Origin: Kudoa neothunni
Lineage: Eukaryota; Animalia; Cnidaria
DNA length: 64,000 nucleotides
Assembly (NCBI GenBank): GCA_964304625.1
Contig: OZ199840.1
Location: forward strand, 9,803,315 to 9,867,314
Direction of reading: 5' to 3'
Shown: one piece after another, positions 1 through 64,000 of the stretch
How positions within the stretch are numbered: position 1 is the stretch's first letter
Layout of the letters: every line of letters begins with the position of its first letter
Translations under genes and position numbers: made by a program
Notes under the pieces: model-generated
Databases searched by the model: none
What the model was told of the DNA's origin: nothing
Seen by the model: the letters and a program-made list of their open reading frames with translations, nothing else

Positions 1-604
1 ATCAATTTCTTGATGAAATTCTAGTTTTATGAAAGCTTCTAATCCTTTGTCATTTATAATAAAAACTGTCGTACATTTTTTATTATTGGAAGTATTTACA
101 TCTGCAAGAAATTTCTATTCGTCACATATCGTTCAATATGTAAATGATATTTTTATTATTTAAATAAATCTTTCAAATTATTTATTTATAACTCATCTTT
201 ATGTTAATTAAGGAAATAATGTCTAGTCTTTATGTAAATCGATCTGCAAGCTGAATTTTGTAACTTACAGAGAATAGTATTATCACTCATTAATTTTGTT
301 TTGTACTATTATTGATATTATTCGTTTATCTATCAATAGTTTTCACTTCTATTATTATTAATGCTTCATATTTAAAGATAATGAAGCAACCTTATCACAT
401 TTGTCTTAATTAATTATAACTGTTGTATAGACAAGAATAATTTCTGTTGTAACTTTTATAGTCATAATGTTATATAATAAGAATAATCCAATTAATATAT
501 CTTTCATTATCTAAAATAAAAATTATCTACAACCCCCCAAACACACAAAATATACTTCTTGAGTCTATTTAAATAATCGATTTAATTCAAACAAATGAGG
601 AATT
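1..604 (-). repeat. Duplicated upstream (5' flank) block of the surface-protein family; belongs to a further copy lying left of the window
   Basis: 1-604 aligns at high identity with 7351-7894 (upstream of copy 1) and more loosely with ~21165-21680 (upstream of copy 2). Confidence 0.85.
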
Positions 605-606
605 TT

Positions 607-3600
607 GGTAATGGGGGAGTGTGCAGCTCCCATTTTTCACCCCCTTGCGCATGTCTGACAATCCCGATTTTATTTTAAATCAATTATTCACTATTTTAAA
701 CTTTTGGCCGAACAACAATTCGCTTCATAATTCACTTCTAAAAATTTTGCCAAAATTCACGTTCGGCTTCAATCGGTGCGTGTGCATGTGAATGCGCAAG
801 GTAGTTTTGTTCTATTTTCAATATGAATTTATCATATTACTCATGATTAAGCGTGTTTTGTCTTGCTTAAATTTAATATGAATAGTCGGAACGTCGCGGA
901 ATGTAAAAATAGCTGTTTATAGCTGCACGAAATAACTAAAATGTATTAATTTCGTCTGCCAAATTGTTCTAGCTCTCTGCTTGTGCAAAATCGTTTATCA
1001 TGAAATTTATTAGTTTTATATATTATTTTTAATATTCCAAACCAATTTTAAAATAAGCTAATCCACAAATATATCACATGTATTATTAATATTCTTTCAA
1101 AAGCATAATAACTAAGAATTAATTCACATAAACTTTTAATATTATATATGAAATCCATAAATTTGCAGTTTTTATACTGTTAGGGAAAGGAATCATCGTT
1201 CAAATATAACAATAATAATATAGAGGCTAATATAAGGGTATTTATATAGTTAGCGCCAACTGTATATTAATACACAGGTACCGACCAAGATAACGTGTGT
1301 CATTGTAACTTTGACGCCGAAGACTAACTGTTAGCCCCAACAATATACATTTTTATAAATTTTGGATAGAGTCGTTGTGAATTTATAAAATGATTTCATT
1401 GGAACTCTCTACAAGTTTTTATTCGATATAGTTTTTCACCAAGATATTTTTTCGTAAATAAGTCGTATAAGTTAAAAAAGCATGTTTTTATTTTTATCAT
1501 TTTAATTCTATATAAAAATAAAATTTTGTGATTTCATTTATAGTTTTTTAGTTTCCTACATTAGAAACATAACTCACGATAAATTAAAAATTGTAATTCA
1601 TGTATTATTACGTTCTTGTGAGGTTAAAAAGCTAACACTACAATAATCAATGATTCTGTTTAAAAATAATTCAAGAATATAGAGGAGATTATAAAAACTC
1701 TATTTAAATATTATATTTATTTTCTATTTAGCATTGCGCATAGAATAAGAAGCAAATTTAAAAGAACCAAAAAATGGAATTATTATTCAATTAATTCTAA
1801 GAGATAGGGTAGAGTGTATTTATCGAATTTAAAATAAAATCGAAAAATTCCCATTTATTGCTAAACTTCGATCACATCCATTCTTCGTGAAGATATGAAT
1901 CAAGGTACGCTCTGGGGACACCACTCACCCGTCGTAATAATTTGGTCTTAAGATGGTGCCACACAACTTCCACTGTATATTTGTGGTAACCTTCTCTTGT
2001 AACATATTCCTTGGAATGGTTAATATTTTATGGGTAAATCCATACATTCCAAGGGTTTGATATGCTTCGCATTCATCAGTAAATATCGTGGAACCAGGCT
2101 CAACTTCTTGATGTATTAATGATATCAATGCACTCTCATCCCTTCTTTGAACAACAAAAAATCTGGATTCTAATAGATTTCTTTTGCTTTCATTGTCGAC
2201 GGAGCATTCGCATATCCCGACCACCCAAGGCCCTTCGATACAATTACCATAACGCTCAACAGTGTAGGAATTTTCACAGCTTTCGATTTCGTCATTTTTC
2301 GATTCAGATAGAATATAGGTTTTCATTAGGGGCGTTTCTCAACCAACCTTATGCCAAATATCGTCTACGATTATTTTTTCGCTTCCCCCTTAGGAGACAT
2401 TTGTCAATATCGATAACTTTTTTAGGGCCACCAAATTTTGAACGCAAATAAAAACGATTCAGTTGAAATCATCCCAAATTTTGAAAAAAAACCAACATGT
2501 AACCGTTTTTCCAGATAATTGGTGCCAAGCTAACTGTTCTGCTCGCTGTTCTTCGAAACTCCATACATATATTATCTCAAAATATTTCCTGAAATTGTTA
2601 AATTTTAACAATTATTCCCAAATGCGTTAGTCATTGAAAAGAACGTTGATGTCTGAGGAGAACAATGAGTTCTGCATTTTGTACTGTAGGAAAATAAAAT
2701 ATTTTTTACTAACAACATTACTTGGAACATACATATGAAAATCTTTCAGCTAACTTATTGTATCGTTCACTCAAAGCATTAATACTTAATCTTCGTTTAA
2801 TAACTTTCAGTTTTAAAAACTATTGCATCTTCCGCAATTCCTGCATCTTGTAGGAATTCAGATAAGATTTTTGTCAATTAACAAATTTGTTAGTTTCTCG
2901 ATGCTGAGTAAAATGTTGTAACATCGGCGTTGGCTACTGATAAACACCATAACGAAGATTTGGTAAATGTCGTGTTAACTACAATGAAAAACTACTCTGA
3001 AAATGTAAAAATGTGTTATTTATGTTTGGTACAAATAAAAAATACATTAATTATTAGGGGTGTTATTAATTTAATGTAGCGCTGTAGAAAAACACACTGT
3101 TTATGATGATAACAGATAAAATGCCGCTTAGATGGATTATACATTGTTTATTATATTGCAATGTTAAATAACATATGCAAATCTGTCACAAGGGGTTCAT
3201 AAAATAAATTATACATACATTCGAATGAATTTTAGGCAAAAAACAAAAATTTAAGAGAGATATCTATAAAAAGTTTTCTTCTTAGCGTGTTCCCAAAAAA
3301 ATTGGCATAATCGATGTGATGCGGTTAACGCGGTAATGTTTTTCCATTAAGGTCGACAGAAAGATTAAAAATTTGTTGAAATAATGGTGGTAAAACATAT
3401 TGGAAATTTAAAGCAAGGCAAAAAACACGCTTAATCATGAGTAATATGTTAAATTCATATTGAAAATAGAACCAAACTACCTTGCGAATTCACATGCACA
3501 CGCACCGATTGAAGGCCGAACGTGAATTTTTAGCAAAATTTTTAGAAGTGAATTATGAAGCGAATTGTTGTTCGGACAAAAGTTTAAAATAGTGAATAAT

Positions 3601-3679
3601 TGATTTAAAAATAAAATCGGGATTGTCAGACATGCGCAAGGGGGGTGAAAAATGGGAGCTGCGCATTCCTCCATTATCC
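607..3679 (-). mobile_element. Merlin (IS1016/IS1595-like DDE) DNA transposon with ~270-bp terminal inverted repeats; degenerate transposase
   Basis: 607-~878 is the reverse complement of ~3397-3679 and both ends start with GG. Minus-strand remnants at ~1870-2480 include GGPKKVIDID..RGKRKNNR, GPWVVGICE, FFVVQRRDESALISLIHQEVEPGSTIFTDECEAY, typical of ISXO2/IS1595-family transposases, with stops and frameshifts. Confidence 0.85.
1178..1342. mobile_element. Probable solo LTR nested in the Merlin element
   Basis: TGTTAGGG...CCCCAACA termini (TG..CA with short inverted repeat), flanked by TATAC and aTATAC, an imperfect target-site duplication. Confidence 0.35.
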
Positions 3680-3737
3680 ATTATAATTTTTGTATCGCTT
3701 AATAATATTTTTTTTTGGTTATGTTTATGCAATGAAA

Positions 3738-3804
3738 AACTTGGGGTCCAAAAGACCCCAAGTTTGTTGGAGGGTAGTCATTTTTATATAACTTAGAGGG
3801 TTAA
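3738..3804. mobile_element. Orphan piggyBac-like terminus or termini
   Basis: ttggggtccaaaagaccccaa..ttggagggta closely resembles the reverse complement of the end at 46507; it is followed by gagggTTAA. Confidence 0.45.
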
Positions 3805-3982
3805 AGACGGGTTATAAGTTATAACCCAAACTTTCAACTTAAATTAAATAATTATACTTCAAATTAATTTTAATAGAAATATTGGATGAAATAATAGTAC
3901 AATATTCATTTAAATTAGTTATGAATCATGATAAATAATATTATTCATTATGTACTACAAAAAAGAATATTTGTATCATTCT

Positions 3983-6899
3983 TTATTTCTTTTTTGTAGG
4001 CCATAAAACCTCCTATTCCTCCGATAAGGTATAATTGCAACAACAACCGACACTATAATTGCTAAACGAAAAAAAATTAAAAAAACAACAACTCACATCA
4101 CATACATTGTTTTTATTGCCTGACTCTATAAAATAATAATTACATACAAAAAATAATTATAAATAAATTTACGTTGATTTACTACCAGATGCACCTAAAA
4201 TTAGAGTTATACAATATTTCTAAATATTTAAGAATTGGATTACCTTTATCAATTTCAGCTGTACCAAATACTGTGTTATCCCTGCTGTAGTATACGGTCA
4301 AATGATAGTCGTTTAGATCCTCAACATTTTTCAATCGTAAAAGTCTTACAGCTTGGAAGGGTCGTACAATCACCTCCTCCGTTACTCATACATTTTTTAA
4401 CGGTTGGTCTAGCCACGTCGTTTGAATTAATTAACACCCATTTACATTTTGACTCTCCATCTATTCCAACTGGAAGTATGGTCGTTATCTGTAATGTTTT
4501 ATCGTCACGTACTATACTAACAAACATTTTTTTTTGTTAGATCAGTTGGGTCTTCAATTATTGGTTCTAAATTTTTACGTTTTAATAATCGTTAATGATA
4601 TATAATTTTTAATATATATTGTAAAATAATAACTCGGGGTTAGAATGAAATGAGTTTTCTTCAGAACGATCAACAGCTGTAACCAAAATTTTATATTCTT
4701 TCGAAGCGTCGTAACCTTCACTGAATATAATATTGTTACAATATGGTACTTCGGAGCATGATTTGGTATTTTTTTGATGTAGTTTCTGACGACTGTTCTA
4801 CCGTACCAGCTCTAGCAATGGAAATTTTTTTCAACATTAATTAATGATCCAGCCAATGGTGGTTGAATTGGTTTTTGCAGGACATGAATATATTGTATCC
4901 CACGATTCTCCATTTTTAACAGTGATTTTAATAAATGGGCATTTTGCGTCATTAAAACGGTGTGGGACAATTTTCCTATCACTTTAAATCCTCTGTCCAA
5001 TGCTTCCTTCGTAAAAGTAAGAGTCGAATAAGCTTTCGTATTTATAAAAATAATAGATCATTTAATTATAGTACTCGTTCTAATATTTGTGAATATAGTA
5101 GAACCATATTCTTCATATGCAACCACTTTAATATCGTAGGTAGTATTGAGTTCGAGGTCAATTAATTTCTTGGACTCCCTACATAAACCTCTACAAGGAT
5201 TACTATCTACACATGTTGCTTCGAAAAATTTGTTCATTCCTGCTATACTGACAAAGTAATCACATGTGGGTTCAGTTGCTTCGGTTCCGGGATCACCGAC
5301 AATTGCTTTAACTATGCTAGTTGAATCACCCGCAATAGGTTTTGCAGTATTAAAATTTGTGTCAGTTTTTTTATCTGAAATTATTAATTAATTCGAATAT
5401 TATGATAACTTTAATACTTGTTTGGACGAAAATATATTCCTTAAAATCTACATATTTTTTTTATAGTATTAGTAGTAGTAGTAGTAGTAATTGCAACTAC
5501 TATCATTATTGGTCGTCCTTCAGGTAATCCTTGAATAGTGCGAGTAGTATTACAATCATATTTACACCCATCCTTATTTAAACATGGGGCTATAAATTCA
5601 TTATTTTTGGTAGTATCTGCAACATAATATTTGATTTCACACCGTTCAAATGTCTTTGTTTCGCCAGATGGCGCCAATAATGGCACATTTTAACTTTACT
5701 CCGGTATTTGTCACTGATACTAGAGCATTATCATTTCCAGTTGGTTCGATGATGGCTAAAATATAATTAGATAGTTTATCTAATTATTTATACCAAATTT
5801 TTTGTATGTAAATCCTTCGAACGATCCATCCTGTTTTTTCCGATAAACTATGGTGTCTTCTTCGTATCAATATTTCTACAATTGGCTTTGTTGGAGTAAG
5901 AGTGAGTTCTACGTCGTTACAGGGGGCGTAGCATTGTTTGTCGTTATTGCCGCATTTTGATGAATAAACAGGTTTAGGATTTGCTACATCCGATGCATCT
6001 CTGATACTAAAGTGGCATATTTCATTAGGAATTGGGATTCGTAAATTTTAAGTTGTAATTTAGTATTCGCATTGGCAGATTTGTAGCTAACGTAGAATTG
6101 TGGCTTGTAAACGTCTATATTTTCTTTCATATAATAATTTGGCATGTGGTAATAGAAAATAGGATAATCGGAGCATCTCACTTCAAAATACGGGATTTTT
6201 ATTCCATATTCAACAGTATTAATATTGATAGTGTCATTAGCTTTACCACAGTCTGCTGCTTTAGGCACATCTTTGTATTTTATTCCTTTGTAATAAATGG
6301 GACAAGCGACAGGTTTGCATGTGATGGCTTCCAATTTTAAAATATTTCCGGATTTGTGGATGGTTTTATGTTTGGATCCACCAACAAAGCTAAATACTCC
6401 TTAATGTTGATAAATAATGTTTAACATACGAATTGCAAGCCCCAAAAACTTTTCCTCCCTTTGGGGAGACTCGACACTTTAACATTTCCAGCAGATGAAT
6501 CATCTTTTATATAAATGTATTTTGATCTTGGGGATAGTTTACTGTATTCCAGCTTATTGTTGGCACCAGCACAAGTCCTCACGCACATATTTGTAATGCT
6601 AGCCTCATTGCCTTCGCATGTAATGATTTCGCTAAAAATCATTTCCTGTAGCGTTTTTCTTGCATCATGCGACATTTTTTTCGTTGTCGAATATTGTGTT
6701 CCTCTCAGTTCAATATGAACTTTTACTAGTGTTACTTTCGGAATTATCTATTTGATAGAAAACTTCTCTTTCAGCAGAAATGGAACTGGTATCATCGGAA
6801 TAACTAGTATATATAACTAAATGAAATTTACTCAAATCGAACGATGAATTGTATACGCGATAAAATTATGACCAATATTAAGGAGCCTATTTTCATCAT
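3983..6899 (-). pseudogene. Cys-rich FN3-like type I membrane protein, copy 1 (frameshifted: pseudogene or unpolished consensus)
   Basis: Exon/intron layout colinear with copy 2; ATG at 6899/6896, signal peptide MMKIGSLILVIILS. Many single-base insertions in homopolymer runs break the frame. Confidence 0.8.
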
Positions 6900-9800
6900 A
6901 ATTGCAAATTGGCCTGAAAATATTAATCTGTTATTCTGTATATATTCACAGATATATATTCAATTATTAAGCTTCTTACTTAAATATAAATTAAAAAATG
7001 AATGCATTCGGATATTATTAACTATTTATCTATAGTATATATTGTCGGAAAAAATAATAATCAATGTAAAGATTGTCAGTAAAGTATTATAATAGCAGTT
7101 CCTAACGAAAATTATGAAACTAATTGGATTAAATATGGCATTGGGATTTATTATTAATGTTATATTTATTTAAGATAAAGGTTAAAATATTCTATTATTA
7201 TTTCTTGAGAAGTTTATTTTTATAATGTATAATTATTATATATTCAATTAAATATTACTTATATTATTGTTTTTCCCAATTTATCTTTTATAACGAAATA
7301 GAAAAGCTTTATATTAAAAAATAAAGCATCTTATCAAATTAGTAAAAAACATCAATTTCTTGAGGAAATTCTGGTTTTATGTATGCTTCTAATCGTTTGT
7401 GATTATCATAAAAACTGTCGTAAATTTTTTATTATTGGAATGTATTTACATCTGCAAGAAATTTCTATTTGTCAAATATCGTTCAATATGTAAACGATAT
7501 CTTTATTATTTAAATAAACCTTTCAAATTATTTATGTTTAACTCATCTTTATGTTAATTAAGGAAATAATGCCTAGTCTTTATGTAAGTCGATCTGCAAG
7601 CTGAATTTTGTAACGTATAGAGAATAGTATTATCACTCATTAGTTTTGTTTTATACTATTGTTGATATTATTCGTTTACTTATAAATATTTTTCACATCT
7701 ATCATTAATAATGCTTCATATTTAAAGAAAATGAAGCAACCTTGTGGCATTTGTCTTAATTAATTATAACTGTTGTATAGAGAAGAATAATTTCTAATTG
7801 TAACATAAAAATTATCTACTACCCCCCCAAACACACAAAATATACTTCTTGAGTCTATTTAAATAATCGATTAAATTCAAACAAATGAGGAATTATAGCT
7901 TAAATGATATCTATGGATTTTTACAAGTTGATATAATATATTGATTTTCCGTAAGGAAAACTCTGTTCTAATCTTATTCTGGAAAAATTAGGTCATTTAC
8001 GACTATAACATCGGCTTTATCTAAAAAATACATATTAAATTTTTTTTCTTGAAATTAATCTCAAATTTAAATAACCACGAAATTATATTTTTTGTTTTAT
8101 GTTTAGAAACACTTAATAATTTAAAAAGAAACAGAATTTCTAAAAATTTGAAATACAGAAATTAAAAATTAAATATAATTAATTTATATTTAATGATTTT
8201 CAAATCGGCATCTATTAAAATATTTCCAGATTATACGTATGCAATACAAACATCTCAAACCCACAAGAACAATTCAAATGACTGTTTTCCACATAAACCT
8301 CACATTAATACTTTTTCGGAATGTTATGTTAGTCAGCTTTAGATTATCTTAGACAGAAATAGAATTATTCGAATATTTGAAGTATATTAATGTTGATTTA
8401 AAACAAATAAACTTTATAAATTCCCATTTTTTCTAAAAAAATTTAAAGTTTTTTAAAAAATTCTTTAATATTAATGAAATTATTTTTCACAACAAAATTT
8501 GGAACACCAATGAACGTTGTAACGAGAAGATTCAAAACTGAAATAAATTCTTAAAATTATAATTTAAAGGGATTCAATTAATTTTTGGGCATATATCTAA
8601 GATGTTAAATACATAATTTACTTTTTTAATTATCTATTGTAAATATACAAGTTATAGATTGTCAATTTCGTTCCTAATGTGACAATAGTATAGATGAGCA
8701 ATATCATCTAGTCAATAGACAGTTTGAATCAATTGACGTATTATAATTTAGTTTGTTTTTGTTAGTTGCGATTTCTTAGGTACCGGATAATCCGATCGTG
8801 CTCTGGCTATATCTCAGGTAAAGAATATCTCTAAATTATTTCATCTATTTTATTCATATTTACATATAAAATAATATTTAATTACCTCAGTTTTTGTAAA
8901 TTTTAGAAAAATTGGTAGAATAAATTAACAATAATTGAACCATCATTAATTAAACGATAATATATTTTAATTATCGTATATTTTTTAATATTCCGATAAA
9001 TAACCAAATTATAAATTATGAAAATATAGATAATTAAAAAAATATCCTTTTTTTTGCTCATATTTCGTATTTTAACAAGAAATATAATATATGAAGACTC
9101 AAACTAGCGAAGAAGGTATCGTAAAATATAACAGTTATCATATGCAGAAAATAAATTTCATATATGATTCCAGTTTTTAGAGTTTATTTATATAATAAAC
9201 TCTTTTTATGCCTTAATGTTTGTCAAATAACTTTCTCATTGCTTTCCAATTGACTTTAATTTCTTCAATAGAATTGTGAGGTTTAATATATTCAACAAAA
9301 ATAATATGTTAATTCTAACTTTACATATATGTTATTCTATGATATTTTTAGATTTATCACTAATATTCAATTTTTTCCTATGAGATTCTAAATCATTTTA
9401 TGTGTCAATGTTTGTCATTTTTATTGGTGAAATGAATATTAAATCAACAGAAGACTTGTAATTATCATTATCATTATTTGATGCATTCATGGTTTTAAGA
9501 AATGAAGAAAAGCAAATAGAAATCAACGTATATGTGAGGCATTACAACGGAATACAACTATACTACAGTCATCGCATAAGGGGATATAGAATCTGAAAGT
9601 GAATTCTCACTTGAATTCTTTTACAAGCCTTTTCGGTTGAATCATACCTATAGCAATGTGGTGGATTAAATTTTTAACGTGCGATCTGATAAACGCTTAC
9701 CAAAGAAATTTTGTCACGCGCAAAGTCCTGAAAAATGCAGACGAAAAAATTCAAAATACTTCCATAAGCGTATTCAAAGATATAGCAACACAATACAAAG

Positions 9801-10569
9801 TCACGTTTAAAATTAACGCGTTCTTCTAATCAGGATTTGAGGTTACTTTAAGAATTGGGGTCAAATTGACCATGGAATTGGATCGTAATAGCAATAAGAC
9901 GATAGCAAACGGACATTTTACAAAATGTATTTCTTGGAAAATTTGCATATGCAAGCTTAGCATTGATCAGCAATACGATTTCAGAACAGGTACGTATTTT
10001 CTAACACCCAAGTATGTTAAACAGGAAAAATAGCTATACCTACCATTTTATGTTTGTTTTAGAAATCCATCCAACTTCTGATCCTATTACAATGCTAGAT
10101 ACTGACAGCATTCTTAAGAAGAAAATAGAGGTTGATATAACACCCCAAGTCACGATTAATGGTCTCCATAAAATTGGATCAGCAGCATGAAGTATTAGAT
10201 ATTTTTTTTGTGATATTAACACAGCACACTTCGAACAGTAAACGAAGCATATAAATCGCATGACCTACTGTTACATCCAAAAATAAATGTCGGGGATGGA
10301 GTTTGTTATTAATTTCACACTCCAAAAAATGGCAAACAAAAGTGTTTCATGTAAAGTTTCTACTCTTATCGCTTAATGATAATAGAATAACTTTTGAACA
10401 TACTGCAAAGAATTGGAATAATGTTCCACATAATATTGTAGATATATTCCCAAAAATAGAATCAGAGACATTGTTTCATATAAATAAATTTGAATGAAAT
10501 TTATATAAATATTGAATTTAAATAGGCGAGTAAGATCCATAAAGATAAGAAAATGATAGCATAATCAAT

Positions 10570-13500
10570 TACTGTAATACCTCCTTATAAACTGTATTTT
10601 TGGTCAGACCATTTGGAGAAAAAGAGTATAAATTGTGTTTGCAACTTACCCTGGAGAAGACGACATACAACTGCCAATGAGAAAAACACGGTTCCTCTTA
10701 ATATAAACCAGCAACTTTGAAGATTTGTCACTGGGCCTTATTTATGGATATTACAAGATATGATTTGATGGGAAATTGCAGTCTTTTAAAATTAAAGGCG
10801 GTGTCTGAACGAATAATCGGAATATATACATCTTCCCCTCTGGCACAGCCTGTTACGATAACGGCCTAAATAAGATAAGACATTAACGTCTTTACCACTA
10901 ATCGGGTGCTGTTATACAACCTTGGTGAATCCAAATTTCTTAGCAATATAATTGGAGTGTCTACCTTTAGGAGAAGTTTGTGTGAAGGAACCCTCGATAG
11001 CTCTAAAGTCGAGACTCTAGACCGTTGAGGAATTCAACGGGAAATTAATACATTGATTTTTGTCCACAATGGTGTCATATGATTTATACTCTGTAGAGTC
11101 GCCTGGAATAAGATGGATCAATCTATCATTGATTTTGTTTACGGATTGGTTTGTGGGGGTTAAGATAGCTCGTTCTGACAGTCAATTAGAGTTGTAAAAT
11201 TTTTGTTGTATTTCTGGAAAAACACGGTTTATCTAATCATCCATGGACGAAATCAAGTTTGCCAGGGAACATAGAGGTATGCATCCATTGTGCCCAATCG
11301 TAAGTTGATCATTACCTATCCGTGGTATTTCTGAAGCGAATTGATTGGTTCCTTCTTTCTTTGCTGAGTTGCGCTCTCATATTGGTGATGGGATGGTGGG
11401 TTTTAACTCTCGCCCATAAGGAAGAGAACTTTAGGGAATATTTTACTTCGTCATATCTTGTATCTCTGGGTATTACATGTAAAGTTTGGCGAAAATTGCC
11501 GGACAAAACCATTTTGATTCCGCCATATGGAATGTTTTTGTCTGTTTTATCCCTTATCGTTCTATCTAAAGCTTTGAAAACCACTCTGTTTGTCATTGTG
11601 CATTCATCCCATATGATGGCCGTACATCTAGCCAACAATTTAGACAAACCTGTCCCCTGCTGATTGCACATACGACGGTTTCATCATCCTTAATCGCGAT
11701 TGGCAACTTAAATGTACTATGGGCGACCCTACCTCCTGGAAACAATTTGGCTGCAATGTCCTAAGATGCAATAGCGAGTACAATTTTAGATCCCTTCTTA
11801 ATTCGACCAATAAAATAGTTGTCACAAATGTCTTATCTATACCACTAGGTGCATCAAGAAAAAAAACGTTACAATTACCTATATTGTTATAAATACGTAT
11901 CAACACTGTTTCGAATGCAAATCTTTGGTCAGGCGTCAGTTTCGGCTTGTTTATTTCTATAAAATCAGATAATTCTTCAGTGTCGTAGGCTAACTCTCTT
12001 TGGACTTCGTTTGAAAGAGGGACGCCAAATGTTCCATCCAAAGGAAGAAATCTGTGTGAATTTAACATTCCTCCGCTCATTTGAATTAAAGTTCTTTTTG
12101 TGTCAATTAGGGCATGTTAAAAATCTCAGAATTGAAAACCTAGTTTGACATTAAACTGTTTTGTTGCAGTTGATATCAGTAATCTTCCGACATATCTTCT
12201 TTAAAAAGTAACCAATGTTTGTGAGGCTGGCGCGTTTCGCAACTTTTGATCAACAGTGCGAATAATATTCGTAATTGACGTGGACTGTTTATAAGAGCCG
12301 CTTCTCTTAATGTACATTCCCAGTGGTCGTCTCCCTCCATCTAACCATTTTTAATGCACGCTTAAAGTTATGTTGGGTATAGCTGACCGTTAACCTTCTT
12401 AAGATCGTCAAAACTTTTAGGTCCCTTTACACAATGGAGCAACATCCTCAAATAAAAACATTCTTGATGTGCAGGGTGTACACTGTAAACTCTTCTTATT
12501 GTAGAGTCAAATCGTATGACTGGATGGCCTTTAACTGGACATCCTCTTTTTCTCCGACGCCAACTATTATCATTCCATACGTAATAAGATGGGACTTGAT
12601 GGTAGAGGAGACTTTGAGCGAATTCGTCATTCTGGCATAACTTGAAAAAAGCGGTTAATGGCGTATCCCTTTGATTTAGTAACCGATTCAACAAAGTTTC
12701 GTCGATGAAATGAATACGCCGACCGTTCTCCAAATGGACGCTTAAATGCTCTATGGTTGGAAGATGATTATGAATATTGAAGCCTAATAACCTCCAAAAT
12801 CCTTCGTTACTGCTTATGTAAAGACCAGCCATATAATTTGAAACTTTAACCAAACGATCTCTTTGATTAACAACAAACATGGCGGCAACAGAACCTTTGT
12901 TTACACACTTGCACATATATTTAGTGGACTTGACTGAATGGCAATACATTACATAAATATAGGAATTGAAAATCTTCGTCAACAAAGGACAATAGAGAAC
13001 AATCCAACTATTATCTATGATGACTTCCCCACCGTTGTTCAGATGGATTGACACCTGAAAACCCCCATCTTCAGCTTCAGGTCGTCTTATTTTGTAAACA
13101 GAATATCTATCAGTGTCTGTCTGGGAGAGTTTTTGGTGTATTTTCTCTGATCAATCATGCACGGGCTTTCTGGATTCGACGCACCACAGGGACTATGTAC
13201 CATAGTTGTTTTTACAATCTGGAAAAATACTGGATGTACACCTGGGTCTAGTAATTCGCTCAATATGAATTGGTCGATATCATTGGAACACAGTTTCTGT
13301 TTCATCCAGACCAATATATGAGCGTGTGGCAACCCCATTTCTGCCACTCAATAGTATACATAACACTAAAATTCACCAAAAATCTTCAATACATAAATTC
13401 AATTCATCAAAATTTTAATTACAAGTTGAATACTCTGGCAAATATATCTGGTCTGTCTTTAGGTGCTTGGCCATGAAATAACTCTTCATTAATTTCGCTC

Positions 13501-14890
13501 CAAAATGGATTTCATGTGAATGTTAGAAATAGATCTGACCCTCCAAAACATCGAACGTAGATCGTGGCATTCTGCATCTTCACGGTCATATAGCGTGATG
13601 AAACTACAAAAGTCGATGGCAAAATATACAACCGTCCCCGCCCATTTATTTCACCGTCGCTACGATTGCAATTCATTAAATTGATATAAGATTCAACATG
13701 AAATTCAAATTGTTTGGTTCTGATGAACCAAAGTCTCTGATTCCATCGTCGCAAGCATATCTACAGCATATTGTTGGAATAATGTCCAAAACTGATGAAG
13801 CATGTTAAAACTATTTTCCCTTACCATAAAATGAAAAGAATAAAAATCCTTACATGAAACACTTTTGTTTGTGCCAATCTATGGAATATGAAAATAGTAA
13901 CCATCTTGACCATAAACATTAATTAGTGGATATCGCAATACATCATACGATCTGTGTGTTTCGCTTATTCTTTGAAGTCTGTTGTCCTTACTGCTCGAAA
14001 CAATTTCCCTCCTAGATTGCTGCTCATCCGATATTACGATAGCCATCTCATTGTAAGTTGGGGTGTTGTATCTTCTCTCATGTTCTCCCTGTGGACGCTC
14101 ATCAGCGTTTATAATTATATTAAAATTAGAGGATGGGTACATTTCTAAAACATACTTAAAACTGTGGATGTAGTTATTGTGACTGTGTAACATATCTTGA
14201 AGCGCTAAAATAATATCATACCTAAGCTGGGGGTACATGTTGGATCGACTTTGAGCTTACAAATCCATGTCTTGTATGAAATATATTTGCAAGAATTTCG
14301 GTTGCTTATTTTCAGAAGGCGATATCGATCCAATTCGATGACAAACTTGACTGTGAACCTTAAAAATAAGCATGAATCCGTCCCTACTATTTACGTTCAC
14401 TCCAAATGATGTTATCTGGAAAGCACAGTTGTATCTTTAGATATTTTGTAGGAAGTGTCTGTAGAATATGAGGAGGAACAGGTAGTGCGTCCAAAATAAC
14501 CTTACCGCCGGCACAACACATATCCGCGAATTCGTTTATTCACTTCTTAGAACGGCATTTTGGGAAAATTTTCGACATTTTCCAAATTGTGATATTCTTT
14601 TCATTTCCATAGTTGTAGCAGAGGTCGTAATGTAAAGCGACCATATTCCAAGTATCATCAGACATACTTCGCGATTGTTGACCGAATAGAACAGGAGTGT
14701 AGGAAAATTCAGGTACAAATTTACTGCCTGATCATGTGCTGTGCTTATTTATAGGTGACACTGCAGGACTCTGTTGAGTCGCCTCACCTACACGTCGATT
14801 TCTATTGCTTACACTATTTGTTTCTCGTATTCGTTCTCTTTGCTCGTCGGTTTCTCGTGAAAGGCGTAAACGTCGGCAATTCCGTCGTAA
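10570..14890 (-). mobile_element. Decayed autonomous Helitron (Rep + Pif1 helicase)
   Basis: Rep motifs GLPHAHIL (HUH) and KYMCKCVNKG, SETHRSYDVLRYPL, ECFYLRMLLHCVKGPKSFDDLK; helicase motifs FFLDAPSGIDKTF, IIWDECTM, LSGNFRQTLHVIPR. Many stops and frameshifts; termini not resolved. Confidence 0.92.
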
Positions 14891-15527
14891 TTGTTGGTGT
14901 GTATAGTCAAAAATAAGAATAGCTCTGTAAACAATTAGGGATACGATCGAATGGTATTGTTTACTTTCCTACACCTTATTCACAAACAAATGTTTTGAGG
15001 GAGAAAAGAAGAAACTTCCAATGCATAATACTAGAGTACCAGACGCAAAACGTTTATATTAATCTGATTTGATGCAGATGGTTTTATACGAAATAATAGA
15101 GTCAATGAAATTAATCGATCGATAAAAAAATTATTGGATTATGACATTCAAACGCTTTTCAAATTTTCAATTTACTTGATTTCATTTAATAATAATTTTA
15201 ATGTGTTTGTTTATTGTGTAAATTTGTTTTCAATATAACATCTATACACAGATTTATATTCCATAACCTACGCCCAGGTTGCTCTAATCCTCTAGGTCAC
15301 CTGAAGGTAGATTTAGATGAAAACATAAAACACTACAAAATACAACTAAAAATTGTTCTATTCTTTTTAAATTTTAATCATCTCTATTCGAACGTGAACC
15401 TTACAATTCCTAATAGATTAAGCTTTAAACAGTCCTATAACTTTTTTGAAATTCACCATTTCTTAGAACACACAATTTTCGGGAAATTCCGAAGTTTGTA
15501 CTATATATATATATATCTAGCTCTCTA

Positions 15528-16212
15528 TCTATATAAATGAAGTAGTAACGTCCGTGTGTGTACGTATTTTTCATTCTTTATAGAGAGACATATCGCTCCA
15601 TTTGAGCAAAAATATGGAAAGGTAAATTTTCTTTTAACACATAAAAATACTTAAAAAATTATAAAAGGTTTGCATCCTACAAAATGACTAAAAACATTTT
15701 CACGTGGTATGATTGGTTTGATTTAAGGGTTTATGCAAACATATCGGTCATTTCATTAAGATTATAAAAAGTTAATTTAAAATGTACCATAGCGTTTATT
15801 TCATAATTTTAAAAAGTAACTTAGTAATTGAATCAGTTCAAATAAGGAAGGTAATATTAGGTTATGTAACTAAACTTTAATATGAAATTTATTTGTTGGT
15901 GTTTAACAACATTAATCCTTTTCAAATGATATGATTTAGAGATTACTGTGAACAGCAAGGAGAAAACCGATTTTTAAGGAGCTCTAAAGAGGAAATTTTA
16001 AACACTCATTAGTGTTTATTCATTGTAAAAATATTAAATAAGGTTCATGCGTCCAATTAGTTAAATAAATCATCCGTTAATTTGGTAATCTTTGTACTAT
16101 TTATCTAAATACTCTTAATTTATTTTGAACATTAAACGATCTTGGCTAACTCATTGCGTTAGTTTACTTGGCTGGGAAAGGAAGCCCACGCGAAGGGGGT
16201 CTTTTACGCTAT
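15528..16212 (+). mobile_element. Non-autonomous Helitron-like element
   Basis: 5' TCTATATAAATGAAG..GTCCGTGTGTG next to a TA-rich tract; 3' GC-rich imperfect hairpin gcccacgcgaagggggt followed by CTAT (degenerate CTRR). Confidence 0.4.
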
Positions 16213-16366
16213 TTTAACACATATATATAATTATTTTTTTATAAAAATAGAATCTATTCATTTTCTAAAAATTTTAAATATTTGATAACACTACATCACA
16301 ATTAATATTGAAATAAAATTAACAAGTATTAAGAAGATAATTAAATTGAACTAAAAGCGATGTTAA

Positions 16367-17724
16367 CCCTCCTTGTCTGAAGCGGGTCCCATTGCGGACC
16401 CCAATTTCATTATTTTTCACGTTACTCTGAAATGAACTGCTGATTTCTTAACTGTTCCAGTAGAGCCGCTTTATGATTAGAAAGTTTGCATACAAATTAT
16501 AATTTATTTTCTAATTTAAAAACACGCCTCAGGCATTATATTTATTCATAATCCGATTATTTATTCCTACAGAATCTCAAGAAAAATGGTCCATTGTATA
16601 CATATTAACTTATTTCACTTATTTATATTTATAAATTTATTTAATTGATTTTAAAGCCATATAGACGTAAGGTTTCTATATACTTCGACTTAATAAGGGA
16701 TTAGAGAGGATTAATCTGTACCGCACTTCTTGGTTGGTAGGCTCTTTTTTATCTAAAGAATCTCTCTTTACCAACAATAAACTAATCCATGATTCATTAT
16801 ATGAAATATAACTATTAGAACCTTTGTGTATAGATTGAGGATTCCGTAATATTTTTTCGGTGAAATATAAATTGATAAGTATAAAGTATTTGGAAAATAA
16901 TTGTTCTATTGCAAATTTATTAAAATAATCAATAGGACCTTTCAATAATTTTTAAAAATAGTCAGAAATAATGGCTATTACTGTTTATATTGAGTATATA
17001 ATTGAAGTTAAAGCATTGTGTGTTTATTAATTATTGATGTTGACATGTATGTGCTACGAATTATTCGTATACAAGCGTTAAACCTATGTTCCAGAAGTTT
17101 GCAAATATGGATAACAAAATATTTCAACAACTTAGATTCTTTCAAAATAAATTCTAAAATGTAATCTTACTGACTCTTAAATATGCAAATAAATTTTAGG
17201 AAAGTTCGTAAAAATGTAAATAAATTACTAAGCAATACACATTTCATAATTTTGTTATTATACTTTTGATAGAATTAAAACGATATGAAATTTTCAAACA
17301 CTGCTTTTCATGAAAACTCAGAGTAAAGTGCATGCACGACTACATTTTCTACTTCCTAAACAGTCTGATAATTTTTACAGAACGGCTCATAGTTGGGCCT
17401 ATGTTTGATCATCATCTATTAATTTTTATGGAACCTAATCGGATAAATTAGATATTTATTTCATTTAGACATCTTCGAAGCATTTAGTGCTTAAATTTAT
17501 GCGCTGATTTCACTACATTTGCCCGACTCAATAAATTCATCTTAGCTCATATCTGCATTTCAAGCTACTGGATAGAGTTAGATTTTTTTTATACTTATAA
17601 ATGCCTTTGAATAACATCATGTTAGTTTCGTAATAATTGATGGCGCTTAAGACCGACTTAAAAGGGGGTCCCCAATGGACCCGTAGGCACACGCGTAAAT
17701 TTTTCGCACGCAATGCAGGTAGGG
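16367..17724. mobile_element. Non-autonomous piggyBac-like element immediately downstream of copy 2
   Basis: TTAA|CCCT ... AGGG|TTAC termini, with subterminal GGGTCC..GGACCC palindromes at both ends. Confidence 0.6.
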
Positions 17725-17887
17725 TTACTTAATATGTTTAAACTGAAATTAAATAATTATACTTCAAATTAATTTTAATAGAAATATTGGATGAAATAAA
17801 TAATTATAAAATATTTAAATGGGTTATGAATCATGATAAACAATATTATTCATTATCTACTACAAAAAAGAATATTTGTATCATTCT

Positions 17888-20750
17888 TTATTTCTTTTTG
17901 TAGGCCATAAAACCTCCTATTCCTCCGATAAGTATAATTGCAACAACAACCGACACTATAATACTAAACGAAAAAATTAAAAAAACGACTACTCACATCA
18001 CATACATTGTTATATTGCCTGACCTATAAAATAATAATTACATACAAAAATAATTATAAATAAATTTACGTTGATTTACTACCAGATGCACCTAAAATTA
18101 GAGTTATACAATATTTCTAAGTATTTAAGAATTGGATCACCTTTATCAATTTCAGCTGTACCAAATACTGTGTTATCCCTGCTGTAGTATACGGTCAAAT
18201 GATAGTCGTTTAGATCCTCAACATTTTCAATCGTAAAATTCTTACAGGTTGGAAGCGTCGTACACTCACCTCCCCCATTACTCATACATTTTTTAACGGT
18301 TGGTCTAGCCACGTCGCTTGAATTAATTAACACCCACATACATTTGGACTCTTCATCTATTCCAACTGGAAGTGTGGTCGTTATCTGTAATGTTTTATCG
18401 TCACGTACTATACTAACAAACATTTTTTTTGTTAGATCAGTAGGGTCTTCAATTATTGGTTCTAAATTTTATGTTTTAGTAATCGTTAATGATATATAAT
18501 TTTTAATATATATTGTAAAATAATAACTCGGGGCTAGAATGATGGGAGTTTCTTCAGAACGATCAACAGCTGTAACCAAAATTTTATATTCTTTCGAAGC
18601 GTCGTAACCTTCACTGAATATAATGTTGTTACAATATGGTACTTCGGAGCATGATTTGGTATTGTTTGATGTAGTTTCTGACGACTGTTCTACTGTACCA
18701 GCTCTTGCAATGGAAACTTTTTCGACATTAATTAATGATCCAGCCAATGGTGGTTGAATTGGTTCTGCAGGACATGAATATATTGTATCCCACGATTCTC
18801 CATTTTTAACAGTGATTTTATAATGGCATTTTATGTCACTAATCGGTGTAGACAATTTTCCTATCACTTTATATCCTTTGTCCAATGTTTCCTTCGTAAG
18901 AGTAAGAGTCGAATAAGCTTTCGTATTTATAAAAATAATAGTTCATTCAATTATAGTACTCGTTTTAATACTTGTGAATGTAATAGAACCATATTCTTCA
19001 TAAGCAACAACTTTAATATCGTAGGCAGTGTTGAGTTCGAGGTCAATTAATGTCTTGGACTCTCTACATAAACCTCTACAAGGATTACTATCTGAACAAG
19101 TTGCTTCGACAAATTTGTTCATTCCTGCTATACTGACAAAGTAATCACATGTGGGTTCAGTTGCTTCGGTTCCGGGATCACCGACAATTGCTTTAACTAC
19201 GCTAGTTGAATCACCCGCAGTAGGTTTTGCAGTATCAAAACTTTTGTCCGTTTTTTTATCTTAAATTATTAATGAATTCAAATATTATGATAATATTGTT
19301 ACTTGTTTGGACGAAAATATATTCCTTAAAATCTGCATAGTTTTTTATAGTAGCAGTATTAGGTGCAACTACTATCATTATTGGTCGTCCTTCAGGTAAT
19401 CCTTGAATAGTGCGAGCAGCATTACAATTATTTACACAATCACCCGGATTTGAACATGTTGGAGCTATAAATTCATTAATTTTGATAGCATCTGCAACAT
19501 AATATTTGATTGCACACTGATCAAATGTCTTTGTTTCGACATTTGACTTGAATAATTTCACATTTAAAATGACTCCAGTATCTGTGACTGATACTAGAGC
19601 ATTTTTATTTCCAGCTGGTTCAATGATGGCTAAAATATAATTAGATACTTTATCTAATTATTTATACCAAATTTTTTGTATGTAAATCCTTCGAACGATC
19701 CGTCCTGTTTTTTCGGTAAGCTATGGTGTCTTCTTTGTACCAATATTTCTACAATTGGTTTTGTTGAAGTAAGAGTGAGTTCTACGTCGTTACAGGGGGC
19801 GTAACATGGTTTGCCAGTCCCTCCGCAATTTGATGAATAAATAGATTTAGAATTTGCTGCATCCGATGGATCTCTGATGCTAAAGTGGCATATTTCATTA
19901 GGAATTGGATTAGTGAATTTTAGTTGATATTTGGTTTTATCCTGAGCAGATTTGTATTTAACATAGAATTGTGGCTTGTAAACGTCTATATTTTCTTTCA
20001 TATAATAATTTGGCATGTGGTAATAGAAAATAGGATAATCGGTGCATCTAACTTCAAAATACGGGATTTTTATTCCATATTCAACAGTATTAATATTAAT
20101 AGTGTCATTAGCTTTACCACAGTCTGCTGCTTTAGGCACATCTTTGTATTTTATTCCTTTGTAATAAATGGGACAAGCGACAGGTTTGCATGTGATGGCT
20201 TCCAACTTTAAATATTTCCGATTTGTGGATGGTTTTATGTTCGGATCAATTAATAATGCTAAATATTTATTAATTATTTAACTAAGCTTTAAACTTACGA
20301 ATTCTAAATCCAAAAACTTTTCCTCCCTTTGGGAGACACGATCCTTCAACATCACCACCGGACGAACCATCTTTAATATAAATGTATTTGGATCTTGGGG
20401 ATAGTTGTGTATATGTAAGCTTATTGTCGGCGCCAGCGCAATTTTGTACGCATTTATTCTGAACTTCACTAACTTTACTTGGACATGTTTCAATTTCGAC
20501 AAAGTTATTTCCTTCAGCATTTTCTTTCATTATGCGACACTTATTTTCGCCTAAGTATTGTGTTCCTTTCAGTTCGATATGGACTTTATGGGCGTTGATA
20601 TCGGAATTATCTAGCTGATAATAAACTTCTCTTTCAACAGTAGCGTCATCGGAGTAACAAGTAATTAAAACTAAATGAAATTCACCAGAATCAAACAGAT
20701 ATTTGTATACGTGAAAATATGATGACCAACGAAAAAGGTTCCATTTTCAT
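17888..20750 (-). CDS. Cys-rich FN3-like type I membrane protein, copy 2 (10 exons, 818 aa)
   Basis: Exons 20711-20750, 20299-20670, 19668-20258, 19303-19629, 18960-19259, 18528-18917, 18141-18461, 18070-18091, 18006-18023 and 17888-17963 sum to 2457 nt in one open frame. All introns are GT-AG (38-66 nt). N-terminus MKMEPFSLVIIFSLLITCYS; C-terminus IIVSVVVAIILIGGIGGFMAYKKK*. Confidence 0.9.
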
Positions 20751-23700
20751 TATAATCACCAATTAACCTAAAAATATAAATCTGTTATTCTAAATATATT
20801 CAGTTATTAAGCTTCTTATTTTAATACGAACTAAAAAATGAATGCATATAATTATAAATAAATTGTTTTATAAATATAGTCGGAGCTAAATCATCATCAA
20901 AATAGAATTAATTAATAAAATATAATAAAAACAGTTTTAACGATCATTATAAAAATAATTGGAGTTAATATGTCGTTGGGGTTTATTTTATTATGTTATA
21001 TCTATTTCCGATAAAGATCAATGTATTCTCTGATTATTGTTAGGCATATTCATTTTTATAATGTATAAAGTTACTTTTATTGCATTTTCACCGAAGTTAT
21101 CTTTTATAACGAAATAGAAAAGCCTTATATTAAAAAATAAGACATCTTATTAAATTAGTAAAAAGATCAATTTCTTGATGAAATTCTATATTTTTGTTAG
21201 TTTCTAACCATAAGTCTTTTCTCAAAAAGAAATGCTGTAAATTTTTTATACAAATTTTTTTACATCTATATTAGATTTCTATTCGTCAGTTATCGACCAA
21301 CATATAATAGATATCATTTCTATTCAAATAGATCTTTTTAGAGTATTTATTTTAAATCACTATTATGATTATTCAAGAAATCATGTTTAGTCTTCTTATA
21401 AGGCGATTTGCGAGCTGAATCTAATATAGTAATGAGAACAGTATTATACGAAGTTAAATTTGTGTGGTTATTTGTTTACCTATGAATAGTTTTGATTTTG
21501 AATATGAGCAATGCTTCATACAGAAAAGAATGACATCGCTTTATGAAATTTGTCTTAATTAGTTTTAGTTGAAGCACCGAAAAAAATAAATTTAATCGTG
21601 ACTTTTTATAGTCATACTATATCTAATAAGAATAATCAAATTAATTTACATTTCATTATCTAAAATACATATTACCTACTTTCTTATACCTACTTTTAGG
21701 ATATAATAAAATAATGGATGTAATTCCATAAATTATTCAAACAGCTTTCGAAAAAATGTAGAATTTTCTTAATAAACATATTTATGGGTATTTATATGTT
21801 AATATAATATAACATTTTCAATAATATAGTGGCTAATTCACGCTTTTTCTCTGGTCACAAAGGGATTACGAATTAGCTGTCACCCACTGCAACAGACCCA
21901 TTTTAGTCTTAATCTGCAACCATTAGGTCAATTCTTAATATAACATTGGCTTTACCTTCAAAAAATACATTTAAACACTTTTATCTTTATAGTTAATTAA
22001 ACATTAATTTGCTTTTCTCGAAATTGAATAACAACCAAATATACTTTTTATTGTTATTTTAAAAATGAAAAACAATTTTAATACTTTGAAATAGGCGAAC
22101 CTCAAACTAAATATTATATTTAATTTATTCTTTAATAATCAATAAATCCACGCCTATTAAAATATTTCTACTTTATATTTTTAGTTATATGAATGCAATA
22201 CAAACAGTTGAAAAACCACAAGCACAACTCAAATTTCTGTCTATCCATAAAACTCGCATAAATATTTATCCATATTGTTATATCAGTCAGCTCTATACTA
22301 TTTTTGGTAGAAACAGGTTTATTCGAAAATTAGAAGGATATTTGTTTTAGTTTACAAAAAATTTAACTTTTATTAATCCCATTTTCTCCAAAAATGGTTT
22401 AAATTTTTATAAATCGTTTTTGATAGAACTGATACTTATTTTTATTAAAAAAATGTAAAATCTAATATACTTAGTTCATAAAAGATTAAAAATCAAAATA
22501 AATTATTAAAATTTTAATTTTGAAATTGTCAATTAAGATTTTTGGCATATATATATATATATATATATATGAAATGGTAGATACCGAATTTATTTTTTTT
22601 TGATTATCTATTGTACATTTACAAGTTATAAATTGGCACTCTCATGTCCAATATGATAACAATAGAGAGGAGCAATATTAGAAAATAAACCAACAGTTTG
22701 AATCACTTGACGCATTATAATTTATTTTTATTAAATCTTAAATTTTTTGTCAGTTTTGTTTTTCTACTTTAACCATATCATTTTTGCCTGATTTTAAGAT
22801 TATTCTAAACTATAAGACATAGCTGTATTTTTGAGGTTGGTTTTAAATATAATATCAACATCAAATATTCAGTATGAATACTTTTTTTCGGACTTAATGA
22901 GAACACTTTTTAACTACTCATTTTAAGTTAACTTTAATTTTTCTTCCATGAAATATAAAGTAATTATTGTAAAAATAATTATTTCCTGGTTTTTTACCTA
23001 AAAAATCTATTGTGCATACTCTATCATACAATAATGGATAGATTCATTGATTTTACCCCTTTAGATGTTTGAAAAAAGTCCTATAATATTTATTCATCTG
23101 GTTTTCATCACAATTCGGATAAAGACTTTCCTTGAGTAATAGATGATTTTTTCAAGTAACGATTCTGGCCAACTTCTATCTTATCCATAATTATTAGAAC
23201 TTTAAATAAACAATCCATTAAGATATAATTTGGATGAAAAATTTTTGTCAATAAACTGATGAATTTTTCCCTCAAATACTGAAAGTTGGATATTTTAAAA
23301 ATATCATTTTGAAATAGTCATGACAATTTTATTATCTAAACATGAAAAGATCAACGCTAGAGACGATGAGAAGAACTATATCGAATGAAATTTAACAAGT
23401 TTCCCAAATAGCGTATGTGGTGTCTCAAAGAAATTCAATTGAAAAATGCATCTTTTTAAAATATTAATTTTTATACGTTAAGTATGTATATAAGTTTCAA
23501 AATGTAATATTCAATTTTTAAATAGAGTTTCCTAATAAATACAATTTTAGAAAGCCTTATTCCCTACAGAAATAATTATAAAACCTAATTAAATTAAACG
23601 CATAAAAATTGTTTTATTATAAATTAAAATATAAAAATGATTAAAAATCTGGTTAAAAATAATTCTAACTTTGGAATTTGAGGAAAACGAAATGCGCATT

Positions 23701-23981
23701 GAAAATGAATGTCATATTTTTGGTCTTTACATACGTAGGACATATTAAAATAGAATAATAAGGTATTTTAAAAATATAAAGATTATTAAATAAAGAAAAA
23801 TTATTATAAAATAGTAAAATAATTAAATAATAAAACCAAGATATTAATTTAAATGAACTAGTAAAATTAGATAAAATAATATAAGTTGTATTTTAAATGC
23901 AAAAGAAATAACCTTTATAGAGGTAATTTAAAACTGATGATGAATTAGGAAATGTTTATTCATATTCTATGTAACAATAAC

Positions 23982-26890
23982 CTAAAGATATCTAAATCCA
24001 TGATGTAGCCGGGAAGAAACAAATCCTCCAATTCCTCCAATCAAAAGGATTGCAACAACCACCAAAACTACGATACTAAACAAAAAATGTATAAATCAAG
24101 GACAAATCAATTTACAGAGTAGTATTTCCTGAGCTAAAAAACAATTAATAATCATAGAATAAATACATTAATTAAATTTACGTCGATTTACTCACAGTAG
24201 CACCTAAAGTTTAAATCAATACATTTTATATCATAAAATTACCTTTATCTAATTCTGCCGTGCCGAATATCGTTGCATTCTCGTTATAATATATTATCAA
24301 TTGATAATCATTTAGATCTTCGACATTTTCTATTGTAAAGCTTTGACAACTTGGAAACGCTTTACAATCATCATCTGCATTACTCAAACACTTTTTGACT
24401 CTTGGTCTCGCCACATCACTTAAATTAATCAACACCCACTTACATTTCGACTCTTGATTAATTTCACTGGGTAATATGGTCGCTATTTCTAATGTCTTAT
24501 TATTGCGCACAATATTAACTATCATTCTTTTCATTGGATCAGTCGGAGTTTCAATTTTTGGTTCTATAATATATATTTACATTTAATCATTAATAGTGTA
24601 TTATTTTAAATAAATATATAATATAAACATATTATGATTATGTAGATAAGAAATATAATGGAATTACTTGGGTGTATAACGATTGAGGATTCCTTGGATC
24701 GACCAACAGACGTGACCAAAACTTTATATTCTTTCGAAGCGTCGTATCCTTCACTGAATATAATATCATTACAATTTGTTATTTCAGTGCATGATTTCAT
24801 ATTGTTTAACGTAGATTTTAATTTATGGTTTTCTGTTCTAGCTATGGCGGGACCATTATTATTTTTCAACATTGAAGAAATTGTTGAACGAGCCAGTTCA
24901 GCAGGACATGAATGGATTGTATCCCATGATTGTTCACTTTTCATAAGGATTTTATAATGACATTTTGCATCGTTTTTTGGTGTAGACAATACACCAATAA
25001 CTTTGAACCCTTTGTCCAGTGTCTCCTTCTTAAGAGTAAGAGTAGAATAACCTACCATTTTTATATCTAAATATAGTTTTCATAAATCTAATACTTGTGT
25101 TAATATTATTGTAAATTGTAGAACCAAATCCTGCATAAGCAACCACTTTAAAATCATAGCTAGTGTTAGGTTCGAGATCAACTAATTTTCGATGTTCCCT
25201 GCATAATCCTCTGCAAGGATTACTATCTGCACATGTTGCTTCAACAAATAAATTCCTTCCTGCTCTGCTTACAAAGTAATCGCAAGTAGGCTCAGTAGGA
25301 GATGTTGTTAGTCTGCCGCCGATTGCTTTTATTATGCTAGTGGTGTCGCCCGTGATTAGTTTGACAGGGTTGAAATAGTTTCTATTATTTTTGTCTAAAA
25401 TAAGAATCAAAGAATTTACATTTACATTAATTCTTACTTGTCTGAACAAATATGTACTCTTTAAAATCATCGCGGGAAATAATATCATTTTGTGAAATCA
25501 CTAACATTATAGGTTTCCCCGCAGGTAGTTGTTCAGCTGTGAAGGCAGTATTACAATTAGACGGACAATGTGACCCTGTTGAACATTTTGGTGACATGAA
25601 TACATTATTTTTGATTGTGTCCGCGACGTAATATTTGACCGCACATTGTTGAAATTTCACATTACTACCAGCAGGTTCAAATAATGGTAGGTTTATTTTG
25701 ATCCCTGTTGCTGTATTAGATATAAGTGCATTATCAACTCCAGGCAGTTCAATGATTGCTAATATATGATTTAAAATAAATCATATTATTATTTTTACCA
25801 TATTTCTTATAAGTATATCCATTGGCTGGTTGATCTGTTTTTTCCATTATATTATGGTGCCTTCTTTGAATAAATATTTCAACAATTGGATTTGTTTGAT
25901 CAAGAATGAGTTCCACATTATCACAAGGAGCATAGCATTGTTTTTTAATTCCTCCGCAGTTTGATGAATAAATGGCTGTGTTTGGTTCTGCATTATTCGT
26001 TCCAACTCTTATACTAAAGAGGCATATTTCACTAGGAATTGAATTAGTGAATTTTAGTTGATATTTGGTTTTATCTTGAGCAGATTTGTATCTTGCATAG
26101 AACTGGGGCTTATAAATATCTATATTTTCCTTCATATAGTAGTTTGGCATGTGGTAATAATAAATAGGGAAGTTAGTGCATCTCATCTCGAAATATGGGA
26201 TTTTTATACCATAAGTGACTGTGTCTACGCTAGTTCCCTGAGCAGAAATCGAACAACTACTAGGTGCTGGCACGTCCTTGTATTTTATTCCCTTGTGATA
26301 TATTGGACATGCTACAGGCTTGCAGGTGATTGCTCGTAGCTTTAATAAAAAATCTCCATATGTAGATGCAATTATGTTTGGGTCGACCAAAAGTGCTAAT
26401 AATTTATATTTATTATGAATGAATTAGTTAATTATGATACGTATTGCAAATCCGAATACTATTCCTCCTTTTTGCGCACTAGTTTCGCTAACATCTTCAG
26501 CATGTACACTATCTTTTATGTAAATGTATTTGGATCTAGGTGAAAAATTTCTGTACTCCAGCTTATTGTTGTCTCCAGCACAAGTTCTGACGCATTTGTT
26601 GTGAACACCTACCACATTACTTTCACAACCAGTTATTTCAGCAAAATTATTGTTTAAGTCATTTTCTCGCATTATACAGCATATTTTATTTGATGTATAC
26701 TCTGTGCCCTTTAACTCCAAATGAAATTTAATGTTAGAACTATCCAACTGATAGAAAACTTCTCTAGCAGGTGAAGGTTCTTGCGCCTCATTGGAGTGAT
26801 AAATTAATGTAACTAAATGAAAATCAATATAATCACGTTGATAGTTTTATTTATACATGAAAGTATGAATAAAACGATGATTGGATCCAT
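23982..26890 (-). CDS. Cys-rich FN3-like type I membrane protein, copy 3 (most divergent paralogue)
   Basis: Same exon structure; N-terminus MDPIIVLFILSFTLIYHS; clearest FN3 signature DLEPNTSYDFKVVAY; C-terminus IVVLVVVAILLIGGIGGFVSSRLHHGFRYL*. Confidence 0.88.
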
Positions 26891-27184
26891 TTTCACAAGA
26901 ATCACAAACGATATTAAACAACTTTTATCTACAATTAGACCAGTTCAATTATTCAACATCGTGACCCATTCAATTTAATCAATAAATTCGTTAATTTATC
27001 TATAAAGCTTTGCTGTAATTAATATTCTCGGAAAAATTCATATTGAAGACAATAAATATTAATCTACAACATCAAATGTATATTTAAAGATGATAATTAT
27101 GGTTATAATTTTTGATTATTTTTATAACCCCATACCGCTTAATTTCAGCTCTATATTTCAATCAATAATATATTTACATATTAG

Positions 27185-29320
27185 CCCTCCGAGCGCCTGA
27201 AAATCGACTTTACACATTACTTCTATTGGGGTCAAATGGACCCCGCATTTTTTTAGCTTAAATTATAGATAAAAATGAACTAAGTCATTTACTAGAGTAT
27301 GAGAGAAAAATATCAATAAAATATTAGAAATATTACAATTATAACACTGCCAGTTGTTAACGATGATCACAGAAACATTTAAAACGTTAAATTAGGCATC
27401 AAATTAAACGAGTTTAGCTTCTTTTTTTAATATAATAGGTTTTAATAAAAAATATATATCATTCCCCGTTAAGTCGATCTTAAAAATTGTTTCCTTCATA
27501 ATTAATTTCTTAATAATCACGCCCAACAATACCCGCAATAAATATTGTTCCAAAATACATAGAATGCGAGATATTTATCTTATTTTGTTTTTTTATATTG
27601 AAAAATATCACTGAAACAACTTTTGAACTGCTTTCATTGCGGATGGCTCTACAAACAAAATAAAAAAGTCTTCGCTTTTCTATCTCGAGATCTCGAACAA
27701 TAACAGCATCACACGCGACAAAGAAATTCTATTATGCAATTATAATTTTTATCAACGCGAATTTTGTTTCTCTGAATATAACCTTTCGCTAAACCATCTA
27801 CAAGTGCATCTGTAAATTTAACTCTTGAACAATTGAGATCATAGAAAACAGTTATACAGATAAAATGAATGAACCAAGTTAATACCAACCATAATGAAGA
27901 ATACTGATGTTGACCATCGATTCGTTTACTTTAGACACTCGTTGTAGCGATAATGTGATCCACTGTTTCTACTCCTCCTTTTTGACGATTATATTTTAGA
28001 TTAACAACGGGTTTTTTCATAATGAACCGGAGGTTGTTAGTAGTAAAACTGCTTTACCTTTATAGGATCATAGGAACGTTGGAGATTAGTATTAGTTTTT
28101 GATTAAACAAAAGTGTACTGAAACTTCGCGTTTTGAATCTCTATTGAGATAATTTGTAATATCACTTTTATTATTTCGGATTGTTCCAGTCATTCCCCGT
28201 GTAAGATTTTTTGGCCAATTGAAACAGAAGTAAAGAAATTTTCACAAATTACACTTCTCCCACTTTCCATCAATGATGACAGAAGATCTTGAACAATATC
28301 TCCTCAATATTCTCTGACATTTCATTATTATTTTTGTCCAAATATACAGGAAAGTTATGAGTGTACTTGATCTCGGGATTGGTACGGAGAAAATACTTAA
28401 TTCCGCATATTGCCGGCTTGGACAGTATACGTAGCGCGGAGGTAAATTTTCCCTAAAAGCAAATAGCTACTGGTCAATGGTCAAATTCTCCTGGGAGTAA
28501 TAAGTAATAAAGTTCGGAACAACAATCTTTCCAACCCTTAAAATATCACAAATGGGGGGGAGAACTCATCCATAATTCCTCAAGCTTCTCTGGTTTTGAA
28601 TTCTTCATAATGAATGACCCTCAAAATTTGATTAAACCTATTTATGGCATAATCTTTCGAAAAATATCCCTTCGTTTCCTAACACTCCGAAACAATTTGA
28701 ATCATTCTAGTTAAGATTTAAAAATGGGAATACAATTTTGGATTCCCAAATTAACTATCAAATCTTGTTTTGAAAAGTCTTCAAATAATTCAGATAATTA
28801 AAATTGGTAAACGTTAATGTTCGAAATAACAGTTGAGAAAATAGATCCACCATAAAATATGAGGAATGATCATCTAAGAAGGTGAATCTGTTTGAAACAT
28901 ATGAAATCGAACCTGGATACTATGAAAAATATTTCGTTTAAAGCTTTTAATTATTGGAAGTTTTTCGGAAAACCAATAAATATCATATTTATCTTCGTAA
29001 AAGTTTCGACAGCGTTTATTATCTTCAGAAACAGAATGACATAAATATCTAAATTATCAAAAGATATCTTAAAATTCATCCAAAATGTTACAGTCAGAAT
29101 TACTTATGGCAGCGTTTTACTCGTCGGCAATGGTCTGTATTTAACGTATGTAAGGTTTTTTCAATTTTTCTCTGTTTTTTCACGATAAAATTTTATTTAA
29201 TTCACAAAAACTGTTGTAAAAGATTTTTTTTATTGTTTGGTAGAAACAAACGTGGGGTCGATTGGATTTCAAAAGAAGGAATGTGTAAGTATTTTGATTA
29301 TTTCGTTACCTGAAGGCAAA
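27185..29320 (-). mobile_element. Decayed piggyBac transposon
   Basis: Minus-strand remnants NLTIDQ*LFAFR, ILSKPAICGIKYF and YNRQKGGVETVDH; terminus TTAG|CCCT with ggggtcaaatggacccc palindrome. Right boundary approximate. Confidence 0.8.
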
Positions 29321-30456
29321 AATTAAAATTTTCCGTTATATTTTAGTAGAATTTATATTTTTAGGAGAATGGATGTGATCTTAAATCATATAATGAAATA
29401 TAAGGTCCTCTAAAACTGATTCAAACATCCATTGGGATCCAATTGACCGTAAATCCTCACGTACAAGCCGCACCCAAACTTTGAAGATTGTATTCTGGTT
29501 TACAGGTATACAGCATGTATAAGCCGCGCCCACCACGCCAAACTAATTTTATTCGTCATCCCAGTACATTCTTTCATTAATTTAACATAGTTAATTTTAC
29601 CTAGTCACATAAGTCATTCGTCAAGTCTGTCGTCACACGCATGAGTTGGCTGACTAAGTTGTAATTAGTCCTTTAAAAAATCGAAGGTGATTATGTGTTG
29701 AAGTAGGTTTATAAAATATGACGTAATATTTCACTTTATATTCAAAAACTAGAGAATAAATGTTTATTTTTAGGTTTTACACAATTTTTATATTGTTGAG
29801 ATAAAAAAATACTTTTGACTTATTGTCTTCCATGATTGATTTACCCATAAAATGCTAAAAAATCGTATATTTTGATTTGCGACGATTACTCTACTTTTAA
29901 GTTAATTTTAATTTAACAAATTTATTGAATATTTTTGGTTTTAGTCACTTAATATACCAATATTAAAAGAGAACTTAATAAAATAAATTAAAAATTTTCA
30001 TGTTGGAAATTTTGAACAAATATTGTTATAACTTTTTTTTACTCATGGATAAACTATGTAAAAAAAATTATGAACTAAAAACCATATTAAATTAAGCCAT
30101 AGTTAAATTGAAATATCCTCCTTCTAATTTTGAATAGAATAAATCAGAAAGTTCTGTTTTTAAAATAAGAAGTCAAGATTGAACATTTACAAGCATATTA
30201 CTAACAGATACAAATAAAAAAAATTAAGTGAAAAATTAACGACGTCGAATTTGTTAAAATTATACAGATATAAAAATTGTTTGAGTTGAGTTGAATTAAA
30301 TAATGTAATTTTTTGTGAGAAGATCAAAAATGGAAAAATTTTTGGAAAAGAAGTGAATTAACAGGACGAATTGTGGGAAACGACTTCATTTCCGATTTTG
30401 TATGCGACACCACCCCAAATCCGTAAACGTATTATGTAGTACTGCAGTTTATTCGA

Positions 30457-32216
30457 TATTTTCAATTTCACTCAATATCAATTCAGCACAATTTTTAAAA
30501 ATTGAGTGGTGAGAAAACAACATAAAAATTATTAAATCAAATTATCACTTTTTTACTAGTCGTGCCCATTCGTATGTGTCATGAACGTGGATTACGAACT
30601 CGGGACACGATTACTTAATCGCTTTAATTTTATTTTTTGCATCAAGTTCACTGTTTTTGATTTAAATGATATTAAACTACATATTTTAATAGTGTTCATG
30701 GATTTACTGTAAAAATGAACGAGTTCTTATAATCAATTGTTCACTCGTTAATTTTACGCGTACGTTTTGCAATAATTTCTTTAAATTAAGTTTACGTGTG
30801 CCTATGTAATTCTTTTAGTTTACGTATTTTTCAAATAAAATTTGATCATGTTTAAAACACGTTTTTTGAAAAATCCATCTATATTCACCAGATATTCCGT
30901 CAATATTGATCTACCTTTTAAAGTTTCACATATAAACATCGCAAAATATCTTCTAACAGTTAAGGCATTTATTCTTAGTTTCTAATAAAGTGCGAAAAAT
31001 AAAAAAATTTTTGAAACATATATTATTTGTTTACTACCAAATCAAAAGTTTAATGTAGTTTGTACAATTTAAAATAAATATATGACAGTTGGTGAATATT
31101 AGAGCTTTAATTGTATTTTGTTAAATAAGTATTGCATAAAAACATGGATGGTTTACGGTATTGAAAAAATATCACTTTAAAATTAAACCTTTTTCCATTA
31201 TCCAACAAATTCCAAAACTTATTAACTTGTCAATATAATTAAGAAGTTCATAAAACCTTTGGGTAAAAATTTCTTCCATCACAACATTAGCATTATAATT
31301 TGGCGCGAATTATAAGGATCTGTTTATAATAGAGACCGGCAATCACCGACTCGCGAAGGTGTCGAAAATGATATTAAAAATTTATTAGTTAACGATTACA
31401 ACGTTAACAATATGTCCTATTTTTTTAATCACAATTTCAATTCGTAACACATTACACAAAATAACAAGGTTTCACTTAAACATTACTTTCGATTTAAATA
31501 GGAATGTATATACTAACATTATTATATAAACATTCACCTATAATAAATAACTTTAAATTGATTCTTACTGATAATATTTCAAAAAACTTAAACAATGTCC
31601 CGCGTTAACGGAAGATGATTCCGCGATACTGTTTATTATACATGTTTCCATTATGCGAGAATTGAAAAAATAATTTCTTCTATTTTATATGAAGTTATGG
31701 TAATAATAGATAATTTGTTATATAATAAAAATAAACAGACATTATCTTAGCAAGTTCAGTAGATCCTGCTAGAGTTGCATGTTTTTGTGTTAACCGACCC
31801 GCGCCTTATCTACCGTTTGGCATTTTGACCCCACATCCCGAATCGGTTACCGAGGACTGTTTTTATCGGAGAAATAACGTTCAAAAACAAAGAAATTCTG
31901 GTCATTAATCTTAAATTATAAATAAATATGCCTGTACGAAATAAATATCCCAATCAAATCAAACTTTTTAAACTCAAAACCGAAAAAAATTCGTTCATGT
32001 ACATTGCATAAGAAATCGAACTAATTTTCAATGAATAAAGAGCGAACAAACCCAGGTAAAACTATATTTAAGACGATAACGAGGATCCGCAACACATTTG
32101 AAATGCCACGACTAGTAAAAAAATGATAATTTTATTTAATAATTTTTGATGTTGTTTTCTCATCATTCAATATTTAAAAATTGTGCTAAGTTGATATTGA
32201 GTGAAATAGAGATAAT
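30457..32216. mobile_element. Non-autonomous element bounded by ~115-bp inverted repeats
   Basis: ~30457-30570 is an imperfect reverse complement of ~32101-32216; no coding capacity between them. Confidence 0.6.
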
Positions 32217-32347
32217 GGTGCATGCGCAACACCGTTAAATTTTGGCGCCACACACTCCGTGATTACCCAGATGTGACTTTTAGCGACCTACCTCGCTTTG
32301 GTCTGATAACGACTGCAAAATCAGCTTCATCTAAAAAGATTATGTTC

Positions 32348-32760
32348 TCATGTCGTACCGATATTTTCAAATTGCAAAACATGTCGATGTATTCTTTCCA
32401 GGGTTGATTCACAATTTCTCCTTTCAGGCACGATCACTAGAGTTTTGAGAGTATAGTGAAATTCATCAATCACTCGATCTATAGTGCTAATAGACACATT
32501 TAAATCGAGTTCATCCAAAACCTTTTGCTTGAGCTCCTTTAACGTTATCTTGGAGTTTTCGTCCATCCATGAAATAATTTTTTCTTTCTGTTTTAATAAC
32601 GAAATAGAGCGTTTGTCGCCTCGTCTAGGTTTCAGTTCGATGACTCCTGTCTTTTGAAATTTCGAAATTATTGTGGCCACAGTAGGATAGACCTTGATAA
32701 CTTGATTTGGGAGGCAATCGCAGTAGTGCTCGTTCCAAAAAAAAAATAAGCTCATGTCTT
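32348..32760 (-). mobile_element. Truncated Tc1/IS630-like transposase (HTH region)
   Basis: ITLKELKQKVLDELDLNVSISTIDRVIDEFHYTLKTLVIVPERRNCESTLE is homologous to the neighbouring element. Confidence 0.75.
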
Positions 32761-33099
32761 TGCTCCCTTTTACCCATGGAAATCGTCGTCTTTTGCTTCC
32801 GTTCCTGCTTGGATATTTGAACAGGAGAAGTTTCATGTTCACAGGAATCTGAATCAGACGAGCCCTCGATATTACCATGATGACGATCAATAATTAATAT
32901 TACTTAATGTAGATAATGTACCAACTGCTATATTGATACAATATTATAATCAGAAGCTCGGATTTTTTTGGAAAAATAAATGATAATTTTTTAAAGCAAA
33001 AAAAAACTAATCCGCTCCTTAACGTTTAAGAAATACCCAATGATGTCCCATCCTTTTTATGTTTATGTTATGTTTTTTCATTAAATTAATGCAGTTTAT

Positions 33100-34169
33100 C
33101 AAAATTCTAAAGATTATGCTCTACATAATAATATAAGTAACATTCTGAGTTTTACTAATTGATTGCTTCATCGATGTTTTTTTGAGAAGTAGCAAATATC
33201 ATATCAAAGATGCAATTTCTTATCCATAACATTTTTTATATAATTATAGGGTTTCCGATCAATATGAGATTTTCTGCTTCTGCCCTTATAACCAAATTTT
33301 TCCACTAGGAAAAAGTATTCTCTGTAGGATTTAGGAACGGATAATACGGTGGCAGGAAAAACAATTTAAATTGGAATGAGTCAACTGTGTCATTGAGTCC
33401 GCTGTAATGATGGATACGTGCGTTATCAAGAATGAAAATCGGATTGTTTATATCCTTGAATAAACAGGCATTCTTTATTTCAATCAGACATTTTCTAAAA
33501 TCTTATCATTCATTGCCTTATCGTAAATTTTGTAATATATCATGCCATATTTATTCATAACAGACACAACCGAAATATTTCTACTCCAGGCAGAGGAAAC
33601 AGAAAGATAAGGCAAAACCCTTCTTGCCGAACTGCCTCTTTTCGGTCATGTCACCACCGAAAACCCTACCTCGTCCATAAATATGAAGGTTTTATCCTCT
33701 TTCTCCAGCTTATATTCTCTAAATTTTTTAGCATATTTGAATCTCGTTTCAACCGTGGATTCACAATTTCTTCTTTGGGAATCGGAACGGCAGATTTTAT
33801 TGTGTATTGGAAATATCGGATAATTCTGTCAACTGTACTTATGCTGACGGAGAGTCCAAACTTTTCACTGATTATTCTGATGATATCGCTCAGTCTCAGC
33901 AAACAATCGTGGTTAATTCAAATTTCTAATTTTTGATCGTAAGATAACTTAGACTTCCCTTCACCTCCACGTTTCTGAATGTTTACAACATCATTTCTGT
34001 TGTAGTTGTCGATTATTCTCCAAACGGACTTGTAGTTAAGTGACAGATTTTCAGAGATCTGTTTCGCCGATATTCCTTCCAACGATTTGTTTATGATTTT
34101 TACCCTATCATCATCGTTAATGCTCACCTTGTTTTTATTAGGTTGACTATTACCAGAATTAAATTCCAT
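33100..34169 (-). mobile_element. Tc1/IS630-like DDE transposase pseudogene
   Basis: HTH N-terminus followed by FIFMDEVGFS, IFILDNARIHH and FLPPYYPFLNPTENTFS, with stops and frameshifts. Confidence 0.88.
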
Positions 34170-34616
34170 CTTAAAAATATGAATATATGCAATATTTACA
34201 AGAGCATTTTAATAATATATAATTTATATAAACTAATTAATTAATAAGAAATACTTATTGACTTCGCCGCTTGACAGAATGTTCCTCGTAGTCTTACGTG
34301 ATTGTAACAAATCTAGCTATTAGGCAACTAAACTTACATCTCTTTTGCGGTGTTCACCTTAATTGGAAAAAGCCTTATTTTAAAAAGATGAGTCTCAGAT
34401 TTCCACGAAAAATCTCATATTGATCGGGAGACCTATAATACTAAAAAATAATGTGTTAATTCGATTATATCCATATATTGTTGTAACATGTGGATTATAA
34501 GGGTTGCACTCCATCAATCACAGATACGCGATCGAGAGCAGTGCGGTATGGCACCGTCGTCTTTTAATTCAAAGAACCTAGGTTCTAATCCCGGTTCGGA
34601 CCTTGTGTTGCAACTT

Positions 34617-34927
34617 TTATAAAATACACGAGGTTATAATAAACCAAATAATAAAATTCGTTAAATTTATCCACAGGCGACCTTCACAACCTCTTTTATA
34701 GCGTCTCCATATTTGGTGGTCCCTACATTTTTTATCCCCGGTATAAAAATAATGGTTGAACAAAATTTTATCGCATCCGCGTTTTGTTTGGAGCATGACG
34801 AATGAGTTTTCATTTTTTTCCATGTTGAAGATTATACACCCACAGCCATATGTGAACTAAACGCGCATGAAATAATATCACCGGCGAGTGCGGGGGAATC
34901 GCCAAAAATTCGCCGTATGTTTCCCTC
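34617..34927 (-). mobile_element. Mutator/MULE-like fragment (FLYWCH-type N-terminus plus putative terminus)
   Basis: TKRGCDKILFNHYFY...WRRYKRGCEGRLWI resembles the FLYWCH domain of MULE transposases; GC-rich terminal segment at 34880-34927. Confidence 0.55.
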
Positions 34928-37900
34928 TAATAACAATAAGATTCGTGTACTTAAAGTTTATTCCTGCCATCAAATCACATTATTTTAACTAATATAAATT
35001 ATTTCGGATAAATAATAATTTAAGGTATTCTTACATAATAAAACACACTTCATTATTTTTTTATCTCGCTTTAACTATTGATTACTAAATATGTTATGTA
35101 TTTAATACCACTTAAAATATCTTTAATATTAAATATATTTACTTTTACAATATGTTGGCATTGGAATTGAAAAACTATAATAATTTTACTAATAATTATT
35201 GAAAACAATTATATTAATAATTTAAGCGACGAAGAAAATATTAAATAAAACTTTCTTAAGTCGATACTTATAAACTTGGTCTTATAATAAGTCTAGTTAA
35301 CATAATAAATTACACAACAAAAATTGTAACCAATTCATTATTTTATTATATTAAATATAATAAGGTTAATCTTCAAATTTTCAAAATATTTCCATCTAGC
35401 TGCACAAATAAACCTTATGAATGTTTATTAAAAAGATTTAAACTGTTAATCATTAATAAAAGATGGCTAAGTACATATTTATTGGCAATAAACTTGTAAT
35501 TTTTTACTTATTTTTATAATATTTTATCACGATTAATATTATAATAATACTAGAAAGTATTAATTAGGCTAGTATAAAATATTAAATGGAGTATTAATTA
35601 AAATGTTTAACGATAAAAGATAGCCTAAACTTTTAAGTAAACATAAGTAGGAAGACTTGGAATTAGTTTTTATAGAAATATTGGATAAAATAAGCAATTA
35701 TAAAATATTCATTTAAATTAGTTATGAATCATGATAAATAATATTATTCTTTATCTACTAATAAAATGAATATTTGTATCATTTTTACTTATTTCTGTAG
35801 GCCATAAAACCTCCTATTCCTCCGATAACTATAATTGCAACAACAACCGACACTATAATGCTAAACGAAAAAATTAACAAACAACTACTCACATCACATA
35901 CATTGTTTTATTGCCTGACCTATAAAATAATAATCACATAAAAAAATAATTATAAAATAAATTTACGTTGATTTGCTACCAGATGCACCTAAAATTAGAG
36001 TTATACAATATTTCTAAGTATTTAAGAATAGGATTACCTTTATCGATTTCAGCTGTACCAAATACTGACCTATCCCTGCTGTAGTATACGGTCAGATGAT
36101 AGTCGTTTAGATCCTCAACATTTTCAATCGTAAAAGTCTTACAATTCGGAAGGGTCGTACAATCACCTCCTCCGTTACTCACACATTTTTTAACGGTTGG
36201 TCTAGCCACGTCGTTTGAATTAATTAACACCCATTTACATTTTGACTCTCCATCTATTCCAACTGGAAGTGTGGTCGTTATCTGTAATGTTTTATCGTCA
36301 CGTACTATACTAACAAACAATTTTTTTGTTAGATCAGTTGGGTCTTCAACTATTGGCTCTAAATTATATTTTTTAGTAATCGTTAATGATGTATAATTTT
36401 TAATATATATTGTAAAATAATAACTTGGGGCTAGAATGATAGAAGTTTCTTCAGAACGATCAACAGCTGTAACCAAAATTTTATATTCTTTCGAAGCATC
36501 GTAACCTTCACTGAATATAATATTGTTACAATATGGTACTTCGGAGCATGATTTAGTATCGTTCGATGTAGTTTCTGACGATTGTTCTACTGTACCAACT
36601 CTTGCAATGGAAACATTTTCGACATTAATTAATGATTCAGCCAATGGTGATTGAATTGGTTCTGCAGGACATGAATATATTGTATCCCACGATTCTCCAT
36701 TTTTAACAGTGATTTTATAATGGCATTTCGCGTCACTAATCGGTGTAGACAATTTTCCTATCACTTTATATCCTTTGTCCAATGTTCCCTTCGTAAGAGT
36801 AAGAGTCGAATAAGCTATCGTATTTATATAAATAATAGATCATTTAACTATAGTACTCGTTTTAATATTTGTGAATGTGGTAGAACCATATTCTTCATAA
36901 GCAACCACTTTAATATCGTAGGTAGTATTGGGTTCGAGATTAATCAAGGTCTTGGACTCCTTACATAAACCTCTACAAGGATTACTATCTGAACAAGTTG
37001 CCTCCACAAATTTATTTTTTTCTGCTATACTGACAAAGTAATCACATGTGGGTTCAGTTGCTTCGGTTCCGGGATCACCGACAATTGCTTTAACTATGCT
37101 AGTCGAATCACCCGCAGTAGGTTTTGCAGTATCAAAACTTTTGTCCGTTTTTTTATCTTAAATTATTAATGAATTCGAATATTATGATTATATTGTTACT
37201 TGTTTGGACGAAAATATATTCCTTAAAATCTGCATAATTTGTTATAGTAGTAGTAGATGCAACTACTATCATTATAGGTCTTCCTTCCGGTAAACCTGTA
37301 ACCGTGTGGGCAGCGGCACAAACGGTAGGGCAATTGGTACCGCTACCTGATGTGCAAGTTGGAGCTTTGGTATAAGAAGTTCTAGTAGTATCGGCATGGT
37401 AGTATTTAATTGCACATTCAGTAAATTTTTCGACATTACCATCTGGCGCGAATAATTTCAAATTTATTTTCACCCCTGCGTCCCCCCATTGTTATTAGTG
37501 CATGTTCGTTTTCACTTGGTTCGACAATGGCTATTAAAGCATTAAAAAAGTTTTACTTAATTTTTTACCAAATTTTATATATTTAAATCCTTCAAATGTA
37601 TCGTCTCCTTGTGTTGCTAATTTGTGGTGTCTTTTCTGGACCAATATTTCAACAATTGGCTTTGTTTGATCAAGTGTGAGTTCTACGTCGTTACAGGGAG
37701 CGTAGCATAGTTTGTCAGTCCCTCCGCATTTTGAGGAAAAGGCAGTTGGTTGTGCAGATGTAGCAGCTGGCGCATCCCGGATACTAAATAAGCATATCTC
37801 ACTAGGAATTGGATTAGTAAATTTAAGTTGATATTTAGTATTCGCATCCGCAGATTTGTATCTAACGTAGAATTGTGGCTTGTAAATGTCAATATTTTCT

Positions 37901-39990
37901 TTCATATAATAGTTTGGCATGTGGTAGTAGAAAATCGGGTAATCAGTGCATCTCACTTCAAAATAAGGTATTTTTACGCCATATTCAACCGCGTCAATAT
38001 TCTGTCCACTTGCAGATTCCGTACAACTAGTTCCTTTAGGCACTTCTTTATATTTTATTCCTTTATAATAAATTGGACAAGCTGCTGGTTTACAAGTTGT
38101 GGCTTTTAACCTCAGTAAATAATCATCATGCGTGGATGCCGCTATTTTTGGATCCACTAATAGTGCTAAGAATTCATTAATAATGAAAATTACCCAGTTA
38201 TCATACGTATTGCTAAACCAAACACTTTGGCTCCATTTTGAACACCATCCGCTTTTAGGTCACTTGCAGATGCTGCATCTTTTATATAAATATATTTTGA
38301 TCTGGGTGAAAGCTTGTTATATTCCAAAATATTGTCTTTCCCAGCACAAGTTCGGATACACTTATTATTAACGTCATTTTCATTACCTTCACATCTTTCG
38401 AAATCTTCATAGGTTGTACCCAATGAATTTTCTCGCATTATTCGGCATTTTTTACTGTTTTGATAATCCGTTCCTTTCAGCTCGATATGAAATTTAAAAT
38501 TGCCGACAGTGGCCTCATGTATCTGATAATACACTTCTCTAGTAGGAGCAGATGCTGAAGCGTCAGCTGAGTAACATTCATTCGAAACTGAACAATAATT
38601 ACTAAGTAAAAGATATAATTAATTTACGTGAAAATATAATGAGAAAAGAGTGAAGAATTATATTCGGAGTCATTACAAATTAAACCAAAAAAGTGTATCC
38701 GTTATAATATCGATTCCTTTATTATACTTCGTGATTCAATTCAAAGTATTCTATGAATACTTCCGCAAATCATTCATATCTTCTCTATTGTTAATAATCT
38801 CAGATATGACTTTAGATATGATTTGTGATAAACTATATGAAAATTCATTAATTTATTTTGTAAATGTTGATTGTTCTTTAAATGTTTGATCTATTTTTAA
38901 TATTTATGACATAATTTTACTGCAAAAGATTATACAATTTTATCAACCATTAATTTTTTATTTTCTGCCTAGTTAAACTTTATATAAAATTTTTTATTGA
39001 ATACGTGCATAAATATAATATAATTAAACAAATTTGTGTATGATTGCCTATTTATTTTTTTGTTAGATACGATTTATCCTAAAAATAATATATCTTGTTT
39101 CATTAATTAGAAGCTAAAGATATTGTTAGGTACGATTGTCTCGTTTATTTTAATTACGTATCGTTTTGTTAAATAATCCACATTTTTGCCTATTTTTTTG
39201 TTGTTATATGCATTACCTTTTCATAACTAACTAACTAACGAAAGAGCAATAGCACATCAATCATTAGAATTGTCATTTTATTATTTAATCACAATTAAAT
39301 CAAGATATATATCCACGAATAATAATTCGAATAGTCAATTATATCTCTTAAGTATATTTAGATAAAATTCTTATTAGTATTTAAAGAATAAATATTATCA
39401 TAAATAGCTATATTTTAAACTTTATAAAAAAATTTAGCAATAACTTTAAAATTCAACGAATAATATAGAATAATAATATATTTTAATAATTTTAACTTCG
39501 AATTTATCAAAAATGTTGCAATCGTTTTTTCGTATATATTAACAACATAAAGACAAACAATTTAATCAAACAAAATAAAATGTTTTTTAAATAAATTTCT
39601 TTTAAATTATAAATCTGTTTAAAAAGCTTATTAAGGTTTCGAATAATGTATTTATACGTATTTTTATAATTAGTTAACTTATTATTTTAATTATTTTTAA
39701 TAATTTTTAACACAGACGTTAACAATAAAAGTAAATGTAAAAACGTGAATTTTCTTAATTGCTCAAAGTAGCATTATAATTTCTTTTTCAATAGATCCCA
39801 TTAGGCTAAGTTAAAAATTCTACCTTCAGCCTCTGTACAGAAAATATATAATAAAAATTTGTATCATTATGAATACTGTCATCAATTTAAGAAAAAATAT
39901 AAAAAAATAATCCAATTATTTAGAATTGAAAAATGACTTACTATATTTTTATTTTCATAAATTAAGTCATTTCTACGAGATTTCCTGTTT
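34928..39990 (-). repeat. ~5-kb segmental duplication unit (copy 4 with flanks), paired with ~51447-56690
   Basis: Both the downstream (~850 bp) and upstream (~1.3 kb) non-coding flanks align nearly base for base with those of copy 5. Confidence 0.9.
35785..38673 (-). CDS. Cys-rich FN3-like type I membrane protein, copy 4
   Basis: Same exon structure; N-terminus MTPNIILHSFLIIFSLSNECYS; C-terminus ..LIGGIGG-type TM helix then FMAYRNK*. Confidence 0.9.
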
Positions 39991-41125
39991 AATAAAGCTA
40001 AGGGATGTTCAACATTATACAAAAATTATTTTCAGTGAATAAAATTCAGCGCAAATGTATTTATAACTAATTTTTCGTATAATAATTTATAACGAAAAAT
40101 TTGAAAAAATTTCCTTAGGTCTGGTCTAGTCTAATTTAAAGATTCAAAATATTTTTGCATATAAATAATTAATATATATTTACTGTAATACTCGAAAAGT
40201 TTAATTATAATAAGTTTCAGTTTAATATTAACTTATTAATAGGGGTGAATTTGAATAATGATAAAAAATAATTTTTAAATTAAAAAAATATCGAAAATAT
40301 GTGAGCAATTATAATTATTTTGCCTCATTAAAAATTATAAATGTATACGGCTATGCCCAATGAGGAATTAATAATATTTTTAAAGTAGTTTTTTCTGCTG
40401 TATCTTTGGTTCCTTTATTTCTTTATTTGGCCGAAGAAGATTCGAAACAAGAAAATTAGTACATAGTGATGATTTTTGTATATCAGACTATTTCATTATC
40501 CACATATTTTTATTAAAAATAATGATATACCCGTAATGTTAATGCTACATTTGAACGTGGTAATAAGTTTTGCGACAATAATAATACGAATAAATGCGTT
40601 TACCTTAAGATTTTTTAGTTTATATTATGACCTAATGAATCATATTATGATCTTAAAAATATCATGCCGCTCGCGAGCTACGAGTTGTCTGTTTCTATCC
40701 GAAATAAACTGTGCAAATACTTAATATAACTTAATTATAAAAATTAACTGATTAAATTAGTATTATATTATTATTATCTCTATATAAGAAATTACAAATA
40801 AAAATTTATGTTAAATAAATAATAAATCTAACGACTTTTAATACATATACCTAAATTAAATTTTTATATCAAGTGAAATACATAAACTAAGACTGTCGGT
40901 CACTAATAAATTAATATTAAAATAGAAAAGATTAAACAATATTAATAAAACGAGTATATACTGGCGATATTAATTTTAAAGAAAAAAATATATCAAAATT
41001 AAAATAATATTATAGTGAGATAATAAATACTATTCTAAATATAAATTTATGCTCTAAATCCTAAATAATATCATTAGTAGTGATAATTGAGTCTGCAGTG
41101 TCTGATCAGGATGATTTGATAGGGG

Positions 41126-44107
41126 TTATTTCAACTTCCAAAAAGCGAAAATGTATACCAACCTAAATATGTGTAATTAGAAAGTATTAGTCATTACTTA
41201 TCTAATGATTTACAGCGCTATTATTGCGACCCCAAAAACTGAGAATATAGTAATTATCAAGTATCCTAAGCAGAGCAATTTAGATAATTGTTATTATTCG
41301 ACGATTACTTTTAGCAGTTAATCCCATGAGTCTTTCCGTAATAAAAACATTTCTAAAAAATATCATTATATTTTTAGAAAAATTATCAAATTTTATTTAT
41401 ACAATATTAAATTAATTTTTATATAATACAATAAATGAAATTACGAGTTAATAAATATAGAAGGAACGAATTTTTCATTTTTGATGACCATAAAATCTTC
41501 TGGGCTAATAAAAATTATAGAAAAAAACTAATTATTGTCACTACATAACAAAATATGCACAACGTCCTTCTTTGTTGCAATACTGTTATATTGTTTAGTA
41601 AAGTTTTCGCAAATTAAAAGATTACTTGATTTTTCCCACACACAACGTTGTTGCAAGAAGTAAAATTTTTGTATTCGGGCTCGCATACTCCCATTACACA
41701 AAACTAAATATAGCCGAATTCACATTGATTAAATTAACATCATTACTATTCCTTTAGGACATTTTATATTTCTACAATTATTTCTATTTAAGTCCGCATC
41801 AGTGCATTTGTTATTGAGACACATCTAATAGATAAAAATTTTATTTAGAATAAATCGACAAAAAATGTTACTTTATTTTCACCACACTTATGGCCGTTTG
41901 GAATTAATCCAAAAATAGATGCAGAAACATTTTTTACATCAACTCTATAATTGGATTAAATTTTTATTAATTTTTTTATTATTACACGCACGATTCATCC
42001 TCTTTCGTAGTTCTGTAACCAAATCCGCTCCATTTAGTTTCATTGTTCGCTAAGCAGGAAAGGACGCCACAATATGATCGTCTAATAAAGTTAATTAATA
42101 TTAAATAAGAATCTTATTCTACTCAGTTCTTTCATTATATGGAGTTAGATCGTAACTGCCTCTCCTGTCCGTTAGTTCGTTACACTTTGTTTCGTGAGTA
42201 ATTTTCACTATGAGTCCGGTTAATGTTCCAAAAAAAACATCGTAACAAATGCACATACTAGAATTATGTTGGATTTTACATTGTTGGTTCGCATTTGGAC
42301 ATATTCCATTAGCACAATATGCCTGAAAATAATATATAAAAAAACTCTGAATTATAGTTGTCTACTAACATTGTTAGAGCGACAAGGTGTTCCATCTGGC
42401 TTGGCAACTGTCATCGGGCACTAAATAAATTTTCTTTTATATTACGTATCGCATATACATATATGCACATATGGACTATTTCCCAAACATTGTATTTCAA
42501 AATTGCATTCATCAGCTCTACGACACACATGATTTCTTTTAAACTAGATAATAATTATCACAGTTTATCGACAACAAAATCCATCATAACATAAATATGG
42601 TTACTTTGCAGGAAGAACAACACTCACCTGCGGAGCACTCTGCTCCAGGTTTAAGTTTGCATGTTGTCATGTCGCAGCATTTGAATTCACCATTGTTGAC
42701 ACAATTAGCCTCAAACCCACAGTCGCACTCCTCGCCTGGGTCTATCATGCCGTTTCCACACACTTGTAATACAGGATGGTTGACGTTGTTCTAGGAAATA
42801 TTTGATGGAATTATTTATTAAATTACCAATCCATAACATATATTTAATCACAAGTAGAAAGTCATTTTCATGATATTTCTCAAGGTGTTTATTTATCATT
42901 TCGAAGCTCTTTTCACTAAATGCTGTTGGATATGGCAAGTTTATTGGCCTAAAACCTCAATAAATGACACAACTCATTTCATTAATATATACCATGGGCC
43001 ATACACAGAACGCATAATACATCCGTATAGTTCATCGAGACATTTGCTCTCTAAAAATATTATTATTTATGTTTATTACATCCATATTTCTTCACTAATT
43101 TTAAAGCTTTAACTTACCTAATTTTTCAACATGTGAGCAACCCATTAGGTGGCCTAATTCATGAGAGAATGTTCTATGATCCATTTGCCGGTCATATTGT
43201 TCACCTCGTAATATCTGTTTGCAGGGTGAGTCCATTATACAACAATTGACATTAAACCTTAACAAGGGATACACCGAATGCTGGAAGTGTATTGGGATAA
43301 TATCTTGATAAGCCAACATTTGTCGTGCTTTCCCAATAATCTCGATAACTAGGTTCAAAATTTTCTACTGACTTACACCGAAACAAATTACACGAACATT
43401 AAATGATATCCACTATTGATTGAGGATTTTTCAATGAAATTTAGAAAGTCACGGGCCATCATTACCAAGTTACGGCCCTTTTCCTCGAAAGGGGTCCAAT
43501 CGAATGACTTTGCTATTATTTTTATGTTGTGCCATGCAAAAGACTATATTTTCGTTTAAAATAATTGATTATCATAAAAAGCGATAAATACCTGCATTGA
43601 TCTTACTACCGTGTCTCTCATATAGGTGGGTCTTTTATCATTAATTATAAGCTAGAGCATTTGATAAAAGAAAATAGACCATGTTGGTACCGTGCTCAAA
43701 CCTTTATATATGTTTATATGAACGTATCGAGGTTTATCCATTCTTTTAATGTATCTAATATTTGAAGGCAACTAAAATACGTAATAATTTATATGTTCAG
43801 CCAACTATTCACTTGATATTTGTTGGTAGCATCTACAGTAAAAATTAAGTTCAAATTCAGAATTTATTAGGGAAGTAAAAAATTAAGAAACCTTTTTTAG
43901 TTATTGAAATAAGAAAAATAAAATTTATAATGTTAGATAACATTATAATACAAACGTTTTCTTATTCGTTAAAGTCTTTCTCAGTAGTTAATCCGAAAAT
44001 CATGGGTTTACCTTAACTGTCCTACAATCAGATCAATATATTTTTGTGGTTTTACCGATAAAAAATATAGTGAAATGAAATTGATAATAATTCCAACATA
44101 AGCATTG
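41126..44107 (-). CDS. ADAM-family metalloprotease-disintegrin, multi-exon, membrane-anchored (5' end uncertain)
   Basis: Zinc motif [11 protein letters not shown] (43131-43163), CIM Met-turn, disintegrin [16 protein letters not shown]...[25 protein letters not shown], Cys-rich region [14 protein letters not shown], and [31 protein letters not shown] followed by WKLK*. The first exons could not be joined cleanly. Confidence 0.88.
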
Positions 44108-45498
44108 TATATTATATTTATTGCTAAAATAACTATATGAAAATATTTAATAATTTTGTTAACATTATAAAGAGTCTTTTATGGGAAACTGACAAAATAA
44201 TCTTATTTATGAAATTTTTAGGAAAAGATCAAGGTATTTCTTCTGAGTATTCTTGGATATTTCAGAATTACTTAGACAAACAATAATTAGTTAGTCCTAA
44301 ATTACGACTAAAATCCCCTAATTTTGTATTATTTTGCTGATATAACTTATTCTATAATAATTGTTAATGGATGTTGTGTTTATTAGTCTTATATTTTTCG
44401 TTAGAAATGCAACTTCACACATTCATCACAAATTTGGTCGTGGTAATAGGATAGAGGCTATTTTAACGATAGATATTATTCGGGCGACACCTGTTTTGAT
44501 TGTATTAATTTGTCACATATAAAAGCGAAGAGATGAGCTAGAATCAATGGTTAAAATGTAGAATAATGGTTGTAATCCAAAGGAAGTGGCTATTGACAAG
44601 GATCACAATGTCCAAGTAGGTATAGTTTTGACTGTATTTTATTATTTTTGGCCCACCACTAACCACTAACGCTCCTAGGGGCAAAAAATAATTAAATACA
44701 GCAGATTCTAAACAATGGACTTCATAAATCGACCATAAATAGAAGTTAGTGGGATTAAAAGCTTCCGTGTCAATCTCCAGTGCCTAATACAAATCAGCGA
44801 TCACGATAAAAATCGAACCTGTTGGTTATTTTATTTTTTTGTATTTGTTATCGATAACAGTTGCTGTTATCTATCATATAAATAAGTGCTAGCCTCTCGC
44901 AGTTATTTCCACAAGCCATACCATTTAATTGATCGAGTAAAGCATGCTTTATTTATCCTAAAATTTTAATGTGACAACTATGATTTTTTATCAATTGTCG
45001 TATTTCATTATTAGCGATTTCCTATTATTAATTCTGTCTATAATAATCAGAAATTCATATTTCCTGCGAGCATTAGATGTTGAATTGTATCAAATGCTTA
45101 ACGTTAATATCAAAAATAATTTATTATAATTAATCAACTCCTCCTTACCATTAAATGTTCAACATATTTCATGCTAATTCGTTATAAAAATTCAGGATCA
45201 ATCTACGAACCAATTATAGGTAGCAGGTTCTGTAAAATTTAATCGATATAAAGCTTATGATTAGGAGTTCATGGGATTACAAATTTTCATTGAACTGGTG
45301 TGCATGCCGTTTGAATTTTAATTTTTATTCAAATAGGCATATGCCTAATAATAATGTTTGATTTTTAAAAATCCAGTCAAATTGAACTTGATCCTATGTT
45401 ATACTTACTTAATCGGATTCAACGTGCTATTTAATAAGCAAACTCTAAGTATTTATTATCCTCATCAAATCTACTTCTTAATAAAATTTAACACTTGT

Positions 45499-45502
<4 letters not shown>

Positions 45503-45537
<35 letters not shown>
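45503..45537. repeat. (TA)n microsatellite
   Basis: Direct reading; a shorter one lies at ~22548-22570. Confidence 0.9.
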
Positions 45538-45542
<5 letters not shown>

Positions 45543-46506
45543 TTTAAATATTCCATAAAATTGTGAATTAATAAACAAAATTGAATATTTTGGCTTAGTT
45601 ATTATTTTTTTTATTAAAGAGACTTAACAAATGTATTGTTTTGCATTCCCTCAATTTTCGCGATTTTCGTAGAACCCCGTCATTTTGATTTAACGAGGCT
45701 CCCATATGCTCAATTATGTATTTACTTATTCAGTAAATCAATTCATTTCAATAATTTGTTCGAATAGACTGATGTTAGAGCTAGAAATGACATTAATAAC
45801 GATCCACAGGCAGGGTTGCCACGAAACGTACCAAAACGGTACGTTTTCTCCCTAAATAAAGGTATTGATACTTTAAATATGTCTTCGAAGCAAGTTGGCA
45901 CGTTTTAGATCAATGAGTTTGAGATAAAATTATTATAAATGCATGCCACATGATGAGATAATGTGTTAGAAGATTTGGCACAAATATCCACTAATATCGC
46001 CCAAATCTTCAAAATGAACATAACGAATTACAAATTTTATTTAACATTGAGTGTCAGAAAATAATGTACCTGCTGCATAAGATAGCTGTCTCTTGAGAAA
46101 GTTATTCGGAAAATATTGGAAGAATGCACAGTTCTCACAACATTTCCCAAGTTTGGACCATAAGAAAACCAGGGTAAAACTTCACCTAAAATATTTGCAC
46201 CTATATTTAAACCAATAAATAAAATATACTGTGCCGTTTTTATTTTTTCCCCACATTCAATGAATTCAACGTTGAATTACGAGATAAGAGTTCATAAACT
46301 AAGGAGTTTTGTTGTAAATAGTATTAATGCTCTAACACTTTTGGGGTGTAATATATCCCAAAACGATATTAGTATTATTATTATTGGCATATCTTCCTTA
46401 TTAGTTTTGTCCGCGACCTTACATTCTCACTATTCCTTAACTTTATGTTACTCTTTAAATTTTATTTAAAAAAATTTGTAATAAACTAAAGTTTAAATAA
46501 AAAATA

Positions 46507-48581
46507 CCCTCCAACACCTTTGGGGTGAAAAACACCCCAGATTTTTTTCGGCTTAAATAATAGGAATAAATATATTTATTACGGATGTGTAATACTAATG
46601 ACATAAAACCTATAATTATTCCAAAATCTTGAGGTTTTTAAAGTAATTACATGAATTCACCCGCGACGTGGTTATCTAATATAATAAATGCGCTCTCCTT
46701 AAAATTTGATAGTGTTGAAATGAGCGGTCTTAGTGAGTATAATGACGATTTATGTTCATCCGGCAGCGAATTCGAGGATCAAATTTCAGAAGAATATAAA
46801 ATTAGTGATGATGAAGCTGAAGCTGAAATTCCGGAAGCACACAGCAACGTGTTAACAAGCAAACGCAGAATTACATGAAGCCTATCCAAACCACCTACAA
46901 CTAAAACATGCCAAGAAAACATTATGAATTCTTTACTCGGAGCTACAGCTTATACGACATCCAAAATACTATACCTGCTAGATTGTCTCTTGTTTTTCAA
47001 TAATGATATATGACATCAAATTATTTCATTCACCAACATGTTTGGAGTACACCGTTTTAAAGAAAACTGGATTAACTTAGATCTTGTGGAATTTAAAGGT
47101 TACCCTGGTCTTCTCCTATTAATGGCTACACATAAAGACCGACAAGAGCCTTTATGCGAGCTCTTCAGCGTAAAAGGAGGAAAGGAGATATACAGAAAGC
47201 TTTTTTCATTCTATCGATTCACTCAAATCGCTCGGGCACTCCATTATGGTGATTTTAATACACGACTGGAACGAAAAAAAGTTGACAAATTTTGCCCCTT
47301 CTGTGATGTATGAAGTCAATGGATTGATTTATTACCAAGATGTAACCGTAGACGAGAAACTAGTTTCGTTCAAGGGGAAGTGCTTATTTCGACAGTACAT
47401 GCCGATTAAATCGACAAAGTATGGCCTGAAGTTTTTTTTATTAGCCGATCCAGTGGCAAACCATGTCTGTAACATCAATATATATCTCGGGTGAAATAAC
47501 TACGAAACCATTCGACAATGCGGATTGGGTGGAAGTGTTGTTCTTTCACTGTCAACATCACTATTCGATTCAGGTAGGAATGTTGTAGCAGACAATTTTT
47601 TTTCGTCATCCTCCATTGCGAAAAATTTTTTCAGAAAAAGCTTACGTTCTTGGGAACAGTTCGGAAAACCAAAAAGAAGATACCTCCTTATTTTCTTCCC
47701 TCAAGAAAAATGACCTTCTACAGTAGTACTTTTGTGTATTACGGAAAATTCATGCTGACTGACGTCTTATGTTTGTAATAAGTCAGAAGCGGGAACTCTG
47801 TTGACGAGTGGTACTGTTGATGATTCTGTTAGCGACGAGTTAACTAAGTGCAAGCTCCAAGTGATTCTAAATTATAACTAAACGAAAGGGAGAATCGATA
47901 ACGTCGATAGGATGTTAGCGTCGGTTTCTGTACGCAGATTCACAAGAAGATGGCCTCTAATAATGTTTTTTAACATGGTGGATTTATCTCTAATCGACGC
48001 ATTTGCATTATTTAAGGTTATTCTTAATGATAGCACCACAAATAGGTGTAATTTTTTGAGGCAGATGGCAGAATAACTTTACATTCCCTTATTGACACAA
48101 AATTCGTCCGAAAATAATGTCATCCAGAAAACATCTAAGAAAATTCTCTCCCCGAAAAAGAATCCACCTATGAACTCCAAACAATACAGATGTGAGTACT
48201 GTAAGCGAAGTAAAGATAAAAAAAATAAATGGTGCCAGAGATGCTACAGATATTATTGTTTAGATCACTCCTCAATTAATTGTTTTGGTTGCAATAAATA
48301 AAAATATTTTTTGTTACATTTTCATTAATACGTGTATCAAGTTAATTATTTTTGCAAAAATCTATTTATAAACATTAAGTTGACTGATAATATCCAACGG
48401 TATTTTACGAACACTTGTCGATGTTATTACGAAAAGATCTAATGCTTGAAACTAACACATATTTTCCTCCGTTCTCTTCCGGTGATTTTTGTATTATTCC
48501 AAAATTATGATCATTCGATTTATCTAAGTATTGTCGTACAATAAAAATGTGGTTGTTTTACACCCCAAAAGTGTTCGAGGG
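46507..48581 (+). mobile_element. Full-length but decayed piggyBac transposon
   Basis: TIRs CCCTCCAACACCTTTGGGGTG / CCCTCGAACACTTTTGGGGTG. Transposase remnants VTVDEKLVSFKGKCLFRQYMPIKSTKYGLKF, GRNVVADNFFSS, TKGRIDNVD, RRWPLIMFFNMVD and a C-terminal Cys-rich finger. Confidence 0.93.
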
Positions 48582-49650
48582 GTAATGGTATGCTTAACGG
48601 CCACTAAAATTCGTTGTGATGCTATGTTTATTTTTAATTATTTTTTTCACAGTTATATAATTATTTTAAAAGTTGAAGCATACAAAATTTTTTCACAAAT
48701 TTTCATTTCTAGCTTTTGACAATTCTTTGCACTTATCCTCACGTTGTTATTATAATCCACCACATGATTTCCTTCTATTTATTGTTTTACTCATATTTAA
48801 TGACTTCTAATGAGTTATTAGTTAATATTACTTTGTATAATATTATTATTATTTATTGAAGGCCACTGAATCATTTATAAATATCAAACAACAGTAATTA
48901 GAGTTGGCGTTAATTTAATAAGGAAAAATGGTACAGTGGAGATTATATAAACTTTTTTAAGAAAATTTAGGGATGGAATAACTTGGTTACAACTACTTTA
49001 GTTTATACATTTTTTTCATATGATTTTCTATAAGAAAATTAGCATGTATTTTATTTTTATTTTTTAAAAGTTAACGATGACTTTTGCGTATCATTATTTT
49101 CCATTCTTTTAGGTTAAATGATATTAGTTGTTTTTTTTAATTGAGAGATAAATATATACTACAAATCAAAATTATTCTAGGATAGATATGACATTTGTAT
49201 GGAAAACGTTTAAAGAATATCTATCTAATTATATTTTAGTAATAAGTTCTATGCATACTTTAATATATTTTTATTGTCGAGCAATTTTCAGTAATTTACA
49301 AAATGCGTTTTTATTCTGACACCAACATTTTGTAATATGGATTAGAGATTTCAAGCTTGATTCGGGGTTGGATCTTTTTCATATCATTTATTTATTATAA
49401 TATAGTTCATCGTAATAATTATATTTTATGGACTTATTTTATTTTGGAACACAAACATGAAATACATTAAACTCTAACTGTTGTCATAAATGTGACCTTT
49501 ATTTCTTTTATTTTTCTAGGATATCCATAATTTTTAGAATATTTGAACTCGGAATTATTTTAATCAAGATATTATCATAAACGTAATTGCTTATTCATGC
49601 GCCAATAAAAAAAATAGAATTTTATTCCGTCGGATAATATTTATTAATAA

Positions 49651-51387
49651 CTAGCGCTTATGCCCAGCTTTACCTGATACTGTGTTACTGTGTGATGGAA
49701 AATTTTAACTTTTAATTCTATTTTTCTATTTTAATTTAGGCATTTTAAAGCTTGTCATTATTTTCGCATTGTGATGATTTAGATAAACGAAATTATGCGC
49801 ATACTTTCCATTCAAATATAAATAGAGGTATGGCGAGAAATTAATGAGTAAATTAAGTTTATTTTACAAATTATTGGCTAGAAGTATGATGACCTTAATT
49901 CTAAGAGAAATATAATCAGCGATTAAAGTTCAATTATTTATGAAACAAAATCATTAAGTAACTTAAATAGTATTTTCAGTTCTTTTCTAAATTTTTCATT
50001 AAAAATTAATTCACTTAGTTATAAAATTTATTATTAGTCTACAAACGATAAAAAAATGACATCAACCTAAGATGCGTCAGAAATAAAAATATTAATTGTT
50101 ACTCCTTTTTTCGCAATTTTATAATGATGCCAATGATGTTTTAAAAAGCTGTAAGCGGTAACTTAAGTAGTCATTATTGTAATGAAATTTCCCGATTGAT
50201 AAATAAATCCAACTTTGCTTTTTATCAAGAATAATTACTGGTTCAAAAATATACACATTTAATTAATAAAACATGATTAAATCTAAATGTAAAGGTGTTT
50301 TTGGTTTGAAAATTACAGTAATGCTAAAATATTTAAATATCAACTGGTTTTCTTGAAGGAATGCACCCTTTTTAAAAATTAACGTATTGTTTGATTGCCC
50401 TAAAAAAATTTCTTCCTATTGAACTATTCTAAGATTAACGAAAACTTTGTGAAAATATCGGTTAGATCGAATAGACCAATAATTTCTTGTTAATTATATG
50501 TCACCTATTGAGACGGAACTGTATTTTTATGCAGCTTTTATATCATAATGAATTAATGCGAGCCTAAAGAAAACAGTATATTGATTTTATTATTAACCTT
50601 AAGGTTTGGGGATAGGGAATAATTAGGTAACTAAGAACTTAAACATTCTTTAAAAAATTGTCTCATCAAATATAGAAACTTATCGAAAAGACGAATATAA
50701 TTTCAATCTCAATCTCAATCGATATATTTTATAAAAAGAAATTTTCATTTAAGAATTTATCACAAAAATTTAATTATATGAATACTCTACACACATCTCA
50801 TATCGGTGTTAGAATGTGTATAGAGACCCAAATTATTCCAACATAGGAACAACTTTAATCTCGAATTATGTGTTTTAATTAAATTGATCATAATCATTTT
50901 CGCTTAACTATATCCATAACGCTTGAAAAATGAAAATAAATCCTAAATAATTTGGTTATTTTTCAAATTTTAAAGAAAATGCAACAACTCTTGTAAATGT
51001 GGTGTTAATGGTTTTATCTGTCTTAAAATTATTCCAAATAGGCATATGTAACATTTTTGAAACATTATATATCATAATTGCAGATTCTCTTTGTATGCAG
51101 TGAATAAAAGTTTATTCTAATTGAGTATCACTCTGAAGTAAACAAACATCAATATCATTACTATCATGTGAGTACCTTTTAATCTGTAAATTGATGTAAA
51201 TCTCCAGAAAATTCCTTAATTCTGATAACGATATTGATTATATTTGTACTAATAAGTAAATGAACGATTTTTATTAATGGTATCATTCATTCAAATGCGA
51301 ACTAAATGTTTTATTTAAAAAAAGTTTCTCTCGCGTACATGTGCACTTGTGGACACAGACAGACACAGGATTTTATATATATATAGA
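49651..51387 (-). mobile_element. Non-autonomous Helitron
   Basis: On the minus strand: 5' A|TCTATATATATAAAATCCTGTGTCTGTCTGTGTCC and 3' caggtaaagctgggcataagcgCTAG|T. Confidence 0.6.
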
Positions 51388-52303
51388 TAGATAACAATCA
51401 AATTCTATGCATAGGTAACTAATAAAATATTTATATTCTTACCTCCAATAACAATAAGATTCGTGTACTTAAAGTTTATTCCTGCCATCAAATCACATTA
51501 TTTTAACTAATATAAATTATTTCGGATAAATAATAATTTAAGGTATTATTATATAATAAAACACACTTCATTATTTTTTTATCTCGCTTTAACTATTGAT
51601 TACTAAATATGTTATGTATTTAATACCAATTAAAATATCTTTAATATTAAATATATTTACTTTTACAATATGTTGACTTTGGAATTGAAAAACTATAATA
51701 ATTTTACTAATAATTATTGAAAACAATTATATTAATAATTTAAGAGACGAAGAAAATATTAAATAAAACTTTCTTAAGTCGATACTTATAAACTTGGTCT
51801 TATAATAAGTCTAGTTAACATAATAAATTACACAACAAAAACTGTAACCAATTCATTATTTTATTATATTAAATATAATAAGGTTAATCTTCAAATTTTC
51901 AAAATATTTCCATCTAGCTGCACAAATAAACCTTATGAATGTTTATTAAAAAGATTTAAACTGTTAATCATTAATAAAAGATGGCTAAGTACATATTTAT
52001 TGGCAATAAACTTGTAATTTTTTACTTATTTTTATAATATTTCATCACGATTAATATTATAATAACACTTGAAAGTATTAATTAGGCTAGTATAAAATAT
52101 TAAATGGAGTATTAATTAAAATGATTAACGATGAGCGATAAACTAAACTTTTAAGTAAACATAAATAGGAAGACTTGGAATTAGTTTTTATAGAAATATT
52201 GGATAAGATAAATAATTATAAAATATTCATTTATATTGGTAATGAACCATGATAAATAATATTATTCTTTATCTACTAATAAAATGAATATTTGTATCAT
52301 TTT

Positions 52304-55190
52304 TTATTTATTTCTGTAGGCCATAAAACCTCCTATTCCTCCGATAACTATAATTGCAACAACAACCGACACTATAATGCTAAACGAAAAAATTAAAAAA
52401 CAACTACTCACATCACATACATTGTTTTATTGCCTGACCTATAAAATAATAATCGCATAAAAAAATAATTATAAAATAAATTTACGTTGATTTGCTACCA
52501 GATGCACCTAAAATTAGAGTTATACAATATTTCTAAGTATTTAAGAATAGGATTACCTTTATCAATTTCAGCTGTACCAAATACTGACCTATCCCTGCTG
52601 TAGTATACGGTCAAATGATAGTCGTTTAGATCCTCAACATTTTCAATCGTAAAAGTCTTACAATTCGGAAGGGTCGTACAATCACCTCCTCCGTTACTCA
52701 CACATTTTTTAACGGTTGGTCTAGCCACGTCGTTTGAATTAATTAACACCCATTTACATTTTGACTCTCCATCTATTCCAACTGGAAGTGTGGTCGTTAT
52801 CTGTAATGTTTTATCGTCACGTACTATACTAACAAACAATTTTTTTGTTAGATCAGTTGGGTCTTCAACTATTGGCTCTAAATTATATTTTTTAGTAATC
52901 GTTAATGATGTATAATTTTTAATATATATTGTAAAATAATAACTTGGGGCTAGAATGATAGAAGTTTCTTCAGAACGATCAACAGCTGTAACCAAAATTT
53001 TATATTCTTTCGAAGCATCGTAACCTTCACTGAATATAATATTGTTACAATATGGTACTTCGGAGCATGATTTAGTATCGTTCGATGTAGTTTCTGACGA
53101 TTGTTCTACTGTACCAACTCTTGCAATGGAAACATTTTCGACATTAATTAATGATTCAGCCAATGGTGATTGAATTGGTTCTGCAGGACATGAATATATT
53201 GTATCCCACGATTCTCCATTTTTAACAGTGATTTTATAATGGCATTTCGCGTCACTAATCGGTGTAGACAATTTTCCTATCACTTTATATCCTTTGTCCA
53301 ATGTTCCCTTCGTAAGAGTAAGAGTCGAATAAGCTATCGTATTTATATAAATAATAGTTCATTCAATTATTGTACTCGTTTTAATATTGGTGAATGTGGT
53401 AGAACCATATTCTTCATATGCAACCACTTTAATATCGTAGGTAGTATTCGGTTCGAGATTAATCAAGGTCTTGGGCTCCTTACATAAACCTCTACAAGGA
53501 TTACTATCTGAACAAGTTGCCTCCACAAATTTATTTTTTTCTGCTATACTGACAAAGTAATCACATGTGGGTTCAGTTGTTTCGGTTCCGGGATCACCGA
53601 CAATTGCTTTAACTATGCTAGTTGAATCACCTGCAGAAGGTTTTTCAGTATTAAAATTTTTGTCAGTTTTTTTATCTTAAATTAAAGATGAATTCGAATA
53701 TTATGATAATATTGTTACTTGTTTGGACGAAAATATATTCCTTAAAATCCGAACTCTCATTTATATTACTTTTGGATATCACTAACGTGACCGCTCTTCC
53801 GTCCGGTAAACCTGTAACCGTGTAGGCAGCGGTACAAACGGTAGGGCAATCGGTACCGCTACCTGATGTGCAAGTTGGAGCTTTGGTATAAGTATTACTG
53901 GTAGTATCGGCATTGTAGTATTTAATTGCACATTGAGAAAATTTTTCGACATTACCATCTGGCGCGAATAATTTCAAATTTATTTTCACCCCTGCGTTCT
54001 CCACGGTTATTAGTGCATTTTCGTTTCCATTTGGCTCAATAATCGCTATAATAGTATTAAAAAAATATTATTTTTAATTTTTACCAAATTTTTTATATTT
54101 ATATCCCTCAAACGATCCGTCTTGTTTTTTCTGTATTCCATGATGTCTCCTCTGGACCAATATTTCAACAATTGATTTAGTTGGTTCTAGAGTGAGTTCT
54201 ACGTCGTTACAGGGAGCATAGCATAATTGATCAGTTTCGCCGCATTTTGAAGAATATTCTGCGTTATCTTGAGTTGTAGCACTCGACCCATCCCTGATAT
54301 TAAACAAGCATATTTCACTAGGAATTGGATTCGTAAATTTAAGTTGGTATTTAGTTTTTTCGGTTTCAGATTTATATCTAACGTAGAATTGTGGCTTGTA
54401 AATGTCTATATTTTCTTTCATATAATAGTTTGGCATGTGGTAATAGAAAATCGGGTAATCAGTGCATCTCACTTCAAAATATGGTATTTTTACGCCATAT
54501 TCCACTGCGTCAACATCACTTCCATTTGCAGAAGTCGAACAGTTTTCTCCTTGAGGCACTTCTTTATATTTTATTCCTTTATAATAAATTGGACAAGCCG
54601 CTGGTTTACAAGTTGTGGCTTTTAACCTCAGTAAATAATCGTTATGCGTAGATGCCCCTATGTTTGGATCCACCAATAGTGCTAAGAATTCATTAATAAT
54701 GAAAATTACACAGTTATCATACGTATTGCTAAACCAAACACTTTGGCTCCACTTTTAACACCACCGTTTTTTAGGCCGTCTGCGGATACTTCATCTTTTA
54801 TATAAATATATTTTGATCTGGGTGAAAGCTTGTCGTAATCATGCTTATTATCAACCCCAGCACAAGTTCGGATACACTTATTATTAACATCACTCTCCTT
54901 ACCTTCACATGTTTGGATTTCATCGTAGTTGGTACCCAATGAATTTTCTCGCATTATGTGGCATGTTTTACTGTTTTGATAATCCGTTCCTTTCAGCTCG
55001 ATATGAAATTTAAAATTGGCGACATCGGCCTCATGTATCTGATAATACACTTCTCTAGTTGGAGCAGCGGATGAAGCGTCAGCTGAATAACATTCATTTG
55101 AAACTGAACAACAATTAATAAAATCAAGTATATAATCAACTTACGTGAAAATATAATGAGAAAAGTGTGAAGAATTATATTCGGAGTCAT
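52304..55190 (-). CDS. Cys-rich FN3-like type I membrane protein, copy 5
   Basis: Same exon structure; N-terminus MTPNIILHTFLIIFS; the 268-aa ORF is identical to that of copy 4; C-terminus FMAYRNK*. Confidence 0.9.
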
Positions 55191-57110
55191 TACAAATTAA
55201 ATCTAATAAGTATATCTGTTTAATACCAATTCCATTTATACTTCGTAATTCAATTCAAAGTAGTCTATGAATACTTCCGCAAATCATTAATATCTTCTCT
55301 ATTGTTAATATTCTCGGATATGAGTTTAGACATGATTAGCGATAAACAATATGAAAATTCATTAATTTATTTTGTAAATGTTGATTTTTCTTTAAATGTT
55401 TGATCTATTTTTAATATTTATGACATAATTTTACTGCAAAGGATTATACAATTTTATCAACCATTAATTTTTTATTTTCTGCCTAGTTAAACTTTATATA
55501 AAATTTTTTATTGAATACGTGCATAAATATAATATAATTAAATAAATTTGTGTATTATTACCTATTTATTTTTTGTTAGATACGATGTATCCTAAAAATA
55601 ATATATTTCGTTTCATTAATTAGAAGCTAAAAATATTGTTAAGAAAGATTGTCTCATTTATTTTAATTACGTATCGTTTTGTTAAATAATCCACATTTTA
55701 GCTTATTTTTTTGTTGTTACATGTATGACCTTTTCATAACTAACTAACGAAAGAGCAATAGCGCATCAATCATTAGAATTGTCATTTTATTATTTAATCA
55801 CAATTAAATCAAGATATATATCCACGAATATTAATTCGAATAGTCAATTATATCTCTTAAGTATATTTAGATAAAATTCTTATTAGTATTTAAAGAATAA
55901 ATATTATCATAAATAGCTATATTTTACATTATGTAAACAGATTTAGCAATAACTTTAAAATTCAACGAATAATATATTTTAATAATATATTTTAATAATT
56001 TTAACTTCGAATTTATCAAAAATGTTGCAATCGTTTTTTCGTATATATTAACATAATAAAGACAAACAATTTAATCAAATAAAATAAGTTATTTAAATAA
56101 ATTTCTTTAAAATTATAAATCTATGTTAAATTAAATATCTGTCAATCGAAAAAATTAATCCATTTTAATAATGCGAATTGATCAGTATATATCAATGATC
56201 GGTACTCGGTATTAGCGGAAGAGCCAATAATTGATAGTTAAAAAAATTTGTCTATTTCCGACGCCTTACAACTTAAATATACGGCGGGAAATCAAAATCC
56301 GTGTCCTTAATGTCATAAAAACTTACATTCCAAAAAAAATATGAAGAAATTCTCGAATTGGCATATTTACACGTGTTTTTATAACTAATTAACTTATTAT
56401 TTTAATTATTATTAATAATTTTAACGCAGACGATGACAATAAAAATAAATATAAAAACGTGAATTTTCTTAATTGCTCAAAGTAACATTATAATTTCTTG
56501 TTCAATAGATCCCATTACGCTAAGTTAAAAATTCTACCTTCAGCCTCGGTACAGCAAATTTATAATGAAAATTTGTATCATTATGAATATTATCATCAAC
56601 TTAAGAAAAAATATAAAAAAATAATCCAATCTTTTAAAATCGGAAAATTACTTACTTTATTTGTATTTTCATAAATTGAGTCATTTTTACGATTATTTAT
56701 ATGATTTTTAAGATAGCAATTAGACAAAAATTTAAACATACAAATACTTGGATAAATAATTAGCCGATTACTTTTATATAATCTACACAAAAAATCGATT
56801 ATCCTTAAAATAAATAATTCGGATTCAATGACTTTTCATCTCACACCAACAAGACAAATTTAAATACGATTCATGAATATATTAATATAATGGTTGCTTA
56901 AATTAACATTTCTATCAATTATAAAATTCTTTAATCAAAACTTTTCTTTTATATTTTCACAATCTCTTCTCTCATCTAATTTTATTATTTTATATATAAC
57001 AATAATCACATTTTGTTTACTTCAATCAATACCCTAATAATCCTGATAAACTTGTAATCGTCTAAATATTTGTTTTTGTTATCTCAATTAATAATCTATT
57101 AATACGAGTC

Positions 57111-58246
57111 ATGCATGTAACACATTACGTATACATTGAAACTTTTAAAAAAAATAATATAGTCCAAACCAACAACATATGTGGGTATCATATCATTGAT
57201 CGTTACAATAATAGCAATATTTTTGCAATACACAGCATTGAACAGTGCTGATCTCGTCGGATTTACATTCACTCTAGAAAACCCAGAAGGTCAAACTAAA
57301 AGTTATCAATACACAGGAGGTTATGTTGCGGGTTGTTTGAAACCGGAAGATGATAACACTCTATCCCAAATGAAATGTTTTGAAGAATTAGCCTATTTGA
57401 ATTATGGTACCATTAAAAATACATAGCATTAAATAGATGAATTTTAGGTTCGGTTGTGTTCTCACTAGAAAACAGAGGTATCTCAACAATCCTTTATTCA
57501 TTATAAAATAGTTGAATTAAAGATTTACTTAATTTAGACAATATTTTCAACATGATAGATCAATATGTTTCCGATGGTAAATTTCTTGTTCTACTAGAAA
57601 TTTCATGTTCTGAATCGTTAATTATCATTGAAACCCCTCAGTGAGTTAAAATTATAATTGATATATTTAACGTTTTAGTTGACCAATCGGGATCTGAACT
57701 CAGGGGTAAATTAAAATTACACACATATATACATATATAACGAATATTAAGTGTTGGAAAATTATGGGTTGATCTTTACCGAAAATTCATTCACATTAAA
57801 TTCAAGTAAATCCACATAACCAATAAAAATCAGTTACTTTCAAATTAGAATTTACTGAAATATCTTCAATCAACAAAACATTGAGGGTATTGACACTAGT
57901 TAATTTTATAAGCGCGTTAGGATCATGCATGCTGTTTGTAATCATGGTAGTAAAGGATCGATTTGGTTTTGCGGCGATAGCCCTCCACATCACATCCAGT
58001 AATATATTATGAAAATGTATTTGTTGGATATTACAATAAATAGCTGCTATCTCTATCTTACTGACAAGCGTATTATTATATTTTTCAGCCCAAGATCGTG
58101 CCTACTATAGTCCAATGAAGTACAGAGCTGGTTCGCACTTGCAGATATTTTCGCTAACACTTTTGCTTATCAATGAATTATTGATAGTACTGATCAAACA
58201 ATTTGAGAAGAAACCTTCAAGATTTATACATTTAAAATATTTTTAA
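57111..58246 (+). CDS. Four-TM membrane protein, claudin/PMP22-superfamily-like topology
   Basis: Spliced model MHVTHYSKPTTYVGIISLIVTIIAIFLQY (TM1), a large loop with GYVAGC..C, then LRVLTLVNFISALGSCMLFVIMVV, FGFAAIALHITS/AISILLTSVLLYF and YRAGSHLQIFSLTLLLINELLIVLI, ending ..LKYF*. GT-AG micro-introns; some middle exon boundaries are uncertain. Confidence 0.6.
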
Positions 58247-58421
58247 TAAATCCTTATTTAATGATATATTTTAAAAATTACAATTTATATGACATATTTT
58301 TTAATCTGGTTTTATTATTATTTAATAATTTATTCAAGTATTCAATTAAATTAATTAGGGCATGAAAAAATAATACTTTAATAACACAAATCAAAAACCA
58401 CAAATACAACACTAAAGCAAG

Positions 58422-61400
58422 TTAGAAATTATTCCACTGGAAAAGGGTTCGTTCCCTTAACGCTCTAACTCCTCGCATGGACCATTCCTTGCTGGTCACG
58501 GTGAGTTCTTCGGTTGAATGCAATTGAGAGAAATTGCAAGCACCTTTAAAAGCAGCATGGGCTGGTATACAATCCTAACAACCAACGTATACATGCATAA
58601 ATCCACAAAAGATGTAGCTATAACAAAGAGATTACCACCAATCGATCAGTTACATCAACAACCACTCTTCTATATTTGTTTTTTCGCGGTAATTGTGCCT
58701 CAATACGATACTGCAAAAATTCGCGAGCTCCATCAATGTTAAAGCCTCCGCCCACAATAAAAATATTGGAAAATAGGCGTGATTGTTGTTCAAAATCCTC
58801 TAATGATAAAATCGATTAACTCAACTCTCAAATTAGAACAACACCAGTGTTTATTATAGTTGGACCTACCGCATGTTAGTATACTCTTGATGATAACTTC
58901 TCCTAACGACATAACAGTTGAATCTAGTTGTAGAGGGGAATAAGCTGCCACATAATCCATTTTGCCGCTATTTCCCCCAGGTCCACTCGAATCATCCGTA
59001 TAGCTGTCACTCATTGAAAATTCATCTTAAGATTCGAATTCAAGCAGGTTTTTTTAAAAACAACAAATACCAACAGGATCCAAAGATTCCGTCCCCGCCT
59101 CGTTATTCTAAGTGAGTTAAAATTAGCCGATTATCGTAGTGTTAATTAAATTCAAAATATTTTTAATATCTTAGTTTACAGACGAATCTAATATTTTTTT
59201 AATTTTTCTCGCTATTTTAATAATTTTAATATTGATATTTAGTTTTTATTGTAATCATTTGTTTTTGTTTAAAGTCTAACAATAAAACAACCAATTAAAA
59301 ATTAAGAGATATATTAAATGCGCAGGCGTCATATTAGACATAACAATACCGCAATTATTAAAAGATTACAAGATAAATACCAGTACGCATGCGCTATGAC
59401 TAATCACTTAACATGGCAAAATAAATGCAGTCGCGCGCAGTGTAAAAAATATAACATTGGGATTTATTTAAAAATAGCAAAAAATAAATCCGGCATGCAT
59501 ATTTTTGTGAGAGATTACTGAAAAAAATTAAATCCCATTTAAAAAATAACGAAAAATACAATTTTTTTAATTAAAGATTTAAAAACAATTACTTGAGTTC
59601 CTCCTTCGATTAATGTTCCTGTGTTCTGTAACCACAAAATCAGATCAGACCAAATCAACTGAAATATTACAACTTACATCCATCATATTATCTCGATTAA
59701 AAATATCATTTGTTGTATCATAATCGAGGTAGTTGAATGGGACAACCATTATGGGATCAATTAGACCCAAAAATGGACCAGAAAAAAACACCTAATTTCG
59801 CAGCATTATCTCAATCAAGCCAAGTAGTAATAATGAGAAAATGTGTGATGAATACAGTTGAACACAACAATCCTTCTTCGCCAAGCATAAAGTCGACCAA
59901 CTGAGGCTCAGTTATTCCGGGAGGTTTCCATACGATCCAAAAATTTTTCCCAGCTCTTCCTTCCTAATCAACAGATCAACCCACTCAAACAACTCCCACT
60001 CGATTACAGGTACAAGATGACACACATCTTTTTTTAATTCTTCCAACACTTTGAAATGATAAAAAAAATCAAAAGGATTTAAATCCCCTACAGGAAATGC
60101 CGCCTACCCACAAATTAAAACCTAATAGAAATTGGGTGTTTTCAACTTTTTTAAGTAGATAAAACAACGCAGATGATACCGCACTTCCACCAACATTAAG
60201 CTTGATTCTAAATGAGAGGGATCGAGGTAAAAATCATACTACACTTTGATCACTACTCACCTTGAAATAGGCAGAGACACCCCCTCTTCAACACAACATA
60301 CACTTGTTTTGCTGTGGCCAATATCCACCACACAAATGCTTTGAAGTCTAGCGTAGTATGAAACTGCAACCGACTCCTACCCAACCACAGCACAAAAACA
60401 TCAATATTTTCAGTCAAATAACACTCACTTGAACTACTATACCACTAGAGAATTCCATATCTTTCAACAGCAGATCCATCATTATAATAATAGAAGCTCG
60501 ATTGAAAAAATCGGGTATCAACAAAATAAACTTGTACTCCTTGGATATGATATAAATTATTGAGTACATTGGTTGTTGAGGAAATCCATCATACCGACAA
60601 ATTCATCGACATTTTTGTTGAATCGAATAACTTTCCAAGAGCGTACATCCAATGTCGACATACCAAAGATTTCTCGTGTTCAGATAAATTATGCTGATTG
60701 TCATTTTTGATTATATCTTTGTATATCCAACTGACCTTATAGTTGCGAGATGTTTTGGGGTCCATCTCAAACACCTTAAACTCATTCAATAAAATCATGT
60801 ATTTGGTGGATCAAACTACTTTATCGCCAAAAACAAATTCATCTGGTGTTTGGTTATCTTCACTGGTTACGCTATTACTGTCGGTTTTCTCTGAACTCGA
60901 AAACATAAGTTGTTCATTGAATTCTCGCTAAATATCATAGTCCCCGGTTATAAATGCCCTTATGAATCGCAAATAAAATTAATATCATCAGCGTTCTAAT
61001 GAAATATTTGCGGCAACTTTGATGTATTGATGTGTGGATATTTTTTTAAATAAAAAACCAAATATTTATTGCACCAAGAAAATTACTTGATGGAAGTCAA
61101 AAGTTGGACTCATATCTCCATGCATCAACTTCAATGTAGTTGCTACATTAATTAGAGGAGCATCATCGAAATTGGGAATCGGGTTGATTGGTAACTAAAA
61201 ATAATCTCATATCCCCCCTCCACCAATTCTCACATCAATACATTAGGTTCAAATTGCAAAATATTTGGATTGGTTGAGGACTGTTCTGGTTGATTCCATC
61301 GGTAGGCTATCACATGAGGAAAACACATCGGTTCAAGGTCATCCGCGAACCCAATATACAAATTTAATGTGCCTGGGTGAATTACAATAAATTTTGAATC

Positions 61401-61552
61401 CTCCTAATTATGGCACGGATTAAAATCCAATATAATTCAAAATCAGAAAAATTAATTTAATGTTTCCTCTAAATTATATGTCAACTATTTATTTTGGTTT
61501 TATCTGTTAAAATCAAAGCACTGACCGAATCAACTTCCTCCATTGCAGACAT
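58422..61552 (-). CDS. ACTR8: Actin-related protein 8 (INO80 complex subunit), multi-exon
   Basis: FIVIHPGTLNLYIGFADDLEPMCFPHVIAYR, KFILLIPDFFNR, ESVAVSY..CVVDIGHSKTSVCVVEEGVS, SNIFIVGGG..AREFLQYRI and the C-terminus KEWSMRGVRALRERTLFQW all match Arp8 hallmarks. Confidence 0.9.
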
Positions 61553-62228
61553 ACTTGCGCTTGCGCGTAATTACCAGGATGATTAACGACTCTTTCATCC
61601 GAGTTAAAATAATTTCTTTTGGAGTGTAAAATCTGTTAATATAGTTTAATTTAGTTAATCTAGAATATACGCTTAATTATTCAAGTATTTAATTATTATA
61701 TTTACATTTACATTTGAGGTATTCTTGCCGAATTTGTAATTAGACTTGTTTCTTGTTTGGTATAAGTTATTTTAAGTAATTAAGTTCGAAAAATTAAACT
61801 ATTGCAAATAAGTTTGGTTTTTCAAAAATTTAGCGGAAAATGATGGTCACGTGACTTAGAGTCTTGAGTTGGCAATTTTATTGAGCTATATACAATAAAA
61901 AGAGTTTTTCAATGTGGTGGAGATTTTGGAGACAGTCAGTGAAGGTCCAAGATTCACATCTTGAGTCAACGAAAAAATTGCACAACCGAGCATGCGTCGT
62001 ACGTAATGTACTGCTTTGAGTGACCAGAATCTCTCGTGAGTATTTTAAGTGTGATTCGTACACAATCGAATCTGAATTAAGTCTGGTAAACGATAATTAT
62101 TTGATTAATTTTACTGTAAATTCCATGACGTCTTCAGTCTATTATTTTCTATGTATGTATATAATAGAAGATAAAATAAAAATCATAAGTAGTGAAAAAT
62201 AAAAACTTATACAATATTCATATCTTAA

Positions 62229-63400
62229 CTCTTTAATATACTAAAAATGGACTGCACTCCGAAGAATTTCGGGTTAAAAAATTACTCCGGATTTTTACAT
62301 CTGCGTTCGGACCATAAAATAATATTTAATTTTGGGAAATAAAAATATACAAATTCCCACTGTTAGATTCAGCAGTAATCCTCAAAATCCAACAAAAATT
62401 GTGTTTAAAATAATCCATGATAACAATTTTCAATTTAAGCTCAATATTTGAGTAAATTTTACGTTCAAATCGTGTGATAAATATTTTAATTATTATTTGC
62501 GCAAAAATAGAACATTTGCAAACACTCATAAAATGAATTCTGAAACAAACAGTAGTTGTTTTGTGTTAATTTTCCGAAAACCAAATATAAATCTTGAAAA
62601 TCTTGTTCGCGAATTTGATTGTCTAAGTTGTAGAGGAGTAGAAGAGTAGAGGAGTAGAGGAGTAGAGGAGTAGAGGAGTAGAGGAGTAGAAGAGTAGAGG
62701 AGTAGAAGAGTAGAGGAGTAGAAGAGTAGAGGAGTAGAAGAGTAGAGGAGTAGAAGAGTAGAGGAGTAGAAGAGTAGAGGAGTAGAAGAGTAGAGGAGTA
62801 GAAGAGTAGAGGAGTAGAAGAGTAGAGGAGTAGAAGAGTAGAGGAGTAGAAGAGTAGAGGAGTAGAAGAGTAGAGGAGTAGAAGAGTAGAGGAGTAGAAG
62901 AGTAGAGGAGTAGAAGAGTAGAGGAGTAGAAGAGTAGAGGAGTAGAAGAGTAGAGGAGTAGAAGAGTAGAGGAGTAGAAGAGTAGAGGAGTAGAAGAGTA
63001 GAGGAGTAGAAGAGTAGAGGAGTAGAAGAGTAGAGGAGTAGAAGAGTAGAGGAGTAGAAGAGTAGAGGAGTAGAAGAGTAGAGGAGTAGAAGAGTAGAGG
63101 AGTAGAAGAGTAGAGGAGTAGAAGAGTAGAGGAGTAGATAATATGGGGCTTTACGGAAGTTTTTCTCCATTAATGAAAGATGTAGTAACTATGCCATGAT
63201 TTTCAAAAACTTTCTCCTAATCGTATTATCCCCAAAGCTTTCCTTGTTTATGGAAAACGCATTTATAAATGATAAATCCATTAAATAAAAGAACCACATC
63301 ATAGGTCGTCTTTGTTAATGGCCCGATAAACTTAAAATTTAAACTATGTAATAAGTAACACTTTATCTATCAATTGGTAAGAAAAAATTCATTGGAATAT
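62229..63400 (-). mobile_element. piggyBac relic (C-terminal part), interrupted by a satellite
   Basis: Minus strand QRRPMMWFFYLMDLSFINAF...RRKFL; TTAA|CTCTTTAA-like terminus at 62225-62236. Right boundary approximate. Confidence 0.6.
62630..63138 (+). repeat. Tandem satellite (GAAGAGTAGAGGAGTA)n, made of alternating 8-mers
   Basis: About 510 bp of near-perfect repeat, with a short run of pure GAGGAGTA units near the left end. Confidence 0.98.
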
Positions 63401-64000
63401 AAACATGTTATAATTTTTTTATTTTACATTTTTAGCCATAATATTTAAATATCGTATATTTGTTCTGTTTTTAAAATTACAAATGATCTCACATCCTATG
63501 AAGAGAAAACAAATCAAGTAGCCAAATTCATATTTACTTTGAGGTTTTATACTGGTTCAGCTATGGCAGGGACTATTTGAAAGGTAAATCCTAATCCCAT
63601 CAACTCTTACCCACAAGCGGATTTTCAGATTAATTTTTGTCGATTTTGCTAAATTTAATTATCTACCAAGTAAGAAGCCATTTTAAGTATTATTATTAGC
63701 CTACTTCATTATAAGAAAAACAAGGCATCACAAACCCCTTATTCGAAAATTTCCCCCCAGTTGAGAACTCCTGCATTAGAAGGTGAAAAAAGACGTATTT
63801 AATACTAATATTGGTAGATATTGTTCCTTAATGGAAACACGTATTTAAACACTGAAGGAGGGGATTACGCTTAAGCGGTGCAATTGAAAATAACCCATTC
63901 TTTTAAAAATTAAAACAAACCAATTATGATAATCGTCCACGCGAATAAAATCAGTGAAAATAAACAATAAGCAAATGGTTTAATCGTCAAGTGGCTGAAT

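Follow-up and report, generated by a model that had tools for sequence, protein, structure and literature searches.

Gene models of the five-copy array

The window, a stretch of 64,000 nucleotides analysed here as a whole, comes from the myxozoan Kudoa neothunni, a tiny cnidarian parasite of tuna, in agreement with the compact-genome, probably parasitic animal supposed by the first-pass annotation. Five same-strand paralogues had also been described, and all five indeed lie on the minus strand with 68-93% DNA identity across ~2.9 kb. The description of each as a 10-exon gene for a protein of ~820 aa holds for copies 2, 3 and 5, which are open (816, 820 and 825 aa), but not for copies 1 and 4, which are frameshifted as assembled.

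3983-6899, minus strand: copy 1, a 10-exon family gene, frame broken by 27 extra single bases relative to its haplotype partner (see below)
17888-20744, minus strand: copy 2, intact, 816 aa
20744-20711, 20670-20299, 20258-19668, 19629-19303 and 19259-18960, minus strand: exons 1-5 of copy 2
18917-18528, 18461-18141, 18091-18070, 18023-18006 and 17963-17888, minus strand: exons 6-10 of copy 2
23982-26890, minus strand: copy 3, intact, 820 aa, with a 12-residue tail; ~60% identity to the other copies throughout, not converted
35785-38673, minus strand: copy 4, a 10-exon gene with a single frameshift within the G run 37482-37487
52304-55190, minus strand: copy 5, intact, 825 aa

The splice models, based on GT-AG conservation between the paralogues and with a second species, give introns of 38-104 nt, the first seven all in phase 1, and two micro-exons of 22 and 18 nt per gene. 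Splicing, like the surface location and the disulfide pairing of the proteins, is predicted. The domain layout is exemplified by copy 3:

26857-26890, minus strand: exon 1, predicted start of the signal peptide, from hydrophobicity
26082-26395, minus strand: exon 3a, a family-specific four-Cys domain, once per gene, the most conserved part
25095-25394, minus strand: exon 5, an FN3-like module that has four Cys, the EF-loop Leu and the strand-F Tyr
24243-24563, minus strand: exon 7, the membrane-proximal four-Cys module, with a predicted seven-stranded FN3 fold
24116-24203, minus strand: micro-exons 8 (22 nt) and 9 (18 nt), a Ser/Gly/Thr stalk that is kept in fish-gut relatives
23982-24075, minus strand: exon 10, a transmembrane helix that contains a GGxGG motif, followed by a short tail

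The single-pass topology with almost no cytoplasmic tail, as originally read, was confirmed in the models, where a 22-residue hydrophobic helix is followed by a tail of 3-12 residues, consisting of 3-4 basic residues in most members read. The stalk, with its small residues, would permit a GPI anchor in place of this helix, which the basic tail and the length of the helix make less likely; retention of intron 6 in frame was also rejected, since this intron is stop-free solely in copies 4 and 5 and one partner and its length is not a multiple of three in distant members. The ectodomain, described as disulfide-rich, has four Cys in each of its seven modules, but the overall Cys content is only 3.5-3.7% and no CXXC or CXC motif is present. 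The upstream sequences within the array are of three different types.

Six modules per protein have a four-Cys FN3-like pattern in common. The exon-7 module, the sole one to be folded successfully, gave a predicted structure of seven strands (pLDDT 88) whose best match among known structures reached Z 8.7 (rmsd 2.6 over 86 residues), with nearly all of the top 50 being FN3; Foldseek matches were mostly FN3 as well (best E 1.6e-3). According to this model, exon 7 encodes a fibronectin type III fold. The predicted model of exon 3a was of low confidence (pLDDT 37). Exon 5 showed weak matches to Pfam fn3 (PF00041) in 9 of 15 members (best E 2e-4), without reaching the gathering cut-off (17.3 bits for member 1 against 25), and the profile comparison of exons 5 and 7 found no significant similarity. 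From the FN3 signature, the family modules keep the EF-loop Leu and the strand-F Tyr, and the strand-B Trp is absent. A cadherin reading of the modules was dropped, as the phase-1 exon pattern, the weak fn3 matches and the fold search point to FN3.

The first-pass annotation had not recognised the family, and no named orthologue emerged from 1.84 and 5.8 billion proteins, which yielded just unnamed metagenome fragments (the larger set was searched with exon-sized queries, blind to full-length kin). The PDB sequence search with the family modules returned no significant named match (best E 0.0034), the viral fold library gave generic FN3 matches only, no usable structural look-alike was found in the Atlas, and the JGI metagenome scan held no family matches; a match to P0010 was discarded as spurious and repeat-driven. 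The sequence searches therefore bear out a lineage-restricted family without recognised orthologue, which is apparently undescribed, being absent from the genome paper (PMC12239612) and from the searched literature.

Haplotypes, family size and gene conversion

Four further features of the window are relevant to the reading of the array:

1-44634: stretch present twice in the assembly, with a 94-99% match to a 47-kb contig just upstream, between two 200-N gaps
1001-7000: error-rich contig start, with 50 one-sided single-base extensions
15400-17650: two dispersed repeat elements between copies 1 and 2, differing by ~7% between haplotypes, like the genes
41126-44107, minus strand: ADAM-type metalloprotease gene between copies 4 and 5

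The upstream 47-kb contig is most likely the second haplotype of the first 44.6 kb of the window, supplying allele pairs for copies 1-4. A true tandem duplication of 44.7 kb is disfavoured because the partner is a separate, gap-flanked contig that ends where the window's contig begins. Over positions 1-7 kb the window has 50 extra bases and the partner none, nearly all of them homopolymer extensions, which are also found in the flanks of copy 1, where substitutions stay below 0.2%; with its frame breaks masked, copy 1 is without any stop codon. Since the extensions are one-sided, lie at the contig start, affect the flanks as well and leave no stop after masking, the defects of copy 1 are probably errors of an uncorrected read, and its interpretation as a pseudogene is disfavoured. 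The frameshift of copy 4 may be a read error or a recent break, a read error being the more likely.

The allelic and paralogue diversity that had been foreseen was confirmed, the alleles being those of the two haplotypes, and it arises by segment exchange. DNA divergence within the probable allele pairs is 5.4-7.7% for copies 1, 2 and 4 (88-91% protein identity), against 0.9% for copy 3 (98.6% protein identity), which has no close neighbour, and 0.2% for the ADAM gene, a single-copy control. At the differing sites of partner copies both states are present at other loci in 59-80% of cases, against ~20% expected, and the recombination test across copies was significant (p<0.0005). Copies 4 and 5 have an identical coding tract of 666 nt, copy 5 and the partner of copy 4 one of 621 nt, and between copies 2 and 5 dS falls from 1.0-1.5 in exons 2-4 to 0.09-0.29 in exons 5-7. 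Because the allelic differences are mostly neighbour-shared states and the neighbourless copy 3 stands at 0.9%, these comparisons argue that allelic variation is created by ectopic gene conversion between neighbours.

Purifying selection predominates, with dN/dS per exon of 0.36-0.58. Positive selection was detected in exon 3, at 3% of sites (omega 3.2, p=6e-4), a value that recombination can inflate; in the other five of the six exons tested a positively selected class is absent and M1a fits. Variation is concentrated in loops, with indels. As far as codon models can tell, diversifying selection is weak and local, in exon 3 only. Conversion may moreover be a general property of the K. neothunni genome, because the intergenic dispersed repeats match the genes in divergence between haplotypes; the shuffling thus does not require a dedicated system.

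Searching the genome with three exon queries gave at least 150 matches each at E<=1e-17, out of 297-413 candidates, and among the matches listed 148-150 of 150 were stop-free for each query. Members occur on all three chromosomes, and the local array reaches further upstream, to ~7 loci in total. The family has at least 150, and probably about 200-300, mostly open genes; haplotype duplicates and read errors are part of these counts, to which distant subfamilies contribute through their positions alone. That the locus is a special one was not borne out, as the family spans many arrays genome-wide, of which this is one. The arrays sit amid Helitron, Tc1, ISXO2 and piggyBac-like remnants, in a genome of 5,316 predicted proteins and 46% repeats (PMC12239612). 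A role of the ADAM protein as a dedicated sheddase is unsupported, with a close match only here and on the partner contig and 11 matches in total, against hundreds of family genes. Relatives, also multi-copy, are present in a second organism, from a fish-gut metagenome. The subfamilies are judged to be old, because the fish-gut relative is nearer to the array's subfamily (60-69%) than to other K. neothunni members (at most 61%).

Possible roles of the family

We favour, with a probability of roughly 0.45, conversion-reshuffled type I membrane glycoproteins that most likely serve as a variable surface coat where parasite and host meet. Each protein would form a rod of six disulfide-stapled FN3-like modules and one family-specific domain, carried on a short stalk without a signalling tail. 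The array would have grown through tandem duplication, followed by continual reshuffling by ectopic gene conversion with close neighbours as partners, which would even out the membrane-proximal half over most of the array and turn the distal exons into mosaics, so that the frame would stay conserved while the outer loops vary between alleles and between paralogues. Host recognition would be blunted because the members on display differ from one parasite cell, stage or genotype to the next. The swapping of pieces between neighbours and the ~10% difference between the two chromosome versions fit a variable coat, short of proof. The coat reading is weakened because five of six exons are without a positively selected class, because conversion may be genome-general, given the equally divergent repeats, because old subfamilies fit specialised receptors as well as interchangeable antigens, and because the members are almost without exception open, a silent archive of pseudogenes like that of trypanosome VSGs not having been seen. 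In addition, the fish stage of Kudoa lives inside muscle cells, partly hidden from antibody, which counts against a coat. True antigenic variation in an animal parasite, with a few hundred FN3-scaffold proteins, one or few expressed per cell and variants made by conversion, appears rather unlikely; in that case the FN3 frame would present a natural library of loops for binding or as decoys.

The openness of nearly all members, the strong conservation of exon 3a under purifying selection and the persistence of subfamilies between species would also suit a set of adhesins, or of receptors, whose ligands lie on host cells (of fish or annelids) or in the host matrix; expressed together or by stage, such a repertoire would use its diversity to bind more widely, not to escape. 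FN3 rods are typical adhesion scaffolds, and the module fold search matched FN3 structures; however, fixed ligands would not need hundreds of members or probable alleles that differ by ~10% in protein, and a ligand motif was not found in the family proteins; we rate this repertoire as rather unlikely. Improbable, in our assessment, is a structural role, or one in the glycocalyx, for a family that expanded and was scrambled without selection for diversity, through duplication amid transposon-rich DNA together with ectopic conversion that is generally frequent. Such a history agrees with the equally polymorphic repeat DNA, the fit of M1a to five of six exons and the location of the arrays among transposon remnants in a genome of 46% repeats, but neutral expansion should leave many pseudogenes, and 148-150 of the 150 listed matches are stop-free; the multi-copy family in the second organism and the clustering of variation in loops with indels also tell against it. 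Cnidarian ancestry and clustered single-pass proteins with one domain per exon and high allelic difference, as in Alr (PMC9546547), recommend a code by which parasite cells or genotypes would recognise self, with allele-specific homophilic binding in the manner of Hydractinia Alr or clustered protocadherins, for cell-in-cell development or spore assembly. Nevertheless, a V-set or I-set domain was not found in the family modules, the FN3 signature is opposite to that of Alr (Leu and Tyr kept, strand-B Trp absent), the signalling tail is absent and 200-300 loci far outnumber Alr with its 18 genes and 11 putative ones, making such a code the least probable of these explanations.

Whichever role applies, one surface family apparently takes up ~4-6% of the gene count of Kudoa, an animal in which about two thirds of the ancestral genes have been lost. 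Marine myxozoans harm fisheries and aquaculture, and the family offers concrete, testable candidates for the molecular basis of how they evade immunity and recognise hosts; its conserved membrane-proximal half could serve diagnostics or vaccines. Comparison of alleles, made possible by the newly found gap-flanked second haplotype, reveals how the diversity of the family arises.

Comparison with known systems

The two systems proposed initially as analogues resemble the family in organisation, and membership in either was not upheld. Like the Alr genes, of which Hydractinia has 18 and 11 putative ones, the family is cnidarian, clustered, single-pass and polymorphic, with one exon per domain and an FN3-like fold with extra disulfides (PMC9546547). 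Nonetheless, the FN3-like ECS of Alr has the strand-B Trp and lacks the EF Leu and the Tyr corner (PMC9546547), whereas the six FN3-like modules of the Kudoa family keep Leu and Tyr; Alr cytoplasmic tails often carry ITAM/ITIM and those of the Kudoa members read have 3-12 residues, and the family comprises hundreds of genes on all chromosomes. With the VSPs of Giardia and diplomonads it shares large family size, signal peptide, disulfide ectodomain, a conserved single membrane helix and a very short basic tail. VSPs are defined by >10% Cys and more than five CXXC/CXC motifs, and the myxozoan Sphaerospora molnari has 18 VSP-like genes (10.64898/2026.02.11.705288), whereas the Kudoa proteins, with 3.5-3.7% Cys, 0 CXXC and 0 CXC, have a predicted beta-sandwich fold; switching has been shown for Giardia.

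Fibronectin, RPTPs, ROS1/Sevenless, CD45, cytokine receptors and DSCAM share with the family the seven-stranded FN3 fold (Z 7.5-8.7) and phase-1 modular exons. The Kudoa modules differ from these receptors in having 5-19% identity to them, no orthologue and no cytoplasmic domain, and in their four-Cys pattern, in which an insert between strands C' and E is stapled.

Trypanosome VSG and Plasmodium var are antigen families diversified by gene conversion, the VSGs with a silent pseudogene archive. No homology to them, expression site or silent archive was seen for the Kudoa family, whose members are intron-rich and almost all open, and exchange among them, unlike that in VSG and var, looks homology-driven and also hits repeats. 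What the Kudoa family has in common with VSG and var are the mosaics produced by segment exchange, together with a conserved membrane-proximal part and a variable distal part.

Architecture of the array and of its encoded proteins

When the window is compared with itself, five related 2.9-kb stretches, 68-93% identical, are found on the minus strand; they are listed here with the other elements of the window.

3983-6899, minus: copy 1
17888-20744, minus: copy 2
23982-26890, minus: copy 3
35785-38673, minus: copy 4
52304-55190, minus: copy 5
41126-44107, minus: gene for a divergent metalloprotease of the ADAM type, with disintegrin and Cys-rich exons, a membrane helix and a zinc motif (~43135-43165)
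11300-14970, minus: degenerate Helitron-like element with a PIF1 helicase match (Pfam E 3e-25)
1928-2338, 32350-34210, 47014-47491: transposase remnants, ISXO2/IS1595-like, Tc1-like (two) and piggyBac-like DDE_Tnp_1_7
15400-17650: two dispersed repeats of high copy number (256 candidates; dozens of places match at 80-86% identity)
57163-59030 and 62490-63190: unassigned coding pieces that match no Pfam family, together with a simple tandem repeat giving a false 214-aa ORF

Ten exons per gene are predicted from GT-AG splicing common to the copies, with predicted introns of 38-104 nt, of which introns 1-7 are all in phase 1 and spaced by ~100-130 codons (198 for exon 3). The three terminal exons are a 22-nt micro-exon, an 18-nt micro-exon and one encoding a hydrophobic helix of 22 residues, which contains a GGxGG motif, and a 3-12-residue tail; this 3' end structure recurs in the other family members read. 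The first-pass annotation had described five same-strand, ten-exon paralogues of ~820 aa with a disulfide-rich ectodomain and almost no cytoplasmic tail. The anatomy and the minimal tail are borne out, as is the length for the predicted open proteins of copies 2, 3 and 5 (816, 820 and 825 aa), but copies 1 and 4 are broken as assembled; seven groups of four Cys are found, yet Cys content is only 3.5-3.7%, and the proteins contain no CXXC or CXC. In copies 4 (36359-36424, minus) and 5 (52878-52943, minus) intron 6 is a stop-free 66 nt with a weak GTTATT donor, and if retained it would lengthen the link between the last two modules by 22 residues.

The exon-7 module, folded from a 25-row alignment, gave a seven-stranded model (pLDDT 88) for which the top 50 structural matches were almost all FN3 (5-17% identity; for the best match, Z 8.7 and an rmsd of 2.6 across 86 residues). 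Of its four Cys, one begins strand C, one ends C' and two sit within the C'-E insert, positions suggestive of 1-4 and 2-3 pairing. Exon 5 matched Pfam fn3 weakly, under the cut-off, in 9 of 15 members, and exons 2, 3b (the other module of exon 3), 4 and 6, which have a common Cys spacing and a late Leu/Tyr motif, probably adopt the exon-7 fold, judging from these sequence features. Exon 3a, the family-specific first part of exon 3, is a distinct four-Cys domain and the most conserved part of the protein.

A large myxozoan family

Kudoa neothunni is a myxozoan from yellowfin tuna, with a reported genome of 40.2 Mb (N50 12.0 Mb), three chromosomes, a circular mitochondrion, 5,316 predicted proteins and residual haplotype duplication in the assembly (PMC12239612). 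The assembly has 40.26 Mb of sequence on three chromosomes, plus an 18.2-kb contig whose mitochondrial genes are highly divergent, in keeping with the compact-genome parasitic animal originally supposed. A strict 18S search, which may miss full copies, gave one match, at 5.426 Mb of chromosome C2; it is a fragment from the 3' end that continues into ITS1 and 5.8S, and it resembles Kudoa 18S.

Genome searches returned at least 150 matches each for exon 5 (E<=7e-18; 413 candidates), exon 3a (E<=1e-20; 297) and exon 7 (E<=4e-28; 321), of which 149, 150 and 148 of the 150 listed, respectively, had no stop. The matches fall on all three chromosomes, and merging by eye those listed in several searches gave at least ~215 distinct loci; the family likely comprises ~300, minus haplotype duplicates. 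About 21 of the members among the matches listed belong to the subfamily of this array. The ADAM-type gene was not found beside other arrays of the family.

The first reading recognised no known family, and sequence searches, run one exon at a time, agree, finding no orthologue of a known receptor and, outside the K. neothunni genome, only unnamed fragments. Seven were traced to assembly ERZ28624939, which from its study code would belong to the codfish-gut metagenome study of Riiser et al. (PMC7054092), and one to run SRR33849685. These relatives retain the exon borders, micro-exons and helix and span several subfamilies, one being nearest to that of this array; their source is likely a fish-infecting myxozoan. 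The several diverse members in the fish-gut metagenome probably come from an unrecognised myxozoan, and the run holds one distant member. No description of the family was found in the literature searched, whose coverage is incomplete, and the genome paper makes no mention of fibronectin (PMC12239612). Taken together, this is a real, very large and apparently undescribed myxozoan family of predicted surface proteins.

Second versions, gene conversion and copies broken as assembled

Window 1-44.6 kb is present a second time, at 94-99% identity, in an upstream contig with a 200-N gap on either side:

C3, from 47,258 to 201 bases upstream of the window: gap-flanked duplicate contig (47 kb) in the curated assembly

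This contig most likely represents a haplotype left uncollapsed, in which case the array has about seven loci and both versions are seen for four of these. Equal-score family matches at distant places, for example C1, 16.85 and 16.89 Mb, and C3, 0.05 and 2.80 Mb, may reflect this duplication artefact too. Sequence difference between the two versions is small for the ADAM gene (0.2%), copy 3 (0.9%) and the spacer at 27-35 kb (1.0%), but in coding DNA it amounts to 5.4% in copy 1, 7.0% in copy 2 and 7.7% in copy 4. The allelic or paralogue diversity on which the first-pass annotation depended is thus present, the probable alleles of copies 1, 2 and 4 sharing 88-91% protein identity (as low as 76% in exon 4). 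The Helitron-like element has two short patches with 6-8% difference between haplotypes.

The differences in copies 1, 2 and 4 are clumped, and 59-80% of differing sites have both states present in other array loci, against ~20% for random changes. Moreover, the nearest neighbour changes along the gene, with identical tracts of up to 666 nt (recombination test, p<0.0005), and assembly chimeras are disfavoured because mosaicism is seen even within copy 1, which is probably a single molecule. Copy 3, with ~70% DNA identity to its neighbours, is exempt, so exchange requires close homology. Copies 2 and 5 are separated by a synonymous distance of 1.0-1.5 across exons 2-4 but of 0.09-0.29 across exons 5-7; the constant base is therefore made by conversion as well as selection. 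The 15.4-17.7 kb spacer, made of dispersed repeats, also differs by ~7%, and conversion may thus be genome-general rather than targeted.

As assembled, copy 4 is broken by a single frameshift within a G run (37482-37487), and copy 1 by 27 extra single bases. Such extras are one-sided in window 1-7 kb (50 versus 0), occur also in flanks with <0.2% substitution, and across the whole duplicated stretch are homopolymer extensions in 71 of 76 cases. The window start is also the contig start, after a 200-N gap, and HiFi depth was about sevenfold (PMC12239612); the copy 1 defects are therefore best read as one uncorrected read. A pseudogene is disfavoured by the same one-sided and clean-flank extras, by the contig start, and by the loss of every stop codon once the breaks are masked.

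Selection and possible roles

Parsimony dN/dS per exon was 0.36-0.58, and changes as well as indels clustered in the loops; on these sequence grounds the genes appear functional and loop-variable. In our own implementation of M1a versus M2a, with gap-adjacent columns removed, a positive class was found in exon 3 only (3% of sites, omega 3.2, p=6e-4), so that broad diversifying selection was not detected across the exons; near-neutral sites made up 29-42% in exons 2, 4 and 6 and 16-23% in exons 5 and 7.

We tentatively favour, at a probability of about 0.45, a variable coat: tail-less FN3 rods would stand at the host interface, and their variants would be renewed through duplication and ectopic conversion. 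A repertoire of host-binding adhesins, a reading compatible with a variable coat, is less likely. We hold improbable a structural protein whose family grew and was scrambled with no selection favouring diversity. A self-recognition code is less probable still, and the cnidarian Alr analogy first proposed did not hold: no Ig domain was found, the FN3 signature is opposite to that of Alr, and the signalling tail is absent. The analogy with Giardia VSPs survives in part, since the VSP cysteine test failed (3.5-3.7% Cys, no CXXC or CXC) but the organisation is similar, both to the VSPs and to conversion-driven antigen families.

Follow-up and report, generated by a model that had tools for sequence, protein, structure and literature searches.

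Organization of the gene array

The window analysed here is a stretch of 64,000 nucleotides from Kudoa neothunni (contig OZ199840.1, positions 9,803,315 to 9,867,314), and all coordinates are those of the window. It contains five minus-strand paralogues, copies 1 to 5, which are all tandem neighbours belonging to one large membrane-protein gene family. Each copy has seven phase-1 exons (E1 to E7) and a transmembrane (TM) exon, and the GT/AG splice sites are intact at six of six introns in all five. Copy 1 extends from start codon to stop over positions 3983-6902 and comprises E1 (6857-6902), E2 (6430-6816), E3 (5794-6389), E4 (5418-5755), E5 (5075-5374), E6 (4634-5032), E7 (4244-4566) and the TM exon (3983-4052); its frame is broken by many single-base insertions, mainly in A runs (about 15 in the alignment). 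Copy 2 (17888-20756) is constituted by E1 (20711-20756), E2 (20299-20670), E3 (19668-20258), E4 (19303-19629), E5 (18960-19259), E6 (18528-18917) and E7 (18141-18461), all of them open, and by the TM exon (17888-17955). Copy 3 (24000-26902) is also open and is the divergent member, with 55-75% identity to the others. Copy 4 (35786-38673) consists of E1 (38628-38673), E2 (38207-38587), E3 (37569-38165), E4 (37200-37530), E5 (36857-37156), E6 (36425-36814), E7 (36038-36358) and the TM exon (35786-35852), and it carries in E4 one additional base in a G run near 37482, which is absent from one run contig. Copy 5 (52304-55190) is open and contains E1 (55145-55190), E2 (54723-55103), E3 (54085-54681), E4 (53719-54045), E5 (53376-53675), E6 (52944-53333), E7 (52557-52877) and the TM exon (52304-52371). 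The homopolymer indels of copies 1 and 4 resemble consensus errors.

A 4.7-kb duplicated block that includes copy 4 (34921-39623) has a partner, 93% identical, that includes copy 5 (51439-56130), and the array has clearly grown by block duplication. Six further copies (u1 to u6) are located directly upstream of the window, so that the array is composed of at least 11 genes. Complete open genes make up seven of these 11 copies, and every one of the seven has a start codon and splice sites of its own; among the others, three are broken by single-base indels and u2 is cut by a scaffold gap. Counting open copies of the largest exon, the family is present at no fewer than 150 loci in the 40-Mb genome. 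A nematode origin of this genome was rejected, as neither SL1 nor a cuticle-collagen domain was found.

Predicted products and family relatives

The products are predicted type I membrane proteins with a signal peptide, a cysteine-bearing and beta-rich ectodomain, one transmembrane helix and a very short tail, an organization that would place them at the cell surface. Exon 3 encodes eight invariant cysteines in 198 residues (about 4%), and the tail is RNK or KKK immediately after the transmembrane helix. The family is lineage-specific and previously undescribed. None of the exon products gave a Pfam match above threshold, the only hit being fn3 in exon 5 (20.7 bits, with a cut-off of 25). The AlphaFold model of exon 3 has a pLDDT of 62, and its best Foldseek matches are tandem FN3 or cytokine-receptor ectodomains (E values of about 0.006-0.05, TM about 0.3), which are a lead only because the confidence of the model is low. 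Atlas features give a weak pointer to Ig-like domains. A word search with the 3' open frame against 5.8 billion proteins, whose length window would miss full-length kin, gave no match. When 1.84 billion representative proteins were searched exhaustively with exon 3, only 15 relatives were recovered, all of them short fragments from metagenome or run assemblies.

Patchwork among the copies

The original prediction described six motif patterns across the five copies, and all of them are literally present in the sequence. The opposition between KSAQDKTK in copies 2 and 3 and KSA(N/D)ANTK in copies 1 and 4 is borne out by the DNA: all 12 informative sites in 19912-19957 have the same base in copies 2 and 3 (p ≤ 3e-4, 0.01 after Bonferroni correction). 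This AQDKTK-type loop cassette, located on the minus strand in exon 3 of copy 2, is common to copy 3, u5, u2 and u4; in the 11-copy alignment, the exon 3 loop shows a second cassette in copies 1, 4, u1 and u3, and a third one in copy 5 and u6. Similarly, KQDGSFEG, described in copies 1, 2 and 5 and not in copy 4, belongs to a minus-strand cassette at the end of copy 5 exon 3 (54113-54150), where 13 of 15 sites put copy 5 with copy 2 (p ≤ 3e-4); the cassette is that of the copy-1/2 group and differs from those of copy 4 and u6. The reading frame of copy 1 is locally shifted at this motif.

At the GLPEGRPIMIVVA motif and the intron 4/exon 5 start, 27 of 30 sites in 37113-37285 place copy 4 with copy 2 (p ≤ 3e-4). 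The corresponding copy-2/u4-type patch in copy 4 (37113-37308, minus strand) runs from the last part of exon 4 through intron 4 into the beginning of exon 5. In the quartet formed by copy 4, u6, copy 5 and copy 2, 34 consecutive sites from 37308 to 36852, including three in intron 4 and one in intron 5, join copy 4 to copy 2 and u6 to copy 5. This patch and the KSAQDKTK and KQDGSFEG cassettes are individually significant. The sharing of LDQT by copies 3 and 4 is real but is not beyond chance (five sites, p = 0.004, 0.11 after Bonferroni correction), and the upstream copies show LDPT and LDST in its place, one base off. The pairing of intron 5 in copies 1 and 4 and in copies 2 and 5 also exists but, with two sites only, is not significant. 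The description of copy 5 as the sister of copy 4 was incomplete, the positional counterpart of copy 4 being the upstream copy u6.

Over exons 2-7, the PHI test rejects the irrelevance of site order among the five copies (z = -5.3, p = 2e-4). At the same time, 343 of the 365 quartet-informative sites of copies 1, 2, 4 and 5 (94%) fit the single tree (1,2)(4,5). The patchwork within the window is real but thin, the strong evidence being provided by the six copies that lie beyond it. For the eight similar copies the PHI z values range from -16 to -22, and 63 of 168 triplets are mosaic at p ≤ 0.001; this count replaces a first triplet statistic that was dominated by drift in unbalanced triplets. 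Sliding identity shows that the nearest neighbour changes along the gene. A single tree does not fit all of its parts, since AU tests reject one common tree: each of six segments, whose borders were picked after the data were seen, rejects most trees of the other segments, and the whole-gene tree is rejected by five of them, the log-likelihood differing by up to 342. The stalk (the 3' half) alone requires at least 24 recombination events among the eight copies, a minimum count that is not trusted in the diverged head (the 5' half) because recurrent mutation inflates it there. A GENECONV-like run test, confounded by regional conservation when copy 3 is included, was used for long identical runs only.

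Comparison with the upstream contig

Positions 1-44634 of the window are colinear with an upstream 47-kb contig bounded on either side by a 200-N gap (window coordinates -47257 to -200), the positional pairs being u3/copy 1, u4/copy 2, u5/copy 3 and u6/copy 4. Both ends of the colinear block are identical save for very few mismatches and short indels. The mismatch is about 1% in intergenic DNA, which is the baseline, and 0.85% in copy 3, whereas copies 1, 2 and 4 differ by 4.7-7.3% overall and their worst stretches by 8-15% (250-bp windows down to 85% identity). These diverged tracts match other paralogues, and their transition/transversion ratio is about 1.0-1.2, against a baseline of 2.3, which is what the copying-in of old differences between paralogues would produce. 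RIP-like mutation was ruled out by the substitution spectrum.

Copy 1 is a mosaic of upstream copies, its 5' half being u3-like and its 3' half u1-like. The flanks of copy 2 match u4, and columns 800-1700 are 98-100% identical to u2. In u6, the two far flanks and the 5' 650 bp are of the copy-4 type, but most of the other 3 kb resembles copy 5; across 14 kb, the colinearity of u6 with copy 4 is preserved to either side. Because both far flanks remain copy-4-like, the copy-5-like tract of u6 is internal and is not the product of a single crossover. Copy 5 shares an identical run of 748 bp with u6, within the copy-5-like tract, and one of 794 bp with copy 4. In contrast, copy 3 differs from u5 at 33 of 3363 aligned bases, is painted as one segment and shows no clustering of mismatches (p = 0.9); being devoid of mosaicism, it serves as an internal control.

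Transposon copies, too, show divergence peaks of 5-15% between the two blocks. These peaks fit ectopic exchange, and consensus trouble in repeats would fit them as well. The 47-kb contig may be a second haplotype rather than a paralogous block, because the published K. neothunni assembly was built from low-coverage HiFi reads and contains residual haplotypic duplication (PMC12239612).

Divergence of the head and the stalk

Synonymous and intron divergence is about 7-fold lower in the stalk than in the head. For instance, copies 2 and 5 show a dS of 1.14 and an intron distance of 0.44 in the head, against 0.15 and 0.066 in the stalk. The 3' UTR is homogenised as well. Omega is 0.2-0.3, which is also its mean in the head, and for this reason constraint alone cannot explain the similarity of the stalks. 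Copy 3 compared with the other copies has a dS of about 1.0-1.7 and an intron distance of 0.30-0.37, both halves being alike. The longest exact match of copy 3 or u5 to the other copies is at most 33 bp, with divergence at the baseline only and without switches, while stalks that share exact matches of 69-88 bp are homogenised. The frequency of conversion depends on the similarity of the partners, as seen in a single control pair (copy 3/u5). No signal of GC-biased conversion was found, GC3 being equal in head and stalk. A second, gap-free array of nine genes on another chromosome (contig 1, 16.44-16.56 Mb) has the same head/stalk profile, with a PHI z of -53.

Probable gene conversion and its alternatives

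Exchange between paralogues is strongly supported by the incongruent segment trees, the mosaic triplets, the roughly 7-fold contrast at silent sites and introns, and the internal tracts, whose flanks are unchanged. The best reading of these data, and very probably the correct one, is recurrent non-allelic gene conversion between the tandem paralogues. Misaligned homologous recombination between members of the array would repeatedly paste stretches from copy to copy, mostly by non-crossover gene conversion and probably with some unequal crossing-over, in tracts whose length would lie between about 40 bp and about 3 kb and which take in introns and the 3' UTR as well. Where the copies are already similar, from exon 5 to the 3' UTR, conversion would be frequent, holding the stalk at 90-100% identity; in the diverged head (exons 2-4) it would occur less often and in patches, moving loop cassettes between copies that are distant in other respects. 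Copy 3 and u5 may be too diverged to serve as partners, which would explain why no conversion is seen there. The original idea that short tracts reassort variable loops holds for patches of about 40-200 bp on the loops, but the dominant signal comes from long tracts (up to about 3 kb) and from 3' homogenisation. This homogenisation of the membrane-proximal 3' half removes diversity. We infer the direction of each transfer, and also that the events are germline and evolutionary and not programmed.

A programmed origin of the diversity, in which a variant surface antigen repertoire would generate new mosaics by segmental conversion during infection, seems quite improbable. The family is large, its proteins are predicted to be at the cell surface and the cassettes sit on variable loops; moreover, if the 47-kb contig were a second haplotype, kb-scale tracts would differ between homologues of one infection, and antigenic change of unknown mechanism has been reported in myxozoans (preprint 10.64898/2026.02.11.705288). 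However, neither an expression site nor an archive of silent fragments is seen among the eleven copies, most of which are complete genes; the low mean omega of the head and the fact that homogenisation is the strongest effect also argue against it.

The mosaics could also be an assembly artefact, the contigs being chimeric between paralogues or haplotypes and corresponding to no single DNA molecule, which we consider very improbable. The 47-kb contig that duplicates its neighbour sits between two 200-N scaffold gaps, there are single-base insertions in copy 1 (about 15) and copy 4 (one, missing in a run contig), divergence peaks coincide with repeated sequence generally, and the published assembly, with about 7x k-mer coverage, required duplicate purging (PMC12239612). 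Nevertheless, read-derived contigs equal copy 4 exactly across the junction of copy-4-specific sequence and the copy-2-like patch: run contigs 37105-37346 and 37201-37365 are exact copy 4, with at least 28 differences from every other copy. Contigs from four runs (165-242 bases at this junction) reproduce the copy 4 head and patch exactly, although they are short contigs and not spanning long reads, and the runs are not independent of the assembly because they probably come from the same sample. HiFi reads are several times longer than the 3.3-kb gene and its flanks, and short-read polishing is unnecessary. In addition, no exon is interrupted and no splice site is lost in seven of the copies, and the signal of the gap-free second array is even stronger. 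A more general caution is that, in assemblies of low coverage, haplotypes left uncollapsed and homopolymer errors can pass for additional paralogues and pseudogenes.

It is highly improbable that the pattern was made once by a few old chimeric duplications, in which unequal crossing-over joined a head to another stalk without continuing conversion. A single crossover inside misaligned genes would yield such chimeras, and the growth of the array by block duplication is clear, but the tracts are internal and retain their positional flanks on both sides (u6, copy 4), and there are many separate switches per gene, including the 24 or more stalk events. The identical runs of 748 and 794 bp adjoin 10-15% divergence, indicating very recent events. 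Finally, duplication without any exchange, with purifying selection keeping the 3' half alike and chance or convergence producing the loop motifs, is scarcely credible in spite of the 343 of 365 window quartet sites on one tree and of the lack of significance of the LDQT and intron 5 items alone, since silent sites, introns and the 3' UTR are homogenised, AU tests reject a common tree, the cassettes are common at the DNA level with intron sites included, and copy 3, of the same array and family, lacks such a pattern.

Comparison with known systems

Interlocus gene conversion is known in tandem families such as the mammalian MHC, KIR genes, globins and plant R-gene clusters. The present array resembles their concerted evolution in several respects: tandem paralogues are involved, tracts vary in length between tens of bases and a few kb, the effects extend to introns and silent sites, prior similarity is needed and trees shift along the gene. 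Unlike those families, the present one is new and has no curated domain match, and the organism that carries it is probably a myxozoan. Gene conversion in tandem families is textbook knowledge, and the interest lies in where it has been found; in the literature searched, no paper reports such a gene-conversion analysis for myxozoans.

In Trypanosoma brucei VSG, Borrelia vlsE and Anaplasma msp2, there is one expressed locus with silent, often truncated donors, and change takes place within an infection. The similarity with these systems is that short donor segments are pasted into variable regions with conserved sequence on either side. However, the copies described here are complete genes, and a single expressed locus with silent donors is not seen.

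A preprint reports Giardia-type VSPs from the myxozoan Sphaerospora molnari (10.64898/2026.02.11.705288). They share with the present proteins the signal peptide, the cysteine-bearing ectodomain, the single transmembrane helix, the very short tail and the presence of many copies, but the K. neothunni genes have at least seven introns, and their products contain about 4% cysteine instead of more than 10%, no CXXC repeats and no [KR]X[KR]XK[KR] tail. Membership in the Giardia-type VSPs was rejected on the eight cysteines in 198 residues, the lack of CXXC periodicity and the RNK/KKK tail.

The Theileria Tpr family (PMC10730637) and the large apicomplexan contingency families (reviewed in PMC4413850) are described as combining a variable part with a conserved membrane-associated part. 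They resemble the K. neothunni family in forming large, fast-evolving, lineage-specific arrays with a variable region and a conserved membrane-side region. There is no sequence relationship, and the conserved part in K. neothunni is a predicted extracellular stalk plus a single transmembrane helix; recombination in the family described here is shown by sequence tests.

A large, recombining family of predicted surface proteins is a concrete candidate for antigen change in myxozoans. That it constitutes a variable surface repertoire of a myxozoan, with the stalk and introns as homology anchors and head cassettes reshuffled fast enough for homologues in one infection to differ by kb-scale tracts, is a tentative proposal that we regard as rather unlikely; if true, an animal that parasitizes animals would possess a diversity system driven by recombination. 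The annotation of the published K. neothunni assembly, guided by protein hints from relatives, comprises only about 5,300 genes (PMC12239612). Since at least 150 open exon copies exist in the genome and the only relatives are 15 fragments, the family may be largely missing from this hint-based annotation.

Gene family and predicted product

The window is eukaryotic DNA, rich in AT (GC about 30%), and carries five paralogues on the minus strand: copy 1 (about 3.9-6.9 kb), copy 2 (about 17.9-20.8 kb), copy 3 (about 24.0-26.9 kb), copy 4 (about 35.8-38.7 kb), and copy 5 (about 52.3-55.2 kb). The gene model, derived from alignment, is composed of seven exons with all joins in phase 1 and introns about 40-66 bases long. 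Each exon length is divisible by three, and all six introns keep GT/AG in 11 out of the 11 copies studied. Exon 7 is followed by a short part of provisional exon structure and then by a transmembrane exon.

The predicted product begins with a signal peptide, continues with a β-rich ectodomain in which cysteines are conserved, and ends in one hydrophobic helix followed by 3-4 residues of tail; the signal peptide and the helix were identified by eye. Protein searches were run per exon. No match to a curated family was found for the exon products, and the fn3 score of exon 5 was under the cut-off. Exon 3 was modelled with low confidence, and the top fold matches of the model are tandem FN3-type receptor ectodomains, with weak scores; Atlas features tilt to Ig-like domains. 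Only 15 relatives of exon 3, all of them short, are present among 1.84 billion representative proteins, and two of them were traced to small contigs, the first in the assembly of a sequencing run and the second in a metagenome assembly. The genome contains at least 150 open copies of exon 3, spread over three large pieces, and more than 160 matches to the 3' frame of the family.

Probable sequence exchange among paralogues

The best reading of these data is recurrent non-allelic gene conversion among tandemly arrayed members of a predicted surface-protein family that is new and very large. Conversion would homogenize the membrane-proximal half (the stalk, exons 5-7 up to the 3' UTR) and patch loops in the distal half (the head, exons 2-4). 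This mechanism is already known in kind; the family is new, and the phylum is probably new for such conversion. The analogy to mosaic antigens is put forward as a hypothesis.

Copies 2 and 5 show a dS of 1.14 and an intron distance of 0.44 in exons 2-4, and values of 0.15 and 0.066, respectively, in exons 5-7. The homogenized block extends through the 3' UTR and then ends abruptly. Between copy 3 and the others dS is about 1.0-1.7, in head and stalk alike, and no rise of GC3 was seen in the stalk. From silent and intron distances, the likeness of the stalks is attributed to shared recent ancestry and not to constraint. With respect to the head, omega is about 0.2-0.3 and no overall positive selection was detected; exon 4 exceeds 1 in two pairs, from small counts.

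The original prediction of segmental gene conversion was based on a patchwork of motifs and introns, and all six of its motif items are present in the window. Single items were put to a 3SEQ-like permutation test with the five window copies, and three of them were significant alone. Copy 4 carries a copy-2-like patch (27 of 30 sites in 37113-37285), copies 2 and 3 have the AQDKTK cassette in common (12 of 12 sites in 19912-19957), and copy 5 carries the KQDGSFEG cassette (13 of 15 sites in 54113-54150). The shared LDQT motif comprises 5 sites only and fails correction, and the pairing of copies in intron 5, although present, depends on two sites. The PHI test on the five copies was significant (z=-5.3, p=2e-4), yet 343 of the 365 quartet sites of copies 1, 2, 4, and 5 back the tree (1,2)(4,5). 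On window data alone, the case for exchange is genuine but slender.

The mosaic structure becomes evident when six additional family copies (u1 to u6), located up to 55 kb upstream of the window, are included. The 5' end of u6 is 97-99% like copy 4 and the sequence beyond it is 95-100% like copy 5. Copy 1 resembles u3 in its 5' half and u1 in its 3' half, and copy 2 resembles u4 in its flanks and u2 in its middle. Among eight similar copies, 63 of 168 triplets test as mosaic (p<=0.001). The tree also changes from segment to segment: by AU test, each of the six segments compared rejects most of the trees of the others, and the whole-gene tree is rejected by five of them. Because of these rejections a single tree does not fit all segments, as the original prediction entailed.

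A family member on another chromosome (contig 1, 12777298-12777897) shares 75% identity with copy 5 in exon 3. This is more than copy 5 shares with most members of its own array, which makes the gene a possible external donor.

A colinear contig as control

Two runs of 200 Ns, at -47457 to -47258 and -199 to 0 (negative positions being upstream of the window), bound a 47-kb contig that is colinear with window positions 1-44634 at about 99% identity. Both ends of the two blocks are identical save for very few mismatches and short indels. Intergenic DNA differs by about 1% and copy 3 differs from its counterpart u5 by 0.85%, whereas copies 1, 2, and 4 differ from theirs (u3, u4, and u6) by 4.7-7.3% overall and by 8-15% in the worst 250-bp windows. 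For these three copies the ratio of transitions to transversions is near 1, resembling old paralogous differences, against a baseline of 2.3, and the deviant sequence in their divergent windows matches another paralogue. Copy 3, although of the same family and array, is only 55-75% like the others, with exact matches of up to 33 bases, and it shows baseline divergence only. The far flanks of u6 are both still copy-4-like, so its copy-5-like tract is internal; from this arrangement, the tract is taken as an outcome of conversion, unlike that of a single crossover.

The remaining peaks of divergence between the blocks coincide with dispersed repeats of at least 40 copies. They keep alive an assembly artefact as the source of the differences, and they also fit exchange wherever a similar partner is available. 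A second array, gap-free and containing nine family genes, is located on contig 1 at 16.44-16.56 Mb. Its genes combine a diverged head with a stalk of 90-99% identity, neighbours switch, and PHI gives z=-53. The recombination result is therefore independent of the doubtful 47-kb contig.

The genome studied here (40.26 Mb in four pieces, the window being on the third) agrees in its statistics with a Kudoa neothunni assembly of 40.2 Mb (N50 12.0 Mb, three chromosome scaffolds and a circular mitochondrion, GC 30.4%, median intron length 49 bp), which was obtained from low-coverage HiFi reads of infected yellowfin tuna and for which purging and residual haplotypic duplication have been reported (PMC12239612). 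For this reason, an unpurged second haplotype is slightly favoured over a true duplicate as the origin of the 47-kb contig. If so, the two homologues of one infection would differ by recent conversion tracts.

Read support and single-base breaks

Four sequencing runs from one sample contain 20-49% of the words of copy 4. Run contigs are short; one is an exact match to copy 4 over 37105-37346 and two are exact matches over 37201-37365, regions in which every other copy has at least 28 differences. The run contigs therefore support, from read data, the junction at which the copy-4-specific head passes into the copy-2-like patch. The 3' side of the patch is indistinguishable from copy 2 itself, and the other letters found in read data are those of other paralogues.

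Exon 4 of copy 4 is broken in a G run, where one run contig lacks the base at 37482, and this break may be a consensus error. Compared with every other copy, copy 1 (3983-6902) has about fifteen single-base insertions, mainly within runs of A. The frame of its counterpart u3 is open, and u1 also has single-base insertions. Those of copy 1 resemble homopolymer consensus errors more than decay.

Other elements and the mitochondrial genome

An ADAM-like gene is located inside the array on the minus strand (41100-44100); one of its exons matches Pfam Disintegrin above the cut-off, and a second exon has a reprolysin-type zinc site, sub-threshold. Frame-shifted pieces of a piggyBac-type transposase (DDE_Tnp_1_7), together with an ISXO2-like transposase domain, are found at 47038-47713 and 1925-2326, and a Tc3-type HTH frame at 32348-32890. 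A PIF1-like helicase frame of a Helitron-type element (11312-14238) includes two 500-bp patches that differ by 6-8% between the colinear blocks. The stretch at 15600-17400 contains two dispersed repeat families, with at least 40 genomic copies of 78-85% identity, and differs by 7% between the blocks. At 62630-63138 a 16-base unit is repeated 31.8 times in perfect tandem, within a minus-strand open frame of 214 residues for which no family match was found.

Markers of nematodes (SL1, a cuticle-collagen domain) were looked for and are absent. The fourth genome piece is the mitochondrial genome (18.2 kb, 43% GC), in which standard tools recognized no tRNA genes and no Rfam rRNAs. Its cox1 is divergent (242 bits) and contains eight in-frame TGA codons.

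Follow-up and report, generated by a model that had tools for sequence, protein, structure and literature searches.

Two neighbouring gene copies of Kudoa neothunni, here called c4 and c5, combine an identical membrane-proximal half with a strongly diverged distal half, and this polarised pattern is attributed here to interlocus gene conversion rather than to differing selection on the two halves, a reading that we hold with a probability of about 0.75. Both copies lie in the window, that is, the whole 64,000-nt stretch that was analysed (assembly GCA_964304625.1, contig OZ199840.1, positions 9,803,315 to 9,867,314 of the forward strand), and all coordinates below are positions within it. We observe a mosaic structure among the copies, homogenisation at silent sites, dN/dS values that lie mostly below one, and a polarity that recurs throughout the family. 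In the mechanism that we propose, a tract of about 1 kb, comprising the membrane-proximal exons, their introns and the transmembrane (TM) exon, would have been copied very recently between c4 and c5, and repeated conversion would keep the 3′ half of the whole cluster similar. The distal exons 2–4 would have escaped full homogenisation and would form an older patchwork of tracts of 30 to ~550 nt swapped among paralogues, their Cys-bearing frameworks being held by purifying selection and their connecting stretches evolving at a roughly neutral rate. As part of the same reading, and at the same confidence for the whole, c4 and c5 are best explained from their sequences as tandem paralogues, both intact, that belong to a large family of type I membrane proteins specific to this lineage.

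Gene models and predicted architecture

The c4 gene (35785..38673, minus strand) was modelled by frame-preserving enumeration of GT-AG introns, with frames that are open in c4, in c5 and in m09, a third copy located upstream of the window. Its predicted exons are E1, encoding the signal peptide (38673-38628), E2 (38587-38207), E3 (38165-37569), E4 (37475-37200), the FN3-like E5 (37156-36857), E6a (36814-36425), E6b (36358-36038), E7 (35988-35967), and E8, which encodes the TM helix followed by an RNK tail and the stop codon (35860-35785). In the predicted model all introns are GT-AG and mostly 40–66 nt long, with the exceptions of intron 3 (93 nt) and intron 7 (106 nt), and their phase is 1 throughout, the last intron excepted; splice sites are conserved in all three copies compared (c4, c5 and m09), each of which also has its own signal-peptide exon and TM exon. 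Intron 3 of c4 could alternatively be read as two introns flanking a 15-nt micro-exon (37530-37516). The c5 gene (52304..55190, minus strand) follows the same exon plan with every exon open, its coordinates being obtained by alignment: E1 55190-55145, E2 55103-54723, E3 54681-54085, E4 53991-53719, E5 53675-53376, E6a 53333-52944, E6b 52877-52557, E7 52507-52486, and E8 52379-52304.

The membrane-proximal open reading frame of 268 residues, which the earlier note had described as one ORF, in fact runs through a predicted 66-nt phase-1 intron (GTTATT...ATTTAG; 36359-36424 in c4, minus strand) that separates E6a from E6b. This intron is in frame and stop-free in c4, c5 and m09, which explains why it was seen as one continuous frame; in other copies the site is interrupted by a TAA or lengthened by a 36-nt insertion, and distant paralogues align across it as two separate exons.

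The predicted layout of the protein consists of a signal peptide, six disulfide-containing, beta-rich modules on phase-1 exons, at least one of them an FN3-like sandwich, and a single TM helix, beyond which only a few cytoplasmic residues (RNK) remain; the C-terminus reads ...GGFMAYRNK followed by the stop codon in c4, c5 and m09. Cysteines account for 29 of the 749 residues (3.9%), with Cx3C spacings such as CPTVC and CRGLC. The AF2 model of E5 (pLDDT 87.4, pTM 0.80) shows an FN3 fold: nearly all of its top Foldseek matches in the PDB are FN3 domains or FN3-derived monobodies (probability 0.99–1.0, TM 0.45–0.61, E only ~0.01), and a profile search of the PDB matches FN3 only, while against the Pfam fn3 profile (PF00041) the exon scores 22.9 bits (E 9.8e-5), under the gathering cut-off of 25. 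The five modules other than E5 are without detectable relatives, the Pfam searches of E2 and E4 giving no match, and the AF2-type model of E3 is poor (pLDDT 56). Designating the variable stretches of exon 3 as loops thus relies on this weak model together with the indels in the alignment. The family would be located at the cell surface.

Divergence and mosaic ancestry of the two copies

The two copies sit on the arms of a duplication of about 5 kb (c4 arm 34921..39978; c5 arm 51439..56692; blastn and global alignment), which lie 16.5 kb apart and are 93.15% identical over 4715 aligned positions (34921-39623), with an extra piece of 330 nt (39649-39978 of the c4 arm) matching the c5 arm at 90.6%. 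Most of what the earlier note had described at this level is borne out. Translation confirms that the frames at 35976-36782 and 52495-53301 (minus strand) encode the same 268 residues and differ only synonymously, at 36045 and 36095; intron 2 (38166-38206 versus 54682-54722) differs at 1 of 41 nt; and the paired loops of exon 3, including KLATQGDDT versus GIQKKQDGS, and its frameworks, including CYAPC, are as quoted. The divergence of exon 2 likewise stands, with the count now at 27 of 126 residues in place of about 25 of 110, and exon 3 differs at 43 of 198. The near-identity reported for the flanks applies to 34994-35593 (~1.7%) but not to 35594-35792 (7.5%) or to the 5′ flank (5.6%), and of the introns only intron 2 bears out the claim of faster divergence in exons, as introns 1 and 3 (8/40 and 20/91 differences, 20–22%) are as diverged as synonymous sites, the dS of E2 (0.21) and E3 (0.43) being comparable to the divergence of these two introns (0.20 and 0.22). 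Toward the 3′ end, introns 4 and 5 differ at 4/43 and 4/42 sites, introns 6ab and 6 show no difference, and intron 7 shows 2 in 106 nt; dS is 0.012 over the E6 frame taken as one exon, and when this is split E6a is identical and E6b has a dS of 0.03. The longest identical stretch measures 744 nt (36095 to 36839), whereas random placement of the 327 differing columns, repeated 10,000 times, never gave more than 200, and the unevenness of the divergence is far beyond chance.

A three-way comparison of c4, c5 and m09 resolves this unevenness into blocks. Informative sites form 135 runs where 251.8 ± 9 are expected, and as many as 47 sites follow one another in a single run, a length that never exceeds 17 in shuffled data. 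The trees of neighbouring segments conflict, segment S2 joining m09 with c5 (100/99), S3 joining m09 with c4 (100/97), and S4 again joining m09 with c5 (100/100). The recent c4/c5 conversion tract (35793..36838, minus strand, as for all blocks that follow) holds E6a, the in-frame intron, E6b, introns 6 and 7, E7 and the TM exon; it contains 4 differences in ~1 kb, none of them within 36096-36838, and m09 differs from both c4 and c5 at 12 sites in it. The adjoining block (36839..37379) extends over E5, intron 4 and the 3′ part of E4; here c5 shows no difference from m09, and c4 departs from both at 47 consecutive informative sites, in agreement with the S4 tree; at 34 of these 47 sites c4 has the base of the c2/m26 group, and its positions 37191-37274 are 95% identical to m26 and 92% to c2 versus 75% to c5 and m09. 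The relationship is reversed at 37591..37790 (second half of E3, loops 2 and 3; S3 tree), where c4 goes with m09, c5 is odd, and loop 3 of c5 has a c2-like patch of ~30 nt. In the block 37791..38490 (first half of E3, intron 2 and most of E2; S2 tree), c5 again goes with m09 and c4 is odd, save for a 54-nt patch (38163-38216) that includes intron 2 and in which c4 equals c5 and m09 differs.

The block limits cut across exon boundaries, and sharp blocks with conflicting, well-supported trees are a signature of interlocus gene conversion. The replacement part of the "targeted segment replacement" proposed in the earlier note therefore stands, as interlocus gene conversion, and nothing supports its being targeted. 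For most of the distal blocks unique to c4 or to c5, the assembly contains no donor of more than 73% identity; we infer that these blocks reflect either old divergence or donors that were lost or purged from the assembly.

The same polarity is seen across the cluster and the family, which yields 162 six-frame matches spread over all three chromosomes and retains the six-exon plan in 20 distant loci. Relative to c4, the 3′ half of the cluster shows a dS of 0.06–0.26 and intron divergence mostly of 0.02–0.2 (0.04–0.08 cluster-wide for introns 6ab, 6 and 7), whereas the 5′ half shows a dS of 0.7–1.6 and intron divergence of 0.33–0.49. Four other paralogue groups repeat the pattern, most pairs having a pS of 0.2–0.55 in E2–E4 versus 0–0.16 in E5–E6b, and between distant paralogues E5 and E6b retain 44–75% identity versus 30–60% for E2 and E4. 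Eight copies are open through E2–E6b (c2, c3, c4, c5, m40, m26, m20 and m09), and c1 and m54 are pseudogenes.

Several of these copies are probably alleles. The stretch 1..44634 of the window is colinear with the 44.3 kb upstream of it at 94–99.4% identity, and that upstream stretch runs up to a 200-N scaffold gap directly before window base 1; the two contigs overlap from the very first base of one to the very last base of the other. Given this dovetail overlap and the colinearity across the gap, m40, m26, m20 and m09 are probably the other haplotype of c1, c2, c3 and c4, and not further paralogues. The assembly was built from ~7× HiFi coverage, with a reported QV of 48.5 and an N50 of 12.0 Mb (PMC12239612); it totals 40.26 Mb in three large scaffolds, one of them 12.04 Mb, plus an 18-kb contig without tRNAs.

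Selection and competing explanations

Diversifying selection on surface loops, one of two alternatives offered in the earlier note, would as the main cause of the distal divergence, with conversion secondary, recall antigen or receptor families under host pressure; we consider this unlikely. Its appeal lies in the distribution of the variation, which in 27 paralogues is concentrated, indels included, in the same connectors, while the Cys and aromatic frameworks on either side of them are invariant, connector columns having a pN/pS 3–10 times that of framework columns. The selection measures used here are pairwise counts rather than codon site models. Between c4 and c5, dN/dS is 0.61 in E2, 0.31 in E3, 1.0 in E4 and 0.26 in E5, that is, below one in E2, E3, E5 and E6 and about one in E4, with exon-wide ratios of 0.26–0.64 that are significantly below one in E3, and dS itself is high (0.21–0.43). 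Variable columns, defined independently from 16–20 distant paralogues only, show no excess of replacement (pN/pS 0.6–1.7, all p > 0.25), and conserved columns of E2 and E3 have a pN/pS of 0.08–0.5. Single 15-codon windows reach ~1.3–1.6, and the pN/pS of E4 ranges over 0.9–2.6 among close pairs (m26–m47, p = 0.03; c2–m26, p = 0.06; both uncorrected) and reaches 2.5–2.6 in two close pairs, so that some positive selection may act alongside conversion; once multiple tests are allowed for, however, no column class or exon is significantly above one. Furthermore, divergence at synonymous sites and in introns 1 and 3 matches that at replacement sites, which selection on amino acids cannot yield, and the ancestry is mosaic, recombination being known to inflate dN/dS tests. 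The comparison to CDRs is apt for the variable connectors between invariant Cys-bearing frameworks, which are found family-wide, although relaxed constraint explains the pattern equally well. The converse proposal, that purifying selection alone holds the membrane-proximal half invariant, accords with the better conservation of the proximal exons in distant paralogues too, but its probability is next to nil: the identity also takes in three introns, the synonymous sites and some of the 3′ flank, none of which protein selection can hold, and the proximal half has thus been homogenised rather than conserved by selection. Conversion tracts leave just such a contrast, an identical half, a diverged half and one conserved intron, which is not evidence for positive selection.

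Two further explanations were weighed. The identical halves could be an assembly artefact, if a low-coverage meta-assembly had been collapsed or polished to a consensus or if one copy were a false duplication, and the coverage together with the residual haplotypic duplication present before purging (PMC12239612), of which the dovetail overlap adjoining the locus is a leftover, lends this some colour. It is nevertheless highly improbable, as both copies sit on a single contig that has no gaps, separated by unrelated sequence, the duplication extends over just 5 kb, the 744-nt identical tract is much shorter than HiFi reads, the reported QV is 48.5, and the same polarity appears in many paralogue pairs on other chromosomes; moreover, the c4-specific blocks 5′ of the tract, in exons 2–4, are matched with 0 differences by contigs from four other runs of the same sample. 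Programmed antigenic variation, in which the copies would be cassettes of a system rewriting an expressed gene through segmental conversion during infection and the c4/m09 differences would be somatic or clonal, is also very unlikely. It would suit m09, whose flanks are of c4 type over more than 14 kb yet whose interior blocks are identical to c5, as well as the existence of potential pseudogene donors (c1 and m54) and the antigenic variation of unknown mechanism reported in other myxozoans (10.64898/2026.02.11.705288). Against it, each intact copy has its own 5′ flank in addition to its signal-peptide and TM exons, no sign of a single expression site plus silent cassettes is seen, and the intergenic DNA of the twin blocks also differs by 1–4%, as for haplotypes or strains. 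Interlocus gene conversion remains our preferred explanation; its polar character could be caused, we infer, by selection against homogenisation of the tips or by heteroduplex rejection above ~20% divergence.

Related systems and significance

Plasmodium var genes, trypanosome VSG genes and the MHC are tandem families of surface proteins that undergo concerted evolution with mosaic gene conversion. The Kudoa family resembles them in its tandem and dispersed paralogues, in short conversion tracts that give segmental mosaics, in its pseudogene members, and in the pairing of a diverse distal part with a conserved one that is membrane-proximal or anchoring. It differs in being unrelated in protein, in its FN3-like modules on phase-1 exons, and in belonging to an animal genome; the diversity observed in it to date lies only among paralogues and between two probable haplotypes. 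An expression-site-plus-cassettes system was considered and set aside, eight copies being open through E2–E6b and c4, c5 and m09 each having a signal-peptide exon and a TM exon.

Among cnidarian families, the Alr complex of Hydractinia (41 genes plus pseudogenes) is similar by description: both are large families of single-pass surface proteins with invariant cysteines, a membrane-proximal part that is FN3-like, and divergent beta-sandwich ectodomain modules that evade motif detection (PMC9546547). The two differ in that Alr forms one genomic complex and many of its tails carry an ITAM or ITIM (PMC9546547), whereas the Kudoa family lies on all three chromosomes and its tail has just a few residues. 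The Giardia-type VSPs and the VSP-like proteins of Sphaerospora molnari share with it a signal peptide, a large Cys-containing ectodomain, a single TM helix and a very short conserved tail, and the S. molnari proteins and the Kudoa family are each a proposed myxozoan immune-evasion family (10.64898/2026.02.11.705288). Membership in this group was rejected, on both Cys content (>10% with many CXXC or CXC motifs in VSPs, against 3.9% with Cx3C spacings) and C-terminal signature (CRGKA or [KR]X[KR]XK[KR], against AYRNK). Contactin, DSCAM, NCAM, CDO and the RPTPs are matched by exon 5 through its fold, and weakly by profile, and these metazoan FN3 adhesion receptors likewise place one module on each phase-1 exon; unlike them, the Kudoa protein has extra disulfides in every module, lacks Ig, kinase and phosphatase parts, and has almost no cytoplasmic domain.

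The distal diversity may be useful to the parasite. It is a tentative possibility that the family constitutes a real variable recognition system, made up of host-facing variant antigens or of self/non-self markers comparable to Alr, with tip diversity reshuffled by conversion. If so, the haplotypes of c4 would already differ by tracts freshly converted from a neighbouring gene, and selection would spare the distal modules from homogenisation while the stalk stays uniform. Myxozoans are fish parasites of economic importance, Kudoa being a tiny parasite of fish muscle, and the molecular basis of the antigenic variation reported in the group is not known (10.64898/2026.02.11.705288); the family provides specific candidate genes for surface antigens or for recognition molecules, and it is a clean case of polar concerted evolution in a very small animal genome.

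The gene family is undescribed. With at least 160 six-frame matches, corresponding to some 80 genes or more, it would account for a sizeable share of the ~5,300 predicted genes, and since that annotation was built from protein hints (PMC12239612), it may have missed the family. Very few transcriptomic reads mapped to the parasite (PMC12239612), and a search of RNA runs gave none that contains this stretch. The genome itself has ~30% GC, introns of 40–50 nt, and nuclear receptor genes.

Gene cluster and protein modules

The window, whose GC content of ~30% makes it AT-rich, carries on its minus strand five copies (c1–c5) of one multi-exon gene with decayed transposons between them, and the gene cluster extends upstream of the window. 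Between the copies lie decayed mobile-element and other gene fragments (1925–2326, 11312–13054, 32348–34169, 43101–43358, and 47038–47494), whose types are a Merlin/IS1595-like transposase, a Helitron-type PIF1 helicase, a Tc1/mariner HTH, a reprolysin-like HExxH sequence, and piggyBac (DDE_Tnp_1_7). The predicted exon model of copy 4, for which frame-preserving GT-AG introns were enumerated and then compared against the other copies, is based on conservation across copies. On the minus strand, it comprises a signal-peptide exon E1 (38673–38628; MTPNIILHSFLIIFS...), six Cys-containing modules of ~90–200 residues each (E2, E3, E4, E5, E6a, and E6b), a 22-nt linker exon E7, and E8 (35860–35785), which encodes IIVSVVVAIIVIGGIGGFMAYRNK followed by the stop codon, giving one TM helix with an almost absent cytoplasmic tail. 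The introns are mostly 40–66 nt long, apart from intron 3 (93 nt) and intron 7 (106 nt), and are in phase 1 in all cases except the last; intron 3 could also be two introns flanking a 15-nt micro-exon. The 268-aa open reading frame (ORF) described in the earlier note reads through a 66-nt phase-1 intron on the minus strand (36359–36424 in copy 4 and 52878–52943 in copy 5), which keeps the frame and lacks a stop only in copies 4 and 5 and the upstream copy m09, where its retention would add 22 residues. The other cluster copies have a TAA or a 36-nt insertion here, and distant paralogues align to E6a and E6b as two gap-separated exons.

Protein searches and folds were made exon by exon. The confident predicted model of exon 5 (pLDDT 87.4, pTM 0.80) has structural neighbours in the PDB that are almost all FN3 domains, while its Pfam fn3 match falls just below threshold and its family profile matches, weakly, only FN3 domains of adhesion receptors. 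Relatives of the other modules were not detectable: no Pfam matches were found for E2, E3, E4, E6a, or E6b, and no PDB profile matches for E3. The variable stretches of exon 3 are predicted non-strand connectors in a poor model (pLDDT 56) and coincide with indel-rich columns in a 27-sequence alignment, which faintly suggests that they are loops. The weak likeness of this poor AF2 model to cytokine and IL-17 receptors with two FN3 domains (TM 0.2–0.3) was not used as evidence, and the crAss-phage ring proteins returned for E3 by a protein-atlas search, recognized below threshold, were rejected as compositional look-alikes. Exon 3 also holds a 100-nt island (37863–37962; ...YPIFYYHMPNYYMKENIDIYKPQFY...) with 80–92% DNA identity in all cluster copies against ~65% in its flanks; its residues are nearly invariant among 27 paralogues. 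In the exon 3 model, however, the island has the lowest folding confidence (pLDDT <50), and it may represent a functional motif or an effect of two-fold degenerate AT-biased codons. A protein search with the 268-aa ORF, under a length filter that excludes full-length relatives, gave no matches, and among 1.8 billion representatives from outside this genome only 14 short fragments were found; the one fragment on a long contig (P0010, L064) proved unrelated and was rejected as a relative.

Mosaic structure of copies 4 and 5

Copies 4 and 5 lie in duplication arms at 34921–39978 and 51439–56692, along which their differences are distributed very unevenly: none in 36096–36838, 10–29% per 100 nt in 37093–38700, and ~5% upstream. 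The contrast drawn in the earlier note between an invariant membrane-proximal half and diverged distal exons is largely borne out, as the 268-aa ORFs at 35976–36782 and 52495–53301 give the same translation and differ only silently, at 36045 and 36095. In intron 2 a single one of 41 nt is changed, against 27 of 126 residues in the adjacent exon 2 and 43 of 198 in exon 3, whose loops differ as quoted in that note. The longest identical stretch between the two copies is 744 nt, compared with a maximum of 200 in 10,000 random placements.

The upstream copy m09 is similar to copies 4 and 5 over its whole length, and in a three-way alignment the informative sites fall into long runs of a single pattern. 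Copies 4 and 5 agree against m09 at 12 sites in 36168–36659; copy 5 and m09 agree against copy 4 at 47 consecutive sites in 36839–37379; copy 4 groups with m09 in 37591–37790, and copy 5 with m09 in 37791–38490, within which 38163–38216, the segment holding intron 2, is shared by copies 4 and 5 and differs in m09; finally, copy 4 and m09 agree against copy 5 at 16 sites in 38509–38623. The number of runs is 135, against 251.8 ± 9 expected from shuffles, and neighbouring segments give conflicting maximum-likelihood trees, with support of 100/97 to 100/100. The limits of these blocks are independent of the exon limits. Some tracts have donor-like matches: 37191–37274 of copy 4 is 95% identical to the upstream copy m26 and 92% to copy 2, but 75% to copy 5 and m09, and the third loop of copy 5 holds a copy 2-like patch of ~30 nt. 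The copy m09 itself has copy 4-type flanks over >14 kb, yet equals copy 5 in E5, intron 4, and intron 5. The mosaic is the product of interlocus gene conversion, whose tracts measure roughly 30–550 nt, plus one recent tract of ~1 kb between copies 4 and 5. Of the two explanations offered in the earlier note, diversifying selection or targeted segment replacement, segment replacement is right, though nothing marks it as targeted, and diversifying selection is unproven.

Silent sites and selection

The silent sites and introns separate homogenisation from selection on the protein. Between copies 4 and 5, dS is 0.012 across the E6 ORF taken as one exon; when E6a and E6b are treated separately, dS is 0.03 in E6b and E6a shows no differences. 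Introns 6ab and 6 likewise show none, and intron 7 shows 2 in 106 nt. Across the cluster copies compared with copy 4, the 3' half has a dS of 0.06–0.26 and an intron divergence of mostly 0.02–0.2 (0.04–0.08 in introns 6ab, 6, and 7), against a dS of 0.7–1.6 and an intron divergence of 0.33–0.49 in the 5' half. Repeated homogenisation can produce such silent-site and intron identity in the 3' half, and purifying selection on the protein cannot. In the distal exons, the proposal that exons diverge faster than their introns stands for intron 2 only, as introns 1 and 3 differ at 8 of 40 and 20 of 91 nt, and the synonymous divergence between copies 4 and 5 (0.21 in E2 and 0.43 in E3) equals that of these two introns. 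Since distal silent sites are as diverged as introns 1 and 3, and at least four times as diverged as the 5' flank (0.056), the excess cannot be due to amino-acid selection; the distal exons are just older, or were imported from diverged copies.

Selection was assessed with Nei-Gojobori counts and Fisher tests. Between copies 4 and 5, dN/dS is 0.61 in E2, 0.31 in E3, 1.0 in E4, and 0.26 in E5. To avoid picking windows by their variability, the variable columns were set from 16–20 distant paralogues alone, and the cluster copies were then measured: no significant replacement excess was found in these predefined columns (pN/pS 0.6–1.7), while the conserved columns of E2 and E3 gave 0.08–0.5. The frameworks are thus constrained and the connectors evolve at about the neutral rate, and positive selection on the distal exons is neither shown nor excluded. 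Exon 4 hints at being the best candidate place for it, with a pN/pS of 0.9–2.6 among close pairs, 2.5–2.6 in two of them, and a best uncorrected p of 0.03 (upstream copies m26 vs m47). Exon 4 (37201–37473; compared in copy 2 and upstream copies m26, m47, and m40) is the sole module with pN/pS of at least 1 among close pairs, and it also holds a Thr/Asn-rich stretch of variable length.

The wider family, the upstream twin blocks, and the genome

An E6 query gave 162 six-frame matches spread over all three chromosomes, and the six-exon plan is kept at 20 distant loci. In four other paralogue groups, pS is 0.2–0.55 in E2–E4 and 0–0.16 in E5–E6b for most pairs, as in loci L047 and L049 (0.37, 0.15, and 0.39 distally against 0.00, 0.01, and 0.03 proximally), so that polar concerted evolution is a property of the family and not peculiar to copies 4 and 5. 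In copy 1 (3948–7000), frameshifts and stop codons interrupt E2, E3, E4, E6a, and E6b, making it a pseudogene, whereas m40, its upstream twin, is intact. The tree of the 3' segment places copy 1 with the upstream copy m54, itself frameshifted in E2 and E3, which suggests conversion between decayed copies. A conserved stalk, a diverse tip, and mosaic conversion are an ordinary process for multigene surface families. The protein family is new, in Myxozoa, a lineage without a known basis of antigenic variation, and a literature search found no paper describing it. It differs from Giardia-type VSPs in its 3.9% Cys, its lack of CXXC repeats, and its different tail; it is similar in outline to Hydractinia Alr, but its members are scattered over the chromosomes and their tail is just a few residues long.

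A 200-N scaffold gap (G000:C3:9803115–9803314) ends at the base just before the window, and window 1–44634 is colinear, at 94–99.4% identity, with the 44.3 kb before the gap (G000:C3:9758816–9803115). This match runs from the first base of one contig to the last base of the other, which is the geometry of two overlapping contigs (a dovetail), and the twin blocks probably reflect an unpurged second haplotype (or a strain present as a co-infection), not a tandem duplication. If they are haplotypes, ~44 kb and four cluster genes may be double-counted in the assembly, the upstream copies m40, m26, m20, and m09 would be alleles of copies 1, 2, 3, and 4, and two alleles of the copy 4 locus would differ by tracts copied from copy 5, the conversion being recent and still segregating. 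Copy 5 is a true paralogue under the haplotype reading, lying beyond the overlap and on the same gap-free contig as copy 4. The conclusion of gene conversion is unchanged if the twin blocks are tandem paralogues. The informative sequencing data were contigs from four runs of one sample, whose loose ends often start with GATC; the runs are probably Hi-C libraries and would thus differ in data type from the HiFi reads behind the assembly contigs. The runs that contain the window's sequence share their species label with very large WGS, RAD-seq, and metatranscriptome runs, as would be expected if the label names the host; the raw DNA and RNA runs under the host's label (X5–X13) come from other samples and are unlikely to contain the parasite. 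Difference-free contigs cover the copy 4-specific blocks 37201–37365, 37105–37346, 37679–37888, and 38393–38625 but, being short, do not span the identical tract, and word depth in the contig runs is higher over the shared 3' half, contig depth not being readable as copy number.

The published K. neothunni genome, from yellowfin tuna data, has 40.2 Mb, a scaffold N50 of 12.0 Mb, and 30.4% GC, in three chromosome-scale scaffolds and a circular mitochondrion, with a median intron of 49 bp; k-mer coverage was ~7, haplotypic duplication was purged, and RNA read mapping was almost nil (PMC12239612). The assembly used here totals 40.26 Mb, with three scaffolds (17.15, 12.04, and 11.05 Mb) and one 18.2-kb contig, on which no tRNA genes were found; Rfam matches were found neither in the window nor on this contig, and no telomere repeats at contig ends. 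A tandem array of ~0.5 kb (62630–63137), in which GAGTAGAG and GAGTAGAA alternate with period 16, is internal, and the telomere reading of its 8-nt repeat was rejected in favour of an internal (GAGTAGAG/GAGTAGAA)n array. Nematode and arthropod origins were rejected, since no cuticle collagen (nematode) or R&R cuticle (arthropod) domains were found genome-wide; ApiAP2 domains were not found either. Nuclear-receptor zinc fingers are present, and the organism is therefore an animal; their three matches genome-wide, all in tandem within 10 kb (G000:C1:10296485–10306767), are very few for an animal.
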